Assembly: GCA_963711835.1 (NCBI GenBank)
Contig: CAVQFQ010000012.1
Location: 83,776 to 147,775, forward strand
Length of the DNA stretch: 64,000 nucleotides
Direction of reading: 5' to 3'
Origin: an uncultured delta proteobacterium
Lineage (GTDB): Bacteria; Desulfobacterota; RBG-13-43-22
Both the position numbers and the translations under genes were made by a program. Below, one piece after another: positions 1 to 64,000 of the stretch (positions within the stretch are counted from its first letter, which is position 1; the number at the start of each line of letters is the position of its first letter). Under the pieces are notes generated by a model. That model had not been told where the DNA came from, did not search any database, and saw only the letters and a list, made by a program, of their open reading frames with translations.

Positions 1-276
1 TACGCCAAAGGACTTGGCCAGCTCGGCTTGCGTCAGGTTCAGTTTCTTACGGATACGCCGAATATCTGCGCTGATATCCCCCTCAGCCGCTCGCAAGAGT
101 GCCGCCTGGGCTTGGTGCAACGCCGGTAACTCTCAGTGTCCCAGACACCCTCGCCGCACGATGAGCAAATTTCGCCATGCATAGCGTGCAACGTCAATGA
201 ATGGCTTCCATAAGAAAGGGTTTCATCTTTGGTTTTGGCCACCATCTTCAGGATGACCACAGGCTGGACACTTCAT
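1..276 (-). CDS. mqsA: MqsA-family antitoxin (zinc finger + HTH); runs off the window, two frameshifts
   Basis: ATG at 276 gives MKCPACGHPE; the next frame gives ...GEICSSCGEGVW (second CxxC); a further frame gives ADIRRIRKKLNLTQAELAKSFGV (HTH). Confidence 0.85.
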
Positions 277-285
277 AATATGGCC

Positions 286-345
286 TCACTTGTCCTTGAA
301 TTGAATAATCGGCGGACGGTCGTCGCTGAAATAAGTTATCTTGAC
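286..345 (-). pseudogene. 3' remnant of an MqsR-like toxin
   Basis: VKITYFSDDRPPIIQFKDK* ends 10 bp before mqsA and resembles MqsR C-termini; the upstream part is replaced by an inverted-repeat element. Confidence 0.6.
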
Positions 346-598
346 CTCGAAGTTGCATAAAAATTGATCGATCAATGTTTTTTCTCAATTAAAACGGTGC
401 GTTCTAACGATTTCAGAGTCGAGACCAAAATTCACTCCAGGTGAGGTTTAACATTTTAAAAAGTATCGATCAATTTTTACCCTTCGGGAAAGTCTGGGAA
501 GCCGTCCCGCCCCGGCGGGATTGTCCAGGTCCCGCATAGGGGGATTCGCCCTGGACGCCTTGGATCTGCAACTTCCGAAACTTTTGCAACATCGAGGT
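344..598. mobile_element. MITE-like element with terminal inverted repeats
   Basis: ACCTCGAAGTTGCATAA at the left end and TTTTGCAACATCGAGGT at 582-598 (15/17 match); internal perfect 15-bp IR at 358-372/465-479; no ORF. Confidence 0.6.
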
Positions 599-797
599 TA
601 ATTCTGATTTTCAAAACCATCCCCCGTTTAAGAGCCAAGAGCAGACTTGACCCCTTTTCCATTATCTGTCAATAAGGAAATTCTTATCAAACGATCTTCA
701 TAGACTTGCTCCAGGGTTTCAAGTTGGTCTTCCACGCAGCGATAATAAGGGGTCTGTTTGGGGTTTATTCGAAACATGCATGGTGAGTTGAATAACT

Positions 798-2150
798 TTA
801 ATGCTGTTTGTTCTTCTTCTCCTCGTACATCAGCGTGTCTGCCTGGGCCATAAGTTCATCGAGAGAAAAGTGTTTTTTAGGGTCATAGGGTGCTATGCCT
901 ATGCTTAGGGAGAGTGTATAGCTTCTTCCTTCAGGTCTATTGTAATCATCAAGGTAATTATGTAGACGCTTCATGATAACTTCTCTGGTTTCATTAGTAG
1001 TATCTATTGCAAGGATAACAAATTCATCCCCTCCCATACGGCCTATGATATCTGATTCCCTGAATACCTCTTTGAGGATAGTTGCAATCTCAACAAGTGC
1101 CTTGTCACCCTCCTGGTGACCCAATATATCATTAATCTCTTTCATTTTATCCAGATCAGCAAAGAAGAGGAGCATGTCCTTCTTTGTCCTCTCTGTAACC
1201 TTCATCTGTTGCTGGGCAAGGGTGAAGAATCCTCTTCTATTATATAAGCCAGTAAGATCATCTATTATTGACATGGTCCGGAGTTTTTCTTCCAGTTCTT
1301 TGCGCTCGGTAACGTCCCTGAAATATGCGAGTGTGGTTGCTTCTCCTTGGAAGGCGACTCGTGTTGCCGAGATTTCAATATAGATTGGTGTGCCGTCTTT
1401 TCGGATCCCTTTAAATTCGTACCTCAAGGGGACGAACTCACCTCTTTCTCTCTTCCGGTTACGTTCTGCGACCATCTCAAGATCATCGGGGTGTACTGTT
1501 ATAAAATGGGGCTTCCCTATAACTTCTTCAGTTATGTCATAGCCGAAAATTTCCAGGAATTTTTGATTGACGTAGACGTGTCGGCCTTCCCGGACAAGGG
1601 CCACCCCGTCATGGGAGTGTTCGATCGCCGTCCGGTACCGTTCTTCCGATTCCCTCAGCTTGCTTTCCGCCTCTTTGCGCTCGGTGATGTCGCGAAATAT
1701 TCCCTGCAACAGCTTTCTGCCCTGGAGGTACAGGGGATTCGCTTTGATTTCCACTTCTCTAATGTCGCCTGTCCTGGTAACAACCTGCGTTTCTATGATT
1801 TGCCATTGTTTATCGGTCAGGTGTTGCTTGAATGTGGGGGAAACTGCCGCCTTGTCGTCTTGTGGTGGGTGCAGAATCATCTGCGGTCGCCCGATCAACT
1901 CTGCCCGCTCTCTGCATACTAAAGCCGCCAAGGCCTTGTTGCAATCAATGATGATTCCTGTTTCCGCATCCGCCAGGCAGATACCGTCCAGGGAATCGTT
2001 AAACAGGGTTCTGTAGTGTTCCTCTCTCTCCAGCAGCGCTTCCTCCGCATGCTTGCGCTCGGTTTCTGATTTTTCGAATTCAGCAATCCTCCGGCGAAGA
2101 TCTTCCAACTCCTGGATCAGTTGCTCTTTAGTCTTCCTGTTATCGTCCAT
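798..2150 (-). CDS. PAS-PAS-GGDEF diguanylate cyclase
   Basis: N-terminal coiled coil, two PAS/PAC domains ending FRDITERK and FRDVTERK, DDLTGLYNRRGF, intact GGDEF and RESD I-site. Confidence 0.95.
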   Translation of the reverse strand: MDDNRKTKEQLIQELEDLRRRIAEFEKSETERKHAEEALLEREEHYRTLFNDSLDGICLADAETGIIIDCNKALAALVCRERAELIGRPQMILHPPQDDKAAVSPTFKQHLTDKQWQIIETQVVTRTGDIREVEIKANPLYLQGRKLLQGIFRDITERKEAESKLRESEERYRTAIEHSHDGVALVREGRHVYVNQKFLEIFGYDITEEVIGKPHFITVHPDDLEMVAERNRKRERGEFVPLRYEFKGIRKDGTPIYIEISATRVAFQGEATTLAYFRDVTERKELEEKLRTMSIIDDLTGLYNRRGFFTLAQQQMKVTERTKKDMLLFFADLDKMKEINDILGHQEGDKALVEIATILKEVFRESDIIGRMGGDEFVILAIDTTNETREVIMKRLHNYLDDYNRPEGRSYTLSLSIGIAPYDPKKHFSLDELMAQADTLMYEEKKNKQH

Positions 2151-2393
2151 TCTTGAAATCTCCTGGTAAGGCTTTCACAATGAAAACTTTCACCCAAACC
2201 CAAAACCCTCGAACTTCAAATAGACTACTCGGACTCCCAGCTTCCTTTTTATGAGGATCAGGATTTCGGAAATTCCTCTGATCACTCGACCGGTTAAAGG
2301 AAATTCGGGAGGCAACGGGAGTAGTTTGGCCAAATTGTGGAAGTCTGCCCCATTTTTTCCTCTTATCCCTCCCTATTTGTAAAAACTACCTCG

Positions 2394-2640
2394 TGGAAAT
2401 GGGGACGCTGATAAAAAAGTAAATTACCATAGGGGAGCATTTGATGTGTTTACCATATATACCGAATGAGTTTATTACTTATTGATTCCTGTGAAGTAAC
2501 CCTGGTTTTTGAAATAATGATGATTCTCACAATAATTTTTTGTAGTATTTACCGGATATTGAAAACAGCATACTTTATTATTTTACTTCAAATTGGGTTA
2601 CTTCTCAGGAATCACTTATTTACCAGCGTCCCCATTTCCA
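2394..2640. mobile_element. Non-autonomous element bounded by GGGGACG...CGTCCCC (RAYT-type) inverted ends
   Basis: TGGAAATGGGGACGCTGATAAAAAAGT (2394-2420) versus 2614-2640, 25/27 inverted match; contains the nested 132-bp MITE. Confidence 0.65.
2483..2614. mobile_element. 132-bp MITE, copy 1
   Basis: 20-bp TIR TGATTCCTG(T/A)GAAGTAACCC, TG...CA ends, 5-bp target duplication CTTAT; near-identical to 51084-51215. Confidence 0.9.
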
Positions 2641-2671
2641 TTAACCTCGATATTTAAAAGCCATGAGAAAG

Positions 2672-3931
2672 TCAGTTTAGATCATGTGTTGTCTTAATCG
2701 GTTGTATCTTTAATACTTCTTCGGCTATTATTGAAAGTACCTCCGCTCGTAGCTCATCGATTGAAATAGAATTTTGACCTGAGCATCGTTGTCTCATGTC
2801 ATCGTTTGCTACAAATTTCGCTGGACTAACCCCACCAAACACGTTTTGAATTCTTTCATTTTCACAACGGCGATACTCGCCTCCAACCTTTCCTCGGATT
2901 AACTTATCAAATATTGTATTATTTTCTTTTACTGCCATCACTACATACCCATACTCAATAAATGTTCCACCCGAGATGACTTCATAGAGATATGTTGAAT
3001 TTCTCGGCATAAGTAGAATCGCACCAACGAAATTTACTTGTCCTACTGAATAAGAAATAGTTTGTGATCTTTCGGGTATCGTTTTTTCATCATGGCGCAC
3101 TCTCTCAATTATCAACGCAATTGATTTTTCTTTAGGGACATTAACCCATTCAACTCCCCTGATTTTGCTACGGAAAATTTGGAGCAAATCTTCATATAAA
3201 AGGCGATCCCCCCCTTTTAAATATAAAAATACGTGTGTAGTCAATTCATCTTTTCGTTTATTAGCAAATTCAGGGAAGACCGTCCCAATTAGCCCGATTT
3301 CATTGCTTCGAATGTTAATTGTTGGTAAAAGGGACTCTATTCTCTTTCCCTCCTCCGAATCTGGTCCGACTTTTTTAACATATTCGACTAAAGCTCTTAT
3401 CGGTCTACTTCCTGAACCATTGCTCTGAAAATCTCTGATTGACCGATTAACTATGATCTGCTGGTGTTGAGGGGTATCGAGGGATGGGAAGAGGCCTATA
3501 TCATCGCCTAAAATGAAATGAATTGTCCCTTTAATGTTGCCCTCGGTGACCACTTTTTCCAGTTTTTCATAAAGACTACTAACTTCAGCTGGTTGGAATA
3601 AGTTGGCGGAATCTAAAAATAATAATCTCCTATAGGCAGTGACAGCGTGATTGGGAGCCGATATTTTGTCAATCAATTTTTCAAAATTTGCGAGGTAATA
3701 ATATCGAATCGCTGGATAGCTGTGGAATAGCTCCCTCACTTTAGGAATGGCCGTTGGACGAGCCAGAGCTTTATCGATATGTTGTACCCCATTAATATTT
3801 TCGTTTTTAGAGAAAGCTACTCGCGCCTCATCAATATGATAAGTAGCTTGGTCTTCGTTTGTCCGTGGATAGGTAGCACATCCCAAAAAAAAGATAGTTA
3901 CGCTTATTGTGACTATAATGCTTAATTTCAT
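2672..3931 (-). CDS. Hypothetical lipoprotein
   Basis: 419-aa ORF with signal peptide and lipobox FFLGC; AT-rich; no family recognised. Confidence 0.75.
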   Translation of the reverse strand: MKLSIIVTISVTIFFLGCATYPRTNEDQATYHIDEARVAFSKNENINGVQHIDKALARPTAIPKVRELFHSYPAIRYYYLANFEKLIDKISAPNHAVTAYRRLLFLDSANLFQPAEVSSLYEKLEKVVTEGNIKGTIHFILGDDIGLFPSLDTPQHQQIIVNRSIRDFQSNGSGSRPIRALVEYVKKVGPDSEEGKRIESLLPTINIRSNEIGLIGTVFPEFANKRKDELTTHVFLYLKGGDRLLYEDLLQIFRSKIRGVEWVNVPKEKSIALIIERVRHDEKTIPERSQTISYSVGQVNFVGAILLMPRNSTYLYEVISGGTFIEYGYVVMAVKENNTIFDKLIRGKVGGEYRRCENERIQNVFGGVSPAKFVANDDMRQRCSGQNSISIDELRAEVLSIIAEEVLKIQPIKTTHDLN

Positions 3932-4060
3932 TTTCCTATTCTTTCTTTACGTCTCTTGAGTACACTAAAGATCAGAATTGCGAACCTGTTACCTTTTCTC
4001 CCTCACGAAGACTTGACTCTTTGATTGTATTAACTTTAGGATCTGTTCTCTTTAAGTATT

Positions 4061-4822
4061 TTATTTAATAATTTTATAAATTCCCCCAGATTTGCTAATA
4101 TTAACACGGTGCTCTCTCTGTAGATGGTGAATGTGAGTTTCGATTCTTCTGGCGGTTGTAATTAAATCCCTAGTTGAAAACCCTTTTTCTATCAGTATGG
4201 AAGCCATTTTTCTTATTGAGGCTCCTTTTTCTAATAATCTATCTATCATCCCCCCTTGTTTTTCAAAACTATGATTATATTCACTGCGCTCAAAGCCATT
4301 AGATTTAGGCAACACATTATAGGATTTATTTTTCTTCATTGGTTGGACAGTAAGAGTATTTGTCTTATTAGACCCTACAACCATAGGGGCATCCATTCGT
4401 TTAATTTGATGAGCAGTAAACGGTTCAATATCTTCGGGAGTAAAACATTTAAGCAGCTCTTCATCATTTTTATCCTTAAGGAAATTGATTAGATTCGAAA
4501 TCGTTAATTCTTTCCATTCTATTCCATGATGGTCCAATGCACGTCGTAAATTAAATGGGACTTTATTATTAACCAACATTACTCTGATTGTTGGATCATC
4601 TGCAGTAAGCAATAATCCCTCATAATCCAAAATTTGACCTATGTGATCCCTTTTTATAATTCCCAATTTTAATTCGACAATGAGTTTATTTTTATGTCTG
4701 TCTTCAAATAAGACATCAACATACTTACCTTTTAGATTAACTTGCCTTCCGCTTAATAATAACCCACCTTCTATCAATTCAGGATATTTAACCAGGATAT
4801 TTTCAAATTCATGTTCTTTCAT
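4061..4822 (-). CDS. NucS/DUF91-like PD-(D/E)xK endonuclease domain with a C-terminal putative HTH
   Basis: VDVLFED...IVELK...GQILDY motifs; basic helical C-terminus. Confidence 0.7.
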   Translation of the reverse strand: MKEHEFENILVKYPELIEGGLLLSGRQVNLKGKYVDVLFEDRHKNKLIVELKLGIIKRDHIGQILDYEGLLLTADDPTIRVMLVNNKVPFNLRRALDHHGIEWKELTISNLINFLKDKNDEELLKCFTPEDIEPFTAHQIKRMDAPMVVGSNKTNTLTVQPMKKNKSYNVLPKSNGFERSEYNHSFEKQGGMIDRLLEKGASIRKMASILIEKGFSTRDLITTARRIETHIHHLQREHRVNISKSGGIYKIIK

Positions 4823-4884
4823 AGTTACCCCTTGTTAATGTCTGATTATAAATACCGTAGACAGGCCGTATTCGCTGAGTGAAC

Positions 4885-5097
4885 TTATTTTTCTTGGGAA
4901 TGATTAAGGTGGTCATAAATGGAATCCCCTGTATCGTAGGATTCAAAAAACTTTTTTTTCGATGCCTCTCGCCACATGGAATCCTCGTCACCCTCATCAA
5001 TAATAGATATTTGAATGCGCTTTCCCGGTTCAGCGGAAATGGGTTGACTCAGTTCCAGATGGGTCAAATCCACTATTTTTGCTGAAATAATTTCCAT
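4885..5097 (-). CDS. Small acidic antitoxin-like protein
   Basis: ATG at 5097 behind an AAGGAGGA RBS; MEIISAKIVD...YDTGDSIYD; located among TA remnants. Confidence 0.45.
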   Translation of the reverse strand: MEIISAKIVDLTHLELSQPISAEPGKRIQISIIDEGDEDSMWREASKKKFFESYDTGDSIYDHLNHSQEK

Positions 5098-5222
5098 TTC
5101 TCCTCCTTTTAAGCCCTTCCAGTCTTCTTCTACTACCGGGGAAACAATGTCCCCCATAAAGGTGACGGTGTTTTTTGAGGAAGGTTTGCGGTCGGTTTTA
5201 GAATTGTCTTGGAAATCGTTAT

Positions 5223-5633
5223 TCATCGTCCACGAACCCCTTCAATGTAGCGATCCGTACTGGAGGGTTTCTTTAAAATCCCCGAGACCGCATCCACCGG
5301 ATGTTCCTTCTTACTCCCCTTCTGAATTATTTGAATATTTTCAAAAACCTTTTCATCAATCTGGCTCAATTCCCAGTTGTTCTGCAAGTTAAGCCAAAAC
5401 CGGGGGCTTCCTCCCAAAGCCTTCGATAGCTTCCTCGCCATTTCAGCGCTTATCCCTCTTTTTCCACGAATTATTTCATTAATAGTTTTTGGCAGCACGC
5501 CAATATGTTTCGCCAGAGCCGATTGGGTAAGACCAATTTCCTCAAGTTCATCCCGGAGTACTTCCCCGGGATGAACAGGGGTATAATGATTGATATCCTG
5601 TGTGCCTTTATTTTTAAAGGTTTTTATGGCCAT
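5223..5633 (-). CDS. higA: HigA-family antitoxin with chimeric N- and C-termini
   Basis: PVHPGEVL...LTQSALA...INEIIRGKRGISAEMA...SPRFWLNLQ; the N-terminal MAIKTFKNKGT resembles the start of HigB. Confidence 0.85.
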   Translation of the reverse strand: MAIKTFKNKGTQDINHYTPVHPGEVLRDELEEIGLTQSALAKHIGVLPKTINEIIRGKRGISAEMARKLSKALGGSPRFWLNLQNNWELSQIDEKVFENIQIIQKGSKKEHPVDAVSGILKKPSSTDRYIEGVRGR

Positions 5634-5729
5634 TTTTTGTCTTAAAGAAATTCTGTCTAACTATACCACATTCCGGTATAATATCGAAAAAAATTCAAGT
5701 GGTCCCAACCTGTTCTGAACAGGCCAAGA

Positions 5730-8486
5730 CTAATTCCCGGGTGAAACCTGAGGGGCATGGATCTCAACTTTTTCCACTGACCACCAGTAGACCGGATCGG
5801 ACTGAGTCAAGGTCAAGCGCAGGAATCGTGTCTTAATGGCCGGCTGACACCGGTATCGCATCCAGGAACCTCGGCTCGAAAGTAGAAGCTGGCCGCTGAA
5901 AACAAGGGGTTCCGTTTGATCCAACGATACCGGATCCCAATTCCTGCCATCCTGAGAGAATTCGGCTCTCAAACCCCGAGGATAGTCATCAGCGTAATAG
6001 GGGTTGTGAAGCGTTATCCACTCGACAGGTTGGCTTCGGCCACCATCCAAAATCAGGCTTAAACCGGGTCGCTGGGGAGTTCCTGTACTCCACCGTTTGC
6101 CCTTGATATAACCATGCACTAATCCTGCCGCTTCTTTTGGGTTGGACTCCGAATAGGAGGCGGCCAAGGGTAGGCTACCCTTCATCTGCCTACCCTGTAG
6201 AATAAAAAGTGTGTAACGACCCAGATCCATTGATCGGGAGCGGATGCCCGAACGGCCCAAGCGCAAAGCCACTTCGGAGGTTTCCCGCTTGGCGATCAGC
6301 AAGCCGTTCCCAACCCCGGGATCCAGCAAGGGGAGGGTGTGAGGGAGGACAAGACCAACCTCATCATTATATTCATTGGCTAATAAAACCGCAGGCTGCA
6401 GTCCCACTCGACTTCTAATAACAGCCGAGGGCCAGGCATCGGCATAGACCCTTCTAAGGGGAAGCGTTGAAAACACCCTGACCAGTTGGTCGGCTGTTTG
6501 AGACCAGGTAGGAAGTCTCATCCGTTGGCCGGGGCCAAAGACCAAACATTCTCTGGTGCTCAGGTCTAAATGGTCCTGACCCAGGTTCGTCAGGCGAAGA
6601 TAGCGCAGGGTTTGCGGTTTGAAATAACATTCCACCCTGGGGTAGCGGATTTTAAGAAAGGGATGAGGTCCGGAGAAATAAAAAGGCCCCCAATACCCAT
6701 TCGTTTCCCTGATGATTTTGAAATTTAAATCGGACCCGGCCCCCTCCAAACGTAAGCCGGCCGGCATTTTTCTGAAATCTTCAACAATCAAGGCCAGGCC
6801 GCTTACGGCTTCCTCTCGTCCAAAATCCAGGAGAAAGCCGTTCCCCTCGGCCTCTTTTTCGCCGACGGTAAACCCGGTGGTAAAATCGCCATCATGAAGA
6901 GACCGGCCCAGGTCCTCCCCCTGTAAAGAGTAAAACTTCCACTGGTCTCTTTCTAAAAGACGTTCGGCACCTTGAGGTTCAGCAAAGGAATGAAAAATTC
7001 TATTTTGCCAGAGCCGATAAGACAGACCCAATAAATGGGCACTTTTTCCAATCTCTTCCATAAAACCCGGGTTTATCGCAGCATCGACCAGGACCGAAGA
7101 AGAGACTTGTTCTTCTGCCCAGGGATGGGAAATGATGGGCTTCCCGGCGGCCAGGAAGGCCATCTGAAGATCGTCACCATAGAGGTATTCAAAACCTTCT
7201 TTCCTGATGGTCTCCAATTGCTCCTTCATTTTTCCTTCCCGCTGGAGATAAAAACCCTGGCGGACATCCAGCAGGCTTCCCCCAACACCCCAATTAATCC
7301 TGAAAGTGCTATAGCCGTGAATAGCCGTGCCGACTACCAATAAGGCCAGAAGGAGCGTTGGCCAAGGGGCTTTCCATCTTACCGTTCCCCAGAATCCCCA
7401 GCACCAGGGAAGAATCAGAATTAGAGGAAGCAAATAGCGTTGGTCAAAGGAACCTATACTCTGCCAGTTCCCCCCAATAAGGAGCGCGCTGCAATTGACC
7501 AGCACCAGCACCGGGGGGAGCAGATTCGTCCGGATTGGAGAGCGAAGACCGGATAGGGTCAATCGGACCAGAGAAACCAAAAAAAGACTTAGCCAACCGA
7601 GGCTGGTTAAAAATTTCAAGGAGTTGATGGAGAGGCCGTCGATACCGGCCAATGAGTGAATCCCAAAAAGTCCGGGAAGGGCAATAAAGAAAAAGTTGTT
7701 TAGACGTTTACCGATAAAAAGTACTTCCTGGGCGGTTTCTATATTCCACCAAGGCCAGCCGTAATAAAGGCAAAAATAGATGAGCGGACTGGCTCCGACC
7801 AGGAGTCCAAGAATCAGCCAAGGGAAGGAGGGTCTCCAAAAATAAAACCGGAGCATCAGTAATAAAAAAAACCCGCAAGTCCCGATGACAATGGCTGTAA
7901 GAAAATTGGTCCAAAAGGCGCATCCTGAAAGAAGACCCCAAATGAAAAAAACCTTTGAATCGGGTTTGTTCCTTTCCAGCACTGTAACAGTCAGGAGAAG
8001 TATAAGGGCAGAAAGGAAGAGAGCCAGGGGATAATGGGTCCGGGCCTCCCCGACCCAATACAAGGCAAAGGCTGGAGGAAAGGCCAGACAGGCTATTCCT
8101 ATCATCAAACCCCAAGACTGGAGTTGTTTTTTCAATATCCAATACAAGACCAGCATGGTCCCCAGGGAAAGCAGAAAAGGCAAAAAATTAACAGCCAGAG
8201 AAGAAGCACCGGTCCAGGCATAGATGGGTGCGGCCAGATAAGCATCCAGGGTACCCATAAACTTCTGACCGTAAAAAAAAAGGGGGAAGTTGCCTTTTAG
8301 GACATCCAATCCCAACAGTCCGCAGGTGGCTGCATCCCGATCCATAACCGCGGAGGCATATCTCCATAAACGCAGAACCACCGCCGTGGAAAAAAGAAGA
8401 ATAACCAAGCCGCTCCTCCAGGCTGATTTTTTCACCGAATTCGTTTGAAAGTCGCCCCTTTCAGAGAAGGCCATTTTTTCTCTCAT
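5730..8486 (-). CDS. GT-C (ArnT/PMT-like) membrane glycosyltransferase with C-terminal discoidin/F5-8C domains
   Basis: DRDAA...FPLFFYGQKFMG, about 11-13 TM segments, then LLDFG...YLRLT and RWSTGTPQ...LILDGG...FSQDGRNW...FLRLTLT..WWSV. Confidence 0.75.
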   Translation of the reverse strand: MREKMAFSERGDFQTNSVKKSAWRSGLVILLFSTAVVLRLWRYASAVMDRDAATCGLLGLDVLKGNFPLFFYGQKFMGTLDAYLAAPIYAWTGASSLAVNFLPFLLSLGTMLVLYWILKKQLQSWGLMIGIACLAFPPAFALYWVGEARTHYPLALFLSALILLLTVTVLERNKPDSKVFFIWGLLSGCAFWTNFLTAIVIGTCGFFLLLMLRFYFWRPSFPWLILGLLVGASPLIYFCLYYGWPWWNIETAQEVLFIGKRLNNFFFIALPGLFGIHSLAGIDGLSINSLKFLTSLGWLSLFLVSLVRLTLSGLRSPIRTNLLPPVLVLVNCSALLIGGNWQSIGSFDQRYLLPLILILPWCWGFWGTVRWKAPWPTLLLALLVVGTAIHGYSTFRINWGVGGSLLDVRQGFYLQREGKMKEQLETIRKEGFEYLYGDDLQMAFLAAGKPIISHPWAEEQVSSSVLVDAAINPGFMEEIGKSAHLLGLSYRLWQNRIFHSFAEPQGAERLLERDQWKFYSLQGEDLGRSLHDGDFTTGFTVGEKEAEGNGFLLDFGREEAVSGLALIVEDFRKMPAGLRLEGAGSDLNFKIIRETNGYWGPFYFSGPHPFLKIRYPRVECYFKPQTLRYLRLTNLGQDHLDLSTRECLVFGPGQRMRLPTWSQTADQLVRVFSTLPLRRVYADAWPSAVIRSRVGLQPAVLLANEYNDEVGLVLPHTLPLLDPGVGNGLLIAKRETSEVALRLGRSGIRSRSMDLGRYTLFILQGRQMKGSLPLAASYSESNPKEAAGLVHGYIKGKRWSTGTPQRPGLSLILDGGRSQPVEWITLHNPYYADDYPRGLRAEFSQDGRNWDPVSLDQTEPLVFSGQLLLSSRGSWMRYRCQPAIKTRFLRLTLTQSDPVYWWSVEKVEIHAPQVSPGN

Positions 8487-8536
8487 GCACCGTTTTCACA
8501 AGACTATTAAGAATTTTTCTTTAAAAACGTTTCCCT

Positions 8537-11275
8537 TTAGCCGGGCCTGGGTACCCTATCCCGAGGCCCCCAGATCGACAAATCCGCTACCGACCAGTAA
8601 TAGGCAGGTTGGTTTTCCTGACAAACCATTTTTAAATAGCGCGTTTCCAGGGCAGGGAAAATATAAGCACAGGAAGTTCCGCTGCCGATTAAATGACTGC
8701 CGGTCCAGCGAAGGGTTTGATGAAAACGTAGTTGGGTGTCTATTTCTTTCCAGGCCAGACCATCCGGCGAGGAGTAGATTTTGAGCTTTTGAGCAACATC
8801 CTGAAAATCGGTGCCGGGGTCGAGGATGAGGGCCGATACTTTTTCCCTTTTTATTAAATCACAGGCTATAAACATGTCATCTCGGCGGGGTGTCCCGCTT
8901 GTCCATCTGGTTTTCCTATGGCGGTCGATCATCAAGGGGAGGTCCTTTTGATTATGGCCGGTTTTTAGTTCCACGGCACTCAGATCGAGCTGTTTCAGGG
9001 TCAGGAAGGGATTTTCCAACGCATAGATCAGGCTGTATTCTCCGAATGGGTGCACTTGATAATGGTATAACTGCGCCTTTAAAAATCCAAGCACTTCTTC
9101 CTGATCTCTCCGATGGACGGCCACGGCCTGAATTTCTTCCGCTGCATAGTCCCATTTAGCCCGAAGTTCAGGGAATGCAGCATTATAGCGGACATTAGCG
9201 ATTATCTGTTTCCGGCTCTGATGGTTCATATTGGCCGAAGCATAGAGATCGCCGACTATTCTTCGCTGGCCGAGGCCCTTTAAAAAAGCGGCCATAGACT
9301 CCCAATCGCTTAACGGTTTGATCCGCTCCTTCTTTTTTGAGGAATACAAAATTATTTCGGATAATTCCCAAGGATTGGAATGGGTTCCGGTCTGTTTAAT
9401 GCGGACATAACGGGCCTTCCGGCCGGGGAAAATGTATTGATTGAATCCATCCAAAACCTTATAGCCTGGATGAGCCCCCGCCCAATACAAGGTGCTTGAG
9501 GTTTTGAGATTGACCGCTTGGGACCATTCCCGGTTGTCCAGGGAGGTCTCAATGACAACCTGTACCGGAAGGGTGTCTGACCAATTTGGGATCAAATCCA
9601 CCCTGGAAAGCGACTCCTCCCGCCCCAGATCGAAGGCGATTACCTCGCTGCCTTTCTGGGGCCCTGGTGTTGACCAGGAGGTGGCCATATTGCCGTCTAA
9701 TAAACCGGCGGCCGAGGCGTTGTTGGGATAGGCGGAAATTTGCATTTTTTCCCGGTCGAGGGGCTCATAAGCTTCTTCCGGTGCTTTTATATTGAAAAAA
9801 ATTTTATAGTGCGGGACATCAAGGCTTGAATAACCAGGACTTCCCAGGGCATCAAGACCCTGCTTAAAAAACTCGGCCTCAGCAGGATCCCGAAAAATAA
9901 AGGCGGGATAACGTGTTCCGTCGACCACTAAGGAAAGACGAGGATAACGGCTGTTGTAATAATGACTGCAAACTATTTTCCCTTGCGAGACAAAGTTAAG
10001 AGGACCTTCGTCAAGAAAGTCCGTATAGGCCCTGGTAATCCGTTCTTTTTCCAAGGAAGGGAGAAGGCCTTTCCACTGTAAATAGGGTGCTTCAAAGTGA
10101 ACTTCGTATCGAAGAAAGGTTTGATTTTTATATCCCTGAACATTGGTCCAGAGATTAACGGCAAGCAGCCCTATAAAAAGAAGGGACCCCGATAGGCTGT
10201 GGTAGTTGCGTGTTTCGGTCAAAACACAATCGAAAATCAAAGCCAGCCCGACCAGGATCGGGATATAATAACGATAACTGACCACCCCAAACCGGCCGGC
10301 ATTGACATAACTATAGGCAAAAAGTGTCAGGGCTATGACCATCCAGGAGAAGAGCCACAGCAGACCCTTAGGGGAAAATCTATTGCCCGGCCGTTTAAAA
10401 AAGAAAAAGACACTCAACGACAAAAGGATCAGAATTCCCAACCAGGTTAATAAGGAAATGGGGCCGGGCAATAAATCATAGCCAAGGAAGGAGTTCATCT
10501 GGAGGACGGATTTCCAGATATCCTCAAGTAAAGAAAGAATGGGTTGTCGGCTTAGTTCAGTTTGGCCGAAATTGAACGTCCCAAAACGGATGGTCAGGCT
10601 TTTAACCCAGAAGGGATAAGCGCCGACCAGACAGCCTAAAAACGATAGAGGAAAGTAACGAATAACCCGGACATCGTTTAAGAGGAGAATACAGCCGCTG
10701 GGGATGGCATAAATAAGTGTCGCCGGACTCATCCATAATCCGAAGCCAACGGCTAACCCCCATAAAAAAAAGTTCACCCAAGCCCATTTCCTGGAAACAA
10801 TGGCCCTGGCGGTCAGATAAAAAATAAGCCCCCCGCAGAATAATCCTCCCATATGCCCCGAAGGTTGGATGGAACGGACGCATAAGACCATCGGGGAAAG
10901 GATCAACCAGCCGACGGCAACCAGGCCGTTGCTGTCCCGGTTCATCAGGCGAAATCCTTGCCAAAACAGCAATAACCCGGCCAGGGTCAGAATCAAAACA
11001 GAAAGACGCAGGAAGAAGGTGCTGGGTGAGAATATCAAAAAAAATGGAATAGCGACTAAGGATTCCAGAGGCCCAAAATATTCTTGTCCGTAAAAGAAGA
11101 GCGGTAGCTTCTCTCCGTTAATGATATCCTGGGCCATAATCCCCAGAACAGCTTCGTCCATATTCAATTCGGAGTGAAAGGTAATGAGATAGGGGACCCG
11201 CAGGGCCAGTCCGATTAGAATAATGAGAATAAGCCCCAAAAAGAGCCGTTTTCGTGGGGACCATCCGGGAAACAT
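8537..11275 (-). CDS. GT-C membrane glycosyltransferase with two discoidin/F5-8C domains (paralog of the adjacent gene)
   Basis: NMDEAVLGIMA...LPLFFYGQEYFG, multiple TM segments, LLDGNMATSWST and MIDRHRKTRWTSG discoidin starts; start moved to ATG 11275 because the longer ORF reads through an IR element. Confidence 0.75.
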   Translation of the reverse strand: MFPGWSPRKRLFLGLILIILIGLALRVPYLITFHSELNMDEAVLGIMAQDIINGEKLPLFFYGQEYFGPLESLVAIPFFLIFSPSTFFLRLSVLILTLAGLLLFWQGFRLMNRDSNGLVAVGWLILSPMVLCVRSIQPSGHMGGLFCGGLIFYLTARAIVSRKWAWVNFFLWGLAVGFGLWMSPATLIYAIPSGCILLLNDVRVIRYFPLSFLGCLVGAYPFWVKSLTIRFGTFNFGQTELSRQPILSLLEDIWKSVLQMNSFLGYDLLPGPISLLTWLGILILLSLSVFFFFKRPGNRFSPKGLLWLFSWMVIALTLFAYSYVNAGRFGVVSYRYYIPILVGLALIFDCVLTETRNYHSLSGSLLFIGLLAVNLWTNVQGYKNQTFLRYEVHFEAPYLQWKGLLPSLEKERITRAYTDFLDEGPLNFVSQGKIVCSHYYNSRYPRLSLVVDGTRYPAFIFRDPAEAEFFKQGLDALGSPGYSSLDVPHYKIFFNIKAPEEAYEPLDREKMQISAYPNNASAAGLLDGNMATSWSTPGPQKGSEVIAFDLGREESLSRVDLIPNWSDTLPVQVVIETSLDNREWSQAVNLKTSSTLYWAGAHPGYKVLDGFNQYIFPGRKARYVRIKQTGTHSNPWELSEIILYSSKKKERIKPLSDWESMAAFLKGLGQRRIVGDLYASANMNHQSRKQIIANVRYNAAFPELRAKWDYAAEEIQAVAVHRRDQEEVLGFLKAQLYHYQVHPFGEYSLIYALENPFLTLKQLDLSAVELKTGHNQKDLPLMIDRHRKTRWTSGTPRRDDMFIACDLIKREKVSALILDPGTDFQDVAQKLKIYSSPDGLAWKEIDTQLRFHQTLRWTGSHLIGSGTSCAYIFPALETRYLKMVCQENQPAYYWSVADLSIWGPRDRVPRPG

Positions 11276-11297
11276 AGGAAATAAAAATTTAGGTTGT

Positions 11298-11611
11298 CCC
11301 AAAGTTACGTGATTTTTAAGCACTCCATTCTTAGAGGGCTTCGGGGGTCTTGATTTCAAGGTTGTCCAAAAGGTAATCCGTAGCCCCAACCCGGCCCGAA
11401 TTTCTAAGTTGGTTGGGAGCCGGGCATTCACCCAAGACGATAAATCGCTTTGGTGTTGGCCTGTTTCTAAACCCCATTATAAACTTCCTGCCCGGGTTCA
11501 GGCTGCCGGCGTTTTGGTGGACAATCCTTGAAATCAAGACCCCTGAAGCCCTTTTGGGTGATTTATTATTTAAGAGGCTACCCCTTCGGTTTGAGAATCA
11601 CGTAACTAGGG
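11298..11611. mobile_element. MITE-like element with nested inverted repeats
   Basis: Outer IR AGTTACGTGATT(T/C)T(T/C)AA at 11303-11319/11591-11607; inner ~34-bp IR at 11335-11368/11518-11552. Confidence 0.65.
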
Positions 11612-12430
11612 TCAGGCCCCTTTGAATTCCCCTTTTCTGTTTTGCAGATACGAAGCGATGGCCTCGTAGAGGTCCTCGGAAGGCAGGATCATAGAGGATC
11701 GGGCGGCCGTGTAATCCAGGGACTGTTCCAGACCGACCTCTTCATTGTAAAGCAGGACCTCCTTGGCCCCCTGCACTCCCAGGGGCGAATTGGAGGCGAT
11801 CTCCTCGGCCATTTCCCTGGCTTTCGCTTCAAGGGTCCCCTGGTCCGGATAGACGTCATTGACCAGATTGATGGCCTTGGCCCGCCCGGCATCGAAGCGA
11901 TGCCCCCGGAAGGCGATCTCCCGGGCATGGCCGCGACCGACCACCCGGGGCAGGCGCTGCAATCCCCCCACATCGGTAATGATGGCCAGCTTGGGCTCCG
12001 GCAGGGCGAAGAGGGTTTCGGCCGAGCAGAGACGGATGTCGCAGCACAGGACCAGTTCCAGACCCGCTCCCAGGCAGTGACCAAAGATAACCGCAATGGT
12101 CGGCTGAAGCAGGCGCTCCAGCCGGGTGTGAATGGCCTGGACCTTTTTAGCCATCCGATAAAATTTCAGCTTCTGAGTGGCGCTGGCCGCGGCCCCGATG
12201 GTCATGAGAAGTTCATTCTCCGGGCCGAGATCCAGGCCGGCGCAAAAGGAATTCCCTTCTCCTCGAAGGAGGATCACCCGGGCCTCGGTGTCCTCCTCGG
12301 CTTGGGCAATAGCCCTGTCCAGGGCCTGCCAGACCGCTATGTTCAGGGCATTCCGCTTTTCGGGCCTGTTCAAAGTAATGAATCCTAAATACCCTTCACG
12401 TTGATATGTGACCAATTCCTGTTCGCTCAT
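11612..12430 (-). CDS. Crotonase-family enzyme, delta3,5-delta2,4-dienoyl-CoA isomerase-like
   Basis: LNRPEKRNAL, FCAGLDL, GAGLE; LPEPKLAIITDVGGLQRLP matches the ECH1-type E..D-VG-LQRLP pattern. Confidence 0.85.
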   Translation of the reverse strand: MSEQELVTYQREGYLGFITLNRPEKRNALNIAVWQALDRAIAQAEEDTEARVILLRGEGNSFCAGLDLGPENELLMTIGAAASATQKLKFYRMAKKVQAIHTRLERLLQPTIAVIFGHCLGAGLELVLCCDIRLCSAETLFALPEPKLAIITDVGGLQRLPRVVGRGHAREIAFRGHRFDAGRAKAINLVNDVYPDQGTLEAKAREMAEEIASNSPLGVQGAKEVLLYNEEVGLEQSLDYTAARSSMILPSEDLYEAIASYLQNRKGEFKGA

Positions 12431-12446
12431 GAATAATGCCTCCTCT

Positions 12447-13604
12447 TTAAATCATAACTTCCAGATTCTCCAACGGATAAGAAACGCAGGCATGGACATA
12501 GCCGTAGCGCCGGTCCGAACGCCTGACCGGGACGCCTGCCGGTTCAAAGACCTTGCCAGACAGGATCTTCACCCGGCACTGGCTGCATTCCCCGGACCGG
12601 CACAGGGTCGGGACCAGTATCCCCTGCTTCTCCAGAGAAGCGGCCAAGGGCTCTCCGGCCCGGACTTCCACTGAGCCGCCGCCCTTGATGCTGACCCGAA
12701 AAGTCTGACCTCCTTTGACTTCGCCGGGCCAGTTGGGAGAGCGGGTGATATCCATTGGAGGTCCATAGACTTCTTTGCGGATTTTTCTCCTCGGAATCCC
12801 CAGCCCCTCCAGCTCGGGGATGCAGAAATCATACATGGCTTTGGGGCCGCACAGGTAAAAGGTCTTGTCATTCACATCCGGCAGGCTGCTCCTGATGAGG
12901 TCACCGGTGATAAGTCCCCTCAATCCCTGAAATCCTGCCGGTGGGGATTCAATGACAGGAAAGTAATGTATATTGGAGAAACTCCCCGAAATGCCGGAAA
13001 GCACATCGTGAAAGATGGTTTCTTCAATGGTCTTGGTTCCAAAAAAAAGATAGATCTCCCGATCCAGCCCGCATTCCACCACCTCCCGCACCATGCTCAT
13101 AAAAGGGGTGATGCCGCTTCCGCCGGCCAGGCAGACCATGGTCCGGTCATGAAAAAGAGGATTATGGTAAAAGTGGCCTTCAGGTCCTGAACTTTGAAGA
13201 CCGTCTCCCCTCTTCACCTCATCGATGAGATAATTGGATATCAATCCTCCTTCCGTCCTCCGGACGGTAATATCATAATAACCGGTCTGGTTGGGTGCGG
13301 AGGAAATGCTGTAGGGCCGGGAAGTCCTGATACCTCCGACCTCCAGAAAAAGGGCGATATACTGGCCGGCCAGGAAAGGCGGCAGATAGCCTTCCGGAGA
13401 AATTAACCTGAGGGTTTTTGTCGAGGGCGTCTCGTTTATGATATCGGAGACTTGGAGGTTTAGGCGCTTGGGATGAAGGCGCTGGATGTAGGGGTCAGCC
13501 GCGTCCTTTTCCCCCGAATAATCCAATCCGTATTTCCGGCTGTATTCCCGCTCCTCCACGATCCGTTCATAGCCGTCAAATTCCTTGAATATGTCCTTTC
13601 TCAT
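12447..13604 (-). CDS. FAD/NAD-binding oxidoreductase with C-terminal 2Fe-2S ferredoxin (PaaE/Hcr-like)
   Basis: RPYSISS, AGGSGITP, YLCGP, CRSGECSQC...C. Confidence 0.92.
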   Translation of the reverse strand: MRKDIFKEFDGYERIVEEREYSRKYGLDYSGEKDAADPYIQRLHPKRLNLQVSDIINETPSTKTLRLISPEGYLPPFLAGQYIALFLEVGGIRTSRPYSISSAPNQTGYYDITVRRTEGGLISNYLIDEVKRGDGLQSSGPEGHFYHNPLFHDRTMVCLAGGSGITPFMSMVREVVECGLDREIYLFFGTKTIEETIFHDVLSGISGSFSNIHYFPVIESPPAGFQGLRGLITGDLIRSSLPDVNDKTFYLCGPKAMYDFCIPELEGLGIPRRKIRKEVYGPPMDITRSPNWPGEVKGGQTFRVSIKGGGSVEVRAGEPLAASLEKQGILVPTLCRSGECSQCRVKILSGKVFEPAGVPVRRSDRRYGYVHACVSYPLENLEVMI

Positions 13605-13644
13605 GCTCCGCTCCTGATGAATTTTTCCCTATGCATTTAAAACT

Positions 13645-13850
13645 TTTTAGCCACAAACCTACACGGACCCCGCTTCAGTGGCGGTCGCGGGGCAAGGCGC
13701 CGGCAGACTATTAGTTTTTAGCTGTTCGACATGAACAGGCTAAAACAGGGCAACGCTTCGCGAGAAAATACTTTATATGCGCCAAAGGCGCAGACGATTA
13801 GGGTGTCGGCAGGTCGCCGTCACCTGTCCTGTCTTTGTCTGTGGCAAAAA
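13645..13850. repeat. ~200-bp intergenic palindromic element, GCCACAGAC family, copy 1
   Basis: Ends TTTTAGCCACAAAC and GTCTGTGGCAAAA; the right half is the reverse complement of about 30119-30224. Confidence 0.8.
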
Positions 13851-13875
13851 GTATTTAATTTGCGTTTAAACAAAT

Positions 13876-15379
13876 TTACTTTCCATCCAATTCCCGGATG
13901 ATCTTCCTGGCAGCCGCGGCCCCGGCTTCGAGGGTAGGCTGGAAGCCGCAGTCCCCGGTCCAGCCGCTGGCAAAGGACAGACCCGGGATGGGCGAACTCC
14001 GCCCGGGCTGGAAGAACATGGAATCCTTGGTGTACTGCTCAAAGCCGTAAATGGCGCCGTTGGGATGGCCCAGGTAGCGCATGTGGGTCAGGGGAGTCGC
14101 GGCCTCGATTTCCTCGATGTGGCCTCTTACGCCTGGGAAGGCCGCTTCCACCCGGCGCAGCATGGATTCGGCGACGCGGAATTTCACCCTCTGATATTGA
14201 GTCGGAGGAATCCGCAGCCAGGGCTCTCCATATTTTAATGTAACGACATTAGCCTGACAGGTACCCGGCGGTGAAAAACCCGGGTCGGCCACGTCATAAC
14301 AGCTCAGGGCCATGAACTGATTTCCCAGATCCAGCCGATGAAAATCGATGAGTGTTTTATCTGTGATATCAGTATGATTTAAAAGAAAAGTCATGGATCC
14401 GGTGATACCCAATTCCTGGGGCTCGCGATCAAACCCGATAAATAGGACGAAAGCCGATGGGCTGAGGGTCCTGCCCCGCATCTCATGGAATACATTCCCC
14501 GGTACGAGCTCCGGATCCAGAAGCCTGGTATAGGTAGCTACCGGCGAGACATTCGAAACCACATTCCGGGTTTTTATGCGCTCCCCATGTTCGGTGACCA
14601 CCCCGGCAATCCTTCCTTTATCCAGCAGGATCTTATTGACACCGCAATTAAAGCGAACCGTGCCTCCCTGTGATAGAAAGCGGTTAATCAGCGCATTGGA
14701 CAGGGCCTGGGAACCTCCTCTGATGTGAAAGGGCTTGAACTCGATATAGGTGAAATAAAGCATAGCCAGATAGGCGAATGAGATCCTGGTTGGAGGCAGA
14801 CCCAAAAATCCCCAGTACACAGAGATAAAGCACTTCAGTAAGGGGTCGCTGAAAAGCTCATCCAGGACTTCCTTGGCCGGCTTAAAGGCATAGTGATAGA
14901 GGACCGGGTATTTCTCTCGGGAAGGATCCGGGTCCTTAAAAAAAAACACCGAGAGCATCTGATAGGCATATTCATAAGACAGGTTAAAAAACCGCTCTAT
15001 CCCTTCTTTTTCCTTGGGGAATTTCTCCTGAAAGGCGGCAATGACCTGAGCCCGATCGGGCTTGAGGGCCAGGCGGAAGTCTCCCGGTCCAATAACATGA
15101 AATAGGTCCTTTGACTCCACCAGCTCCAGGTCATCGAGGATTCCCAACTGGCTGAGCAGCATCCGGAGCGGGCCGGGATTGTCCGACAGTCCCTACCCCG
15201 CTGAGCTGGTGCAGGGCCACTTCGAATTCAAACCTCCCCCGACAAAAGCTGGTGGCGCACCCTCCCGGGATGTTGTGCCGTTCCAGCAGCAGGACCTTCA
15301 GACCTTTCTGGGCCAGGGTCGTCGAGGCGGTCAGCCCGCCGTTCCCGGCTCCCACTACCACCACATCGAATTCTTCCAT
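13876..15379 (-). CDS. Phytoene desaturase / retinol saturase-like FAD oxidoreductase (one frameshift near 15185)
   Basis: VVVVGAGNGG...LERHNIPGGCATSF.RG.FEFEVALH joins the 428-aa ORF with GGSQALS, ATPLTHMRY...GAIYG. Confidence 0.88.
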
Positions 15380-15405
15380 AGAACCTCTCTTGATGTTAGG
15401 GACGC

Positions 15406-17109
<1,704 letters not shown>

Positions 17110-17218
17110 AGCGCTTCCTCCTTTGTCTTTGACAGGATTGGAGTCCTGGGTTTCTTTTAAAGGGTTAACAGCGCTTGAATCATTATTCTACCTCCTAACC
17201 CGAAAAATTCTGAAAAGA

Positions 17219-17406
17219 TTTTTGCCACAGACAACGACATGATCCCGCTTGCAGCGGGACGGCGACCTGCCGCTACCCCTAACTGTCTGCCCTTCGGGCA
17301 TTACAGGCCTGGGCCAACGATCAATATCAACTTAACGGGCATATCTATTCGCGCCAGTCCCGCCACAGGCGGGATCCGCCTTTGTCTGTGTGTGTCTGTG
17401 GCAAAA
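17219..17406. repeat. GCCACAGAC-family palindromic element, copy 2
   Basis: TTTTTGCCACAGAC...GTCTGTGGCAAAA; shares the upstream CCCGAAAAATTC.GAAAAGA flank with copy 3. Confidence 0.8.
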
Positions 17407-17445
17407 GAGGTACTGAATTCTAAATTCTTTTTTCTTCCCAAATCA

Positions 17446-18597
17446 TCATCCCTTCAACTTTTTCATGAGTTCGTTGATGATGATAATCCGCTGGATCTGA
17501 TTCGTTCCGGCCCCGAATTCAATGCCCTTAATGTCCCGGTAAATCCGCTCGATAGGATACTCCCGGATAAAGCCGTAGCCGCCGAAAACCTGGCTCGCTT
17601 TCCCGACGGCCCTGACCCCGGCCTCGGCACAAAAAAGTTTAGCGTAAGAGGCTTCCAAACGCACCCGTTTTCCCGAGCCGGCCAGCGTGGCCGCCCAATA
17701 GGCCAAGACCCTTCCGGCCTGGATCTCGGTAGCGATATCGGCCAGGATTTCCTGCATCATCTGAAATTGAATAATCGGTTTCCCAAACTGGATCCGTTGC
17801 TGGGCATAGCGAAAGGCCAGGTCAAAGGCCCCCTGGGCCGCCCCAATGGGCGCCATGGACCAGAGGATCCGTTCCCGGTCCAGACCGCTCATCAGGACGT
17901 TGATCCCCCGGTTCTCTTCACCCAACAGGTTCTCCTGCGGGACTTCACAGTTCTCGAAGAACAGTTCACCGGTCGGCGAACCCCTCACTCCCATTTTTTT
18001 CATGGGCTGGCCCCGGGTAAAGCCCGGAAACCCCGCTTCCACGATAAAGGCCGAGATGCCGTTCTGGCCGGCCTCGGGATTGGTCTTGGCATAAACGATA
18101 GCCACATCAGCCAGGGGTCCGTTGGTGATAAAGGTCTTGGACCCATTCAGCAGATAGCGGTCTCCTTTTTTATCGGCCCGGCAGCGCAGGGAAAGGGCAT
18201 CGGAGCCGGCCTCCGGCTCGGTAAGGGCCAAGGCCCCGATTTTTTTTCCGGCAATGAGATCGGGCAGGAGGCGTCTTCTTTGTTCCTCATTGCCGTTCCG
18301 GTAGATGCTCTCGGTGCAAAGAATGGCATGGGCTCCGTAGGTATTTCCGGTGGAAACGCATCCCCGCATCAACTCTTCCATGACCAGCAGGCAGGATAGA
18401 AAATCGGCGCCCCCTCCTCCATAGTCTTCCGGCAGCGACATCCCGAAAATTCCCATCCCGGCCAAGGCCTTGAAGTTCTCTTCCGGGAACCGTTCCTCTG
18501 CATCAAGGATCGGGGCCAGCGGGACAACCCGCTCATCCACGAATCGGGCCATCTGCGCCTTAAGCATTTTCTGTTCTTCGGTAAGTTCAAAGTCCAT
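17446..18597 (-). CDS. Isovaleryl-CoA dehydrogenase-like acyl-CoA dehydrogenase
   Basis: GALALTEPEAGSD, LNGSKTFITNGP, VLMSGLDRER (IVD-position Glu), FGAGTNQIQR. Confidence 0.9.
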   Translation of the reverse strand: MDFELTEEQKMLKAQMARFVDERVVPLAPILDAEERFPEENFKALAGMGIFGMSLPEDYGGGGADFLSCLLVMEELMRGCVSTGNTYGAHAILCTESIYRNGNEEQRRRLLPDLIAGKKIGALALTEPEAGSDALSLRCRADKKGDRYLLNGSKTFITNGPLADVAIVYAKTNPEAGQNGISAFIVEAGFPGFTRGQPMKKMGVRGSPTGELFFENCEVPQENLLGEENRGINVLMSGLDRERILWSMAPIGAAQGAFDLAFRYAQQRIQFGKPIIQFQMMQEILADIATEIQAGRVLAYWAATLAGSGKRVRLEASYAKLFCAEAGVRAVGKASQVFGGYGFIREYPIERIYRDIKGIEFGAGTNQIQRIIIINELMKKLKG

Positions 18598-18599
18598 GG

Positions 18600-19970
18600 C
18601 TACTCCTCCTCGTCTTCTTCCTCTTCCTCTTTGGGGAGGAATCGCTCGATAAAATGGGTGGTAAATTCACCTTTCCGAAAAAGGGGATCGTCCAGGATCC
18701 GGATATGGAGCGGGATGGTAGTCTTGATGGGCTCTATCTTGAATTCCCTCAAGGCCCTTTTCATAATCCGGATGGCGCCCTCCCGGGTGAGATCATAGCT
18801 GATGAGCTTGGCGATCAGGGAGTCGTAAAAGATGGGCAGTTCATAACCCTGGTAGAGGTGGGTGTCTAATCTGATCCCGAAGCCGCCCGGCGGCTGAAAA
18901 ACTTCGATCAGGCCGGGAGAGGGCAGAAAAAAGCGGTCCGGGTCCTCGGCATTGATGCGGCACTCCAAGGCCCAGCCCCGGCGCTGAATAGCCTCCTGGG
19001 AATAGGCCAGCTCTTCACCGGCCGCTATTTTTATTTGTTCCCGGATAAGATCGATGCCGGTCGTCATTTCCGTCACCGGATGCTCGACCTGGATCCGGGC
19101 GTTGATCTCCATAAAATAAAAGGCCCCATTTTCATCCAGTAGAAATTCCACCGTACCGGCATTGACATAATGAACGGCCTCGGCGGCCCGAACGGCTGTC
19201 CGGGCCATGGCCTCCCGCAGCCTTGGGGTCAGCCCGGGAGAGGGCGATTCTTCGATCAGCTTCTGATACCTTCGCTGAATGGTGCATTCCCGCTCGCCCA
19301 AGTGAATCACCTTCCCCAGACCGTCGGCCAGGATCTGAAATTCAATATGCCTCGGCCCGCTGAGAACCTTTTCAATATAAACCTCGTCATTGCCGAAAGC
19401 GGAACGGGCCTCCATTTTAGCGACGGCGAATTCTTCCCTGAGGGCTTCCTTATCCGGGCAGATCCGGATCCCTCGTCCCCCCCCGCCCCCCGAGGCCTTG
19501 ACCATAATCGGATAACCGATCTCCTCCCCGATCCGGACGGCCTCTTCAATCGTAGCCACGGCCTGATCGCTTCCGGGAATAACCGGAACACCGGCCTTTT
19601 TCATGATCCTTTTGGAGGTGATCTTCTCCCCGGCCTTCTTGAGGTTCTGGGGGGTAGGGCCGATGAAGACCAGACCTTCAGCCTGGCACAGCCTGGCAAA
19701 GGTCTCGTTTTCCGCCAGGTAGCCGTAGCCGGGATGGATGGCCTGAGCCCCGGTTGTCTTGGCCGCCCCGATGATGCGCTCCATGGCCAGATAACTCTGG
19801 GCGCTGGGAGGCGGGCCGATGCAGATGTGTTCGTCGGCCAGCTCGCGGTGCCGGGAGTTGATATCGGCTTCCGAATAGACCGCCACAGACCTTATGTCCA
19901 TTTCTCGGCAGGCCCGGATGATCCTGAGAGCGATCTCACCCCGATTGGCAATGAGGATCTTGGAAAACAA
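18600..19970 (-). CDS. accC: Biotin carboxylase subunit
   Basis: KILIANRGEIA, HPGYGYLAEN, GGGGRG, ERECTIQRRYQK, RIQVEHPVTE, YDSLIAK. Confidence 0.95.
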   Translation of the reverse strand: MFSKILIANRGEIALRIIRACREMDIRSVAVYSEADINSRHRELADEHICIGPPPSAQSYLAMERIIGAAKTTGAQAIHPGYGYLAENETFARLCQAEGLVFIGPTPQNLKKAGEKITSKRIMKKAGVPVIPGSDQAVATIEEAVRIGEEIGYPIMVKASGGGGGRGIRICPDKEALREEFAVAKMEARSAFGNDEVYIEKVLSGPRHIEFQILADGLGKVIHLGERECTIQRRYQKLIEESPSPGLTPRLREAMARTAVRAAEAVHYVNAGTVEFLLDENGAFYFMEINARIQVEHPVTEMTTGIDLIREQIKIAAGEELAYSQEAIQRRGWALECRINAEDPDRFFLPSPGLIEVFQPPGGFGIRLDTHLYQGYELPIFYDSLIAKLISYDLTREGAIRIMKRALREFKIEPIKTTIPLHIRILDDPLFRKGEFTTHFIERFLPKEEEEEDEEE

Positions 19971-20000
19971 GCAATCCCCCTTTCGATGTTAACTACTTTT

Positions 20001-20182
20001 CCGCCCACTCGTCATGCCTGGACAGCATAAGTCGGTTCAAGACGCAGGGATCGCACCAATCGCAGCGTCTTTGACTGCATATGAGAGTTGTCAGGCGAAG
20101 CAATGAGCTGTTTTACCTGTTGCCTTTCGAGCGGAAAGTTAATAGTTCTGCTTCTTTGCGCCCTTTGCGACTTTGCGGTGAA
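20001..20182. repeat. 9-mer periodic palindromic element (CTTTGCG repeats), copy 1
   Basis: CCGCCCACTCGTCA...TTCAAGACGCAG.GATCGC...CTTTGCGCCCTTTGCGACTTTGCGGTGA; homologous to 23133-23311. Confidence 0.8.
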
Positions 20183-20212
20183 ATCAGACTTTTATTCGTT
20201 TTGATCACTTGT

Positions 20213-20494
20213 CTAGACCATCTCGATCACGAGTATCAAGTCATTGTCTTTAAGGGTGGTTTCATTTTCCACTATGATCTTGACGACCTTTCCGTTGGCC
20301 GGTGATTTAACCTTCTGAAAGACCTTCATGGTCTCCAGCAACCCCAAGACCTGTTTCTTCTTGACCAGATCGCCCTCCTGCACATAAGGAGGTTGGTCAG
20401 GGGCCGGCCTGCAATAGAAAACCCCGGACATGGGAGCCCTGACTTCGATCACTTTCATTCGCATTGCATCAGCATGATTCTCGGACATTGACAA
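20213..20494 (-). CDS. accB: Stand-alone biotin carboxyl carrier protein (true start probably 20458-20464)
   Basis: APMSGVFY...P.V..GD.V....LGLLETMKV (biotinylated Lys). Confidence 0.9.
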   Translation of the reverse strand: MSMSENHADAMRMKVIEVRAPMSGVFYCRPAPDQPPYVQEGDLVKKKQVLGLLETMKVFQKVKSPANGKVVKIIVENETTLKDNDLILVIEMV

Positions 20495-20565
20495 GTCGAC
20501 CGGAGAATATCGTATTTAAATTTGGCAAAAAACTTCGCTATTCCAGTGGATTTGACAAAAATTTT

Positions 20566-21435
20566 TCAGTTAGACCGCAAACCCAGGATTTGCCTGGCCT
20601 CAGCCGGGCTGGCGATCTCTCTCCCCACCTCCCGGACGATCTTGGCCAGGGCTTCCACCAACAGACCGTTGTTCACGGCCTTTTCTCCGTTTGGTAGATA
20701 AAAAGTGTCCTCCAGGCCGCTCCGCACATTCCCTCCCAATTCCACACAGCGCCGGTGCAGGTCCCAGACCTCTTTCCGGCCGATGGCGATTACCTGATAG
20801 TGGGCCCCTTTCGGCATCTCCTCGATCAGCAGGGGAAGCCACTCCGGTTTGGCCGGCATACCGCTGGCCACACCCATGACCAGGGAGATGTGGGCCGCTC
20901 CCTCAAACATCCCGTTCCGCTGGAAAAGGCCCACGCTGCGCACGATCCCGCTATCAAAACATTCAAACTCCGGCACAACGCCGTTGGCCTTCATCACTTC
21001 CAGAAATCCTTGCACTTTTTCCACCGGATTATCGAACAGGCTCGGCGGCCAGGCCCAGTTGCCGTCGCTCCTGAGCTTTAAGTAGTTCAACGACCCGGCA
21101 TTGCAGGCCGCCATCTCGGGTTTGAACTTTTCCAGGCAGGCTGCCGGGCCGGAGATGTCCGACCCCATCACCCCGGTGCTCATGCAGATGATGATCTCCG
21201 GGACCCGGGCCTTGATGGCCGCCAGGATCGCTCCCACCGTTTCCAGGTCCCAGGTGGGCAGGTGCCCCAGGCCCTGACCCTGGTTACGGAAATGGACATG
21301 AACCGTGGAGGCCCCGGCATTGTAGGCCTGTTGGGCCTGGTCGGCCATCTCCTCCGGTGTTACCGGGACATGGTGAATCGCCGGATCGGTCAGCACGCCG
21401 GTCAAGGCGCAAGTGATAACAGTCTTGGCACTCAT
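20566..21435 (-). CDS. Beta-keto acid cleavage enzyme (BKACE/Kce, DUF849)
   Basis: ITCALTG, PVTPEE, AGASTVHVH, PEFECFD, GGNVRSGLED; start at ATG 21435 after a GAGGAAGG RBS. Confidence 0.92.
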   Translation of the reverse strand: MSAKTVITCALTGVLTDPAIHHVPVTPEEMADQAQQAYNAGASTVHVHFRNQGQGLGHLPTWDLETVGAILAAIKARVPEIIICMSTGVMGSDISGPAACLEKFKPEMAACNAGSLNYLKLRSDGNWAWPPSLFDNPVEKVQGFLEVMKANGVVPEFECFDSGIVRSVGLFQRNGMFEGAAHISLVMGVASGMPAKPEWLPLLIEEMPKGAHYQVIAIGRKEVWDLHRRCVELGGNVRSGLEDTFYLPNGEKAVNNGLLVEALAKIVREVGREIASPAEARQILGLRSN

Positions 21436-21494
21436 TCCTTCCTCCTTAAAATATCTATTGTGATTTTCAAGCCTCATGAAAAATTGCGTGAATA

Positions 21495-21537
21495 GGATTC
21501 GAGGGGCCAAGGGGTCGAGGGTGAATCCTTGAACCCT
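21495..21537. repeat. 8-mer periodic repeat (GGGTCGAG/GGATTCGA)
   Basis: GGATTCGAGGGGCCAAGGGGTCGAGGGTGAATCCTTGAACCCT; similar to 24966-25000. Confidence 0.6.
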
Positions 21538-21545
21538 CAAAAATT

Positions 21546-23102
21546 TTACGTCGGCCCTGTCCCATGCCCCTTGGCCCTCTTTGGAAGTGTCTCTCGCTTG
21601 TCCTTAGTTAATTCCAGGGCCTCGATAATCCTCTTGCGGGTATCTTTTGGCTCAATGATCTCATCCACCACCTGAGCCGTCCAGCTCCTTCCTGCCTCGA
21701 AAACGTCCACTTTTTCTCTGGACCTATTCAAGTACCCCTGGGTGGCGTCCTTCTCAATCCCTTTTCCATAAAGTTCCTGATAGTCCAGTGTGGAAGCCTC
21801 TACGGCCAGGCGGGCAATGGGCCAGGCGTAACAGACATCCACCCCCATTCCCTTGACGCCGCCCATAATGATACTCCCGGCATCCGCATAGGCTTCCCTG
21901 AGAATGACGCTGATCTTGGGAATGGTCGCCGTGGCATAAAGATCCAGGATCTTGCCCACATGTCTCAGAAGACCGATAGTCTCCTGCCCTTCTCCCGGCA
22001 CTACGGAGGGGGTATCGATTAAAGTCAGCAAAGGAATATTATAGGCATCCAGAACCTGGAGAAACCGGTAATACTTGTCGCAAGAGTTGATCTCTAAAAT
22101 ACTCCCGGGCTCTTTGGGATTACAGGCCACCAACCCGACCACCTGGCCGTTGAATCGGCAGAAACAGGTGATCAGGTTCTTGGCGTATTCGTCCTTAATC
22201 TCAAGATACTCCCGGTCATCGACCAGGACCTTGATGACCTCGTGCATGTCGTAGGTCTGGTCAAAGTCGTCGGGAACGATGGCCGTCAATTCCTCCACTT
22301 CCCGATCGGCCTGATCCGAGGGGGTTCGAAAAGGAGGGCGCTCCCGCCAGTTCGAAGGCAGGTAACTCAGGAGCTGACGGGTCAGTTTGATGGTCTCAGC
22401 GTCATTATCCCCCACCAGGTCGCAGGTCCCGCTGTAGATCATGTGATAATCGGCCCCGCCGACGTCATCGCCGATTTTTTCCGAAGTGGCCGCCTGGGTC
22501 ATGCGAGGACCGCCCAACCAGAGCTGGGCCGAGCCCCGGCTCATGAGGAGAAAATCACACAACACCGGACAATAGGCCTGGCCGGCGATGCAGGGACCCA
22601 GCAGGACGTTGATCTGGGGGATCATACCCGAATACCGCGATTCCAGGGCAAACCACCAGTCGATGCCGGCCATGGGCACATCCCGGTAACCCAGCCGGCC
22701 CCCGGATGAATCCAGCAGCCAGACCATGGGGATCATCCAGCGGGCGGCCATCTCCATCAGCTTGACGAACTTCAGCCCATGCTGGGTGCCGATGGATCCG
22801 CCCAGGACGGTGAAGTCGCTGGCGTAGACCGCCACCAGGCGGCCCTCCACCCTTCCGCTGCCGACCACGGCCCCATCGCAGGGGGCGTCAAACTGACGCC
22901 CGTCAATCCGGGAACCGGTGGTGTTGACCGGGGAGCCCAGTTCATGAAAGGTTCCGGGATCCAGGAGATGCTCGATCCTTTCCCGGGCCGTCAGCTTGCC
23001 CCTGCGGTGCTGCCGGTCGATATGCTCCTGCCCGCCGCCGGAGAGATTTCTTTCCTGGATTTCCCTCAACCTCTGAATGGCTTGTTCGTATCGTTCATTC
23101 AT
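21546..23102 (-). CDS. Acyl-CoA carboxylase carboxyltransferase (beta) subunit 1
   Basis: GKLTARERI..LLD, DFTVLGGS, DSSGGRL, PCIAGQAY, YDMHEVI. Confidence 0.92.
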   Translation of the reverse strand: MNERYEQAIQRLREIQERNLSGGGQEHIDRQHRRGKLTARERIEHLLDPGTFHELGSPVNTTGSRIDGRQFDAPCDGAVVGSGRVEGRLVAVYASDFTVLGGSIGTQHGLKFVKLMEMAARWMIPMVWLLDSSGGRLGYRDVPMAGIDWWFALESRYSGMIPQINVLLGPCIAGQAYCPVLCDFLLMSRGSAQLWLGGPRMTQAATSEKIGDDVGGADYHMIYSGTCDLVGDNDAETIKLTRQLLSYLPSNWRERPPFRTPSDQADREVEELTAIVPDDFDQTYDMHEVIKVLVDDREYLEIKDEYAKNLITCFCRFNGQVVGLVACNPKEPGSILEINSCDKYYRFLQVLDAYNIPLLTLIDTPSVVPGEGQETIGLLRHVGKILDLYATATIPKISVILREAYADAGSIIMGGVKGMGVDVCYAWPIARLAVEASTLDYQELYGKGIEKDATQGYLNRSREKVDVFEAGRSWTAQVVDEIIEPKDTRKRIIEALELTKDKRETLPKRAKGHGTGPT

Positions 23103-23132
23103 TTTTCCACCTACTAAATCAAAACAAGTTTA

Positions 23133-23311
23133 TCACCGCCCACTCGTCACCGCCTTTGGCATGACTCGTTCAAGACGCAGAGATCGCTAAGAGAAATTTT
23201 TTTCATTTGCCTGTGAGAGGCAGGCAAATGAAAAGAGCTCGTTTTGCTTTCCGCCTTCTTAGCGGAAAGCAAAAATATTCTTCTTTGCGTCCTTTGCGCC
23301 TTTGCGGTGAA
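23133..23311. repeat. 9-mer periodic palindromic element, copy 2
   Basis: TCACCGC...GCGGTGA ends, CTTTGCG x3, two internal hairpins. Confidence 0.8.
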
Positions 23312-23377
23312 GATAAACCATTATTCGCCATGGTAAATAACCAAACTTTGCCTGCCTCACGCGTCACCCGTCACTTA

Positions 23378-24928
23378 TTACGCCGGTTTTATGGAGCGCC
23401 TCTTCTCGGGCAAAATCTCCCGCTTGTTTTGAACCGCCTCAATGGCCCGGATGATCCGGGGTCGCGTGTCCCTGGGGTCAATCACCTCATGGGTCGTATA
23501 GTAGGAAGTCCAGATCTTGGCCAGGTTCATGACCGAGAACTGCTCCTTGAGGATGCTCAGATACTGATTGAATACCTGTTCAAAGTTCCCCTGCTCCTTG
23601 GCCTTGGCCAGCTCCTTATGGAAAATGGCATGGACCACGGTCTCCGGACCGGTAGGGGCGAATTCCACGGTCGGCCAGGTGTAAATAAAATCCGGAAACA
23701 TCTTGGAGCAACCCAGGACGATATTGGCCCCACCGTAAGAACGCCGCAGGACCATGGTGATCTTGGGGCAGGTCAGGTGGGCATAGGAATGGAGAAGCTT
23801 GGCCCCATGTCGAAGAACACCCATCCTTTCCCAGCGGTCTCCCGGAGGAAAGGCGGTGGTATCCACCAGGGTAATAAGAGGGATGTTGAAAGCATCCAGG
23901 AAATTCATGAAGCGGTCGTACTTGTCCGAGGAGTCGGGCTCCAGGATGCCGCTCATTTCATCGGGGTTATTGGCCACGATACCAGCGGCATATCCCCCGA
24001 AGCGGGCCAAGCCGATGATCAGATGCGAGGCAAATTCCTCCTTGAGCTCAAAAAAAATCCCTTCGTCCACGATCTTATCGATGACCTCATGCATGTCATA
24101 GGTAAATTTGGGGTCATCGGGCATGATGTTCAGCAGATCTTCCTCCCGCCTTTCCGGATCATCTGCGGTCTGCTTATAGGGCGGCCTTTCCCGGCAATTT
24201 TGTGGGAGATAATTCAACAGACGCTTGGTTTGCTCGATCGCTTCTTCATCGCTGTCCACGATGAGGTCGCACTGGCCGCTCTTTTCCATATGGAACCCGG
24301 CCGATCCAGCTCCAGAGGTCCCTTTTTCACCACCCAGCCAGAGAAAGGCTGTTTTCCGGTTCATGATAAGGAAGTCGGCCAGCACCGGGAGAACCGCCTG
24401 AACCCCGGTGCAGGGTCCGAGCAGCAGGATGATCCGGGGGATGATCCCGGAGTAGAGGCAGGTATTCCTTAAAAATTCGCTAAAACCATTAAGACCGGAG
24501 TCGCCGCCTTTGAAGCTGAGGCGTTCCCCGGCCGAATCGATCATTCCGATCAGGGGGACTTCCATTTGACCGGCCATCTTGGTCAGGTCGTTCAGTTTCC
24601 AGGCGGCCTGGTCGCCCAGGGAGCCGGACATGACGGTAAAGTCCGTGGCATACAGGGCGACGATGCGCTTATTGATCCGGCCAAAGCCGGTCACCACCCC
24701 ATCTGCAGGACTGGGTCTTTCCCGGCCGTCATAGGGAGGGCGCATATCACGGACCATGGATCCGATTTCCTCGAAGCTCCCTTCGTCCAGAAGCGTATTA
24801 ATCCTCTCCCTGGCGCTGAGCTTTCCTGATTGATGCTGCACCAGGAGCCGCTCCGGGCCGCCGCCTTCCAGGTTCTCCTGGCGAACTTTTTCCAGCCGGG
24901 CCAGATAGCCGTCCATCCATTTTCCCAT
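23378..24928 (-). CDS. Acyl-CoA carboxylase carboxyltransferase (beta) subunit 2
   Basis: GKLSARERI..LLD, DFTVMSGS, RRSYGGA, IDPRDTR. Confidence 0.92.
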   Translation of the reverse strand: MGKWMDGYLARLEKVRQENLEGGGPERLLVQHQSGKLSARERINTLLDEGSFEEIGSMVRDMRPPYDGRERPSPADGVVTGFGRINKRIVALYATDFTVMSGSLGDQAAWKLNDLTKMAGQMEVPLIGMIDSAGERLSFKGGDSGLNGFSEFLRNTCLYSGIIPRIILLLGPCTGVQAVLPVLADFLIMNRKTAFLWLGGEKGTSGAGSAGFHMEKSGQCDLIVDSDEEAIEQTKRLLNYLPQNCRERPPYKQTADDPERREEDLLNIMPDDPKFTYDMHEVIDKIVDEGIFFELKEEFASHLIIGLARFGGYAAGIVANNPDEMSGILEPDSSDKYDRFMNFLDAFNIPLITLVDTTAFPPGDRWERMGVLRHGAKLLHSYAHLTCPKITMVLRRSYGGANIVLGCSKMFPDFIYTWPTVEFAPTGPETVVHAIFHKELAKAKEQGNFEQVFNQYLSILKEQFSVMNLAKIWTSYYTTHEVIDPRDTRPRIIRAIEAVQNKREILPEKRRSIKPA

Positions 24929-24965
24929 ACTTCCACCATCTCCGCTTTTATCTTTTTATGAGAAA

Positions 24966-25055
24966 GGGGCCAAGGATTCAGGGGTCGAGGGTTCAAGTGA
25001 GAATTAGTATCATTAATTAATTCGCCGAACGCTCGAACGCTTGACGCCGGGATCC
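24966..25055. repeat. 8-mer periodic repeat element overlapping the fadH stop
   Basis: GGGGCCAAGGATTCAGGGGTCGAGGGTTCAAGTG ... CGAACGCTCGAACGCTTGACGC. Confidence 0.6.
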
Positions 25056-27072
25056 GTTTAATTTTATACTTTGCAGTGCTGCTTCAAACCCTTGCCTCAC
25101 CGCATCCCCGATCTTACCCGGCTTATTGGCATCGCCAAGGGTGACGATCTCGATGCTGCTTCCCTTCAGGGCCTTTTCCAGATCATTCACAGGCAGCACC
25201 CCGGCAGCCATGATCACCGTATCGGCCGGGATGAACTCCTCTCCCTGATCGGTCATCACTTTGACGCCTTCATCGGTAACTTCAAGCAGCCGGGTCCGTG
25301 TTCGCATCTCCACCCCCATAAGTTTGAGGGTTTTCATCAGGGACCAGCGGCTCGAGCGGCTTACATTGGCCGCCAGTTTGCTCATCATCTCTATGATCGT
25401 TATTTTTCTTCCCGGTTTATGAAGAAGCTTAAGCGCCCAGTCCGGCTGTTCGGCGCTGTGGGCCATCAGAAAGGTAAATGTTTCCGGATCGGGAGTACCC
25501 ATTAGCGGCAATGAAATGAGCGGTTTCGCATCCGGTAGCGCTTCCTCCCACAATGACCACCTGGTTGCCGATATGGGCGATCTTGTCATTTAAGACATCC
25601 CAGGCACTGACCACCATGGGGTTATTGATGCCCGGAACATCCGGGACGGCCGCCCTGGCCCCGGAGGCAACCACCAGGAGATCCGGCTTTCCCCTCTCCA
25701 CCAGCTCGGGGGTCAGCGGGGTATTCAGGTTCACGGCTACCCCCCAGCGATTCATACGGGCCGTCATGCTGCCAATGATTTTCAGAAACTCTTTCTTCCC
25801 AGGTGCCGCAGCAGCCAGGTTGACCTGGCCTCCCAACCGGTCGTCTTGCTCATAAAGGGTTACCTGGTGGCCCCTCTGTGCCGCCGTCAGGGCAAATTCC
25901 ATCCCGGCCGGTCCGCCGCCGGCAACCATAATTTTCTTGGGGATCTCCGCCTGGTTAATTTGAATTTCATACTCCCTGCCGGTCCGGGGGTTGAGAATGC
26001 AGCCCACGGACTCACCGGAGAAGATGGGGTCAAAGCAGCCCTGGTTGCAGGAGATACAGGAAATGACTTCATCGAGCCGGCCCTCTTTCACTTTATTGGG
26101 CAATTCCGGATCAGTCAGAAGGGGCCGGCCCCAGCAGATCAGGTCACAGGCCCCTGACCTCAAGGCCCTCTCGGCCACCAGGGGATTGCCGAGGCGGTTG
26201 GAGGCGAATACCGGCACGGCCACCTTTTCCTTGATGCCGCGGGCCAGGTAGAGAAAAACCCCGGCAGGCACATCGCTGGTAAGTTGAGGGACATTGGTTT
26301 CATGCCAGCCGCCGGTGACATTAACGGCATGGATGCCCATCTTTTGGGCCTCCAGGGCGAACTCGGCCTCCCCTTCGTTGGTCAATCCCCCGGGCATGAA
26401 TTCGTTTCCGGAAACGCGTATCCCTAAGGGGGTTTCTTCTCCAACGGCCTTCTTAACCTTGGCGATGACCTCGAGCCCGAAGCGCATCCGGTTTTCCTTG
26501 GTCCGCCCATAGTCGTCGCTTCGTTGATTGGTGACCGGGGAAAGAAATTGACTGATCAGGTAGCCGGTGCAGGTCAGGATTTCGATATAATCGAACCCGG
26601 CCCCTTTGGCCCTTACGGCGGCCCGGACATAAGCCTGCTGCACTTCCTCGATGTCCTCGAGGGTCATCTCCCGCGGGGTCTCCCCGGTAAGCTTGCTGGG
26701 GATGGCCGAGGGGGCGATGGAGGTCATACCGCTTAAAAAGGAAAAGGCGTACCGGCCCATGTGAAGAAACTGGATCCCGATCTTGGCTTCCGATTCTCCG
26801 TGAAGTTCCTCTACCAGGGCCTTCAAGGGTCGAACCTGATCATCCTCAAAAAGCCCGATCATCACCGGGGCGCTGCCCACCCGGTCAATGGCGATGGGCC
26901 CGATAGTCAGCAGCCCCACACCGCCTTTAGCCCGCTCCCGATAAAAAGCCCGGTAACGGTCGTTAAAGGAATAATCCATGGTGTAGATGAGGCCCATGGC
27001 GGGCATGACGATCCGGTTTGGGATTCTAAGGCCATGAATGGAAATAGGTTCGAAGAGCCGGTCGAAGGTCAT
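25017..27072 (-). CDS. fadH: 2,4-dienoyl-CoA reductase (FMN/4Fe-4S/FAD); one frameshift near 25495
   Basis: OYE barrel (NRIVMPAM, GYLISQFLSP.TNQRSDDYG, GGWHE), CISCNQGC..C, GGGPAG, GGSATGCE; the C-terminal part lies in a second frame. Confidence 0.9.
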
Positions 27073-27217
27073 TGCTCCCTCCTCATTCGGTATATTTTCC
27101 TTTTGGTTCTTAAAAGCCCTCCCGCGTGCCCTGGGAGGTGGAGCGATGAATCGGGTCCCGCTTCAAGGAGCGAGATCGTGCGCCCGGGAAGGGCGGAGAC
27201 AGTTTGGAAAGGTCAAA

Positions 27218-28441
27218 TCATCCGTAGTGTTTTTCTTCTTCATCCGGGGTCTGGGCATCAGCCTCGATGTCCCGGGATTGGCCCTGGGATTTCTTCAGTT
27301 CCCGGTAATACTCGTGCTGAATCAACAAATTCATCACTTGATTGGTCCCGGTCCAGATCATGGCCAGGCGGCAGTCCCGAAGCATCCGCTCGATGGGATA
27401 AACCGTGGTATAGCCGATGCCGCCCATGATCTGCATGGCGTTGTTGATCACCTGCCAGGCCGCTTCCGTACCCACTTTTTTCGCTTCTGAGACCAGGCGC
27501 CGGCCGTCCTCACCGGCATCGACCTTTTTCGCAGCCACATAGACCAGGGCTTGGGCGGAATCCAAAAGGGCCGCGGAATCAGCCACCATGAAGTTGACCG
27601 CCTGGAAATTATCAATCGTCTTTCCAAAGGCCTTCCTTCGGGTGGTATAACGGGCCGCCACCTCCAGAGCTGCTCGCCCGGCCCCGACAGAGCCGGCTCC
27701 GCTTAGGAGTCTTTCCGGGACCATCATCCGGTTAAAAATGGCATGGGCCTGATGAAGGTTTCCAACCACGTTTTCTTTGGGAACACGGACATCCTTAAAG
27801 ACGATCCTTCCGGTTCCCCCTCCCCGGGTCCCCAGCAGGGTATAAATATTCTGCACTTCAACGCCAAAGGCCCTTTCCACGATAAAGCAGCTTATCGATT
27901 CATGGACCGGCGCCTTGGGATCGGACTTGGCATAGACCAGAAACCAGTCCGAGTCCTGGGCCCCGACCACAAACCTTTTTTCACCGTTCAGGATAAACGA
28001 ATCGCCGTCTTTTACCGCGGTAGTGGTGGCCCCGAAGAAATCCGAGCCCCCTCTCGGTTCGGTCAGGGCCTCGGCGCTGTAAAGTTTACCGGCCAGAGTG
28101 GGGGCCAGGTATTTTTCTTTTTGTTCCCGGGTCCCGAAAAGATTGAGGGCTTCTCCCACGATGCTCGGCATCACGTATGCGCACGACAGGGAATTCCCCA
28201 GAACCCCCACCTCCTCGACGGCGGCGCATTCGGCTGTCCAGTTCAGGCCCCTGCCCCCGTATTCCTTAGGAAAACGACATCCCAGCAGATTTTTAGCGGC
28301 GGCCATTTCCACAAAAGGCCGGCCGGTTTCGATCTTGCTGGCATCCATGTCCCGGATCAACTGGCTGGACACGCTTTTGACAAATTCCCGGACCTGGTTA
28401 CGGAAGGCTTTTTCTTCCTCGGTAAGTAAAAAATCAAACAT
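27218..28441 (-). CDS. Acyl-CoA dehydrogenase
   Basis: ALTEPRGGSD, LNGEKRF, MVPERL, R.AFGK.I..FQAV, QIMGGIGY, IWTGTNQ. Confidence 0.93.
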   Translation of the reverse strand: MFDFLLTEEEKAFRNQVREFVKSVSSQLIRDMDASKIETGRPFVEMAAAKNLLGCRFPKEYGGRGLNWTAECAAVEEVGVLGNSLSCAYVMPSIVGEALNLFGTREQKEKYLAPTLAGKLYSAEALTEPRGGSDFFGATTTAVKDGDSFILNGEKRFVVGAQDSDWFLVYAKSDPKAPVHESISCFIVERAFGVEVQNIYTLLGTRGGGTGRIVFKDVRVPKENVVGNLHQAHAIFNRMMVPERLLSGAGSVGAGRAALEVAARYTTRRKAFGKTIDNFQAVNFMVADSAALLDSAQALVYVAAKKVDAGEDGRRLVSEAKKVGTEAAWQVINNAMQIMGGIGYTTVYPIERMLRDCRLAMIWTGTNQVMNLLIQHEYYRELKKSQGQSRDIEADAQTPDEEEKHYG

Positions 28442-28475
28442 GGCTGCCTCCTTTAGAGTACGAAAATCATCCGGT

Positions 28476-29177
28476 TTAGACCACCAAATATTTGCGGATG
28501 ATTGCTTCGTTGTTCCAGATGTCTTCCATGCCCCCGGAGTGCTGGATCATCCCCTTCTCGATAATATAGCCGCGGGTGCAGACCTTGCGGCAAAATTTGA
28601 GGTTCTGGTCAGCCAGGAGAATAGTCACCCCCTGCTCGTGAATCTTGCCCAGCACTTCGATCAAATTGGCCACCACCAACGGGGCCAGCCCTTCGGAAGG
28701 TTCATCCAACAATATCAAGCGGGGATTGGCCATTAATGCCCGGCCGATGCCCAGCATCTTTTTCTCTCCGCCGGAAAGATTCATTCCTTTTGCTTTGGAC
28801 AGGTCACCCAACACCGGAAAAAGTTCGATTACCCGCTCCCGGTTCCAGTAGCCGGTCCGCTTGGACAGGCGGCGAGCGATCTCAAGATTCTCGTCGGTGG
28901 TCAGGTCGGGAAAGATACGGAGATCATCGGGCATATAGCCTACGCCCTGGCGGGCGATGTTATAGGCCGGCCGGCCGGAGATCTCTTTTCCCAGGAACGT
29001 TATCGACCCCCGTTTGGGCGGGGTCAGGCCGATGATGGACCGCAGGGTGGTTGTTTTGCCCACTCCGTTCCGCCCAAGAAGAGCCACCACTTCCCCTTCT
29101 GCAACGGACAGGGAAATGCTTTGGAGCACGTGGCTGATGCCGTAGTAGGTGTCGATGTTGGAAACTTCTAAAAGCAT
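28476..29177 (-). CDS. livF: LIV-type ABC ATPase
   Basis: GRNGVGKTT, LSGGE, LLDEPSEGLAP; start reset to ATG 29177. Confidence 0.92.
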   Translation of the reverse strand: MLLEVSNIDTYYGISHVLQSISLSVAEGEVVALLGRNGVGKTTTLRSIIGLTPPKRGSITFLGKEISGRPAYNIARQGVGYMPDDLRIFPDLTTDENLEIARRLSKRTGYWNRERVIELFPVLGDLSKAKGMNLSGGEKKMLGIGRALMANPRLILLDEPSEGLAPLVVANLIEVLGKIHEQGVTILLADQNLKFCRKVCTRGYIIEKGMIQHSGGMEDIWNNEAIIRKYLVV

Positions 29178-29186
29178 AAAATCCTC

Positions 29187-29308
29187 AAACTCGAAATCCG
29201 AAACAAATCCAAATGACAAAAATTCAAATTTTGAAACCAATCGTTTTGAACATTTGAATTTTGAATTCTGGTCATTGTTTCGAATTTCGTGCTTCGAATT
29301 TCGGATTT
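29187..29308. repeat. 7-mer periodic palindrome (CGAAATC/T), empty copy A
   Basis: CGAAATCCGAAACAAATCCAAATGAC...TTGTTTCGAATTTCGTGCTTCGAATTTCGGATTT. Confidence 0.85.
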
Positions 29309-29322
29309 AGCCTTCATACTGA

Positions 29323-30093
29323 TCAAATCGAATCTCCCAGATAGACTTCCCGTACCTTCTCATTCTGCTTGATGTCTTCCGGACTTCCGTCTCCCAGCAA
29401 TTCCCCCCGATGCAGTACAATAACCCGCTCCGAAAGGGAAAAGACGACATCCATGTCGTGTTCTACCAGAACGAAAGTCGTCTGGCCTTCCCGGGATAAC
29501 TGCCGGATATTTTCCAGGACCTTCACCCTTTCCACCGGGTTCATGCCGGCCGTAGGCTCATCCAGAAAAAGTAAGGCCGGTTTCACCGCCAAAGCCACCG
29601 CCACCTCCAATAGACGCTGATCGCCATGAGACAGGGCATTGGCCGGAGTGGTGCGCACCCCGCCCAGACCCACTTTTTCCAGCAGGGTATCCACTTGCTT
29701 GAGGGCCGCCCTCTCTCCAGATACAGGCGAGAAAATGCGGGTCGCCCTTCCTGAAAGGGCCAGAGTGGGAATCATGATATTTTCCAGGACGGTCAATTCG
29801 GGAAAAATATTGACGATCTGGAAAGAACGGCAGATGCCCAAGCGCACCCGTTGGTGAATCGGCAAATGGGTTATGTTCTGTCCCCTAAACCGAATGGTCC
29901 CGGACTGAACCGGGAGGTTGCCGGTGATCAGATTGATCAGGGTGGATTTACCCGCCCCGTTCGGCCCGATGATCGAGGTCAACACGCCGGATTCGATATC
30001 CAAATCCAGGTCCCTGGCCGTACAGACCATCCCGAAATAATTGGACAATTTCCTGATTTCTAAAATAACCCCGCCCATTCTTTCCTTATTCAC
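29323..30093 (-). CDS. livG: LIV-type ABC ATPase
   Basis: GPNGAGKST, RSFQ, LSHGDQR, LDEPTAGM, VEHDM. Confidence 0.93.
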   Translation of the reverse strand: MNKERMGGVILEIRKLSNYFGMVCTARDLDLDIESGVLTSIIGPNGAGKSTLINLITGNLPVQSGTIRFRGQNITHLPIHQRVRLGICRSFQIVNIFPELTVLENIMIPTLALSGRATRIFSPVSGERAALKQVDTLLEKVGLGGVRTTPANALSHGDQRLLEVAVALAVKPALLFLDEPTAGMNPVERVKVLENIRQLSREGQTTFVLVEHDMDVVFSLSERVIVLHRGELLGDGSPEDIKQNEKVREVYLGDSI

Positions 30094-30118
30094 ACCGACC
30101 CGAAAAATTCGGAAAAGA

Positions 30119-30330
30119 TTTTTGCCACAGACAAAGACTGGATCCCGCTTTCAGCGGGACGGCGACTTGCCGCCACCCTAATCGTCAGCGCCTTTGGCGC
30201 ATATAAAGTCTTTCCTCGCGAAGCTATGGCCTGTTATGCCCGTTCAAAGCCTGCCCCGTAGGTATTAATACGGGGTCGAACGGGCATAAAAAATATCGTC
30301 TACCTTCGTCTGCGTGGGTCGGTGGCAAAA
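30119..30330. repeat. GCCACAGAC-family palindromic element, copy 3
   Basis: TTTTTGCCACAGAC...GGTGGCAAAA; homologous to copies 1 and 2. Confidence 0.8.
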
Positions 30331-30348
30331 TAAAAGAATCTAAAGGCA

Positions 30349-31326
30349 CTAACGGGAAGTTCCAAATATTCTTTGGAAGACTCCGACCACGCCGCCGCGG
30401 AAGCCCATGATGATGATCAACAGAACCACCCCAAACCAGAGCATCCAGTTCTCTGTAAAACGCTGTATCAATTCCCGCATGGCCACAAAGATCACGCTGC
30501 CCACCAAGGGGCCCAAAAAAGTCTGTAATCCTCCCAGAAGGCTGACCAGGATCGGCTCGGCCGAATGGCTCCAGTGGGCCATAAAAGGCCTGGCGTTGCT
30601 CTCCAGCAGGGTTTCCAGACCCCCGGCCAAACCGGCAAAGGCCCCGCTTATGATAAAAACCGCCAGGCGGTAATTTTTTACCGAAAGACCGGCAAACTCG
30701 GCCCGGTTGGAGTTTTCCCGGATCCCGGCCAGGGCCAGTCCAAATGGGGATACCCGGATGCGATGGACAATCCAGGCACTTACGATAAAAACAGCCAGGA
30801 CTAAGAAGTAATACTGGGCATCCTTGCTTATGGGCAGGCTGAAGACCCCGAAGAGGGAAACAGGTTCCCGCATGATGCCCACCAGGCCGTCGTCGCCGCC
30901 GGTGATTTGCCTGGCTTTCCAGATCAGGGAAAAAACCATCATGCCAAAGGCCAGGGTCAGCATGGCAAAATAGATCTCCGAGTGGCGGACACAAAAGAAG
31001 CCGATGATCAAAGCCAGGACCATAGCCACCAGTACGGCGGCCAAGAGGCCTAACAAGGGATGGGGAGAAAGCTTGAGGGTGAAAAAGCCCAAGCCATAAG
31101 CCCCTGCGGCATAAAAAGCGGCATGGCCGAAAGAGAGCAGGCCGGTTCGTCCCAGGAGCAAATTATATCCCAGGGCGAAGATACCAAGGATCATGACCCG
31201 CATGGTCAGGTAGATTGTAAAACGACCGCTGAAGAGGCCGATACCTACCAGCAGTATCAGGATCAACGCGATGAATAGGATTTGCCGTCGTTTTAGTTTC
31301 ATGGCTGGACTAACGGGTCCCCCCAA
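30349..31326 (-). CDS. livM: LIV-type ABC permease
   Basis: GLLSFGHAAFY, YFAMLTLAF, TGGDDG, SPFG...IREN. Confidence 0.93.
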   Translation of the reverse strand: MGGPVSPAMKLKRRQILFIALILILLVGIGLFSGRFTIYLTMRVMILGIFALGYNLLLGRTGLLSFGHAAFYAAGAYGLGFFTLKLSPHPLLGLLAAVLVAMVLALIIGFFCVRHSEIYFAMLTLAFGMMVFSLIWKARQITGGDDGLVGIMREPVSLFGVFSLPISKDAQYYFLVLAVFIVSAWIVHRIRVSPFGLALAGIRENSNRAEFAGLSVKNYRLAVFIISGAFAGLAGGLETLLESNARPFMAHWSHSAEPILVSLLGGLQTFLGPLVGSVIFVAMRELIQRFTENWMLWFGVVLLIIIMGFRGGVVGVFQRIFGTSR

Positions 31327-32179
31327 ACAATCCCTGGGGACGCCAGAGCAGCACGGCCGCCATCAAAATAAAGGTCAGGAACAAGTCAAGAGTCGGGAAA
31401 AAACGGGTCCCGAAGGAGGAGAGAACCCCGATAATCAGAGCCCCTACAAAGGCTCCCTTCAGGCTGCCCAAGCCTCCGATCACGGCCACGATAAAGGCAT
31501 CGATGATAATGGCCTCACCCATACCGGAAGTCATGATCCCCACATAGGGCACGGCCAAACCTCCGCCCATGGCCCCCAGCCAGGTTCCGAAAAGAAAAAC
31601 GGAAGTAAACAGGACAGGCACCCGGACTCCGATGGCCGAAGCCATTTCCCGGTCCGATGAAGAAGCCCGGATGATCCTTCCCCACCAGGTCTTTTCGATC
31701 ATGCCCCAGAGCCCCAGGGCGACCAATGGACCGACGATGATGATGAAAATATTGTAGACGGGAAACCCCCGGCCCAGGACATCCATGGAGCCTCCGAGAC
31801 TGGCCAATCCCGGAGGGCTGATGGATCCGGCGCCCCAGATTATTTTTACCAGGTTGTCGAAAATTAATACAAAGGCAAAAGTCAACAGGAGCTGATACGG
31901 CAGGGCAAGGTGATAGACATAGCGGAGAAAAAACCGCTCGACAATAAAGCCGACGGCACAGACGCATAGGGGACCGAGGATCAGTCCCAGCCAGAAATTA
32001 GCCCCCAGATATTTCAGGACCGTAAAGCAGAAATAGGCCCCCAGCATATAGAAACTGCCGTGGGCGAAATTCAAGACCCCTAAGACCCCAAAGATCAAGG
32101 TCAAGCCGCTGGCCACCAGCCAGATGAACATACCGGTAGAGAGCCCGGCCAGGATGACGTGGACGAGGGATTGGAGCAT
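31310..32179 (-). CDS. livH: LIV-type ABC permease
   Basis: ASGLTLIFG.LGVLNFAHG, VIGGLGSL.GA, RPQGLFG. Confidence 0.93.
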   Translation of the reverse strand: MLQSLVHVILAGLSTGMFIWLVASGLTLIFGVLGVLNFAHGSFYMLGAYFCFTVLKYLGANFWLGLILGPLCVCAVGFIVERFFLRYVYHLALPYQLLLTFAFVLIFDNLVKIIWGAGSISPPGLASLGGSMDVLGRGFPVYNIFIIIVGPLVALGLWGMIEKTWWGRIIRASSSDREMASAIGVRVPVLFTSVFLFGTWLGAMGGGLAVPYVGIMTSGMGEAIIIDAFIVAVIGGLGSLKGAFVGALIIGVLSSFGTRFFPTLDLFLTFILMAAVLLWRPQGLFGGTR

Positions 32180-32188
32180 ACTATAGGT

Positions 32189-32326
32189 AAATTCGAATTT
32201 CGAAATTCGAAATCCGAAACAAGTTCAAAAGGTCCAATTTCAAAATTTGAAACAATTTTGTTGCAATCATTTGGATTTTGGACCTTCGAGCTTGTTTCGA
32301 ATTTCGTGCTTCGAATTTCGAAATTT
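32189..32326. repeat. 7-mer periodic palindrome, empty copy B
   Basis: AATTCGAATTTCGAAATTCGAAATCCGAAACAA...TTGTTTCGAATTTCGTGCTTCGAATTTCGAAATTT. Confidence 0.85.
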
Positions 32327-32397
32327 GGTTTTTGGCTTCCAGGCTGCAAAGACCGACTTGGTCGGAAACCTTTGCCTCCTGCAACCTTGCACGGTTT

Positions 32398-33699
32398 TTA
32401 ACTGCTGAAGGGTGGATCAGCGCCCGGGCCTTCAAAGGGCGGCCTGGCGAAATACTGCTTGGCCGGGATGACCTTTGACTCGCCCATGATCTTAAAAGGA
32501 TATTTGGGATCACCCTTGGTTTTTCCCCAGGGTACGTCATACAATGGCCTGATGGTCCTCCTTGCGGAAAATGCGATGGCCCGCCGGGGTCTCCATCTCC
32601 ATGCCCTCCAGGGCCTGGATCAAGGCCTTGGTTTCTTTGGAACCCGACTTCTCCACGGCGGCCTTGAGTGCGTAGATGGCCGAGTAACCCCCCTCTGAAA
32701 CGTAGGCCGGATAGTGGTTCCAGCGTTTCCGGAAACGGGCCACCCAATCATTATTGTTTTTGTTATTAGGATAGAGAAAGAAATAACGGCCCGAGATCCA
32801 GATATTATCCGGCATCTCCTGGCCCATCCCTTCCAGGACGTCCATGGCCGCTCCCACCGGCAGCATGATATGTTTGATCTTTTCAAACAGGCCGGCCTGC
32901 TTGGCCTGCTTCAAAAAGGTAATCAATTCGCCGGCCCATTCGGTGGAATAAAGACCGTCGGGATTGGCATCCATGACAGTGTTGATGTGGGAACGAAAAT
33001 CCGTTGTCCCGGCGGGGGCCCAGGATTCAGCCGTGAAGGACACCCCCGGCTTCAATTTCTTCAGGGTTTCCTGAAACATCTTCCAGCAGGTAAACCCGTA
33101 CTCATAATTCGGACTCACGGTGGCCCATTTCATGGCCGGAAGGTCTTTGGCGATGAAGGCGGCCGCATTGGCATCGTGGTAGGTGGCGTTGACAGATGCG
33201 GAAAATCTGTTTGATCCCTTTCTTGAAAACCATCTGTTCGGTCAGTTTTTCCGTAGCCGCATGGGTGACCATCAAAACCCGGTCCAACTTCTCGATGATG
33301 GGAGCCAGGGCCAGGGCCTGTCCGGAGGAATCCACTCCCGCCAGATAATCGGCCCCCCAGCTATCTACAAAGTAGCGGGCATTTTTGATGGCGTCATCCG
33401 CTTTCATGGTGGAATCCCTGAATTCAATTTCCACCTTGACACCGGCAATCCCGCCTTTTTGGTTGATCTCTTCCACGGCCAACTGGGCGCCCATTTTGTG
33501 GAACTCCCCATAGCCGGCCAAGGTCCCGGAAAGCACAGCCTGATAGCCGACCTTGATGGGACCTTTAATCTTGGGGGCTCTGAGCCCACAAGCCTGTGGG
33601 CACCATCACCCCGGAACCGAGGGCACTGGCACCGGCCACTAAGGAACCGGCACCAACCAATTTTAAGAATTTACGGCGATCCATCTCGTTTCTGTTCAT
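32398..33699 (-). CDS. livK: LIV-type substrate-binding protein with Tat signal (about three frameshifts)
   Basis: MNRNEMDRRKFLK signal; fragments LSGTLAGYG..AVEEIN, NYEYG, GTTDF..I, FRKEDHQ. Confidence 0.85.
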
Positions 33700-33900
33700 A
33701 ATTAACCCCCTTTGGTTATAAGGTCGTTTTCCTTAAAACTATCTTAATTCCCCCACTCTTTAGGCTTGCCCTTAACTGCGGTTTAATTGTATAGTTTCTT
33801 AACAAAAGGTCTCTTGCTCTGTCAAGAAAATTTAACTGATATCATTACGATATACATCACAACCCGCCGCTATCCCTGAGCGGGGTCTGAGGTGGCAACC

Positions 33901-34254
33901 ATGAACCTGGATCTCTTTGACTTAACCGGAAAAGTGGCCCTGGTCACCGGGGCCTCCAAAGGGCTGGGCAAGGCCCTGGCCAGAGGATTAGCCAAAGCCG
34001 GGGCTGATCTGGCCCTGTGTGCCCGGAATCTGGATGACTTGGAAAAGACCAGTTCCCAGGTCCAGGCCTAAGGGGTGCGGGCCCGGATCTTTTCCCTGGA
34101 TGTGCTGGATCAGCGCAGCGTCCGCCAGGCGGTGGAAAAGATATTATCCGCCTTTGACCGAATCGATATCCTGGTCAACAATGCCGGAGTCAATATACGC
34201 AAACCGGGGCTGGATCTGACCGAAGCCGACTGGGACCAGATATCGGGACATTGA
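33901..34254 (+). pseudogene. Truncated SDR with an in-frame TAA; partial paralog of 43720-44482
   Basis: MNLDLFDLTGKVALVTGASKGLG...QA*GVR...DILVNNAGVN; stops before the catalytic YxxxK. Confidence 0.85.
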
Positions 34255-34322
34255 AGGGATCTCCTTTTTGTTAGACGTTTCCGAGATCAAGAAACCTTGC
34301 CTTCCTAAAAATTCAAGACTTT

Positions 34323-34730
34323 TTAATACTTGCTCAAGGCCTTGGGTATCATCCTCGGGTTGGCAATTTCTAATTTCCTGATTACCGTTTCCCGGAGGTG
34401 GGCCAAGACCTCTTTCCGCCATGCTCCGGTATCGGCCTCCCCCTCCCTGATATGCCGGCAGAGTTCCTCGTTGAGACTGGAGACCTTTTCCTTAATCAAG
34501 TCCGCGGAAACTTCCTTGGAAGGCGGGCAAGAAAGCAGCTTGCCGAGACCCTCGGCTTCTCTTATCAGGTATTGCTTTTCCAAGGCCGCCTCCCGTCCGA
34601 TAATTTTTAACAAGTTGGCCGCCACCCGGGTGTGGAACCGCAAAGGTTCTTCCAATACCGGCACCAGCTCTGACTCCAGGAAATGACAGATACCTTTAAG
34701 TAACTCTGCGCTGGTGGGACGATCCTGCAA
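34323..34730 (-). CDS. DUF6285 / LvaB-like small partner of the phosphotransferase
   Basis: DRPT.AELL....FL.......RFH.RVAAN.L.I..RE...KL.IANP; starts 1 bp after the kinase stop. Confidence 0.75.
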   Translation of the reverse strand: MQDRPTSAELLKGICHFLESELVPVLEEPLRFHTRVAANLLKIIGREAALEKQYLIREAEGLGKLLSCPPSKEVSADLIKEKVSSLNEELCRHIREGEADTGAWRKEVLAHLRETVIRKLEIANPRMIPKALSKY

Positions 34731-34731
34731 T

Positions 34732-35751
34732 CTAATTCTCCTCGATCAAGGTCAGCAATTGCAGTTCAACCTCAGCGGTCTTGCGTCCCAGGCTGGCGAG
34801 CTCGATACTGCTGCTATCGCCCTGTATAAAGGGAATGGCCTGCAGAATGGTAATGATCCCCCATTTTAAGTTGCCGAAAACTTCCCAATAATAGAGCCTT
34901 TCGGGATCAAAAGGAAAACCGTCGGCCTCCTGGTAAGCCTTATAAAAGTCCTCTCGCTCTCCGATTCCTCCGATAGGCTTGGCCTCCTGTCCAAAGCGCC
35001 AGGCCTGGACACTGATATAGCCGACATCCTCAAGGGGGTCGCCGATGTGGGCTAACTCCCAATCCAGGATTGATCGAACTCCTGCTTCGTTATATACGAT
35101 ATTCCCCAGGCGATAATCCCCGTGGACCAGGACTTGTTCCCTGGGAGACGGAAGGTGTGCTTTCAGCCACCGGATAGCCAACTCCAGGGCCGGGTGGGGA
35201 TCGGGCGAAAATTTTTCCAGGAGGGTCTCATAAAAACCCAATTCGCTCAGGGCCGGGGAGCTGTGGCGTGATCTCCATGGTAAAAAGTCATAGGTCTGTT
35301 TCCTGAGGGGGATCCGATGAATTCGGGCCAGCGCACGACCAAGCTGTCCGGGAATGGCTCGGCGGGCCTTCTGATAGAGATCGTCCCGCTGAAGGCGCCG
35401 AACCAGGGTTTCTCCTTCTATCCGTTCCAGGATGGAGAAAGGGTTTCCTAGGTCTTCCTCCCCGACCCAGTACGGCCGGGGGACAGGGATTTCCCAGGCA
35501 TGAACTTCACGAAGCAAATAAAACTCCGTTTTTAAATCAATGGAAACCGGAAGAGGAGATGCCCGTTCGATACGCAGCACCATCGGAATGACCTCTTTGT
35601 TTCCTTCCAAAGACCCGAATAGATCAAAAGACCAAGTTTCCTTGGAGGCCCCTCCGGGCATTTTCCTAAGGTTTTCCACCCGGGCCTCTTCAAAGTCCTT
35701 TTGACGGTTGATAAATCGCTCTAACGATTCCTTCGTGGCAGCGGAATTCAC
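34732..35751 (-). CDS. APH-fold phosphotransferase (LvaA / ACAD10-11 kinase-domain-like)
   Basis: GGASKETW, VHGDYRLGN, LDWELAHIGDP.ED. Confidence 0.88.
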   Translation of the reverse strand: MNSAATKESLERFINRQKDFEEARVENLRKMPGGASKETWSFDLFGSLEGNKEVIPMVLRIERASPLPVSIDLKTEFYLLREVHAWEIPVPRPYWVGEEDLGNPFSILERIEGETLVRRLQRDDLYQKARRAIPGQLGRALARIHRIPLRKQTYDFLPWRSRHSSPALSELGFYETLLEKFSPDPHPALELAIRWLKAHLPSPREQVLVHGDYRLGNIVYNEAGVRSILDWELAHIGDPLEDVGYISVQAWRFGQEAKPIGGIGEREDFYKAYQEADGFPFDPERLYYWEVFGNLKWGIITILQAIPFIQGDSSSIELASLGRKTAEVELQLLTLIEEN

Positions 35752-35758
35752 TCTGGAA

Positions 35759-37486
35759 TCATCCCGGAAGCGAAGGGCCTTCCTTCTTTTCCTGGCCGTT
35801 GGCTCGCGGTGCTTCTTTTTCCCGGAGGGTCCGACGGAGAAATTTGCCGGTCAACGTTTTGGGGATTTCCTGGACCAGCTCCACCTGGCGGGGGTACTTG
35901 TAAGCGGCCATGCGCTCCCTGCAAAAGGCGATGATTTCCTCGGGCGTAACCTTACTTTCCATCCCGGGCTTGAGGGCCACAAAGGCCTTGACTGTTTCCC
36001 CCCGATAGGGGTCGGGGACCCCTATTACGGCCGTCTCTTTAACGGCCGGGTGCTGGTAAATGACATCCTCCACATCGCGCGGCCAAACCTTGTAACCCGA
36101 GGCTACGATCATATCCTTTTTTCTGTCCACCAGATAAAACCACCCGGCCTCATCCATCTTGCCCACGTCGCCGGTATAAAGCCAGCCATCCCGAATGGCG
36201 TGGCGGGTCTCCTCCGGTTTTTCCCAGTAACCGGGCACCACCATGGGACCGTAATCCACAATCTCTCCCACTTCCCCCAGGGGCATTTCCCGCCGGCCAT
36301 CTTCCAGGTCCATGATTTTAACAACCGAATCGGGAACCGGCAGCCCCACGGACAGGGCGCCGCTTTCGGGATCAACTGGAATGGGTAGGCCCCAAGGGAC
36401 CAGGTGGGAGGGTGAATTGGTTTCTGTCATGCCGTAGGCGTTATAGATCGAAAGCCCGGTCAGCTCTTTAAACTGTTCCACCACTGCCACCGAAACCGGG
36501 GCCCCTCCGCTGTAGGCCTTGATGAGCGAGGAGAGGTTTCGACGGCGGATTTCCGGTTGGTTCATCAAGGCGATGTAGACCGTTATGGCGGCCACCGTTA
36601 TGGTCGCCTTCCAGCGCTCGATCAACCGCAGGGTCTCTGCCGGGTCAAAACGATAAAACAGGATGACGGGAATCCCGGCCAGGGCGGCAATGGCCAGATG
36701 AGCCACCTCCCCGGTTACATGAAATAACGGGGCCACCCCCAGAATAACATCCTCCGGATCAACCCTCAGAAAGGTTTGATAGACCCGGGAAGTAAACACA
36801 ATGTTCCCGTGGGTGTTCATGGCCCCTTTCGGGGGACCGGTGGTGCCTGAGGTATAGGTGAGGTAGGCCACATCCGCCGGAGAAAGACCTGGATCGGCCG
36901 GAGCCTGCCCCTGATTCCGGTTGATGAGTTCCAGCAGATCCAGGGTTCCGGGGAGGCGCACCTTCTTCAGCCCCTTCAGCAGCGCAGGCGGCTGGTCCGG
37001 GTCCGGCACCCAGTCCAAAGGGGAGGTGGTGAGGACCTGCTCCACGGAAGTACTTTTCAGAAAGCCCAGATCCAGGCCCCGGGCTACATCATCCTGGATG
37101 AGGAGGATTTTGGCTTTCGAATCCTGACAGAAGTAGGTCAGCTCCTTTTCCTTGTACATGGGGTTGAGGGGAACCACGATCGCCCCCGCTTTCCAGGAGG
37201 CATACAGAGCGATCAGAAACTGGGGGATATTCTGAAGCACCACCATCACCCGGTCTCCTTTTCCGACGCCCAGGCCGGTCAAACCGACCGCCAGTTCATC
37301 CGATAAGGCGGATAAAGTCCCGTAAGACAGGGGCTGGTCGAAATAATAGATCGCCGGTCTTTCCGGCACCCGGGCCGCCGAGGCCTGGAAGTCATCCAGG
37401 GCGGTCCGCTCCGGGATTTCCAACTGGGCCGGAATCCAGTCGGGGTAGGTCTTTAACCAGGGTTTTTTTTCATAGAGTGAATCCAT
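35759..37486 (-). CDS. Acyl-CoA ligase
   Basis: YTSGTTGPPKG, YGMTETNSP, WLYTGD, DRKKDMI, PKTLTGK. Confidence 0.95.
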   Translation of the reverse strand: MDSLYEKKPWLKTYPDWIPAQLEIPERTALDDFQASAARVPERPAIYYFDQPLSYGTLSALSDELAVGLTGLGVGKGDRVMVVLQNIPQFLIALYASWKAGAIVVPLNPMYKEKELTYFCQDSKAKILLIQDDVARGLDLGFLKSTSVEQVLTTSPLDWVPDPDQPPALLKGLKKVRLPGTLDLLELINRNQGQAPADPGLSPADVAYLTYTSGTTGPPKGAMNTHGNIVFTSRVYQTFLRVDPEDVILGVAPLFHVTGEVAHLAIAALAGIPVILFYRFDPAETLRLIERWKATITVAAITVYIALMNQPEIRRRNLSSLIKAYSGGAPVSVAVVEQFKELTGLSIYNAYGMTETNSPSHLVPWGLPIPVDPESGALSVGLPVPDSVVKIMDLEDGRREMPLGEVGEIVDYGPMVVPGYWEKPEETRHAIRDGWLYTGDVGKMDEAGWFYLVDRKKDMIVASGYKVWPRDVEDVIYQHPAVKETAVIGVPDPYRGETVKAFVALKPGMESKVTPEEIIAFCRERMAAYKYPRQVELVQEIPKTLTGKFLRRTLREKEAPRANGQEKKEGPSLPG

Positions 37487-37527
37487 CGTTCTTTCTTTTC
37501 AAACGGTGCGGTTGATCCGCTCGGCGG

Positions 37528-38223
37528 TTACAGGGCCAGATATTTTATTTTCAATTCCTCGTTGCTTTTGAGTTCCTCGCAGGTCCCGCTCCACTGGATC
37601 TGCCCCTTGTCTATCACGTAGGCACGGTGGCTGATGTTGACGGCCAACCCCAAGCCCATTTCGGAGAGCACCAGGGTTATTTTTTCTTGCGAAAGGCGCT
37701 GGATCTGTTCGGCCAGGGCCTCCACCACCAAAGGGGCCAATCCTTCCGAGGGCTCATCCAGGAGCAGCAGTTCGGGGTTGCCCATCAGCGTCCGGCCGAT
37801 GGTCAGCATCTGCTGTTCACCGCCGGAAAGCTGGTTCCCAAAATGCTTTTGCATCCTTTCCAGTTGAGGAAACATGGCGAAAATTTTTTCCAGGGTCCAG
37901 TCGCCCATCCCTTTTTTTTGAGCCACTTCCAACTGCTCCCGGACCGTCAGGCTGGGAAAAACCCGGCGGTCTTCCGGGACAAAACCGACGCCCAGACGGC
38001 TGATGGCAATCGGGCTCCGGCCGGCGATCTCCTGGCCCCTGTAGCGGACGGCGCCGGAGCGGGGAGGCGTCAGCCCCATAATGGATCGCAGGGTGGTGGT
38101 TTTACCCGCACCGTTCCGGCCCAGCAGGCAGACCGTCTCCCCCTCGGCTACGGTCAGAGAAAGGTCGAACAGTATATGGCTCGATCCGTAAAAGGTATTG
38201 ATTCGTTCCAGCTCCAGGATCAT
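37528..38223 (-). CDS. livF: LIV-type ABC ATPase
   Basis: [28 protein letters not shown]. Confidence 0.93.
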   Translation of the reverse strand: MILELERINTFYGSSHILFDLSLTVAEGETVCLLGRNGAGKTTTLRSIMGLTPPRSGAVRYRGQEIAGRSPIAISRLGVGFVPEDRRVFPSLTVREQLEVAQKKGMGDWTLEKIFAMFPQLERMQKHFGNQLSGGEQQMLTIGRTLMGNPELLLLDEPSEGLAPLVVEALAEQIQRLSQEKITLVLSEMGLGLAVNISHRAYVIDKGQIQWSGTCEELKSNEELKIKYLAL

Positions 38224-38960
38224 CCTTTTTCTCCTAAGTAGACCTGGCGGACCTTAGGGTCCTCCTTGATCCGGGCCGGCGGGCCGTCGGCGATTATCTG
38301 CCCCTGGACCATGACGGCGATCCGCCGGGCCCAGGCGAAAACGATGCTCATGTCGTGTTCGGTAAACAGCAGCGTCAGCTTTTCTTTTTCGGCCAGTTCG
38401 TTGATCAGGGCCATAGTGCCCAGCCGTTCATCGGGGGCCATGCCGGCGGTCGGTTCATCCAGCAGAATCAGATGCGAATTATTGGCCAGGACCATTCCGA
38501 TTTCCAATCTTTTTTTATCGCCATGGGAAAGCAGTCCCCCGGGGGTCCCGGCCAGGTCCTGAAGGCCCACCTTGATCAGGATTTCTTCGGTCGCCTCCCG
38601 GAACATCTTTCGGGCCGGGGAGAACAGGTGGAAGGATTTCTTTCGGGCCGCGATCAGGGTCATCTGGACGCTTTCAAAGACAGACAGGTCGGGATAGATA
38701 TTGACGATCTGGAAGGACCGCCCCACCCCCCTCCGGACGATTTGATCCGCGGAACGCCTGGCCAGATTCTCGCCCCGGTAGAGGATCTCGCCGCCATCAG
38801 GACTGTAATATCCGGAGAGGAGGTTAAAAAAGGTGCTTTTACCGGCGCCGTTGGGGCCGATAACCGCCAACCGCTCCCCTTCCTCCACGGCCAGGTTCAC
38901 GTCGTAAACGGCCATCAGCCTTCCGAAGGTCTTTCGCAGGTTCTTGATCTGCAGAAACAT
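38220..38960 (-). CDS. livG: LIV-type ABC ATPase
   Basis: GPNGAGKST, LSHGDKKR, LDEPTAGM, TEHDM. Confidence 0.93.
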   Translation of the reverse strand: MFLQIKNLRKTFGRLMAVYDVNLAVEEGERLAVIGPNGAGKSTFFNLLSGYYSPDGGEILYRGENLARRSADQIVRRGVGRSFQIVNIYPDLSVFESVQMTLIAARKKSFHLFSPARKMFREATEEILIKVGLQDLAGTPGGLLSHGDKKRLEIGMVLANNSHLILLDEPTAGMAPDERLGTMALINELAEKEKLTLLFTEHDMSIVFAWARRIAVMVQGQIIADGPPARIKEDPKVRQVYLGEKG

Positions 38961-38971
38961 GGACGCCTTTC

Positions 38972-39931
38972 TCAGCGGTGGGGCGCGGTTCCGCTGCCGA
39001 ACCGGTCTTTAAAGAACCCTGAGATCCCCCCCGGCATGAAGAGGACGAAAAGGATGATCAACAGACCCAGGACCAACTGCCAGTAAAAGGTATACAGGGA
39101 GATATAGTGTTCCAGCAGGGTGATGATGGCCGACCCTACCAGCGGCCCGATAAACACCCCGACTCCGCCCAGGATGCACATCAGGACCACACTGGCCGAG
39201 GTGGTCCAGTAGCCGAACTCCGGGAATACCGCCCGGTTAAAGATGGCCAGCAGGGAGCCGGCAATCCCGGCAAAAAATCCGGCGATGACGAAATTAAGCA
39301 ACTGGTGGTGCCAGACCTTTAGGCCGCTGAAGGTCACCCGGTCCCGGTTTTCCCGGATGGCCACGATGGTCTGCCCAAAGGCCGATCCCTGGATAATTCG
39401 GATCAGGGCCAGACAGGCGCATAGAACGGCCAGTACTACATAATAATAGGCTTTGGCGCTCTGAATGGCCGCCGGGATGGGTATCCCCGTAATCCCGTCG
39501 TCGCCCCCGGTAAGACCGTACCATTTATGGGCGAAGGCCCAGACGATCTGGCTGAAGCCCATGGTCAGAATGGCGAAGTGAATGCCGCTGAGCCGGACGG
39601 AAAAATACCCGATCACCACGGCCAGCATGGCGGCGGCCAAGGGGGCGGCCGCAAGCCCCAGGATCAGGGGGGCCTTGAGCCGGACCACAAACAGGGCCAG
39701 GGTGTATCCGCCTACGGCGTAGAAGGCCGCATGGCCGAAAGAAGGCAGACCGGCCCGGCCCAGGATCATGTTCAGGCTCATGGCGAACAGGGCGACGATC
39801 AGGACTTGAATGGCCATGTGAAGCCACATCTTGGGCGCCCAGACCGGCAACAGGGTCAAAAAGGCCAAAATGATCAAGATCAAGACCCAAAGAGTGGTTC
39901 TTCCCTTCCGCTTTTCCCCTGGCTGTGGCAT
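38972..39931 (-). CDS. livM: LIV-type ABC permease
   Basis: SFGHAAFY, FAILT, TGGDDG, IREN, GP.VG. Confidence 0.93.
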   Translation of the reverse strand: MPQPGEKRKGRTTLWVLILIILAFLTLLPVWAPKMWLHMAIQVLIVALFAMSLNMILGRAGLPSFGHAAFYAVGGYTLALFVVRLKAPLILGLAAAPLAAAMLAVVIGYFSVRLSGIHFAILTMGFSQIVWAFAHKWYGLTGGDDGITGIPIPAAIQSAKAYYYVVLAVLCACLALIRIIQGSAFGQTIVAIRENRDRVTFSGLKVWHHQLLNFVIAGFFAGIAGSLLAIFNRAVFPEFGYWTTSASVVLMCILGGVGVFIGPLVGSAIITLLEHYISLYTFYWQLVLGLLIILFVLFMPGGISGFFKDRFGSGTAPHR

Positions 39932-39944
39932 GGGTCACCTCTGC

Positions 39945-40832
39945 CTATTTAATGACTACCGGCTTGCCGAAGAGGCCCCAGGGCCGGATAATTAAAACCA
40001 CCACCATGACCAGATACGTAAAGGCGATGGCGAACTCGGGCAGGATCAGAATCCCGAAGGCCTGGACCTCGCCGACCAAGAAGGAGGCCAGCAACGCCCC
40101 CGGCAGGCTGCCCAGCCCGGCGATGACCACCACCACAAAAGCGATGATCCCGGCCTCCACCCCCATATCGGCCGCCATACCGGCCATGGGAGCCACCAGT
40201 GCCCCACCGATGGCGGCAATCCAGGCCCCCAGACCGAAAACGCCGGTGAACACCCAGGGGACATTGATCCCCAAAGCGGCGGTCATTTCCCGGTCATCGG
40301 CCGCAGCCCGCATGGTCTTCCCCAGTTTGGTCTTATGAATGATAAACCAGATAAGGAAAAAAACAAAAAAACCCATGACGATCAGAAAAGCGTTGTAGAG
40401 CGGGAAAACGAGGCCGAAAATTTCCAGCGGCTGCTGGAACATGGGCGGCATGGGGGCGGTGAGGATGATCCAGCCCCAGAGCATCCGGGCCAGATCGTAG
40501 GTGACGATTAAAATCCCATAGGTCATCAATAGGATGTACAAGGCCGGTTTCTCATAAAACCAGCGCAGCAGGAAGACCTCCAGGAGGCAGAAAAAGGCGG
40601 CCACCACGGTCGGAGCGATCAGCAGGGTCAGCCAGAATCCGGCATCGGTGCCGCCGAAAAGTTTCACAAAGCTATAGGTCGTATAGGCCCCCAGCATGTA
40701 AATGCCGCCCTGGGCGAAATTCATGATCTTTAGGACCCCCAGGATCAGGGTCAGTCCGGCCGCGATCAGAAAATAGATCATGGCCGTGGTCAGGCCGCTC
40801 ATAAATTGGGATAAGATATCGACACCGGTCAT
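39945..40832 (-). CDS. livH: LIV-type ABC permease
   Basis: AGLTLILG..KIMNFAQG, GLGSLPGA, RPWGLFG. Confidence 0.93.
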   Translation of the reverse strand: MTGVDILSQFMSGLTTAMIYFLIAAGLTLILGVLKIMNFAQGGIYMLGAYTTYSFVKLFGGTDAGFWLTLLIAPTVVAAFFCLLEVFLLRWFYEKPALYILLMTYGILIVTYDLARMLWGWIILTAPMPPMFQQPLEIFGLVFPLYNAFLIVMGFFVFFLIWFIIHKTKLGKTMRAAADDREMTAALGINVPWVFTGVFGLGAWIAAIGGALVAPMAGMAADMGVEAGIIAFVVVVIAGLGSLPGALLASFLVGEVQAFGILILPEFAIAFTYLVMVVVLIIRPWGLFGKPVVIK

Positions 40833-40855
40833 GGACGTGCCCTTATGGTTCCAGA

Positions 40856-40898
40856 GGTCGGGCGCCGGCCTCCGGTAGGTCGAGGCCGGCGCCCGACC
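40856..40898 (-). terminator. GC-rich stem-loop between livK and livH (mRNA stabiliser or partial terminator)
   Basis: GGTCGGGCGCCGGCCTC-loop-GAGGCCGGCGCCCGACC, perfect 17-bp stem. Confidence 0.65.
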
Positions 40899-40931
40899 GG
40901 GTTAGAAGCCGGTAGGGTAACTCAGGTCCCC

Positions 40932-42194
40932 TTACTTGGCGGCGGCCCTTTCCGCCTGGATTTGTTCGCAACTCGGCATGGTGGGCGGGCCCGGGATAGT
41001 GGTAATATCTTTTAAAACGAACCAGGGCCATTTGGGATCCTTGACGGTTACCCCGACGGCGATCCCGTAGTCGGATTGATGATCGCATTTCCGGATGGCG
41101 ATGGTCTTAGACGGAGCGATGGTTTTGACGGAAATCCCTTCCAGGGCGCTGATCAGGGCCTCAGTGGCCACCGTTCCGGCCTTTTCAATCCCGGCTACGA
41201 TAAAGCTGCCGGCGTTATAGCCCAAAACGGAATAATCGGAGGGAAACCGGCCCATTTTAGCCTGGTAGTTTTCGTAAAAGGCCTTGTTTTCGGGCGAACC
41301 CGGGTAGTCGAAGGGCGCCTCGGACAGGACATACACGCCTTCCACCATTTCCTGACCCATGGGTCTCAGGAGGGGCATCCCCCAGAAGAGGCCTACGACC
41401 TTTATTTTGCTGAAGAAACCGTAGCCTTTGGCCTGCTTGATGAAGGTCATAGCATCGGTGCCCCACAGGCTGGTGTAGACGATTTCCGGTTTGGCCGTCA
41501 TCAGGGCGGTGATATAAGGGGTATAATCCGTAGTTCCCAATTTGGGCCATTGTTCGGTTACCAGCGTGAACCCGGGTTTCATGGCCTTCATAGCCTTGGA
41601 AAAGGCCGTAGCCTGGTCCCGGCCATAGGCGTAGTCCGGGTGAATATAGGCCCACTTGGTATACGGTTTGTCCTTAAAATAATTGGCGGCGGCATGCCCG
41701 TTCATCCAGGTATTTCCCGAACTTCTAAAAACGTAGGGGTGTCCTTTGGAACCGGTGACGTCATCGGCCCGGGCATCCCAGACCCAGTAGAGGACCTTGT
41801 TTTCCTTCGCCCACTGAGACAGGGCCAAGGCACAGGCGCTGCTGATGCCGCCAACCAGGAAATCACATTTTTCTTCGAACATGAGTGCCTTGGCATTCTG
41901 AACAGCGATGTCGGGTTTTAGCTTGTCGTCTCGGACGATGATTTCAATTTTTCGCAAGCCTTCTTTGGTTTTCACGCCTCCCTTGGCATTGACCTCTTCG
42001 ATCCTGGCCTTGAACCCCTCCACGTCATCCAATCCGAATTCCGAGACCATCCCGGAAATGGATTGAACGACCCCGATCTTGATCGGGGGAGGAGCCGCGT
42101 TTCCCTGACTGCTGCTGAAAACAAAAATACCTGCCACCAAGATTATGAACCAACCAAAAGACTTCCACCCTCCCCTGCCTTGTGAAGACTTCAT
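40932..42194 (-). CDS. livK: LIV-type substrate-binding protein
   Basis: Signal peptide, PIKIG, RDDKLKP, DYAYG, GTTDYTPYI, RKCDHQ. Confidence 0.92.
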   Translation of the reverse strand: MKSSQGRGGWKSFGWFIILVAGIFVFSSSQGNAAPPPIKIGVVQSISGMVSEFGLDDVEGFKARIEEVNAKGGVKTKEGLRKIEIIVRDDKLKPDIAVQNAKALMFEEKCDFLVGGISSACALALSQWAKENKVLYWVWDARADDVTGSKGHPYVFRSSGNTWMNGHAAANYFKDKPYTKWAYIHPDYAYGRDQATAFSKAMKAMKPGFTLVTEQWPKLGTTDYTPYITALMTAKPEIVYTSLWGTDAMTFIKQAKGYGFFSKIKVVGLFWGMPLLRPMGQEMVEGVYVLSEAPFDYPGSPENKAFYENYQAKMGRFPSDYSVLGYNAGSFIVAGIEKAGTVATEALISALEGISVKTIAPSKTIAIRKCDHQSDYGIAVGVTVKDPKWPWFVLKDITTIPGPPTMPSCEQIQAERAAAK

Positions 42195-42289
42195 AAATTC
42201 CTCCTTTTCGCTTTGATGAATCAACTCGTTGCCTGTTTCCCAGAAATTCCCAATCTATCCATCCTGGCCGCTATCCCCCCTCTCCGATG

Positions 42290-42716
42290 ATAAAATTGCC
42301 CGGTTGGCGCCTCCCATCGGCCCCTTACGACTTGGGTGCTTGGAGCTGTCTGGCCGGGGATTTCTTAAGGTCTTGCGACTGGTCCAACTCCGGATTGATA
42401 CCGGCGGGCGGCCTCAAAAACGTTCCCGGTGCTGAGGGCGTTGACCTGAAGGGCCTGGTAGGGATTGGCCTCTCCTTCGGCCGTCAAGGTATAGGCCACA
42501 TGAACAATCCGTTCAATTCCAGGTTCCCGGACCGCTCTCAAGACATCGGAAAAAATCCGTATGTCCCCTTTAGATAAATGAAGTCGACCGCCGGTTTCCT
42601 GAAGGTCAAAGGAAGGGGGTCGGGACATGATCGCCACCGAATGGTTTTCCGCCAGAAACCTACTCAGCAGTCTACCCGATGAAACCGCTTCCTCCTATAA
42701 CCAGTACTTGCCTAAT
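42290..42716 (-). pseudogene. Decayed NAD-dependent epimerase/dehydratase
   Basis: RQVLVIGGSGFIG, then a frameshift into ...KGDI...IVHVAY.L....EANPYQALQVN..ST.NVFEAAR; truncated. Confidence 0.7.
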
Positions 42717-42719
42717 CGT

Positions 42720-43030
42720 TCCCCTATTTCCGCCGGTGTATGTTGATTTTTTTAAAAAAAAGGGAGGGGAAAATTTAACTACTATCAAAAATTTATAACA
42801 ATTCTAATATAATATAATTTTGAAATTTTTTATCAATAAACTGAATTTTTGTCAATAATTTATTTTTAGAGCAATTTAAAAATAATGAACAATTAAAAGG
42901 ACGATGATCAACAAAATATTTAACTTTTTGAAAAATAATAATTTTTTTAATATAATATTCTTTTGATTGACTTTTTTTACCGAGACGTTTTATTAAAAGT
43001 TAACCAAATATTTAAATTTTCTTAAGGACT
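42720..43030. promoter_or_regulatory. AT-rich divergent promoter region
   Basis: Very AT-rich; TTGACA on the minus strand near 42850 and TTGACT on the plus strand near 42967; shares a 19-bp motif with 33826-33844. Confidence 0.55.
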
Positions 43031-43038
43031 CGCCATTT

Positions 43039-43581
43039 TTGGAATCTATCGGGAAGAAGATCAGAACACTGCGGAAAAACCGGGGACTGACCCTTAAAAA
43101 GGTCGCGGAGGTGGTAGGATGTACCCCTTCCTACCTTTCTATGGTGGAAAACGATAAATTGGACCCGTCCACCTCGAGACTCAAACAGATTGCCGACGCT
43201 TTAGGTTCCACGGTGGTGCAGCTCTTCCCCGATCAAGGTCAGGACGATATAATCCTCCGGTACAAGGATCGACAAAAGGTGAGCGTTTCCGGTTCGAAAT
43301 TATTGTTCGAGATATTGATCCATCAAGATCCGGATAAAAAAATGGATGCCCGTCTGGCGACCATTTATCCGGGAGGCGGCTCGGGCGGGAGTTACACGCA
43401 CAACGGGGAAGAATTCGGTTTTATACTCAAAGGGACACTGGAACTGACCGTGGAAAACAAAACCTATATCCTGCAAAAAGGGGATGCCTTTTATTTCCAT
43501 TCCACCAAGAGCCACCAGTTTCACAACCACGGGGACGAAGAGGTCGAGGTTCTCTGGGTAAATCATCCGCCATCCTGGTAG
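43039..43581 (+). CDS. XRE-HTH + cupin transcriptional regulator
   Basis: IGKKIRTLRKNRGLTL...SYLSMVEN...PS; HNGEEFGFILKG...GDAFYF.S...H. Confidence 0.93.
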   Translation: MESIGKKIRTLRKNRGLTLKKVAEVVGCTPSYLSMVENDKLDPSTSRLKQIADALGSTVVQLFPDQGQDDIILRYKDRQKVSVSGSKLLFEILIHQDPDKKMDARLATIYPGGGSGGSYTHNGEEFGFILKGTLELTVENKTYILQKGDAFYFHSTKSHQFHNHGDEEVEVLWVNHPPSW

Positions 43582-43719
43582 GCGGCCGGAAACCTTTCGG
43601 ATGCCTCTCAAGAGGAATATTGGAACCCGGCAACGAAGTCACGGGAGGGATGGGGAAAATCCCCTGGAGCCGTCCCCTCACCGGCCTTGAGCGGAACATT
43701 TTTCAAAAGGAGAAGGATT

Positions 43720-44482
43720 ATGCTGGATCTCTTTGACTTAACCGGAAAGGTGGCCCTGGTCACCGGGGCCTCCAAGGGGCTGGGAAAGGCCTTGGCCAGA
43801 GGATTGGCCAAAGCCGGGGCTGATCTGGCCCTGTGTGCCAGAAACCTGGATGAACTGCAGCAGACCAAAAATGAAATTGAGCAACTGGGAGTCCGGGCAG
43901 AAATATTTCAAATGGATGTCCTAAATAAAGGAAGCATTCAGAAAGCAGTCCTCTCTGCCCTGGGAACTTTTAAGCAAATCGATATTCTGGTCAACAACGC
44001 CGGGATCAATGTCCGTAAACCGGTTTTGGAAATCCAGGAAGCGGAATGGGATCAGGTGCTCAATACCAACCTCAAGGGCTATTTTCTGGTCGCCCAGGCG
44101 GTAGTTCCGAATATGATCGAACGCCAAAAAGGGAAAGTCATTAATATGGCTTCCATCTTGGGGGCCGTGGGGCTTGAAAATCAATCCCCCTATGCCTCCA
44201 GCAAGGGCGGGGTGATCCAGTTGACCAAGGTCATGGCCCTGGAGTGGGCCCGCCATCATATTACATGTCAACGCCATCGGACCGACCTATTTTGAAACCC
44301 CGCTGGTGGCCGCTCTGCGCAATGATCCGGAGCGCTTCCGATTCATAAACGAGCGGACGCCCATGGGCCGCTGGGGGCAGCCCGAAGAGCTGGAAGGGAC
44401 GGTAATCTTTCTGGCCTCCAAGGCCGCCGACTTCATCACCGGACAAACCATCTTTGTCGACGGTGGCTGGACGATCTGGTGA
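43720..44482 (+). CDS. Short-chain dehydrogenase/reductase (gluconate 5-dehydrogenase/KduD-like); frameshift near 44265
   Basis: TGASKGLG, NNAG, YASSKGG; second frame ...RTPMGRWGQPEEL...FITGQTIFVDGGW. Confidence 0.9.
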
Positions 44483-44488
44483 GACAAG

Positions 44489-44866
44489 AAATTCGAAATC
44501 CGAATTTCGAAATCCGAAACAAATCCAAATGACCGAAAATCAAAATTCAAAACAATACGACTTGGAAGACCGTACTCTTCTGTTTGCAAAAAAGGTGAGG
44601 AAATTTATAAAAGAGCTGCCAAAAACAATAGCAAATATCGAAGATGGAAAACAACTTATCAAATCCTCCGGATCCGTTGGAGCAAATTATATTGAAGCCA
44701 ATGAATCTTTGAGCAAAAGAGACTTTGTCCTGAGAATAAAAATCTGTCGCAAAGAAGCGAATTAGAGTATGTCGGCTTACTGGGTATAAACATTATTTTG
44801 TTTTGGTCATTTGAATTTTTGATCATTTGAATTTGTTTCGGATTTCGTGCTTCGATATTCGGATTT
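44489..44866. repeat. 7-mer periodic palindrome, copy C, carrying a four-helix-bundle gene
   Basis: Left arm 44489-44555 and right arm 44797-44866 match copies A and B. Confidence 0.85.
44529..44765 (+). pseudogene. Four-helix-bundle (23S IVS protein / bAvd-like) protein, C-terminally truncated
   Basis: YDLEDRT..FA...QLIKSSGSVGANYIEANESLSKRDF..RIKICRKEA, then TAG before the usual ES.YWL helix. Confidence 0.85.
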
Positions 44867-44884
44867 ATCTTTGGAGGGGAAATT

Positions 44885-46402
44885 ATGTTGATATTTGAGA
44901 TGCTCCAGGCCAGCGCCGAAAGACTTCCCGATAAAATCGCCTTGATCTGCGATGACTGGAGACTGACTTATGCAGAGTTGGAAACCGGCGCCCTGTCGTT
45001 GGCCTGCCATTTTCAGAAGCTGGGCATCAAAAAGGGTGACCGGGTCGCCCTGCTTTTCCCCAACTGCAATGAAATGGCCCTGGCCTATTTTGCCTGCGCC
45101 GCCATCGGCGCCATATCCGTTCCTCTCAACAACCGGCTGACCGGCAAGGAATTTACCTATATTGTCAACGACTGCGGGGCTTCCCTGATGGCCGTTGGGT
45201 ACCAGTTCTGGGAAATTTCCCAGCAGATCAAGGCCGAACTGCCCTTGGTAAAGAATTTTATTTATGCCGGAGAGGAAAAGAAAAGCGGGGCCCTCTATTT
45301 TCAAGATCTCCTAAACGAAAAGACCTTGCCGGACATTCCTCCATTAATCCTCGATGATACCGCTACCATCATGTACACCTCAGGGACCACCGGTTTGCCC
45401 AAAGGGGCCATGATGAGCCATCGCAATATTTTCGCCAATGCCCGTAACTGTGGGGCGATGCTCACCTACAAGGAAACAGACATCACCCTGATTGTCGTTC
45501 CCCTCTTCCATGTAACGGGACTCAACAGCCAACTGGTGGCCTTCCTATTTATCGGAGGGACCTGCGTGATCATGAAGGCTTATAAAACCGCTGACATGAT
45601 TGAGGCCATAGAAAAACACAAGATCACCGTACTTTTCAATGTCCCGACTATGTATGTCCTGATGCTCATCAGTGAGGCAATCAAGGAGAGGGATATCTCA
45701 TCGGTACGGATGGCCGCCTATGGAGGGGCCCCTATGGACCGAGAGACGATTCTGGAGCTAAAGAATAAGTTCGGCATGGACCTCTATAACGCCTATGGTC
45801 TGACCGAATCCTCTTCTCTGACCACTGTTTTGCCGGCCTGTGATGCCGTCCGTAAGGCCCCTTCGGTTGGACTGCCCGTCCCCGGGATTCAACTTAAATC
45901 CATCGACGGGGAGAACAAGGAGGTGCCTCCCGGTGAACCCGGCCAACTGCTGATCAAGGGCCCCAATATCGTCAGGAGCTATTATAACAAACCGGAGGTC
46001 ACCCAGAAATCCATTATTGACGGCTGGCTGTATTCTGGAGACGTCGCCCGGATCGACGATGAAGGCTATGTCTTTATCGTGGACCGAATGAAGGACATGA
46101 TCGTCCGCGGCGGGGAAAATATTTATTCCATTGAAGTGGAGTCGGTCCTTAACTCCCACCCCAAGGTCCTGGAATCGGCGGTCGTTCCCGAACCGCACCA
46201 CATCTTCGGCGAGGTGGTCCGGGCCTGTCTGGTCCTGCGGCCCGAAACGGAAGCCACGGTCGAGGAAATCCTGGAATACTGCCGGCAGCACCTGGCCGAC
46301 TTCAAAGTGCCGGCCCGGGTCGTTTTTCTTCCCGAACTGCCCCGCAATCCCGGGGGCAAGGTGGTCAAAAGCCAATTAAAGGCCCTGAAGGTGGAAGCTT
46401 AG
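44885..46402 (+). CDS. Acyl-CoA ligase
   Basis: YTSGTTGLPKG, YGLTESS, WLYSGD, DRMKDMI.RGGENI, PRNPGGK. Confidence 0.95.
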   Translation: MLIFEMLQASAERLPDKIALICDDWRLTYAELETGALSLACHFQKLGIKKGDRVALLFPNCNEMALAYFACAAIGAISVPLNNRLTGKEFTYIVNDCGASLMAVGYQFWEISQQIKAELPLVKNFIYAGEEKKSGALYFQDLLNEKTLPDIPPLILDDTATIMYTSGTTGLPKGAMMSHRNIFANARNCGAMLTYKETDITLIVVPLFHVTGLNSQLVAFLFIGGTCVIMKAYKTADMIEAIEKHKITVLFNVPTMYVLMLISEAIKERDISSVRMAAYGGAPMDRETILELKNKFGMDLYNAYGLTESSSLTTVLPACDAVRKAPSVGLPVPGIQLKSIDGENKEVPPGEPGQLLIKGPNIVRSYYNKPEVTQKSIIDGWLYSGDVARIDDEGYVFIVDRMKDMIVRGGENIYSIEVESVLNSHPKVLESAVVPEPHHIFGEVVRACLVLRPETEATVEEILEYCRQHLADFKVPARVVFLPELPRNPGGKVVKSQLKALKVEA

Positions 46403-46426
46403 GCCCGGGGCTGGAGTCTTCCCGAA

Positions 46427-46906
46427 TCAGGCGGCCTTTTGGGGAAGGAGCCGGGTATCCGGAGCAGGCTTGGGTTTATACGGCATGGGGCGGATCCGGT
46501 CTCCGGGGGTGCCTTGATAGGTGCCATGCTCATATACATACCGTCCCGCTTCCTTGCTTCGATCGAAAGGGACCTTAAAAATATAAGCCGGACCGTTGCC
46601 GAAAAAGGCCGCCGAGAAATAGTCGGATTCCCCTTCGGTCCAGTGTTTTTTATAAATGACGCCCAGGCCATCCCTGTCCTGCTGTAACACCGCCAAGCCT
46701 TCTTCGGTTTCAATCAGGAAAAATTGAGAACCTTCCGGGAAACTTCCCTCGGGAACATAGGTAATGACTATTTTTCCTGGGGTATAGTTTTTGACCACCT
46801 TGCCGCCGATCAGCAAAGCCGAGCCTATGGTAGTACAACCGTTTAGGACCAAAAAAGACCAGAGTAAAAAAACAACCGTGCCTAACCAGACTTTTCCATT
46901 TTTCAT
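46427..46906 (-). CDS. Hypothetical lipoprotein
   Basis: AGGAG RBS, signal peptide with lipobox LNGC. Confidence 0.7.
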   Translation of the reverse strand: MKNGKVWLGTVVFLLWSFLVLNGCTTIGSALLIGGKVVKNYTPGKIVITYVPEGSFPEGSQFFLIETEEGLAVLQQDRDGLGVIYKKHWTEGESDYFSAAFFGNGPAYIFKVPFDRSKEAGRYVYEHGTYQGTPGDRIRPMPYKPKPAPDTRLLPQKAA

Positions 46907-47045
46907 TCGAAGCTCCTTTTAGAATGCCCGTATTTTTTGAATTCCGATGGCCGGGGCATTTAGAACGCCGAACCTATACCGATCATTTCCAAAGGTCAAG
47001 TTTTTTTCTCATAACCAAATCGATTCCCCTGTTTCAAAAAAAAGG

Positions 47046-47088
47046 GGGGTCAAACCTTAAGGGCCTGTTGCCCCTAAGATTTGACCCC
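47046..47088. repeat. Mini hairpin made of the two RAYT-element termini
   Basis: GGGGTCAAACCTTA...TAAGATTTGACCCC; same ends as 57310-58435. Confidence 0.75.
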
Positions 47089-47404
47089 TTTGTCTCGGGT
47101 GGTCTTTTTGTCGGAACTACCCCGGAATCCGGGAGGAAAGGTAATCAAGGGCCTGAGGGAATTGGAGGTATAGGCGAGAGGCACCCAACCTCTCCCCCAA
47201 CCGCCAGGCTTTCCGTCCACTGATCTTTTTTAATTGGAACGAAATATCGATTGGCTCGCCCCAACACTAATGTCCAAATCATTCTTAAGAGTCAAGAGCA
47301 GACCCCTTTATTACTTTCGATGAATTGACATTTCTCCAAGGCTTTGCGGAGTTCCTTTTGGTATGCTTTTTCCAACTTAATGGACATTTGATCATCCTCT
47401 TTAT

Positions 47405-47471
47405 TCAGGCACACGGAGCTAACCCGGAGTGGCCCGCCAGGGACACGATCGGGTTCAGCGCCTTGTTAGCC
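47405..47471 (-). other. attC site (R' box decayed)
   Basis: Minus strand GGCTAAC-AAGGC-GCTGAACC...GGTTAGC-TCCGT-GTG; the GNAT stop codon lies inside R''. Confidence 0.7.
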
Positions 47472-47973
47472 GTTTGCAGCAAAACCTTCATGGAACACCA
47501 CAGTACCATGAATCTTGTTCTCCTCGAACGGCAATGCGAGAAAGTACTGTGGTGGAACGCCGTCAATAACCAAGTCCGGGAGACTTCTAAAGCCAAACCG
47601 TTCATAGTAGCCCGGATCTCCCACCAGTACGCAGCCTTTTGCACCCAATGTCTTTAGCAAGGAAAGACCTTCACGCATCAGGGATTTTCCAATACCCTGC
47701 TTCTGTAATTCCGGCAAGACAGAGATGGGACCAAGACCATACCAATCAGGGCTACCATCGGAAATGGTCACAGGCGAGAAACGCTATGTGGCCTACCACC
47801 TTCTTCTCAGCTTCTGCAACCAGCGAAATCGTGAGTGCTTTCGCATTTCGTAATGCATTGATAATGAACTGTTCCGTGTGGTTGCTAATTGAAAGATTCT
47901 CAAAAGCTGCTTTCGTGATCTCCGATATCGCGTCGATGTCCGACTCGTTTTCATTGCGGATAATAATGTTCAT
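47466..47973 (-). CDS. GNAT N-acetyltransferase (YhbS-like) gene cassette; one frameshift near 47775
   Basis: IRNE...HTEQFIINALR...VVGHIAF / LGPISVLPELQKQGIG...LVGDPGYYERFGF. Confidence 0.9.
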
Positions 47974-48006
47974 GTCCAATTTTCACCTCGTGCATTATGT
48001 ACTGAC

Positions 48007-48096
48007 GGCTAACGCGGCGTTGACCCGTGGCACACAGCTTGCGGGGCCGGAGGCCATGCAAGCAAGTGACATCGGTGTCCAATGGCCTGGTTGGTG
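48007..48096 (-). other. attC site of the repeated ORF-less cassette
   Basis: Minus strand CACCAAC...GGTCAAC-GCCGC-GTTAGCC; R' GTTAGCC is the exact complement of the GNAT cassette R'' GGCTAAC. Confidence 0.8.
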
Positions 48097-48173
48097 CCGC
48101 TGCGGCGGCGCCGACCGGGACATGGATCCGATAGGGGCAACGCCGCATTGGCGACGACGCAGGCGGCGCCAAC
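48007..48173 (-). repeat. ~165-bp repeat copy 1 (ORF-less cassette + attC)
   Basis: Near-identical to 48882-49050 and 50559-50696. Confidence 0.9.
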
Positions 48174-48224
48174 GGTTATTTTCAGCGGCGGCTACAAGAC
48201 GTCCGCTGGATTGCTTTGTTGGGC
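48167..48224 (-). other. attC site (58 bp)
   Basis: Minus strand GCCCAAC-AAAGC-AATCCAGCGG...CCGCTGAAA-ATAACC-GTTGGCG. Confidence 0.8.
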
Positions 48225-48299
48225 AATGCTTTTCATTCTCCTCTTTGTCCGTTGTCAAGGGCTGACCCCGCTATCTTGCTCTTTCTATTCAGAAGGACT

Positions 48300-48746
48300 T
48301 CATAGGCCCACCGGCATGTCGTAAGGATGCGGACGGCCTTTGCCCGTCTCGACAAATTCCTTGAGGCTAAGCAGGAAAAGCACCCAGTGCATCGAGGTCC
48401 GAGGGAACATTTTGGCATCCTCGCGCCATTTTGAGTGGCGAAGGTGAAGAAACGTTTTGTCGCCTTCGCGGAAGATTTTCCATTCAATTTCGGTGTTGAC
48501 CCAATCAGGATCGCTCCGCTCAGTTGCGCGCCACCGCACGAGTTCATCAACCTTCAGAGTGGTTACAACCATCTCCTTTAACAATTTCCCATAAAACCAG
48601 AATTCCAATTTCTTCCCGACGGCAGATTCCCCCTGCGTCTCGGTGGTCCACCAATGCGCTAGCTTTTTCACATCGGTCAACGCTTGGTAAAGCTCGCTTG
48701 GGGAAGCTTTGATGATCATTTCATGCCAGATTTCACGATATGCCAT
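48300..48746 (-). CDS. SRPBCC/AHSA1-domain protein in a cassette
   Basis: IKASPSELYQALT....L.HWW...WVNTEI.W...L.LRHS.W...W..FL.SLK..VETGKG.P.P; AGGAGG RBS. Confidence 0.88.
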   Translation of the reverse strand: MAYREIWHEMIIKASPSELYQALTDVKKLAHWWTTETQGESAVGKKLEFWFYGKLLKEMVVTTLKVDELVRWRATERSDPDWVNTEIEWKIFREGDKTFLHLRHSKWREDAKMFPRTSMHWVLFLLSLKEFVETGKGRPHPYDMPVGL

Positions 48747-48881
48747 TGAAAACACCTCCTCTTCTAATGAAGTATGTCAAGCATATAGTTTCAGTCTCTG
48801 TCCGTTAAGACCGTTTGTGTTGTGGCGGCTTCCAGCCTTTTTGACCCCCTTATCTAACCTCTTTTGTTCTCCTGGCCTTAT

Positions 48882-49050
48882 GCCCAATGCGGCGTTGACC
48901 CGTGGCACGCAGCTTGCGGGGCCGGAGGCCCATGCAAGCAAGTGACATCGGTGTCCAATGGCCTGGTTGGTGCCGCCTGCGGCGGCGCCGACCGGGACAT
49001 GGACCCGATAGGGGCAACGCCGCATTGGCGACGACGCAGTCGGCGCCAAC
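48882..49050 (-). repeat. ~165-bp repeat copy 2
   Basis: As copy 1; R' reads ATTGGGC (G to A), otherwise complementary to GCCCAAC at 48218-48224. Confidence 0.9.
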
Positions 49051-49469
49051 AAATTATTAAACAGTTTTCTGGATAATATCAAAAAGTTTTAACATGTTCA
49101 ATGAAATAGAAAATTCTAAAAAGAGTAACCGCTTAAATTTGTTATTTTTATAAGACCGGATAATATCCTTTTTTTACTATTATCCGGTTTCTGTTCAACC
49201 ACCTTTTTTTTAAATGCATAATTCCGCTGATTCAGGCCTTAGTCATTTTCCAAGTCCAACCAATATCAAGGCCTTTTTATCGACGATTACGGTACTCTTC
49301 TATTTTTTCCGAATGGGCGGTTGAGGCTTTCAGGAAAGGAACTCTCAAATTTTCACGAAAATTGCCTCTCTACCCCCAATATAACGATGTCAACAACTAA
49401 ACGGAGTCGGTGCGACTAAAATTTATCGATTACCAATGTAAATGTGCGATACGACCTCACCAAGGTCAT

Positions 49470-49665
49470 TAATCGGATTCTGCTGATAGGGGGGGCAGAT
49501 ATGGTGTCGTTTGCAGGAGAAAGCCAATAAACATTCAAGGTCGCAATTTTTCCATTTTATTTGGTAATGCCATTGAGGAGATTTCCGCAATCCGGATACC
49601 GCTCCATGACCCGTTTGATATGGGACGAAAGAACTAGCATATCCTTTCAAAAGATCCTCATAATT
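49470..49665 (-). pseudogene. IS91-family transposase zinc-binding domain remnant
   Basis: Frameshifted YPDCGNLLNG / IKWKNCDLECLLAFSCKRHHICP, resembling YLDCG.L..GFARV.C..C..E.LLAFSCK.R.FCPSC. Confidence 0.7.
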
Positions 49666-49713
49666 GAGGAGTCAAGTGTGTCGGCGCGACCGACATATCG
49701 GGCCGGTCGCAGC

Positions 49714-50226
49714 TCAGTGTGCGGCAGCGAGAATCGCGTCGGCTTCTTCGACGCTCATCGGCGGCCCGATCGGCGTGAGGTCGTGGGATTTAGCCACGCG
49801 TGCGAGTTCGTCCGTGGATGGAAAGACCGGCTGTGCGGGCACGACGTGCGCCAAGGCTGGTACCCCCAGCTCTCGGATCAAGTCCCGGAAGCTGGCGTTG
49901 TCGTGCACGAGCAGTATGCGCGCTTCACGATCACCGATGACCCGGAAGGTGTGCGGCACCCCGCGCGGCATCGACACCCAGTACCCGGCGCCGACGACCA
50001 ACACGTCGTCACCGCAGCGCACCACCATCTTACCATCGAGGATGTACCAAGTGTCGTCAAGGGAATGGTGTACGTGCAGCGGCGGCGAGGAGTCGACCGG
50101 CAAAGTCATATCGAGCACGACCGTCTCCATGCTGGAGGCGCAACGGTGCTCGACGACGAGGAGGTCGAGGAACCACCATGCCTGGGCATGTTCGTTCTGG
50201 GGACTGTCAATAACTGCTGCATTCAT
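49714..50226 (-). CDS. Cupin-domain protein (quercetin dioxygenase-like), high GC
   Basis: PPLHVHHSLDDTWYILDG...SMPRGVPHTFRV; start ATG 50226 after AAGGAGG. Confidence 0.85.
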   Translation of the reverse strand: MNAAVIDSPQNEHAQAWWFLDLLVVEHRCASSMETVVLDMTLPVDSSPPLHVHHSLDDTWYILDGKMVVRCGDDVLVVGAGYWVSMPRGVPHTFRVIGDREARILLVHDNASFRDLIRELGVPALAHVVPAQPVFPSTDELARVAKSHDLTPIGPPMSVEEADAILAAAH

Positions 50227-50558
50227 GGAAGGGCCTCCTTCTGTGATTTTTAATAAGAATTTCCTTTTAATGGGAAGAGTATAGCATAATGAAAAGACAG
50301 GATAGAGGGGGAAATAGGATGAAATGAAAGGGGCAATGGGTGTCTTCTGAAGAAAATGGGACTCTGCAGGGCTGGACGTTACAAATTGATTACCGTTTGC
50401 AATGGAGTATAAAAAGCCAAAATTTAAAATTAGCCTTACAGGAAGAAGCAAATCGATCTTCCTCACAAGATAGCTCCTCACCCCAATTTGCTCTCCTTCA
50501 CCTACCTAATGTTGAACGAGGAATGAATAAAAAAAGGATGATTACTGGTTGAAAGTGA

Positions 50559-50696
50559 GCATAATGCGGCGTTGACCCGTGGCACGCAGCTTGCGGGGCC
50601 GGAGGCCATGCAAGCAAGTGACATCGGTGTCCAATGGCCTGGTTGGTGCCGCTGCGGCGGCACCGACCGGGACATGGACCCGATAGGGGCAACGCC
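50559..50696 (-). repeat. Repeat copy 3 (shortened)
   Basis: Matches copies 1 and 2 over about 135 bp; R' reads ATTATGC. Confidence 0.9.
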
Positions 50697-50757
50697 ACTC
50701 CTGCACAACCGCGGCTCCTATGCGGTCTGTTGCAGGCGCAGGTTCTGCAGAATTTTT

Positions 50758-50994
50758 TTATATCCGATCGTAATCTTCTGGTTCTGAATCAGGAACCTTT
50801 TTGAGCACTTTCTGAAAATTTTTCAAACTCGCCCTTTTGGCCCTTGATTCAATGTATTCTTCAGTCAATAGTGCGGACATTTTTTCTGCGGCAGCAGAGG
50901 CTACAAACTGATTAATGGAAATTCCATCTCGTTTAGCCAATTGTCTTATCTGTTCATGGAGAGACTTTGGGATACGCAGACTTAATGCACTCAT
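50758..50994 (-). CDS. Ribbon-helix-helix (HicB-like) antitoxin
   Basis: MSALSLRIPKSLH......AKRDGISINQF...A.AEK...RAKR.....F...L.KVPD.EP. Confidence 0.85.
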   Translation of the reverse strand: MSALSLRIPKSLHEQIRQLAKRDGISINQFVASAAAEKMSALLTEEYIESRAKRASLKNFQKVLKKVPDSEPEDYDRI

Positions 50995-51050
50995 GATATT
51001 ACTCCTATTTCGGCAAGGAATTCTCTTGGATCAAGAATTTTCAAACCATG
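50991..51050 (-). pseudogene. 3' remnant of a PIN-domain toxin
   Basis: GLKILDPREFLAEIGVIS* overlaps the antitoxin start (ATGA); cut at the GGGACG element end. Confidence 0.6.
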
Positions 51051-51083
51051 TGTAAAGCGTAAAGCGGGACGCTCTTTAGTAAC

Positions 51084-51215
51084 TGATTCCTGTGAAGTAA
51101 CCCTGGTTTTTGAAATAATGATGATTCTCACAATAATTTTTTGTAGTATTTACCGGATATTGAAAACAGCATATTTTATTATTTTACTTCAAATTGGGTT
51201 ACTTCTCAGGAATCA
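51084..51215. mobile_element. 132-bp MITE, copy 2
   Basis: Same TIRs as copy 1; 5-bp target duplication GTAAC; one substitution seen versus copy 1. Confidence 0.9.
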
Positions 51216-51228
51216 GTAACTTAATAAG

Positions 51229-51475
51229 TCAGTTTATCAGATTGAAATTGCCATTTTTGGCTATGAGCTCTCCTCTTTCCACGGCAAACCCCACTCCAGC
51301 AATACTCATTCCTAAAACCTTGGATAGCGCTGTAAGGGACATGCCTAATTCCCTTGCACCCCAAAAACACAGAATACTTCTTGCTTTTACTTTTCTGTTC
51401 CGCCGCCCCTTTGCTAAGACTTCATCGCTGCCCATGTTTAAGTCTTCAGCCACTCTCTCAGCAATACGATGGCTA
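51229..51475 (-). pseudogene. C-terminal HTH remnant of a RAYT-type transposase
   Basis: VKARSILCFWGARELGMSLTALSK.LG.S..GV..AVERGE, followed by an AGCGTCCC end motif. Confidence 0.7.
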
Positions 51476-51479
51476 TGAC

Positions 51480-51669
51480 TCACCTTATTGGTTCTATCCC
51501 AAGGTCTTTGCATATCTTTCTCGCAAGGTCATTGTCTGTTTCGGTGTGCCTTGGGACTGACGAGCGTTTGTTAAGACTTGGGATTGCCCCACCAGGAGTG
51601 TCGGCGGCCTTCTCTGATGAACTCACAGCCTTGGGTTCGAAGGTGTTTCAATAGCTCGGCTCTTTTCAT
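51480..51669 (-). CDS. hicA: HicA toxin (one +1 frameshift)
   Basis: MKRAELLKHLRTQGCEFIREGRRHSWW.NP / KRSSVPRHTE....LARKICKDLGI; overlaps the hicB stop (ATGA). Confidence 0.8.
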
Positions 51670-51884
51670 GCGGAGACGGCAATTCTTTCCTCTTCATATT
51701 CAGTTCCGGCGGAGGCTATGGCGTCTTGACGGTTAAATTCGATAGCTTCATGCAGAGTCGCGCGAAGGCTTTCTATTAGCTCCTCGCGGCTACGCTCCTG
51801 GCAGTTTACACCTGGAACCTCTTCTATCCATCCTATCCACCAATCGCCTTGCTGTTTTACTAATGCAGTATACTGGGTATCCAT
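51666..51884 (-). CDS. hicB: HicB antitoxin
   Basis: YTALVKQQGDWWIGWIEEVPGVNCQE.SREEL. Confidence 0.85.
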   Translation of the reverse strand: MDTQYTALVKQQGDWWIGWIEEVPGVNCQERSREELIESLRATLHEAIEFNRQDAIASAGTEYEEERIAVSA

Positions 51885-52138
51885 TCGATAGCCCTCCTTC
51901 CACCGAATTATAGCGGAAATCGATCTTCTTTGTTGGAATTTATTTTATTCTCGGGCCAGCAGGATCTCACCGGGGGTAATGGGCTTGAGTTATCTCATAA
52001 TAGACCGTGGTGTTGGTTCTACAATGCATTATTATGCGTCTCTCAAATTGTCCAGTATAGGGCTTCCGGGGTTCTGCATCCTTGTCCCCCGCAATTCCGC
52101 CCTTCTTCCGCGGTGAGAATAGGGGGGAGAGGCTACTC

Positions 52139-52227
52139 GATCCCGGATCGAGTCTGGGATGACGTTTTCACCCCCACCCCAACCCTCCCCCGTCGAAGGG
52201 GGAGGGAGTTCAAGGCGGGGAGAGGGC
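52139..52227. repeat. REP-like palindrome cluster
   Basis: GATCCCGGATCGAGTCTGGGATGAC and CCCCACCCCAACCCTCCCCCGTCGAAGGGGGAGGGAG. Confidence 0.55.
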
Positions 52228-52350
52228 CTCCTCCAGGATGAGGAAATCCGTTACTTATCGCAGCGCAGCGCAGAGCAAAGCGAAATTTTATCCCCGACCA
52301 CCTATGGCCCCGCCTGCGCGAACTACACATTTGAAAAAAGCGAGATGGTT

Positions 52351-53069
52351 TTAAACTTCCAGATATTTTTCGCGGGCCTGGGGAGTGGCATTTAATTCCT
52401 CGATGGTACCGGAAAATCCGATGTGGGCCTTGCCCATCAAATAGACGCGGTTGGCCAGGGACATGGCCACCTTGAGGTTGTGTTCCACCAGTAAAATGGA
52501 GACCCCGGCCTTATTGATCTCGGCCAGGATATCCCTGACCTCCCTGACCAGAAGAGGGCGCCAGGCCTTCGGTAGGTTCGTCAACCAGCAGCAATCTGGG
52601 ATTGCCCATCAGCGAGCGTCCGATGGTCAGCATCTGTTGTTCGCCCCCGGATAAAAACCGTCCTTTTTGATGGGCCCTACTCTTTCAACTTGGGGAAATG
52701 GTGGAAGATCCGTTCGACCGTCCAATGGTCCGGATTATCGGCGTCGGTCGTTTTCCCTCCCTTAACGCCTAAAAACAGGTTGTCCAGCACCGAGAGGTTG
52801 GGGAAAATCCGCCGCTCTTCCGGGACGTAGCCGATACCCCATCTGGCCACCTTGTAAGGGGGATGACCCGTAATGTCCCGGCCTTCAAAGACCACGGATC
52901 CCGATCTGGTTTTTACCAGACCCATGATACTCTTCAGGATGGTGCTCTTGCCCATGCCGTTTCGCCCCAACAGGCCGACAATCTCACCGCCGCTGATCGT
53001 GGCCGAAATTCCCTGCAACACATGACTGGCGCCGTAATAGGTATTTAGATCATGAATTTCCAGCAGCAT
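52351..53069 (-). CDS. livF: LIV-type ABC ATPase (frameshifted)
   Basis: [25 protein letters not shown] in the intervening frame, VEHN. Confidence 0.85.
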
Positions 53070-53071
53070 CC

Positions 53072-53824
53072 TTAAGTCTCCAGATCTCCCAGGTAGGCAT
53101 CCTTGACGTCCTGGTCCTGCCGTATCTCAGACGGTGTCCCGGTCTTAAGAATCGGCGCCGTAATGGAGAACGGTAATCCGGTCGGCCAGGGAAAAAACCA
53201 CATCCATATCGTGCTCGATGATGACCACGGTTTTTCCTTCGGTCAGCCTTCGGATCAACTCGACGGCGTTATGGGTTTCATCCTTGGACATACCGGCCGT
53301 GGGTTCGTCAAGCAGCACCAGATCCGGGTCCGTTGCCATGGCCAGACTGATTTCCAGGGATCGATGCTTCCCGTAGGACAGCACGCCGGCCGGGAAATCC
53401 CGTCTCCCTGTCCAGATTGATCCGTTTTAAGACCTCTTCGGTCTCTTGGGTAATTTCCTGCATCTTGTCCAATTTGCGAAACATCTGGAAGCGGATTCCA
53501 TTTTTGGAGAGGACAGCCTGTCGAATGTTCTGAAAAGTCGTCAAGCGATCAAAGGTGCTGGTGATCTGAAAGGATCGCCCCATGCCAAGGCGCGATAGTT
53601 GGTGAGGCTTTGGCTCCCGTGATATCTTTCCCTTTGAAGGACCACCTGTCCTTGCGTCGGGATGGTAAGTCCCGGTGATGACATTGAAGAGGGTGGTCTT
53701 TCCCGGCACCGTTGGGTCCGATGACGGCGTGCCGCTCTCCTTCTTTAACCTCCAGGTTGACGTCAAAAAGTACTTCCAACCCCTTGAAGTCGTGATAAAG
53801 TCCTTTGGTCTCCAGGATATTCAT
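53072..53824 (-). CDS. livG: LIV-type ABC ATPase (several frameshifts)
   Basis: MNILETKGL...GPNGAGK, RSFQIT, LSYG..R.LEI, LDEPTAGM, IEHDM. Confidence 0.85.
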
Positions 53825-54798
53825 GAAACCGTCTCCTTTTGAAACCATTTTGCCTTGACCGTATTGAAAAGACCGATCAGACCCTGGGGGGCAAATAAGA
53901 CCACCAGGATGAAGATTGTTCCGTTTACCAGGCCGATCCGCGGAGTAAATCGAATAACCACATCTTCTAAAATGTGAAGGACAGATGAGCCGATAATCGG
54001 GCCGAAAAAGCTCCCTATTCCCCCGATATAGGCCATCATGAGGGGTTTGAAGGAGGTACCTATGTCCAATACGCCCACTGTGGAAACCAGTTTCATCAGC
54101 AGGGCGTGAACCGCACCGGCAATCCCGGCGAAGGCCCCACAAACGGTCAAATTGATCGCCTTGGTTTGCGGGAGATTAAAACCCAGGTAGTCCATCCGCA
54201 GGGCATTATCCCGGATGCCCACGATGAGGCTGCCGAAAGGGGTCTTGGTATAAAACCACAAGAGGTAAAGGCAGATGGCTACCACGACAACAGCAAAATA
54301 ATAAAAGTTTATCTTATCGGTCATATCAATGGACACTAAGCCTGGGATGTTGAGCGGCGGAATGGATGTTACCCCAATACCGTCCTCCCCGCCGGTTACC
54401 TCTCGATACTTCAGGGCGGCGACAAATATGACCATGCTAAAGGCCAGGGTCAACATGGCAAAAGCGGTCCCGCTTACCCGGACCAGTAAAGGACTTAAGG
54501 CCAAGGCCAAAAGGCCGGCGGCTAACCCGCCGATAAGGATTGTCGGTAACAGGGGAAATCCCTCGATATGCCTCAAGGCCAGGGCGGCTACATAGGCCCC
54601 GGTGCCGAAAAACATGGCGTGGCCAAAGCTGAGGACCCCCATATAGCCCAAGAGCAAATTAAGCGTGACCGCATACAGGGAGAAAATGGCAAAGGCCATA
54701 AAGAGATTGAGATAATAGAAGTTGACCAAATGTGGAAAGACGGCCAGAAGAATGATGACCACACCCCAGAGAATCCAATTATATAGCTTTGTCCTCAT
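53821..54798 (-). CDS. livM: LIV-type ABC permease
   Basis: SFGHAMFF, FAMLTLAF, TGGEDG, IRDN. Confidence 0.93.
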   Translation of the reverse strand: MRTKLYNWILWGVVIILLAVFPHLVNFYYLNLFMAFAIFSLYAVTLNLLLGYMGVLSFGHAMFFGTGAYVAALALRHIEGFPLLPTILIGGLAAGLLALALSPLLVRVSGTAFAMLTLAFSMVIFVAALKYREVTGGEDGIGVTSIPPLNIPGLVSIDMTDKINFYYFAVVVVAICLYLLWFYTKTPFGSLIVGIRDNALRMDYLGFNLPQTKAINLTVCGAFAGIAGAVHALLMKLVSTVGVLDIGTSFKPLMMAYIGGIGSFFGPIIGSSVLHILEDVVIRFTPRIGLVNGTIFILVVLFAPQGLIGLFNTVKAKWFQKETVS

Positions 54799-55669
54799 TC
54801 TCTTTCTCCAAATAGCCCCATGGGTTTAAAGGCTAATACGATGGCCATGAAGGCGAACATCAGGACCGGGGCCAGCCGGGGAATAAACTGGATGCCGTAG
54901 GCATTCAACTCCCCAAGGAACAAGGCGACAATAAAGGCCCCCAGGAGACTTCCGAAGCCTCCCACAACCACCACCACAAAGGCATCCATGCCCAACTGGT
55001 CGGCCATTCCGGGAAATACGGTCAGCAGGGGGCCGGCCACGGCCCCGGCTACGCCGGCCAGCCAAATCCCGATTCCAAACACCAGCATAAAGACCAGGGG
55101 GGTATTAATCCCCAGGGCACTGACCATTTCTGAGTCGGAAACGGCTGCCTGGACGATTTTCCCCAAACGGGTTTTGAAGAGAATCAAGGCCATAAAACCC
55201 AAAATCAGGATGGATAGTCCGATAACAAAAAGACGATAGACGGGATAGGTCAGACCGGCAATTTTCAACAACCCGCCCAGACCCTCCGGTATCTTGACCA
55301 CCAGACTCTCGGTGCCCCAGAAGAGTTTTACGAGTTCCATGATAAGCGTCATGATTCCCACGGTTATGAGGAGTTCGGCCAGGTGTCCATGTTTATGTAC
55401 GGTTCTCAAAAGAAAACGCTCGGTCAGGACCCCGCAGATACCGGCAACAACCGGTGCAATCAGCAATCCCGCCCAAAAATTTCCGGTCAGTTTTAAAACC
55501 GTGAAACAGAAATAGGCGGCCAACATGGCAAAAGAAGCATGGGCCAGGTTAAGAATCCCCATCATGCCGAAGATCAGGGTAAGACCGGAAGCAACCAGAA
55601 AAAGCAACATGCCGTAGGCCAGGCCATGAAGTGGCTTGAGACAACATACAAGATGGCGGATGGGCTCAT
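54795..55669 (-). CDS. livH: LIV-type ABC permease (probable frameshift near the start)
   Basis: HGLAYGMLLFLVASGLTLIFG...NLAH, GGFGSL.GA, KPMGLFG; AGGAGG RBS before ATG 55669. Confidence 0.9.
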
Positions 55670-55750
55670 CTTTTTTATATCCTCCTGCTAAATGAAGTCA
55701 AAAGAGGGAACTGTTAAAACTTACAGTTAAAAACGGTTCAATAATTCCCC

Positions 55751-55790
55751 TTAAAGCTCGTCTCCAAACATAAATGGAGACGAGCTTTAA
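55751..55790 (-). terminator. Stem-loop between livK and livH
   Basis: TTAAAGCTCGTCTCCA-8 nt-TGGAGACGAGCTTTAA, perfect 16-bp stem. Confidence 0.65.
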
Positions 55791-55808
55791 GCCGGGCATT
55801 AAAACACC

Positions 55809-57244
55809 CTATTTCTTTGCTGGTGCGGCAGGTTTTTCAACTTTCTTAGCCGGTGCGGCTGGTTTTTGAAGTCCCGTTACGCGTCCCACGAGTTTTACAT
55901 CGATAGCGGGCAAGCAGTCTTTGGACGGTATCCAAGTAGGAACACCGGCTGCAGCGTTTTTGGGCTGTTCCCAGGTATTGGGAAACTCCATTTCGGCAAT
56001 GGGTCGGTCGGCGACAACCTGATGGTCATCGGGCCGCATATAATGTTTCCAGCCGAAAGCATCGAAGGTGTCTCCCTCCCAGGCGGCGATGATCTTCTTC
56101 GGATCGGTGCTGCCGGCCTTCTGTAAAGCTTGGAAGAACCAGTAGTAGCCGGTGAGGTTTCTATACCAACCGCCGTTTACCCATTGGTATAACGGTGTAT
56201 TATAGGGGGCCTTCCAGGTCTTCCACAGCTTGTTCCAGAGTGTCGTTTAATTTTTTAGCAGCAGGTAGCCTGCGGTCCAGTTGAAAATCGGTGCACAGAA
56301 CAAGACCACGACCGGCCGGACCGCCGATTACCTCCAGGGGACGGGTGTCATCCAGGAAAGGGCTGGCCATGGGGATAAAAAGATCGGGGTTCAAGGGACT
56401 TTTTAAACCAAGTTGCCTGGATTGCTTGATCAGGTTCTCATTATCCGCCCCCCAGGCCATAGTGACAACCACCTCGGCGCCGGAGGCCCTGACCTTTTCC
56501 AGATAGGGGGCAAAGTCCTTGGCGAACAGGGGAAAGAATTCTTCACCGACGATCTGGGCATTGGGTTTGACTTCTTTTATGGTCTTTTTGAAGACGGTAG
56601 TCGATTCGTGTCCCCAGACATAGTCCTGGGCTAAGATGTAAAACTTGGTTTCCGGTCGGTTTTTGTAAAAAATCCGCCAGAGCCTTGGCGGTAGTGGAAG
56701 AGGACCCGCAGGTTCGAAAATAATATTCATTAAAATCCGGAAGCATGTTCAATTCATCGGAGTAGGCGGACACGTTTACGAAAATAATCTTATACTCCTT
56801 GGACAGGTTCTGACCGATCTTGGCCAGATGGGTGCCGGCCACTCCCGAATAGGCCAGAATCTTGTCCTGCAGGATGGACTTTTCCAGGGCCCGTTTGGCC
56901 GGGTCAGGCGCCGACTGGGTATCAATCTTGATGATCTCGACCTTTTTCATCTTGCCGTCTACCTTGATTCCGCCCTGGGAGTTGATATCCTGGGCAACAA
57001 AGCCAAGTAAGGCATAATAGGCTTCACCAAGATAGGCGTTTGCCCCAGAAAAGGAATCCCAGATGGCGAACTTGATCGTATCCCCGGAAGTGGGAAAGGT
57101 TTGATTATTGGGATCATATTTGGCAAGGTCCCCTTTGAGGGGAACAAAAGCCCCGGCCTGCGGCAGGCCGATTAAAAAAACGAAAAACATAAAAATGCAT
57201 CCCATTACGATCCATTGTCCCTGAAACTTACCCTTTGCTTTCAT
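55809..57244 (-). CDS. livK: LIV-type substrate-binding protein (several frameshifts)
   Basis: Signal peptide, INSQGGI, YYFRT, QDYVWG, KDFAPY, MRPDDHQ. Confidence 0.85.
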
Positions 57245-57309
57245 TTTTTCCTCCTTTTAAAGATTTATTCTTTGGTTGCTTTGGTTAAAAAGTTTAAATT
57301 GAAAAAATT

Positions 57310-58435
57310 GGGGTCAAATCTTAAATAATGACATTCTATGTCCCTGCCAAACAAATACCAAACATCCAGGCTGCCGGATTACTATACCACAGCGTTTGTT
57401 CAATGGCCCAGCTTTCCGGCAATTGCTTCAAATTTCCTCCTAAGTTCAAGGTCACCAGCCATCCTTACGATCAGCCTTTTCCTTTCCTGGCTTACGGCAT
57501 TATAACTCACTTCAAAGATTTTTCCAATTTCTTCCCCCTTTAAACCCCCTTTCCGGTATAACAATTCCATGGCCATTCGACGCAGATCTCCTTTAGCGGC
57601 CTTCAACTCCTCCAGGGTCTTTCCGGTTTCAGCCATAATATGCTGCAGGATTTCTCCACGCGCCTTATACCGGGTTATTTCCCGGGAGCCGCTATATTCC
57701 CGGTCAAGTCCGCTTTTAAGAAACCCCTCCTTAATCCATTGAATAAATTCTTCCGAACCCAGGATGCTCCCACCGAGTACTTTTCCACCCAGCTCTAATT
57801 TTCCCGAGATATCTTCCTTAATCCTTTTTCGATAACCACGCCGGCCGGTTGGATTATCCCCTCCAAACTCGGCCAAAATTAAGGAATAATCCACTCCATC
57901 CAATTTTTTATTCTGATCGATATAGCTCTTAAGCGTGCTCCAGGGATAGGCTGCCAAAACCTTCATCTTTTCCGGAGAGGTTTTTGATGCCATGGCCTTG
58001 GTTCGAATGGGGTTCAAATGAATGTACCGGGAGAGTTCGGATAAATAGGTTTCTTTTTCGACAAGCAGGCTCTTATACCGCCCCTGGTAAAGGTGGCCGA
58101 CTCGCTGGTATTTCCGATTAAAATAACCGGTGTAGGTAATGTTGAACCGCCGCATGAATTGGTCCAGATTCCCCAAGGGGGTCTCCAAAAGCAGATGGAA
58201 ATGGTTTTTCATCAATACCCAGACGTATACCTTCACCTGGTATATTTTTTGGGAGCTCCTCAAGATGGCCAAGAATTTGGCCCGGTCTTCATCATCCCTG
58301 AAGATCTCCTTCTTTTCGTTGCCCCGGCAGGCCACATGATAGAAGGCTCCGGGATATTGGATTCTTAAAGGACGACTCATAACGTATCCTATATCATACT
58401 ATAAGCCTTAATGTCACTATCTAAGATTTGACCCC
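57310..58435. mobile_element. RAYT element with 26-bp terminal inverted repeats
   Basis: GGGGTCAAATCTTAAATAATGACATT (57310-57335) and AATGTCACTATCTAAGATTTGACCCC (58410-58435), 24/26 match. Confidence 0.85.
57400..58380 (-). CDS. REP-associated tyrosine (Y1 HUH) transposase with C-terminal DnaA-like HTH
   Basis: MSRPLRI.YPGAFYHV..RGN, LMKNHFHLL (HUH), GHLYQGRYKS, YIHLNP, YPWS. Confidence 0.93.
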   Translation of the reverse strand: MSRPLRIQYPGAFYHVACRGNEKKEIFRDDEDRAKFLAILRSSQKIYQVKVYVWVLMKNHFHLLLETPLGNLDQFMRRFNITYTGYFNRKYQRVGHLYQGRYKSLLVEKETYLSELSRYIHLNPIRTKAMASKTSPEKMKVLAAYPWSTLKSYIDQNKKLDGVDYSLILAEFGGDNPTGRRGYRKRIKEDISGKLELGGKVLGGSILGSEEFIQWIKEGFLKSGLDREYSGSREITRYKARGEILQHIMAETGKTLEELKAAKGDLRRMAMELLYRKGGLKGEEIGKIFEVSYNAVSQERKRLIVRMAGDLELRRKFEAIAGKLGH

Positions 58436-58484
58436 TTTTTCTTCTTTTTCTTTCCTCCCTCAAGAGAGGGGGAGGTATCGGACA

Positions 58485-58528
58485 GCCCCCTGCCCCCCCT
58501 TTATCAAAGGGGGATGAAGGGGGATTTT
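58485..58528. repeat. CCCCCCTTT..AAAGGGGG REP-like palindrome
   Basis: CCCCCCCTTTATCAAAGGGGGATGAAGGGGGATTT. Confidence 0.5.
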
Positions 58529-58836
58529 TTCAGATCGGTTGGCTAAGGGATTAATTTCTTTTGAAACGTTTAGGTTGAGTTACGTTAAAGTCGTGAAAAA
58601 AGGTTTCAGGAACCTACGGCAAATTGTTTTTCAATTTAAGGAATGATTATTATTGAACCTTGATCGTCAATTTTGGTGAGATATGAAATATTTTTAGATA
58701 TCATATAATTTATCTCCGACTTATTGTCAAAAGAAAATTTCTATTTTCTACTTGACTCCCATTTTCCCCCCAATTTATACTCGCCCCATCCGAAGGCAGC
58801 TTGTAAAAAAACAGAAAGGAATTTATTAACCAACTT

Positions 58837-61021
58837 ATGCAATACACCAAATCCCATCTTGATCATGGATATGCCAATCAAATAGTGAATATAGATGTAG
58901 GCACAGGCGCTATCCATGTCGACCAACTCGATCCGAAGCTAAGGGACTTCTTTATTGGAGGCCGGGGCCTGGGTTTGTATCTCCTGCATAGGAGGATAAC
59001 CTTAAAAACCTCCGCCTATGATCCGGAAAACCCCCTGATCCTGTCTCCGGGGCCTCTTGGGGGCATTCCTCAATTCCCCGGAACCAGCAAATGCATGGCC
59101 ATATCCCTATCTCCGATAACGCACCTACCCGGCGTTTCAAATTTTGGAGGACACTTCGGGGCTTACCTTAAATATGCCGGTTTCGATGCCCTGGAAATAA
59201 CCGGCAAGACCGAGAACGCCCTCATGATCGTCATCGACGGCTTTAAAAACGAGATAACCCTGACCCCGTCGCCGGTCATTGATCAGGTCTTTGAACTGGA
59301 GAAATCCCTAGTCGATCGATTCGTGAGCCAGGGTTATGATAAAAAGGATATGGTCTTCCTTACCACCGGCATCGGAGCCGCCAGCACGACTTATGGATGT
59401 ATCAACAGCCATTATTATGATCCCACCAAACCGGTTGATGGAACCAGGGGCATCTTTCGAACCAAGCAGGCCGGCAGGACCGGTCTGGGTTCGGTCATGA
59501 TGGATAAAAATATCAGGGCGGTCGTCATCCTGGCCGAATACCCCCATGGCGAAAATCCCTACGGGGCCCATGACTGGAACAGGGTAAAAAAGGCCGGGGC
59601 GCAGCTTCACAAAGTGGTCAAGGAGGTCGATCCGAATTCCCTGCAGATGCACCGCAAAGGCTCTGCCGGGCTGATCTCCTTCATGAACAAGGAGGCCTTT
59701 CAGTCCCTGCCGGTGAACAATTACCAGTTTGGATCAGACCCTCGGGCGGAGCAGATATGCGGGACAACCTATGCGGAGAGGTTGTTCGAGCATCGAGGGT
59801 ATGGACGGCTGTTTTCCGGGATGCAATCTGAGATGCACCAAGGGAGGCTGGGTGACCTTGACCTCCGGTGAGCGCCGGGAGAGGGTCTGGGTTGACGGCC
59901 CGGAATATGAAACCGCGGCGGGATTCGGCTCCAACCTCGGCATGTGGCATCCCGAATTTATCATGGAGGCCAACTGGCACTGCGATAACTACGGCATAGA
60001 TACCATCACCGTAGCCGTCATCATGGCCTTTTTAATGGAATGCTTTCAGAGAGGGTATCTGACCAAAGAGGATACCGAGGGATTTGAATTAACCTGGGGT
60101 GATGAACAGGCGGCCCTGGCCTTTATCCATCAGATTGCCCGCAGGGAGACGGAACTGGCTGAGACAGCCGGCAGGGGAATGCTCGAGTTGATGAACTGGG
60201 TAGCGGATAAATATGCCAAGAGGACAGGAAAGCCGGCTCCAACCCAAGAGATCGAGCGATTTGCCATGCAGGCCAAGGGGCTTCCCTTCTCTCTTTACCG
60301 GACGCACCGCTCGTTATCCATGCAGGGTTCCTATGCCGCCGCCAGCGATATCGGCGCCCATCATGCGGCGGCCTGGCTCATCAAGGTCGACCTGCTGGGC
60401 GCCTTTCCCACTCTTGAGGCCAGGGCCAGGGCCTTGATCACCTATCCCCGGGTCCGCCTGGGAAATGATAATCTGGGTCTGTGCAAGCTCCCCTGGGTGG
60501 ATGTCTTCAATCCGGAATCCGAAAAGAAAAAGGATACAGATAAATACATCAACCCGGCCTCCCAGGAGATATATGCCGATTTCTATAACGGGATGCTGGG
60601 AACGGAGTTGACCTGGGAAAAAATCTTCGAACAGACGGATCGGGATATTAACCTGCAGCGGGTCATGAACGTCATGGTCTATGGCAGAGAAACCGGAAAA
60701 CACGACTGGATACCCGACCGGGCTATCGGACCCACGGATGACCCGCTCTATGAGGCTGAAAGGGATTATCATGAAGGGGAACTGAGCCGGATTCTGGAAA
60801 AACCTCTCTCGGATATGACCGTTATGGGTACATCTGAAAAACGCGAGATCTTGATCAGCTTCAGAAAAGAGCAGTTACGCAAACTGATCCAGATCTATTA
60901 TCAGGAACGCGGCTGGAACGATTCCGGAATCCCGACGATTGAGACTTTGCAAAGAGTCGGGTTATGGGATTTCCTGAACGGGGAAACAAAGACAAGAATC
61001 AGCGAGCTTCTTGGCGCTTAA
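58837..61021 (+). CDS. aor: Aldehyde:ferredoxin oxidoreductase family (W/Mo-pterin, 4Fe-4S); frameshift near 59800
   Basis: FIGGRGLG, SP.T....SNFGGHFG..LK.AGFD, AGRTGLGSVM, CFPGCNLRC, GPEYET, DNYGIDTI, GLCKLPW, YYQERGW. Confidence 0.9.
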
Positions 61022-61084
61022 GGGTCAACCTTTTCCCTTATCTGGTAAAGCCGTGAAGACCCTCTCGCTCCGGAGGAATTGTCC

Positions 61085-61128
61085 GGGGCTTGCGGCGCCT
61101 TCGTGCCGCAAGCCCCTTCGCGTTTTTC
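61085..61128 (+). terminator. Probable intrinsic terminator after aor
   Basis: GGGGCTTGCGGC...GCCGCAAGCCCC followed by a T-rich tail. Confidence 0.55.
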
Positions 61129-61452
61129 GCGTTCATCCTGATAATCCTCCTTTCTAAAATTAATGCAATCTTCCGAAAAAACCATGAAACCGTTAGTTCG
61201 GTCTCATGGTTTAAGCGTTCTGATAATATCTGCTAAACCCGGCAACTTCTGAAGGAATCCTCCCGCTTCCTTCGGAGGCATCCTATCGGCCATTTCTGAT
61301 AATTCCAGACTCTCATTTTAACCCTTTGTAAGATAGGGGCTCTATTATACATATACTTCTCTCTTATAAGTTTAAAAAGTTGGCAACGTCCCCTGATGAC
61401 TTCACTTCACAGCCGATCCGAATACCAACCGGACTGCTTGTTTGCACTACCT

Positions 61453-62976
61453 CTATTTGGTCGCAAACTCTTCCCGCATGACCCGCTTGAGCACTTTTCC
61501 GGCGATGTTTCTGGGAAAGGATTCCACGATCACCACTTCCTGGACTCGTTGAAACTTTGCCTCCACATTCTCGTTAATCCATGTCTTGAGCGCCTCCGGC
61601 GTCACCGCGCCGGTTTTGCGGAGCGTAACGGCAGCCACGGGGCTTTCGCCCCACTTCTCGCTCGGGATCCCGAAGACCGCAGCCTCCAGCACGGCCGGGT
61701 GCTGAACAATGATCTCCTCGATATCCCTCGGGTAAACGTTGACGCCTCCCGATATGATCATGTCCTTTTTGCGATCCACCAGGTACAAAAATCCTTCCTC
61801 ATCCACATACCCCATGTCACCGGTAAAGAGCCACCCGTTGCGTATGGCCTCCTTTGTGAGATCCGGACGTTTGTAGTAATGGGGCATGAGAACGGGCCCG
61901 CGCCCAACGATCTCTCCCACCGTTCCTGGTGGCACGTCATTTCCGGTGTCATCACAGATGCGCATCTCGTAGAACGGTGGTGGGACGCCCACCGATGTCG
62001 GCTTCCTTGCGTAGTCGTTCTTGTCCATGATAGTGAGAAAGCCTTCCGTCAGACCGTAGAGATCATAGAGGCGGCCGGGCAAACGCCGGTTCAGTTCATC
62101 CTTGTGCTCTTGATGGAGCGGCGCCCCAACGTTGCAAATCATTTCCAGAGACGAAAGGGCCTCCTTGGAAAAGTTCTCTGAGTGAAGGATCGCGATGATC
62201 TGGGCGGGCACCATGATCACGTGGGTTACCCGTTCCTTCTCAACCGTTTCGATGAAGGCCTGGCCATCGAACTGCGGGTGAAGGATGTAGGTGGCCCCCA
62301 GGAACAGGGATGGCATCAGCGTTACAAAGGCGCCGTTGAACACAACGGAGCCCGTGTGAATGATCACGCTTTCGGGCGTCATCCGAAAAGACGTCGCCCC
62401 CAGCAGACAATACATGCTGCGAATGAAATGGGTGTGGACGATCCCTTTCGGCTGGCCCGTCGTGCCACTGCTGTAGATGATGTTGAACATGTCGTCGTCT
62501 TTGATTTCCACATACTGGGGCTCCTGGTCGCCGGCTTTGGCCTTGAGCGCATGGTAGTGCTGGTAGCCGGGGACGTCCGCACGGTCGGTCAAGATATATC
62601 TGTCCGGGAGAATCGCATGGAGCTCCGGCCTGATTTCTTCGAGGGTTTTTAGGAAGCCCGAATACGTAATCACCATGACCGAATCCGAGTCCTCCAGGAG
62701 GCTCTTGAGACCCTTCCCCATGAGAAGCGTGCTAAGCGGCACGACCACCGCTCCGATCCTGGCTACCGCCCAGAAAACTTCGAGCAGCTCGACACAGTTT
62801 GGAAGCAGCGTGGCAATCTTATCCCCCTTCCGCACTCCCATGTCCAGAAGCGCGTTGGCCAGGCGGTTTACGTTTTGATTGTATTCCAGGTAGGTGAACC
62901 GCTGGTCCCCGAAAACGAACGCCAGCTTATCCGGTATCCGTTTTGCGTGTTGACTCAAAAGCCTTCCAATGTTCAT
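61453..62976 (-). CDS. Acyl-CoA ligase
   Basis: YSSGTTGQPKG, YGLTEG, WLFTGD, DRKKDMIISGG, PRNIAGK; ATG 62976 after GGAGGAG. Confidence 0.95.
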   Translation of the reverse strand: MNIGRLLSQHAKRIPDKLAFVFGDQRFTYLEYNQNVNRLANALLDMGVRKGDKIATLLPNCVELLEVFWAVARIGAVVVPLSTLLMGKGLKSLLEDSDSVMVITYSGFLKTLEEIRPELHAILPDRYILTDRADVPGYQHYHALKAKAGDQEPQYVEIKDDDMFNIIYSSGTTGQPKGIVHTHFIRSMYCLLGATSFRMTPESVIIHTGSVVFNGAFVTLMPSLFLGATYILHPQFDGQAFIETVEKERVTHVIMVPAQIIAILHSENFSKEALSSLEMICNVGAPLHQEHKDELNRRLPGRLYDLYGLTEGFLTIMDKNDYARKPTSVGVPPPFYEMRICDDTGNDVPPGTVGEIVGRGPVLMPHYYKRPDLTKEAIRNGWLFTGDMGYVDEEGFLYLVDRKKDMIISGGVNVYPRDIEEIIVQHPAVLEAAVFGIPSEKWGESPVAAVTLRKTGAVTPEALKTWINENVEAKFQRVQEVVIVESFPRNIAGKVLKRVMREEFATK

Positions 62977-63006
62977 GATGGAACTCCTCCGTCTTTTTGA
63001 TTTATC

Positions 63007-63052
63007 TGCAAAAAAAGGGATGGGAGGCCGGAAGCCCGCCATCCCTTTTGCA
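63007..63052 (-). terminator. Stem-loop after livK
   Basis: AAAAGGGATGG...CCATCCCTTTT with a U-tract on the minus strand. Confidence 0.6.
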
Positions 63053-63074
63053 ATCTGTCTCTATTTAGTTCTGA

Positions 63075-64000
63075 TCACTTAACTCCGGCACATCGGGGAT
63101 TCCCTGTCTCTCCAGGTGGAACGGCCACTTTATCTAACGGGATCATCACAGGCGTCCCGGCAAAGGGGAAAGGGAAAATCGTTGACTTGGCCTGTATTTC
63201 GCCGACGGGCCCGGGCATCATGATTTGATGGTCGCAGGCTCGCATGATCTGCTTCCCAACCAGGCTATCATACTCCATCCCCTCCCAAGCCTTGATGACT
63301 GCTTCGGCATCAAAGGATTTGGCTTTCTTGATCGCCTCGAAGAGAAACATCGCGCCATTGTAAGCATACCCAAGATTCGCGGCCGGCCAAGGGTGGGCTG
63401 TATCTTTAAACTTCTTATGCCATCGTTCCACGAAGGCTTTGTTTTGCGGATTATTGATCGATGCCAGGTAGGTGCTGTTCACAAAACTTCCTACCGCCGC
63501 CTGGCCAGTTTGGGGGAGCTGCACATCGTCATCCAGGAAGTAAGTGGCGTAGCGAACCGGAAGCTTGATCCCCATCTGAGCCCCCTGTACAATCAGGTTT
63601 TGCAAGTCTGCACCAAAGTTCCCGGTGAAAATGATCTCCGCTCCGCTGGCCAGGATCTTAGAAATGTAAGGGCCAAAATCCTTTTGGCCGATTGGCGCAT
63701 AGTCTTCTCCCACGATTTTTGCGTCCGGAATCTCCTTGGCGATCACCTTTTTGAAATCATCAGCCACGGCATGGCCAAAGGCGTAGTCTTGGTTCATGAG
63801 ATAGAACTTTCGCCAGGGCTTGGTCTTGAAGAATTCGGCGTAGGCGCGAGCGCGGTTGCCGGTAGTGAAGCAGGTGCGGAAGGTATACTTATTGAAATTC
63901 TTGCCGGTGAGGAAATCCGATTCTGCTCCAAGGATTGCATAAATCACTTTGTTCTTCTCGGCTACATCCATCAACGCCTGGGCCACAGCCGTGGAGGTAA
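63075..64000 (-). CDS. livK: LIV-type substrate-binding protein, 5' end outside the window
   Basis: YTFRT, NQDYAFG, KDFGPYI, MRACDHQ. Confidence 0.9.
   Translation of the reverse strand, partial: TSTAVAQALMDVAEKNKVIYAILGAESDFLTGKNFNKYTFRTCFTTGNRARAYAEFFKTKPWRKFYLMNQDYAFGHAVADDFKKVIAKEIPDAKIVGEDYAPIGQKDFGPYISKILASGAEIIFTGNFGADLQNLIVQGAQMGIKLPVRYATYFLDDDVQLPQTGQAAVGSFVNSTYLASINNPQNKAFVERWHKKFKDTAHPWPAANLGYAYNGAMFLFEAIKKAKSFDAEAVIKAWEGMEYDSLVGKQIMRACDHQIMMPGPVGEIQAKSTIFPFPFAGTPVMIPLDKVAVPPGETGNPRCAGVK

Follow-up and report, generated by a model that had tools for sequence, protein, structure and literature searches.

Related pathways and enzyme families

The closest described relatives of the locus considered here are the leucine/isovalerate (Liu) pathway (LiuA, methylcrotonyl-CoA carboxylase (MCC) or LiuBD, LiuC and LiuE) and the acyclic terpene utilisation (Atu) pathway known from Pseudomonas and Thauera (AtuD, GCC or AtuCF, AtuE and AtuA/LiuE). 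With the former, the locus and its host share an isovaleryl-CoA dehydrogenase (IVD)-like enzyme, a biotin carboxylase system, a putative one-glutamate hydratase, a predicted cleavage step and the activation of acetoacetate. Unlike the Liu pathway, however, the carboxyltransferase (CT) is a PCC-lineage pair, biotin carboxylase (BC) and biotin carboxyl carrier protein (BCCP) are separate, and the genome lacks an HMG-CoA lyase while possessing a BKACE and extra enzymes for unsaturated chains. With the Atu pathway the locus has in common the three-step logic of carboxylation, hydration and cleavage, but neither AtuC/AtuF nor any other GCC-type beta subunit, nor AtuA, was found in the cluster, and a terpene substrate would here be a guess. 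The BKACE family itself (Kce, PdKce/BKACE15, BsfD and ObcA) shares its fold, zinc ligands and catalytic residues with the protein at this locus, which differs by a Thr106-to-Ala change. A retro-aldol reaction by any BKACE was not found in the cited literature. Precedent for an unrelated family assuming the lyase step of leucine breakdown is provided by Mycobacterium tuberculosis Rv2498c, a CitE-family protein distinct from BKACE, which is reported to act as an HMG-CoA lyase (PMC6689899).

Two units within 35 kb

The window, as we term the whole 64,000-nucleotide stretch of DNA that was analysed, derives from an 89% complete genome encoding dsrA and acetyl-CoA synthase, that of a sulfate-reducing bacterium. 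Every enzyme that a first-pass annotation had named was recovered in its place; 59 of the 125 listed ORFs were scanned against Pfam. That annotation had also drawn the 35 kb as a single cluster, a grouping that is supported for the carboxylase–BKACE core and not supported for much of the remainder. The comparisons below draw on 301 genomes of the host's phylum, 201 of a second phylum and 41 related loci, all compared genomes being MAG-grade and mutually related.

The conserved core comprises CT1 (23378..24928), CT2 (21546..23102), stand-alone BCCP (20213..20494) and BC (18600..19970), together with the BKACE, a DUF849 protein and the predicted C–C cleavage enzyme (20566..21435), all on the minus strand. 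Among the best 4–5 candidates scored per genome, CT2 occurs in 24 of the 301 phylum genomes, 22 of which also carry the BKACE clade; of the two exceptions, G056 has BKACE fragments, truncated at contig ends, behind both of its CT2 copies. Of 29 BKACE clade copies, 19 are adjoined by CT2 and 17 by a one-glutamate crotonase, ECH_B. Accessory genes on the same strand are co-conserved at part of the 41 loci: an IVD-like acyl-CoA dehydrogenase (ACAD; 17446..18597, 7 loci), whose best solved relatives are isovaleryl-CoA dehydrogenases; LIG1, a long-chain acyl-CoA ligase (15406..17109, 8 loci); a flavoprotein of the phytoene-dehydrogenase/retinol-saturase family (13876..15379, 8 loci) and the adjoining FAD/NAD reductase with a C-terminal 2Fe-2S domain (12447..13604, 9 loci); ECH_A, a dienoyl-CoA-isomerase-like crotonase bearing two glutamates and the isomerase aspartate (11612..12430, 12 loci); a FadH-type 2,4-dienoyl-CoA-reductase-like flavoprotein (25017..27072, 3 loci); and ACAD2, a second acyl-CoA dehydrogenase (27218..28441, 6 loci, all in the host's family). 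A Liv-type importer (livK-H-M-G-F, 28476..33699, minus strand) adjoins the core and is not co-conserved with it.

To the right lies a block containing an APH-family kinase and a DUF6285 protein, LvaA/LvaB-like by Pfam only (34323..35751), and a second Liv-type importer with the CoA ligase LIG2 (35759..42194; LIG2 at 35759–37486), both on the minus strand, followed on the plus strand by a separate unit of a divergent XRE-cupin regulator, an SDR and the CoA ligase LIG3 (43039..46402; LIG3 at 44885–46402). The kinase with its small partner, the CoA ligase and the SDR recall the levulinate (Lva) pathway of Pseudomonas putida, from which the block differs in having no LvaC-like ACAD and in being linked to the carboxylase core only in close relatives. 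It is quite improbable that the entire 35 kb, LvaAB kinase and both importers included, constitutes one pathway, for instance for a 4-hydroxy or 4-oxo branched acid. Strand is indeed uniform from 42194 to 11612, and a close relative has the Lva block in unchanged order on a contig of 8.6 kb; yet the kinase, both importers, LIG2 and LIG3, the SDR and the regulator accompany BKACE at none of the 41 loci, no Lva-block gene is linked to the core in the longer same-family regions of G048 and G052, and the units are separated by 622 bases in which an SDR remnant lies on the opposite strand. The host's LvaC-like ACADs, moreover, judged by their motif, lie on contig C17 only. The 35 kb is two units rather than one conserved cluster, the LvaAB block being a distinct module that lies alongside.

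A predicted half-site carboxyltransferase pair

By scores and tree, CT1 and CT2 are both assigned to the propionyl-CoA carboxylase (PCC) lineage, not to MCC/GCC. CT1 scores 410 bits to PCC-beta versus 151–167 to MCC/GCC-beta, CT2 scores 393–402 bits to PCC-type versus 170–200 to MCC/GCC sequences, and the two group with PccB. Neither subunit, however, retains both half-site glycine motifs of a PCC-type enzyme. In CT1 the acyl-CoA-side (N-side) motif is degenerate or lost in 17/17 copies and the biotin-side motif is kept. In CT2 the acyl-CoA-side motif reads IAGxAY, as in MCC/GCC, with the AG motif of gamma-carboxylases in all 19 copies; its biotin-side (C-side) motif is altered, with a two-residue insert, in the same 19. 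The glycine motifs presumably have the half-site roles given to them here.

Taken at face value, such PCC-type scores (340–410 bits versus 150–200 for MCC/GCC), the grouping with PccB and the two-lineage rule for carboxylases (PMC4673880) would make CT1/CT2 an alpha-carboxylase or decarboxylase acting on saturated or branched acyl-CoA, in a route unrelated to Liu/Atu; a mycobacterial alpha-carboxylase with two CTs does exist (PDB 9T97, chains D4/D5). This is unlikely, given that the host encodes a distinct PccB next to methylmalonyl-CoA mutase, that CT2 invariably bears the gamma-carboxylase AG motif, and that no sensible route can be drawn from alkylmalonyl-CoA through BKACE. Furthermore, true gamma-carboxylases are found elsewhere with this BKACE and hydratase: the MCC type in L038 and G343, the GCC type in Haematobacter. 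Finally, CT1/CT2 occur where MCC genes were lost: in three of the five CT1/CT2 genomes examined (G191, G018 and G052), the MCC operon has lost its MCC genes, and its dehydrogenase gene is followed directly by that of the hydratase. The host has a true MCC-beta on contig C4 (85% orthologue compared).

ECH_B, usually found beside the core, is encoded in the host on another contig (C4:439867). Neither solved LiuC nor AtuE was its best match, and it had no specific family match; it is put forward as the candidate hydratase on the basis of its position and its one-glutamate motif. The placement of this required enzyme outside the window, like the PCC lineage of the CTs, goes beyond what the first-pass annotation had described.

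BKACE and the cleavage step

The window BKACE matches solved members in fold (TM 0.87–0.90) at identities of at most ~34%. It is a TIM barrel with a His-x-His plus Glu zinc site and a catalytic Glu, Arg and Asp, and retains the equivalents of Glu143, Arg226, Asp231, Ser82 and Asn108. In the carboxylate-binding trio Ser82/Thr106/Asn108, the first and last are kept, but the position of Thr106, a carboxylate ligand in Kce (PMC11961710), is alanine in 55/55 sequences of what we call the Ala110 clade. The same is true of 4/4 BKACEs of a second clade occupying the operon slot described below, whereas the change occurs in 2/55 outgroup proteins and 0/27 other paralogues of the same genomes. Further differences from the known family members are a missing conserved Arg at 97, replacement of Tyr145 by Phe and a clade-specific insert at 119–131. 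The window protein scores under the thresholds of all four NCBIfam BKACE models, and the clade is currently mislabelled as a lysine-fermentation enzyme.

As first reported, the 59 scanned ORFs include neither a thiolase nor an HMG-CoA lyase. The former absence means little, since 18 thiolase-family matches lie elsewhere in the host genome. The latter extends to that genome as a whole at its 89% completeness (NF004283 at most 49 bits versus a cut-off of 246). The four HMGL-like matches, of 505–613 aa, are on our reading LeuA, CimA, re-citrate synthase and the B subunit of a carboxylase; AtuA is matched solely by a split-type gene on contig C5, and the only CitE match sits in a foreign-looking DNA stretch. 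Carboxylase, ECH_B and Ala110 BKACE without a lyase or AtuA match also occur together in G042 (94% complete), G299 (97%), G343 (95%), G044 (97%), G097 (99%) and G048 (90%). G048 is also without a CitE/HpcH match. In G097, G044 and G061, CitE-like genes occur in other settings.

Across genomes, HMG-CoA lyase is enriched, not depleted, where BKACE occurs (23/28 versus 83/273 others in the host's phylum, or 19/28 versus 68/273 over cut-off; 81/89 versus 61/112 in the second phylum), the opposite of genome-wide displacement. BKACE may thus act after a shared lyase. Carboxylation and hydration would be the same, an HMG-CoA-type lyase encoded elsewhere would split the product, and BKACE would then perform its canonical reaction, converting a long-chain 3-oxo acid and acetyl-CoA to a shorter acyl-CoA and acetoacetate. 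Consistent with this, Thr106 is the only canonical catalytic residue to have been replaced, known substrates of the BKACE family include hydrophobic 3-oxo acids (group G1; PMC4922564), and LiuE is reported active on an isohexenyl substrate (PMC4097962). Geranyl chains would, on our reckoning, give 5-methylhex-4-enoyl-CoA, fitting ACAD2, FadH and IVD. A 3-oxoacid CoA-transferase A subunit follows BKACE in 2 of 20 second-phylum regions. Counting against the reading preferred below, 11 of the 20 have neither carboxylase nor CoA transferase nearby. We nonetheless consider a separate lyase doubtful, because none is found in the host, in near-complete G044, G097, G061, G299, G343 and G042, or at any of the 41 loci, and because BKACE also occupies the AtuA slot of MCC operons.

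An MCC-beta clade (70% or more; best 4–5 candidates per genome) is present in 21 genomes, 20 of them readable at this slot. The gene after the hydratase is AtuA in 10 and BKACE in 5; the remaining 5 operons have no cleavage candidate, and their genomes carry a window-type BKACE elsewhere. HMG-CoA lyase follows the hydratase in 0/20, and in 12 of these genomes nothing matches HMG-CoA lyase at E≤1e-22. The MCC-beta beside slot BKACEs carries the Phe diagnostic of specificity for methylcrotonyl-CoA (PMC4673880). The product of this enzyme leads to acetoacetate, and with that substrate the canonical BKACE reaction would be a null exchange. Since canonical BKACE chemistry cannot split hydroxy-glutaryl-CoA, the route requires new chemistry or else a separate lyase. 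BKACE clade members are also found in atu-like operons (Haematobacter, G472 and L038), and in the position after the hydratase the clade alternates with AtuA. The two are not strictly alternatives, as they co-occur in one operon in L038, G141 and G259. Their alternation bears on the long-unsettled role of AtuA, tentatively described as an HIHG-CoA:acetate lyase (PMC4847356, PMC13689101).

Proposed route and distribution

The reading we prefer, at about an even chance of being right, is a Liu/Atu-type route that would strip a beta-methyl branch off an acyl-CoA, in which a PCC-lineage two-subunit carboxylase gamma-carboxylates and BKACE splits 3-hydroxy-3-alkylglutaryl-CoA. LIG1 would activate the acid and the IVD-like ACAD would yield a 3-methyl-2-enoyl-CoA, whose methyl group would be carboxylated by BC, BCCP and a heteromer of CT1 and CT2, CT2 supplying the acyl-CoA half-site and CT1 the biotin half-site. 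The crotonase of contig C4 would add water. The zinc TIM-barrel BKACE would then cleave 3-hydroxy-3-alkylglutaryl-CoA into a free 3-oxo acid plus acetyl-CoA, taking over from HMG-CoA lyase. Starting from isovaleryl-CoA, the 3-oxo acid would be acetoacetate, which an acetoacetate-CoA ligase orthologue in the host genome could re-activate; with a longer chain, the same site could run an ordinary BKACE step to a shortened acyl-CoA and acetoacetate. In this lineage alone, the preparation of unsaturated or conjugated chains would fall to FadH, ECH_A, ACAD2 and the flavoprotein/reductase pair. An isoprenoid substrate is a guess, and plain isovaleryl-CoA may be what the core acts on. The variant route with BKACE cleavage that was first suggested is thus retained in its Liu/Atu logic, its likely cleavage enzyme and the lyase-free host, but not as a pathway spanning all 35 kb.

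Two enzyme predictions follow: that a BKACE catalyses a lyase reaction, which would be new to its family, and that an enzyme of the PCC lineage carries out gamma-carboxylation. More tentatively, and with somewhat less conviction, one might propose that a half-site heteromeric PCC-lineage carboxylase evolved gamma-carboxylation, breaking the two-lineage rule, and that the Ala110 DUF849 clade constitutes a new family of hydroxyalkylglutaryl-CoA lyases, interchangeable with AtuA and also finishing long chains by BKACE chemistry in the same site.

Conceivably, the module could run the other way and use acetoacetate and acetyl-CoA to build isovaleryl-CoA-type primers for branched lipids. In principle its reactions can be reversed, the BKACE clade is common in myxobacteria, and a biosynthetic route to such primers exists there. 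Such a role is very improbable, as the ATP-dependent biotin carboxylase, the CoA ligases and FadH point to breakdown, as do an alcohol dehydrogenase and an aldehyde oxidoreductase in the G048 and G052 regions.

The clade is found in 28/301 genomes of the host's phylum and 89/201 of the second, a phylum with a Sandaracinaceae genome among its members. It also occurs on a Haematobacter plasmid, where its neighbour is a CT of the geranyl-CoA-carboxylase type. This breadth is at odds with the specifically anaerobic pathway originally envisaged. Being so common, the module may be a main route of methyl-branched-acid breakdown in sediment bacteria.

Four genes of the window are frameshifted in this assembly: the flavoprotein (~15185), FadH (~25500–25630), LivK1 of the first importer (three times) and the SDR (~44265). 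Extra bases are absent from contigs of close relatives at 15185 in 4/4 runs, at the FadH break in 3/4, at 44265 in 2/4 and at the LivK1 break at 33578 in 1/4, and the breaks are therefore probably assembly errors.

Extent of the module

Every gene named in the first-pass annotation is present in the window. Its proposal that these genes form one 35-kb cluster survives for the carboxylase/BKACE core, which is co-conserved, but not for the right-hand part. Neighborhoods were compared in 41 loci around BKACE relatives, 18 of them at least 15 kb long, with L046–L048 (29–33% identity) left out of the counts. Core orthologues occur in 17 (BCCP) and 14 (BC) loci for the biotin partners, and in 14 and 13 for the carboxyltransferase subunits CT2 and CT1, respectively; the window crotonase ECH_A was found in 12, and ECH_B, a one-Glu crotonase and hydratase candidate, in 10. 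Accessory orthologues comprise the reductase (9), flavoprotein (8), ligase LIG1 (8), the acyl-CoA dehydrogenases IVD (7) and ACAD2 (6), and FadH (3). The LvaA/LvaB pair, LIG2, LIG3, the SDR, the regulator, and the tested importer subunits occur in none of the 41 loci, nor do HMG-CoA lyase and CitE.

Among 301 genomes of the phylum, 28 carry the clade of the window BKACE (20566..21435, minus strand), 24 carry CT2, and 22 carry both. G056, which has CT2 without a full clade BKACE, is cut at contig ends. G100, the only one of the CT2 genomes to lack the clade, encodes CT1/CT2 but no clade BKACE and has an AtuA elsewhere; its two CT1/CT2 operons (L164, L165) contain neither BKACE nor ECH_B. Across 29 clade copies, CT2 adjoins 19 and ECH_B adjoins 17, which leaves carboxylase, hydratase, and BKACE as the minimal module. 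The host encodes ECH_B on contig C4, in a separate operon that also holds a true methylcrotonyl-CoA carboxylase (MCC). An ECH_B orthologue was present in all five window-type genomes checked, and in G048 the carboxylase/BKACE and C4-type operons form one unbroken block.

We regard the module as a real, widespread, and uncharacterised variant of the Liu/Atu pathways, smaller than the 35 kb proposed, in which two enzyme replacements are predicted, both testable. A literature search that reached few subscription journals found no paper describing it. An unexplained G1 context listed in the NetSyn supplement could be this module.

Two acyl-CoA dehydrogenases elsewhere in the host (C17:112049 and C17:135161) bear a putative ACAD10/LvaC-like motif and may act together with the LvaAB-like kinase encoded in the window.

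The carboxylase

By sequence comparison and tree (fragments shorter than 480 aa left out), CT1 and CT2 are nearer to the beta subunit of propionyl-CoA carboxylase (PCC) than to MCC or geranyl-CoA carboxylase (GCC). The GCC structure paper proposes that the PCC lineage carboxylates the alpha carbon (PMC4673880). Three observations on CT1/CT2 point the other way. All 19 CT2 copies bear IAG(G/Q)AY, which resembles the TAGGAY of MCC and GCC; in L038, G343, and Haematobacter, genuine MCC- and GCC-type genes have the same BKACE and crotonase as neighbors; and in three of five genomes examined (G191, G018, and G052), the C4-type operon retains dehydrogenase followed by hydratase without MCC genes, while CT1/CT2 are present. 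A gamma-carboxylation route of the Liu/Atu kind is the probable function of the core, a reading we hold with some confidence.

The N-side glycine motif is gone from CT1 in 17 of 17 copies, and the C-side motif is altered in CT2 in 19 of 19. With the roles that we presume for these two motifs, such complementary changes suggest that each CT1/CT2 pair may share one active site. Separately, in L070–L073, from several MAGs, two divergent HMG-CoA-lyase-like genes (~325 and ~390 aa), set in facing orientation, adjoin a glutaconyl-CoA-decarboxylase-like carboxyltransferase, possibly a sodium-coupled isovalerate route.

The slot after the hydratase

The gene following the hydratase was tabulated in 21 genomes with C4-type MCC-beta, 20 of them readable beyond it. 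AtuA occupies this slot in 10 and BKACE in 5; the remaining 5 have no cleavage candidate there and carry a window-type BKACE elsewhere. HMG-CoA lyase follows the hydratase in none of the 20 readable operons, and 12 of the 20 genomes have no lyase match at E ≤ 1e-22. Seven of the 10 BKACE genomes in this set lack an AtuA match. Two of the 10 AtuA-slot genomes have no BKACE; the other eight hold 12 copies, and none of the 10 copies examined is of the Ala type. Two papers treat AtuA as the lyase by expectation rather than demonstration (PMC4847356, PMC13689101). AtuA and BKACE share one operon in L038, G141, and G259.

To read every genome with MCC but no lyase as a user of this BKACE is an oversimplification: the lyase is absent from 20 of 33 MCC-beta genomes, and just 3 of those 20 carry the window clade. 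In most readable MCC cases the gap is filled either by AtuA or by a BKACE of a second clade; at several distant loci with MCC-beta there is no cleavage candidate whatever.

BKACE as a candidate lyase

The modeled BKACE structure (pLDDT 95.8) matches the fold of Kce, and the zinc ligands and catalytic Glu, Arg, and Asp are retained. A published supplement lists Thr106 of Kce among three carboxylate ligands (PMC11961710). All 55 clade rows, a set that includes near-copies, have Ala at this position, and the conserved Arg at 97 is absent from the clade. This Ala is shared by the second clade, 39% identical, whose members directly follow the hydratase in four MCC operons; none of the 27 further BKACE paralogues in the genomes searched has it. 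In a tree from which three degenerate outgroup rows were left out, both Ala clades fall into a single supported group; all our trees are quick searches. Chemistry is known to differ within the family, as with BsfD and ObcA (10.64898/2026.01.15.699783). Atlas and cluster look-ups returned no function, and a plasmid search with the second clade gave no match. Overall, we put BKACE as the lyase at an even chance.

TIGR03084 lies near or adjoining BKACE in L080, L082, L085, L037, and L038, as does a glutathione S-transferase in L098 (14314–14952). A thiol-dependent isomerase-family gene of this kind, found in several lineages, is a candidate E/Z isomerase for enoyl- or glutaconyl-CoA.

Lyase distribution

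A genome-wide anti-correlation between BKACE and HMG-CoA lyase was sought in sets of 41, 61, 301, and 201 genomes and was absent; the link is positive. The lyase occurs in 23 of 28 BKACE genomes versus 83 of 273 others in the phylum, and in a second phylum, that of G033 (Sandaracinaceae), in 81 of 89 with BKACE versus 61 of 112 without, although P values on this link overstate it because the genomes are kin, not independent. Of 20 BKACE regions retrieved from the second phylum, 7 have an MCC/GCC-type carboxylase beside the BKACE, 2 a 3-oxoacid CoA transferase, and 11 neither. A division of labor, with the lyase serving leucine and BKACE another branched substrate, fits this pattern. The greater frequency of the lyase in BKACE genomes fits equally with BKACE acting after a shared lyase.

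The host itself has no HMG-CoA lyase by whole-genome profile search, 18 thiolase-family matches, and one split-type AtuA outside the window. CitE was rejected as its lyase: the single CitE-like gene lies on contig C5 within positions 1–60000, a stretch of 58–65% GC versus 53% for the genome. The genes of this stretch look alphaproteobacterial, and it is likely foreign DNA in the assembly.

Substrate

Judging from IVD and from the exchange with Phe-type MCC, isovaleryl-CoA is one probable substrate. Other genes hint at a chain that is longer, unsaturated, and branched, for example that of an isoprenoid alcohol or acid: the ligase is of the long-chain type, FadH, ECH_A, and the flavoprotein pair are present, and G048 and G052 have alcohol and aldehyde enzymes inserted. 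Phytol would fit in principle; a literature search on it gave nothing usable. Solved relatives of the flavoprotein are weak, and kinship with limonene dehydrogenase or sterol desaturase (PMC11061730) is a candidate reading.

Host and assembly

The host encodes dsrA and acetyl-CoA synthase; among named genomes, Desulfobacterota MAGs are its nearest relatives. Four genes carry frameshifts. Each has a break at which the extra base is missing from closely related contigs, so assembly error is likely. Metatranscriptome contigs span the core but do not reveal whether, or how strongly, it is transcribed. A promoter and terminator scan gave counts no higher than chance.

The SDR at 43720 has a second, truncated copy on the opposite strand between the two blocks (33901–34240, plus strand; 91% identical over 145 bases, with an internal stop), which marks a rearrangement joint. 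The 58-base inverted repeats flanking a 23S-rRNA-intervening-sequence (four-helix-bundle) gene fragment (44454–44866) recur at 29173–29308 and 32172–32332, and further palindromic intergenic repeats lie at 13744, 17198, 30098, 20151, and 23280. To the right, 52677–64000 includes a third, fragmented Liv-type importer, a fourth CoA ligase, another LivK, an IS200-like transposase (57400–58380), and an aldehyde ferredoxin oxidoreductase divided between two frames (58837–61021). At 5730–11431, two tandem proteins of 918 and 964 aa carry F5/8 type C domains at the C terminus, and the first has a further match to a membrane glycosyltransferase family.
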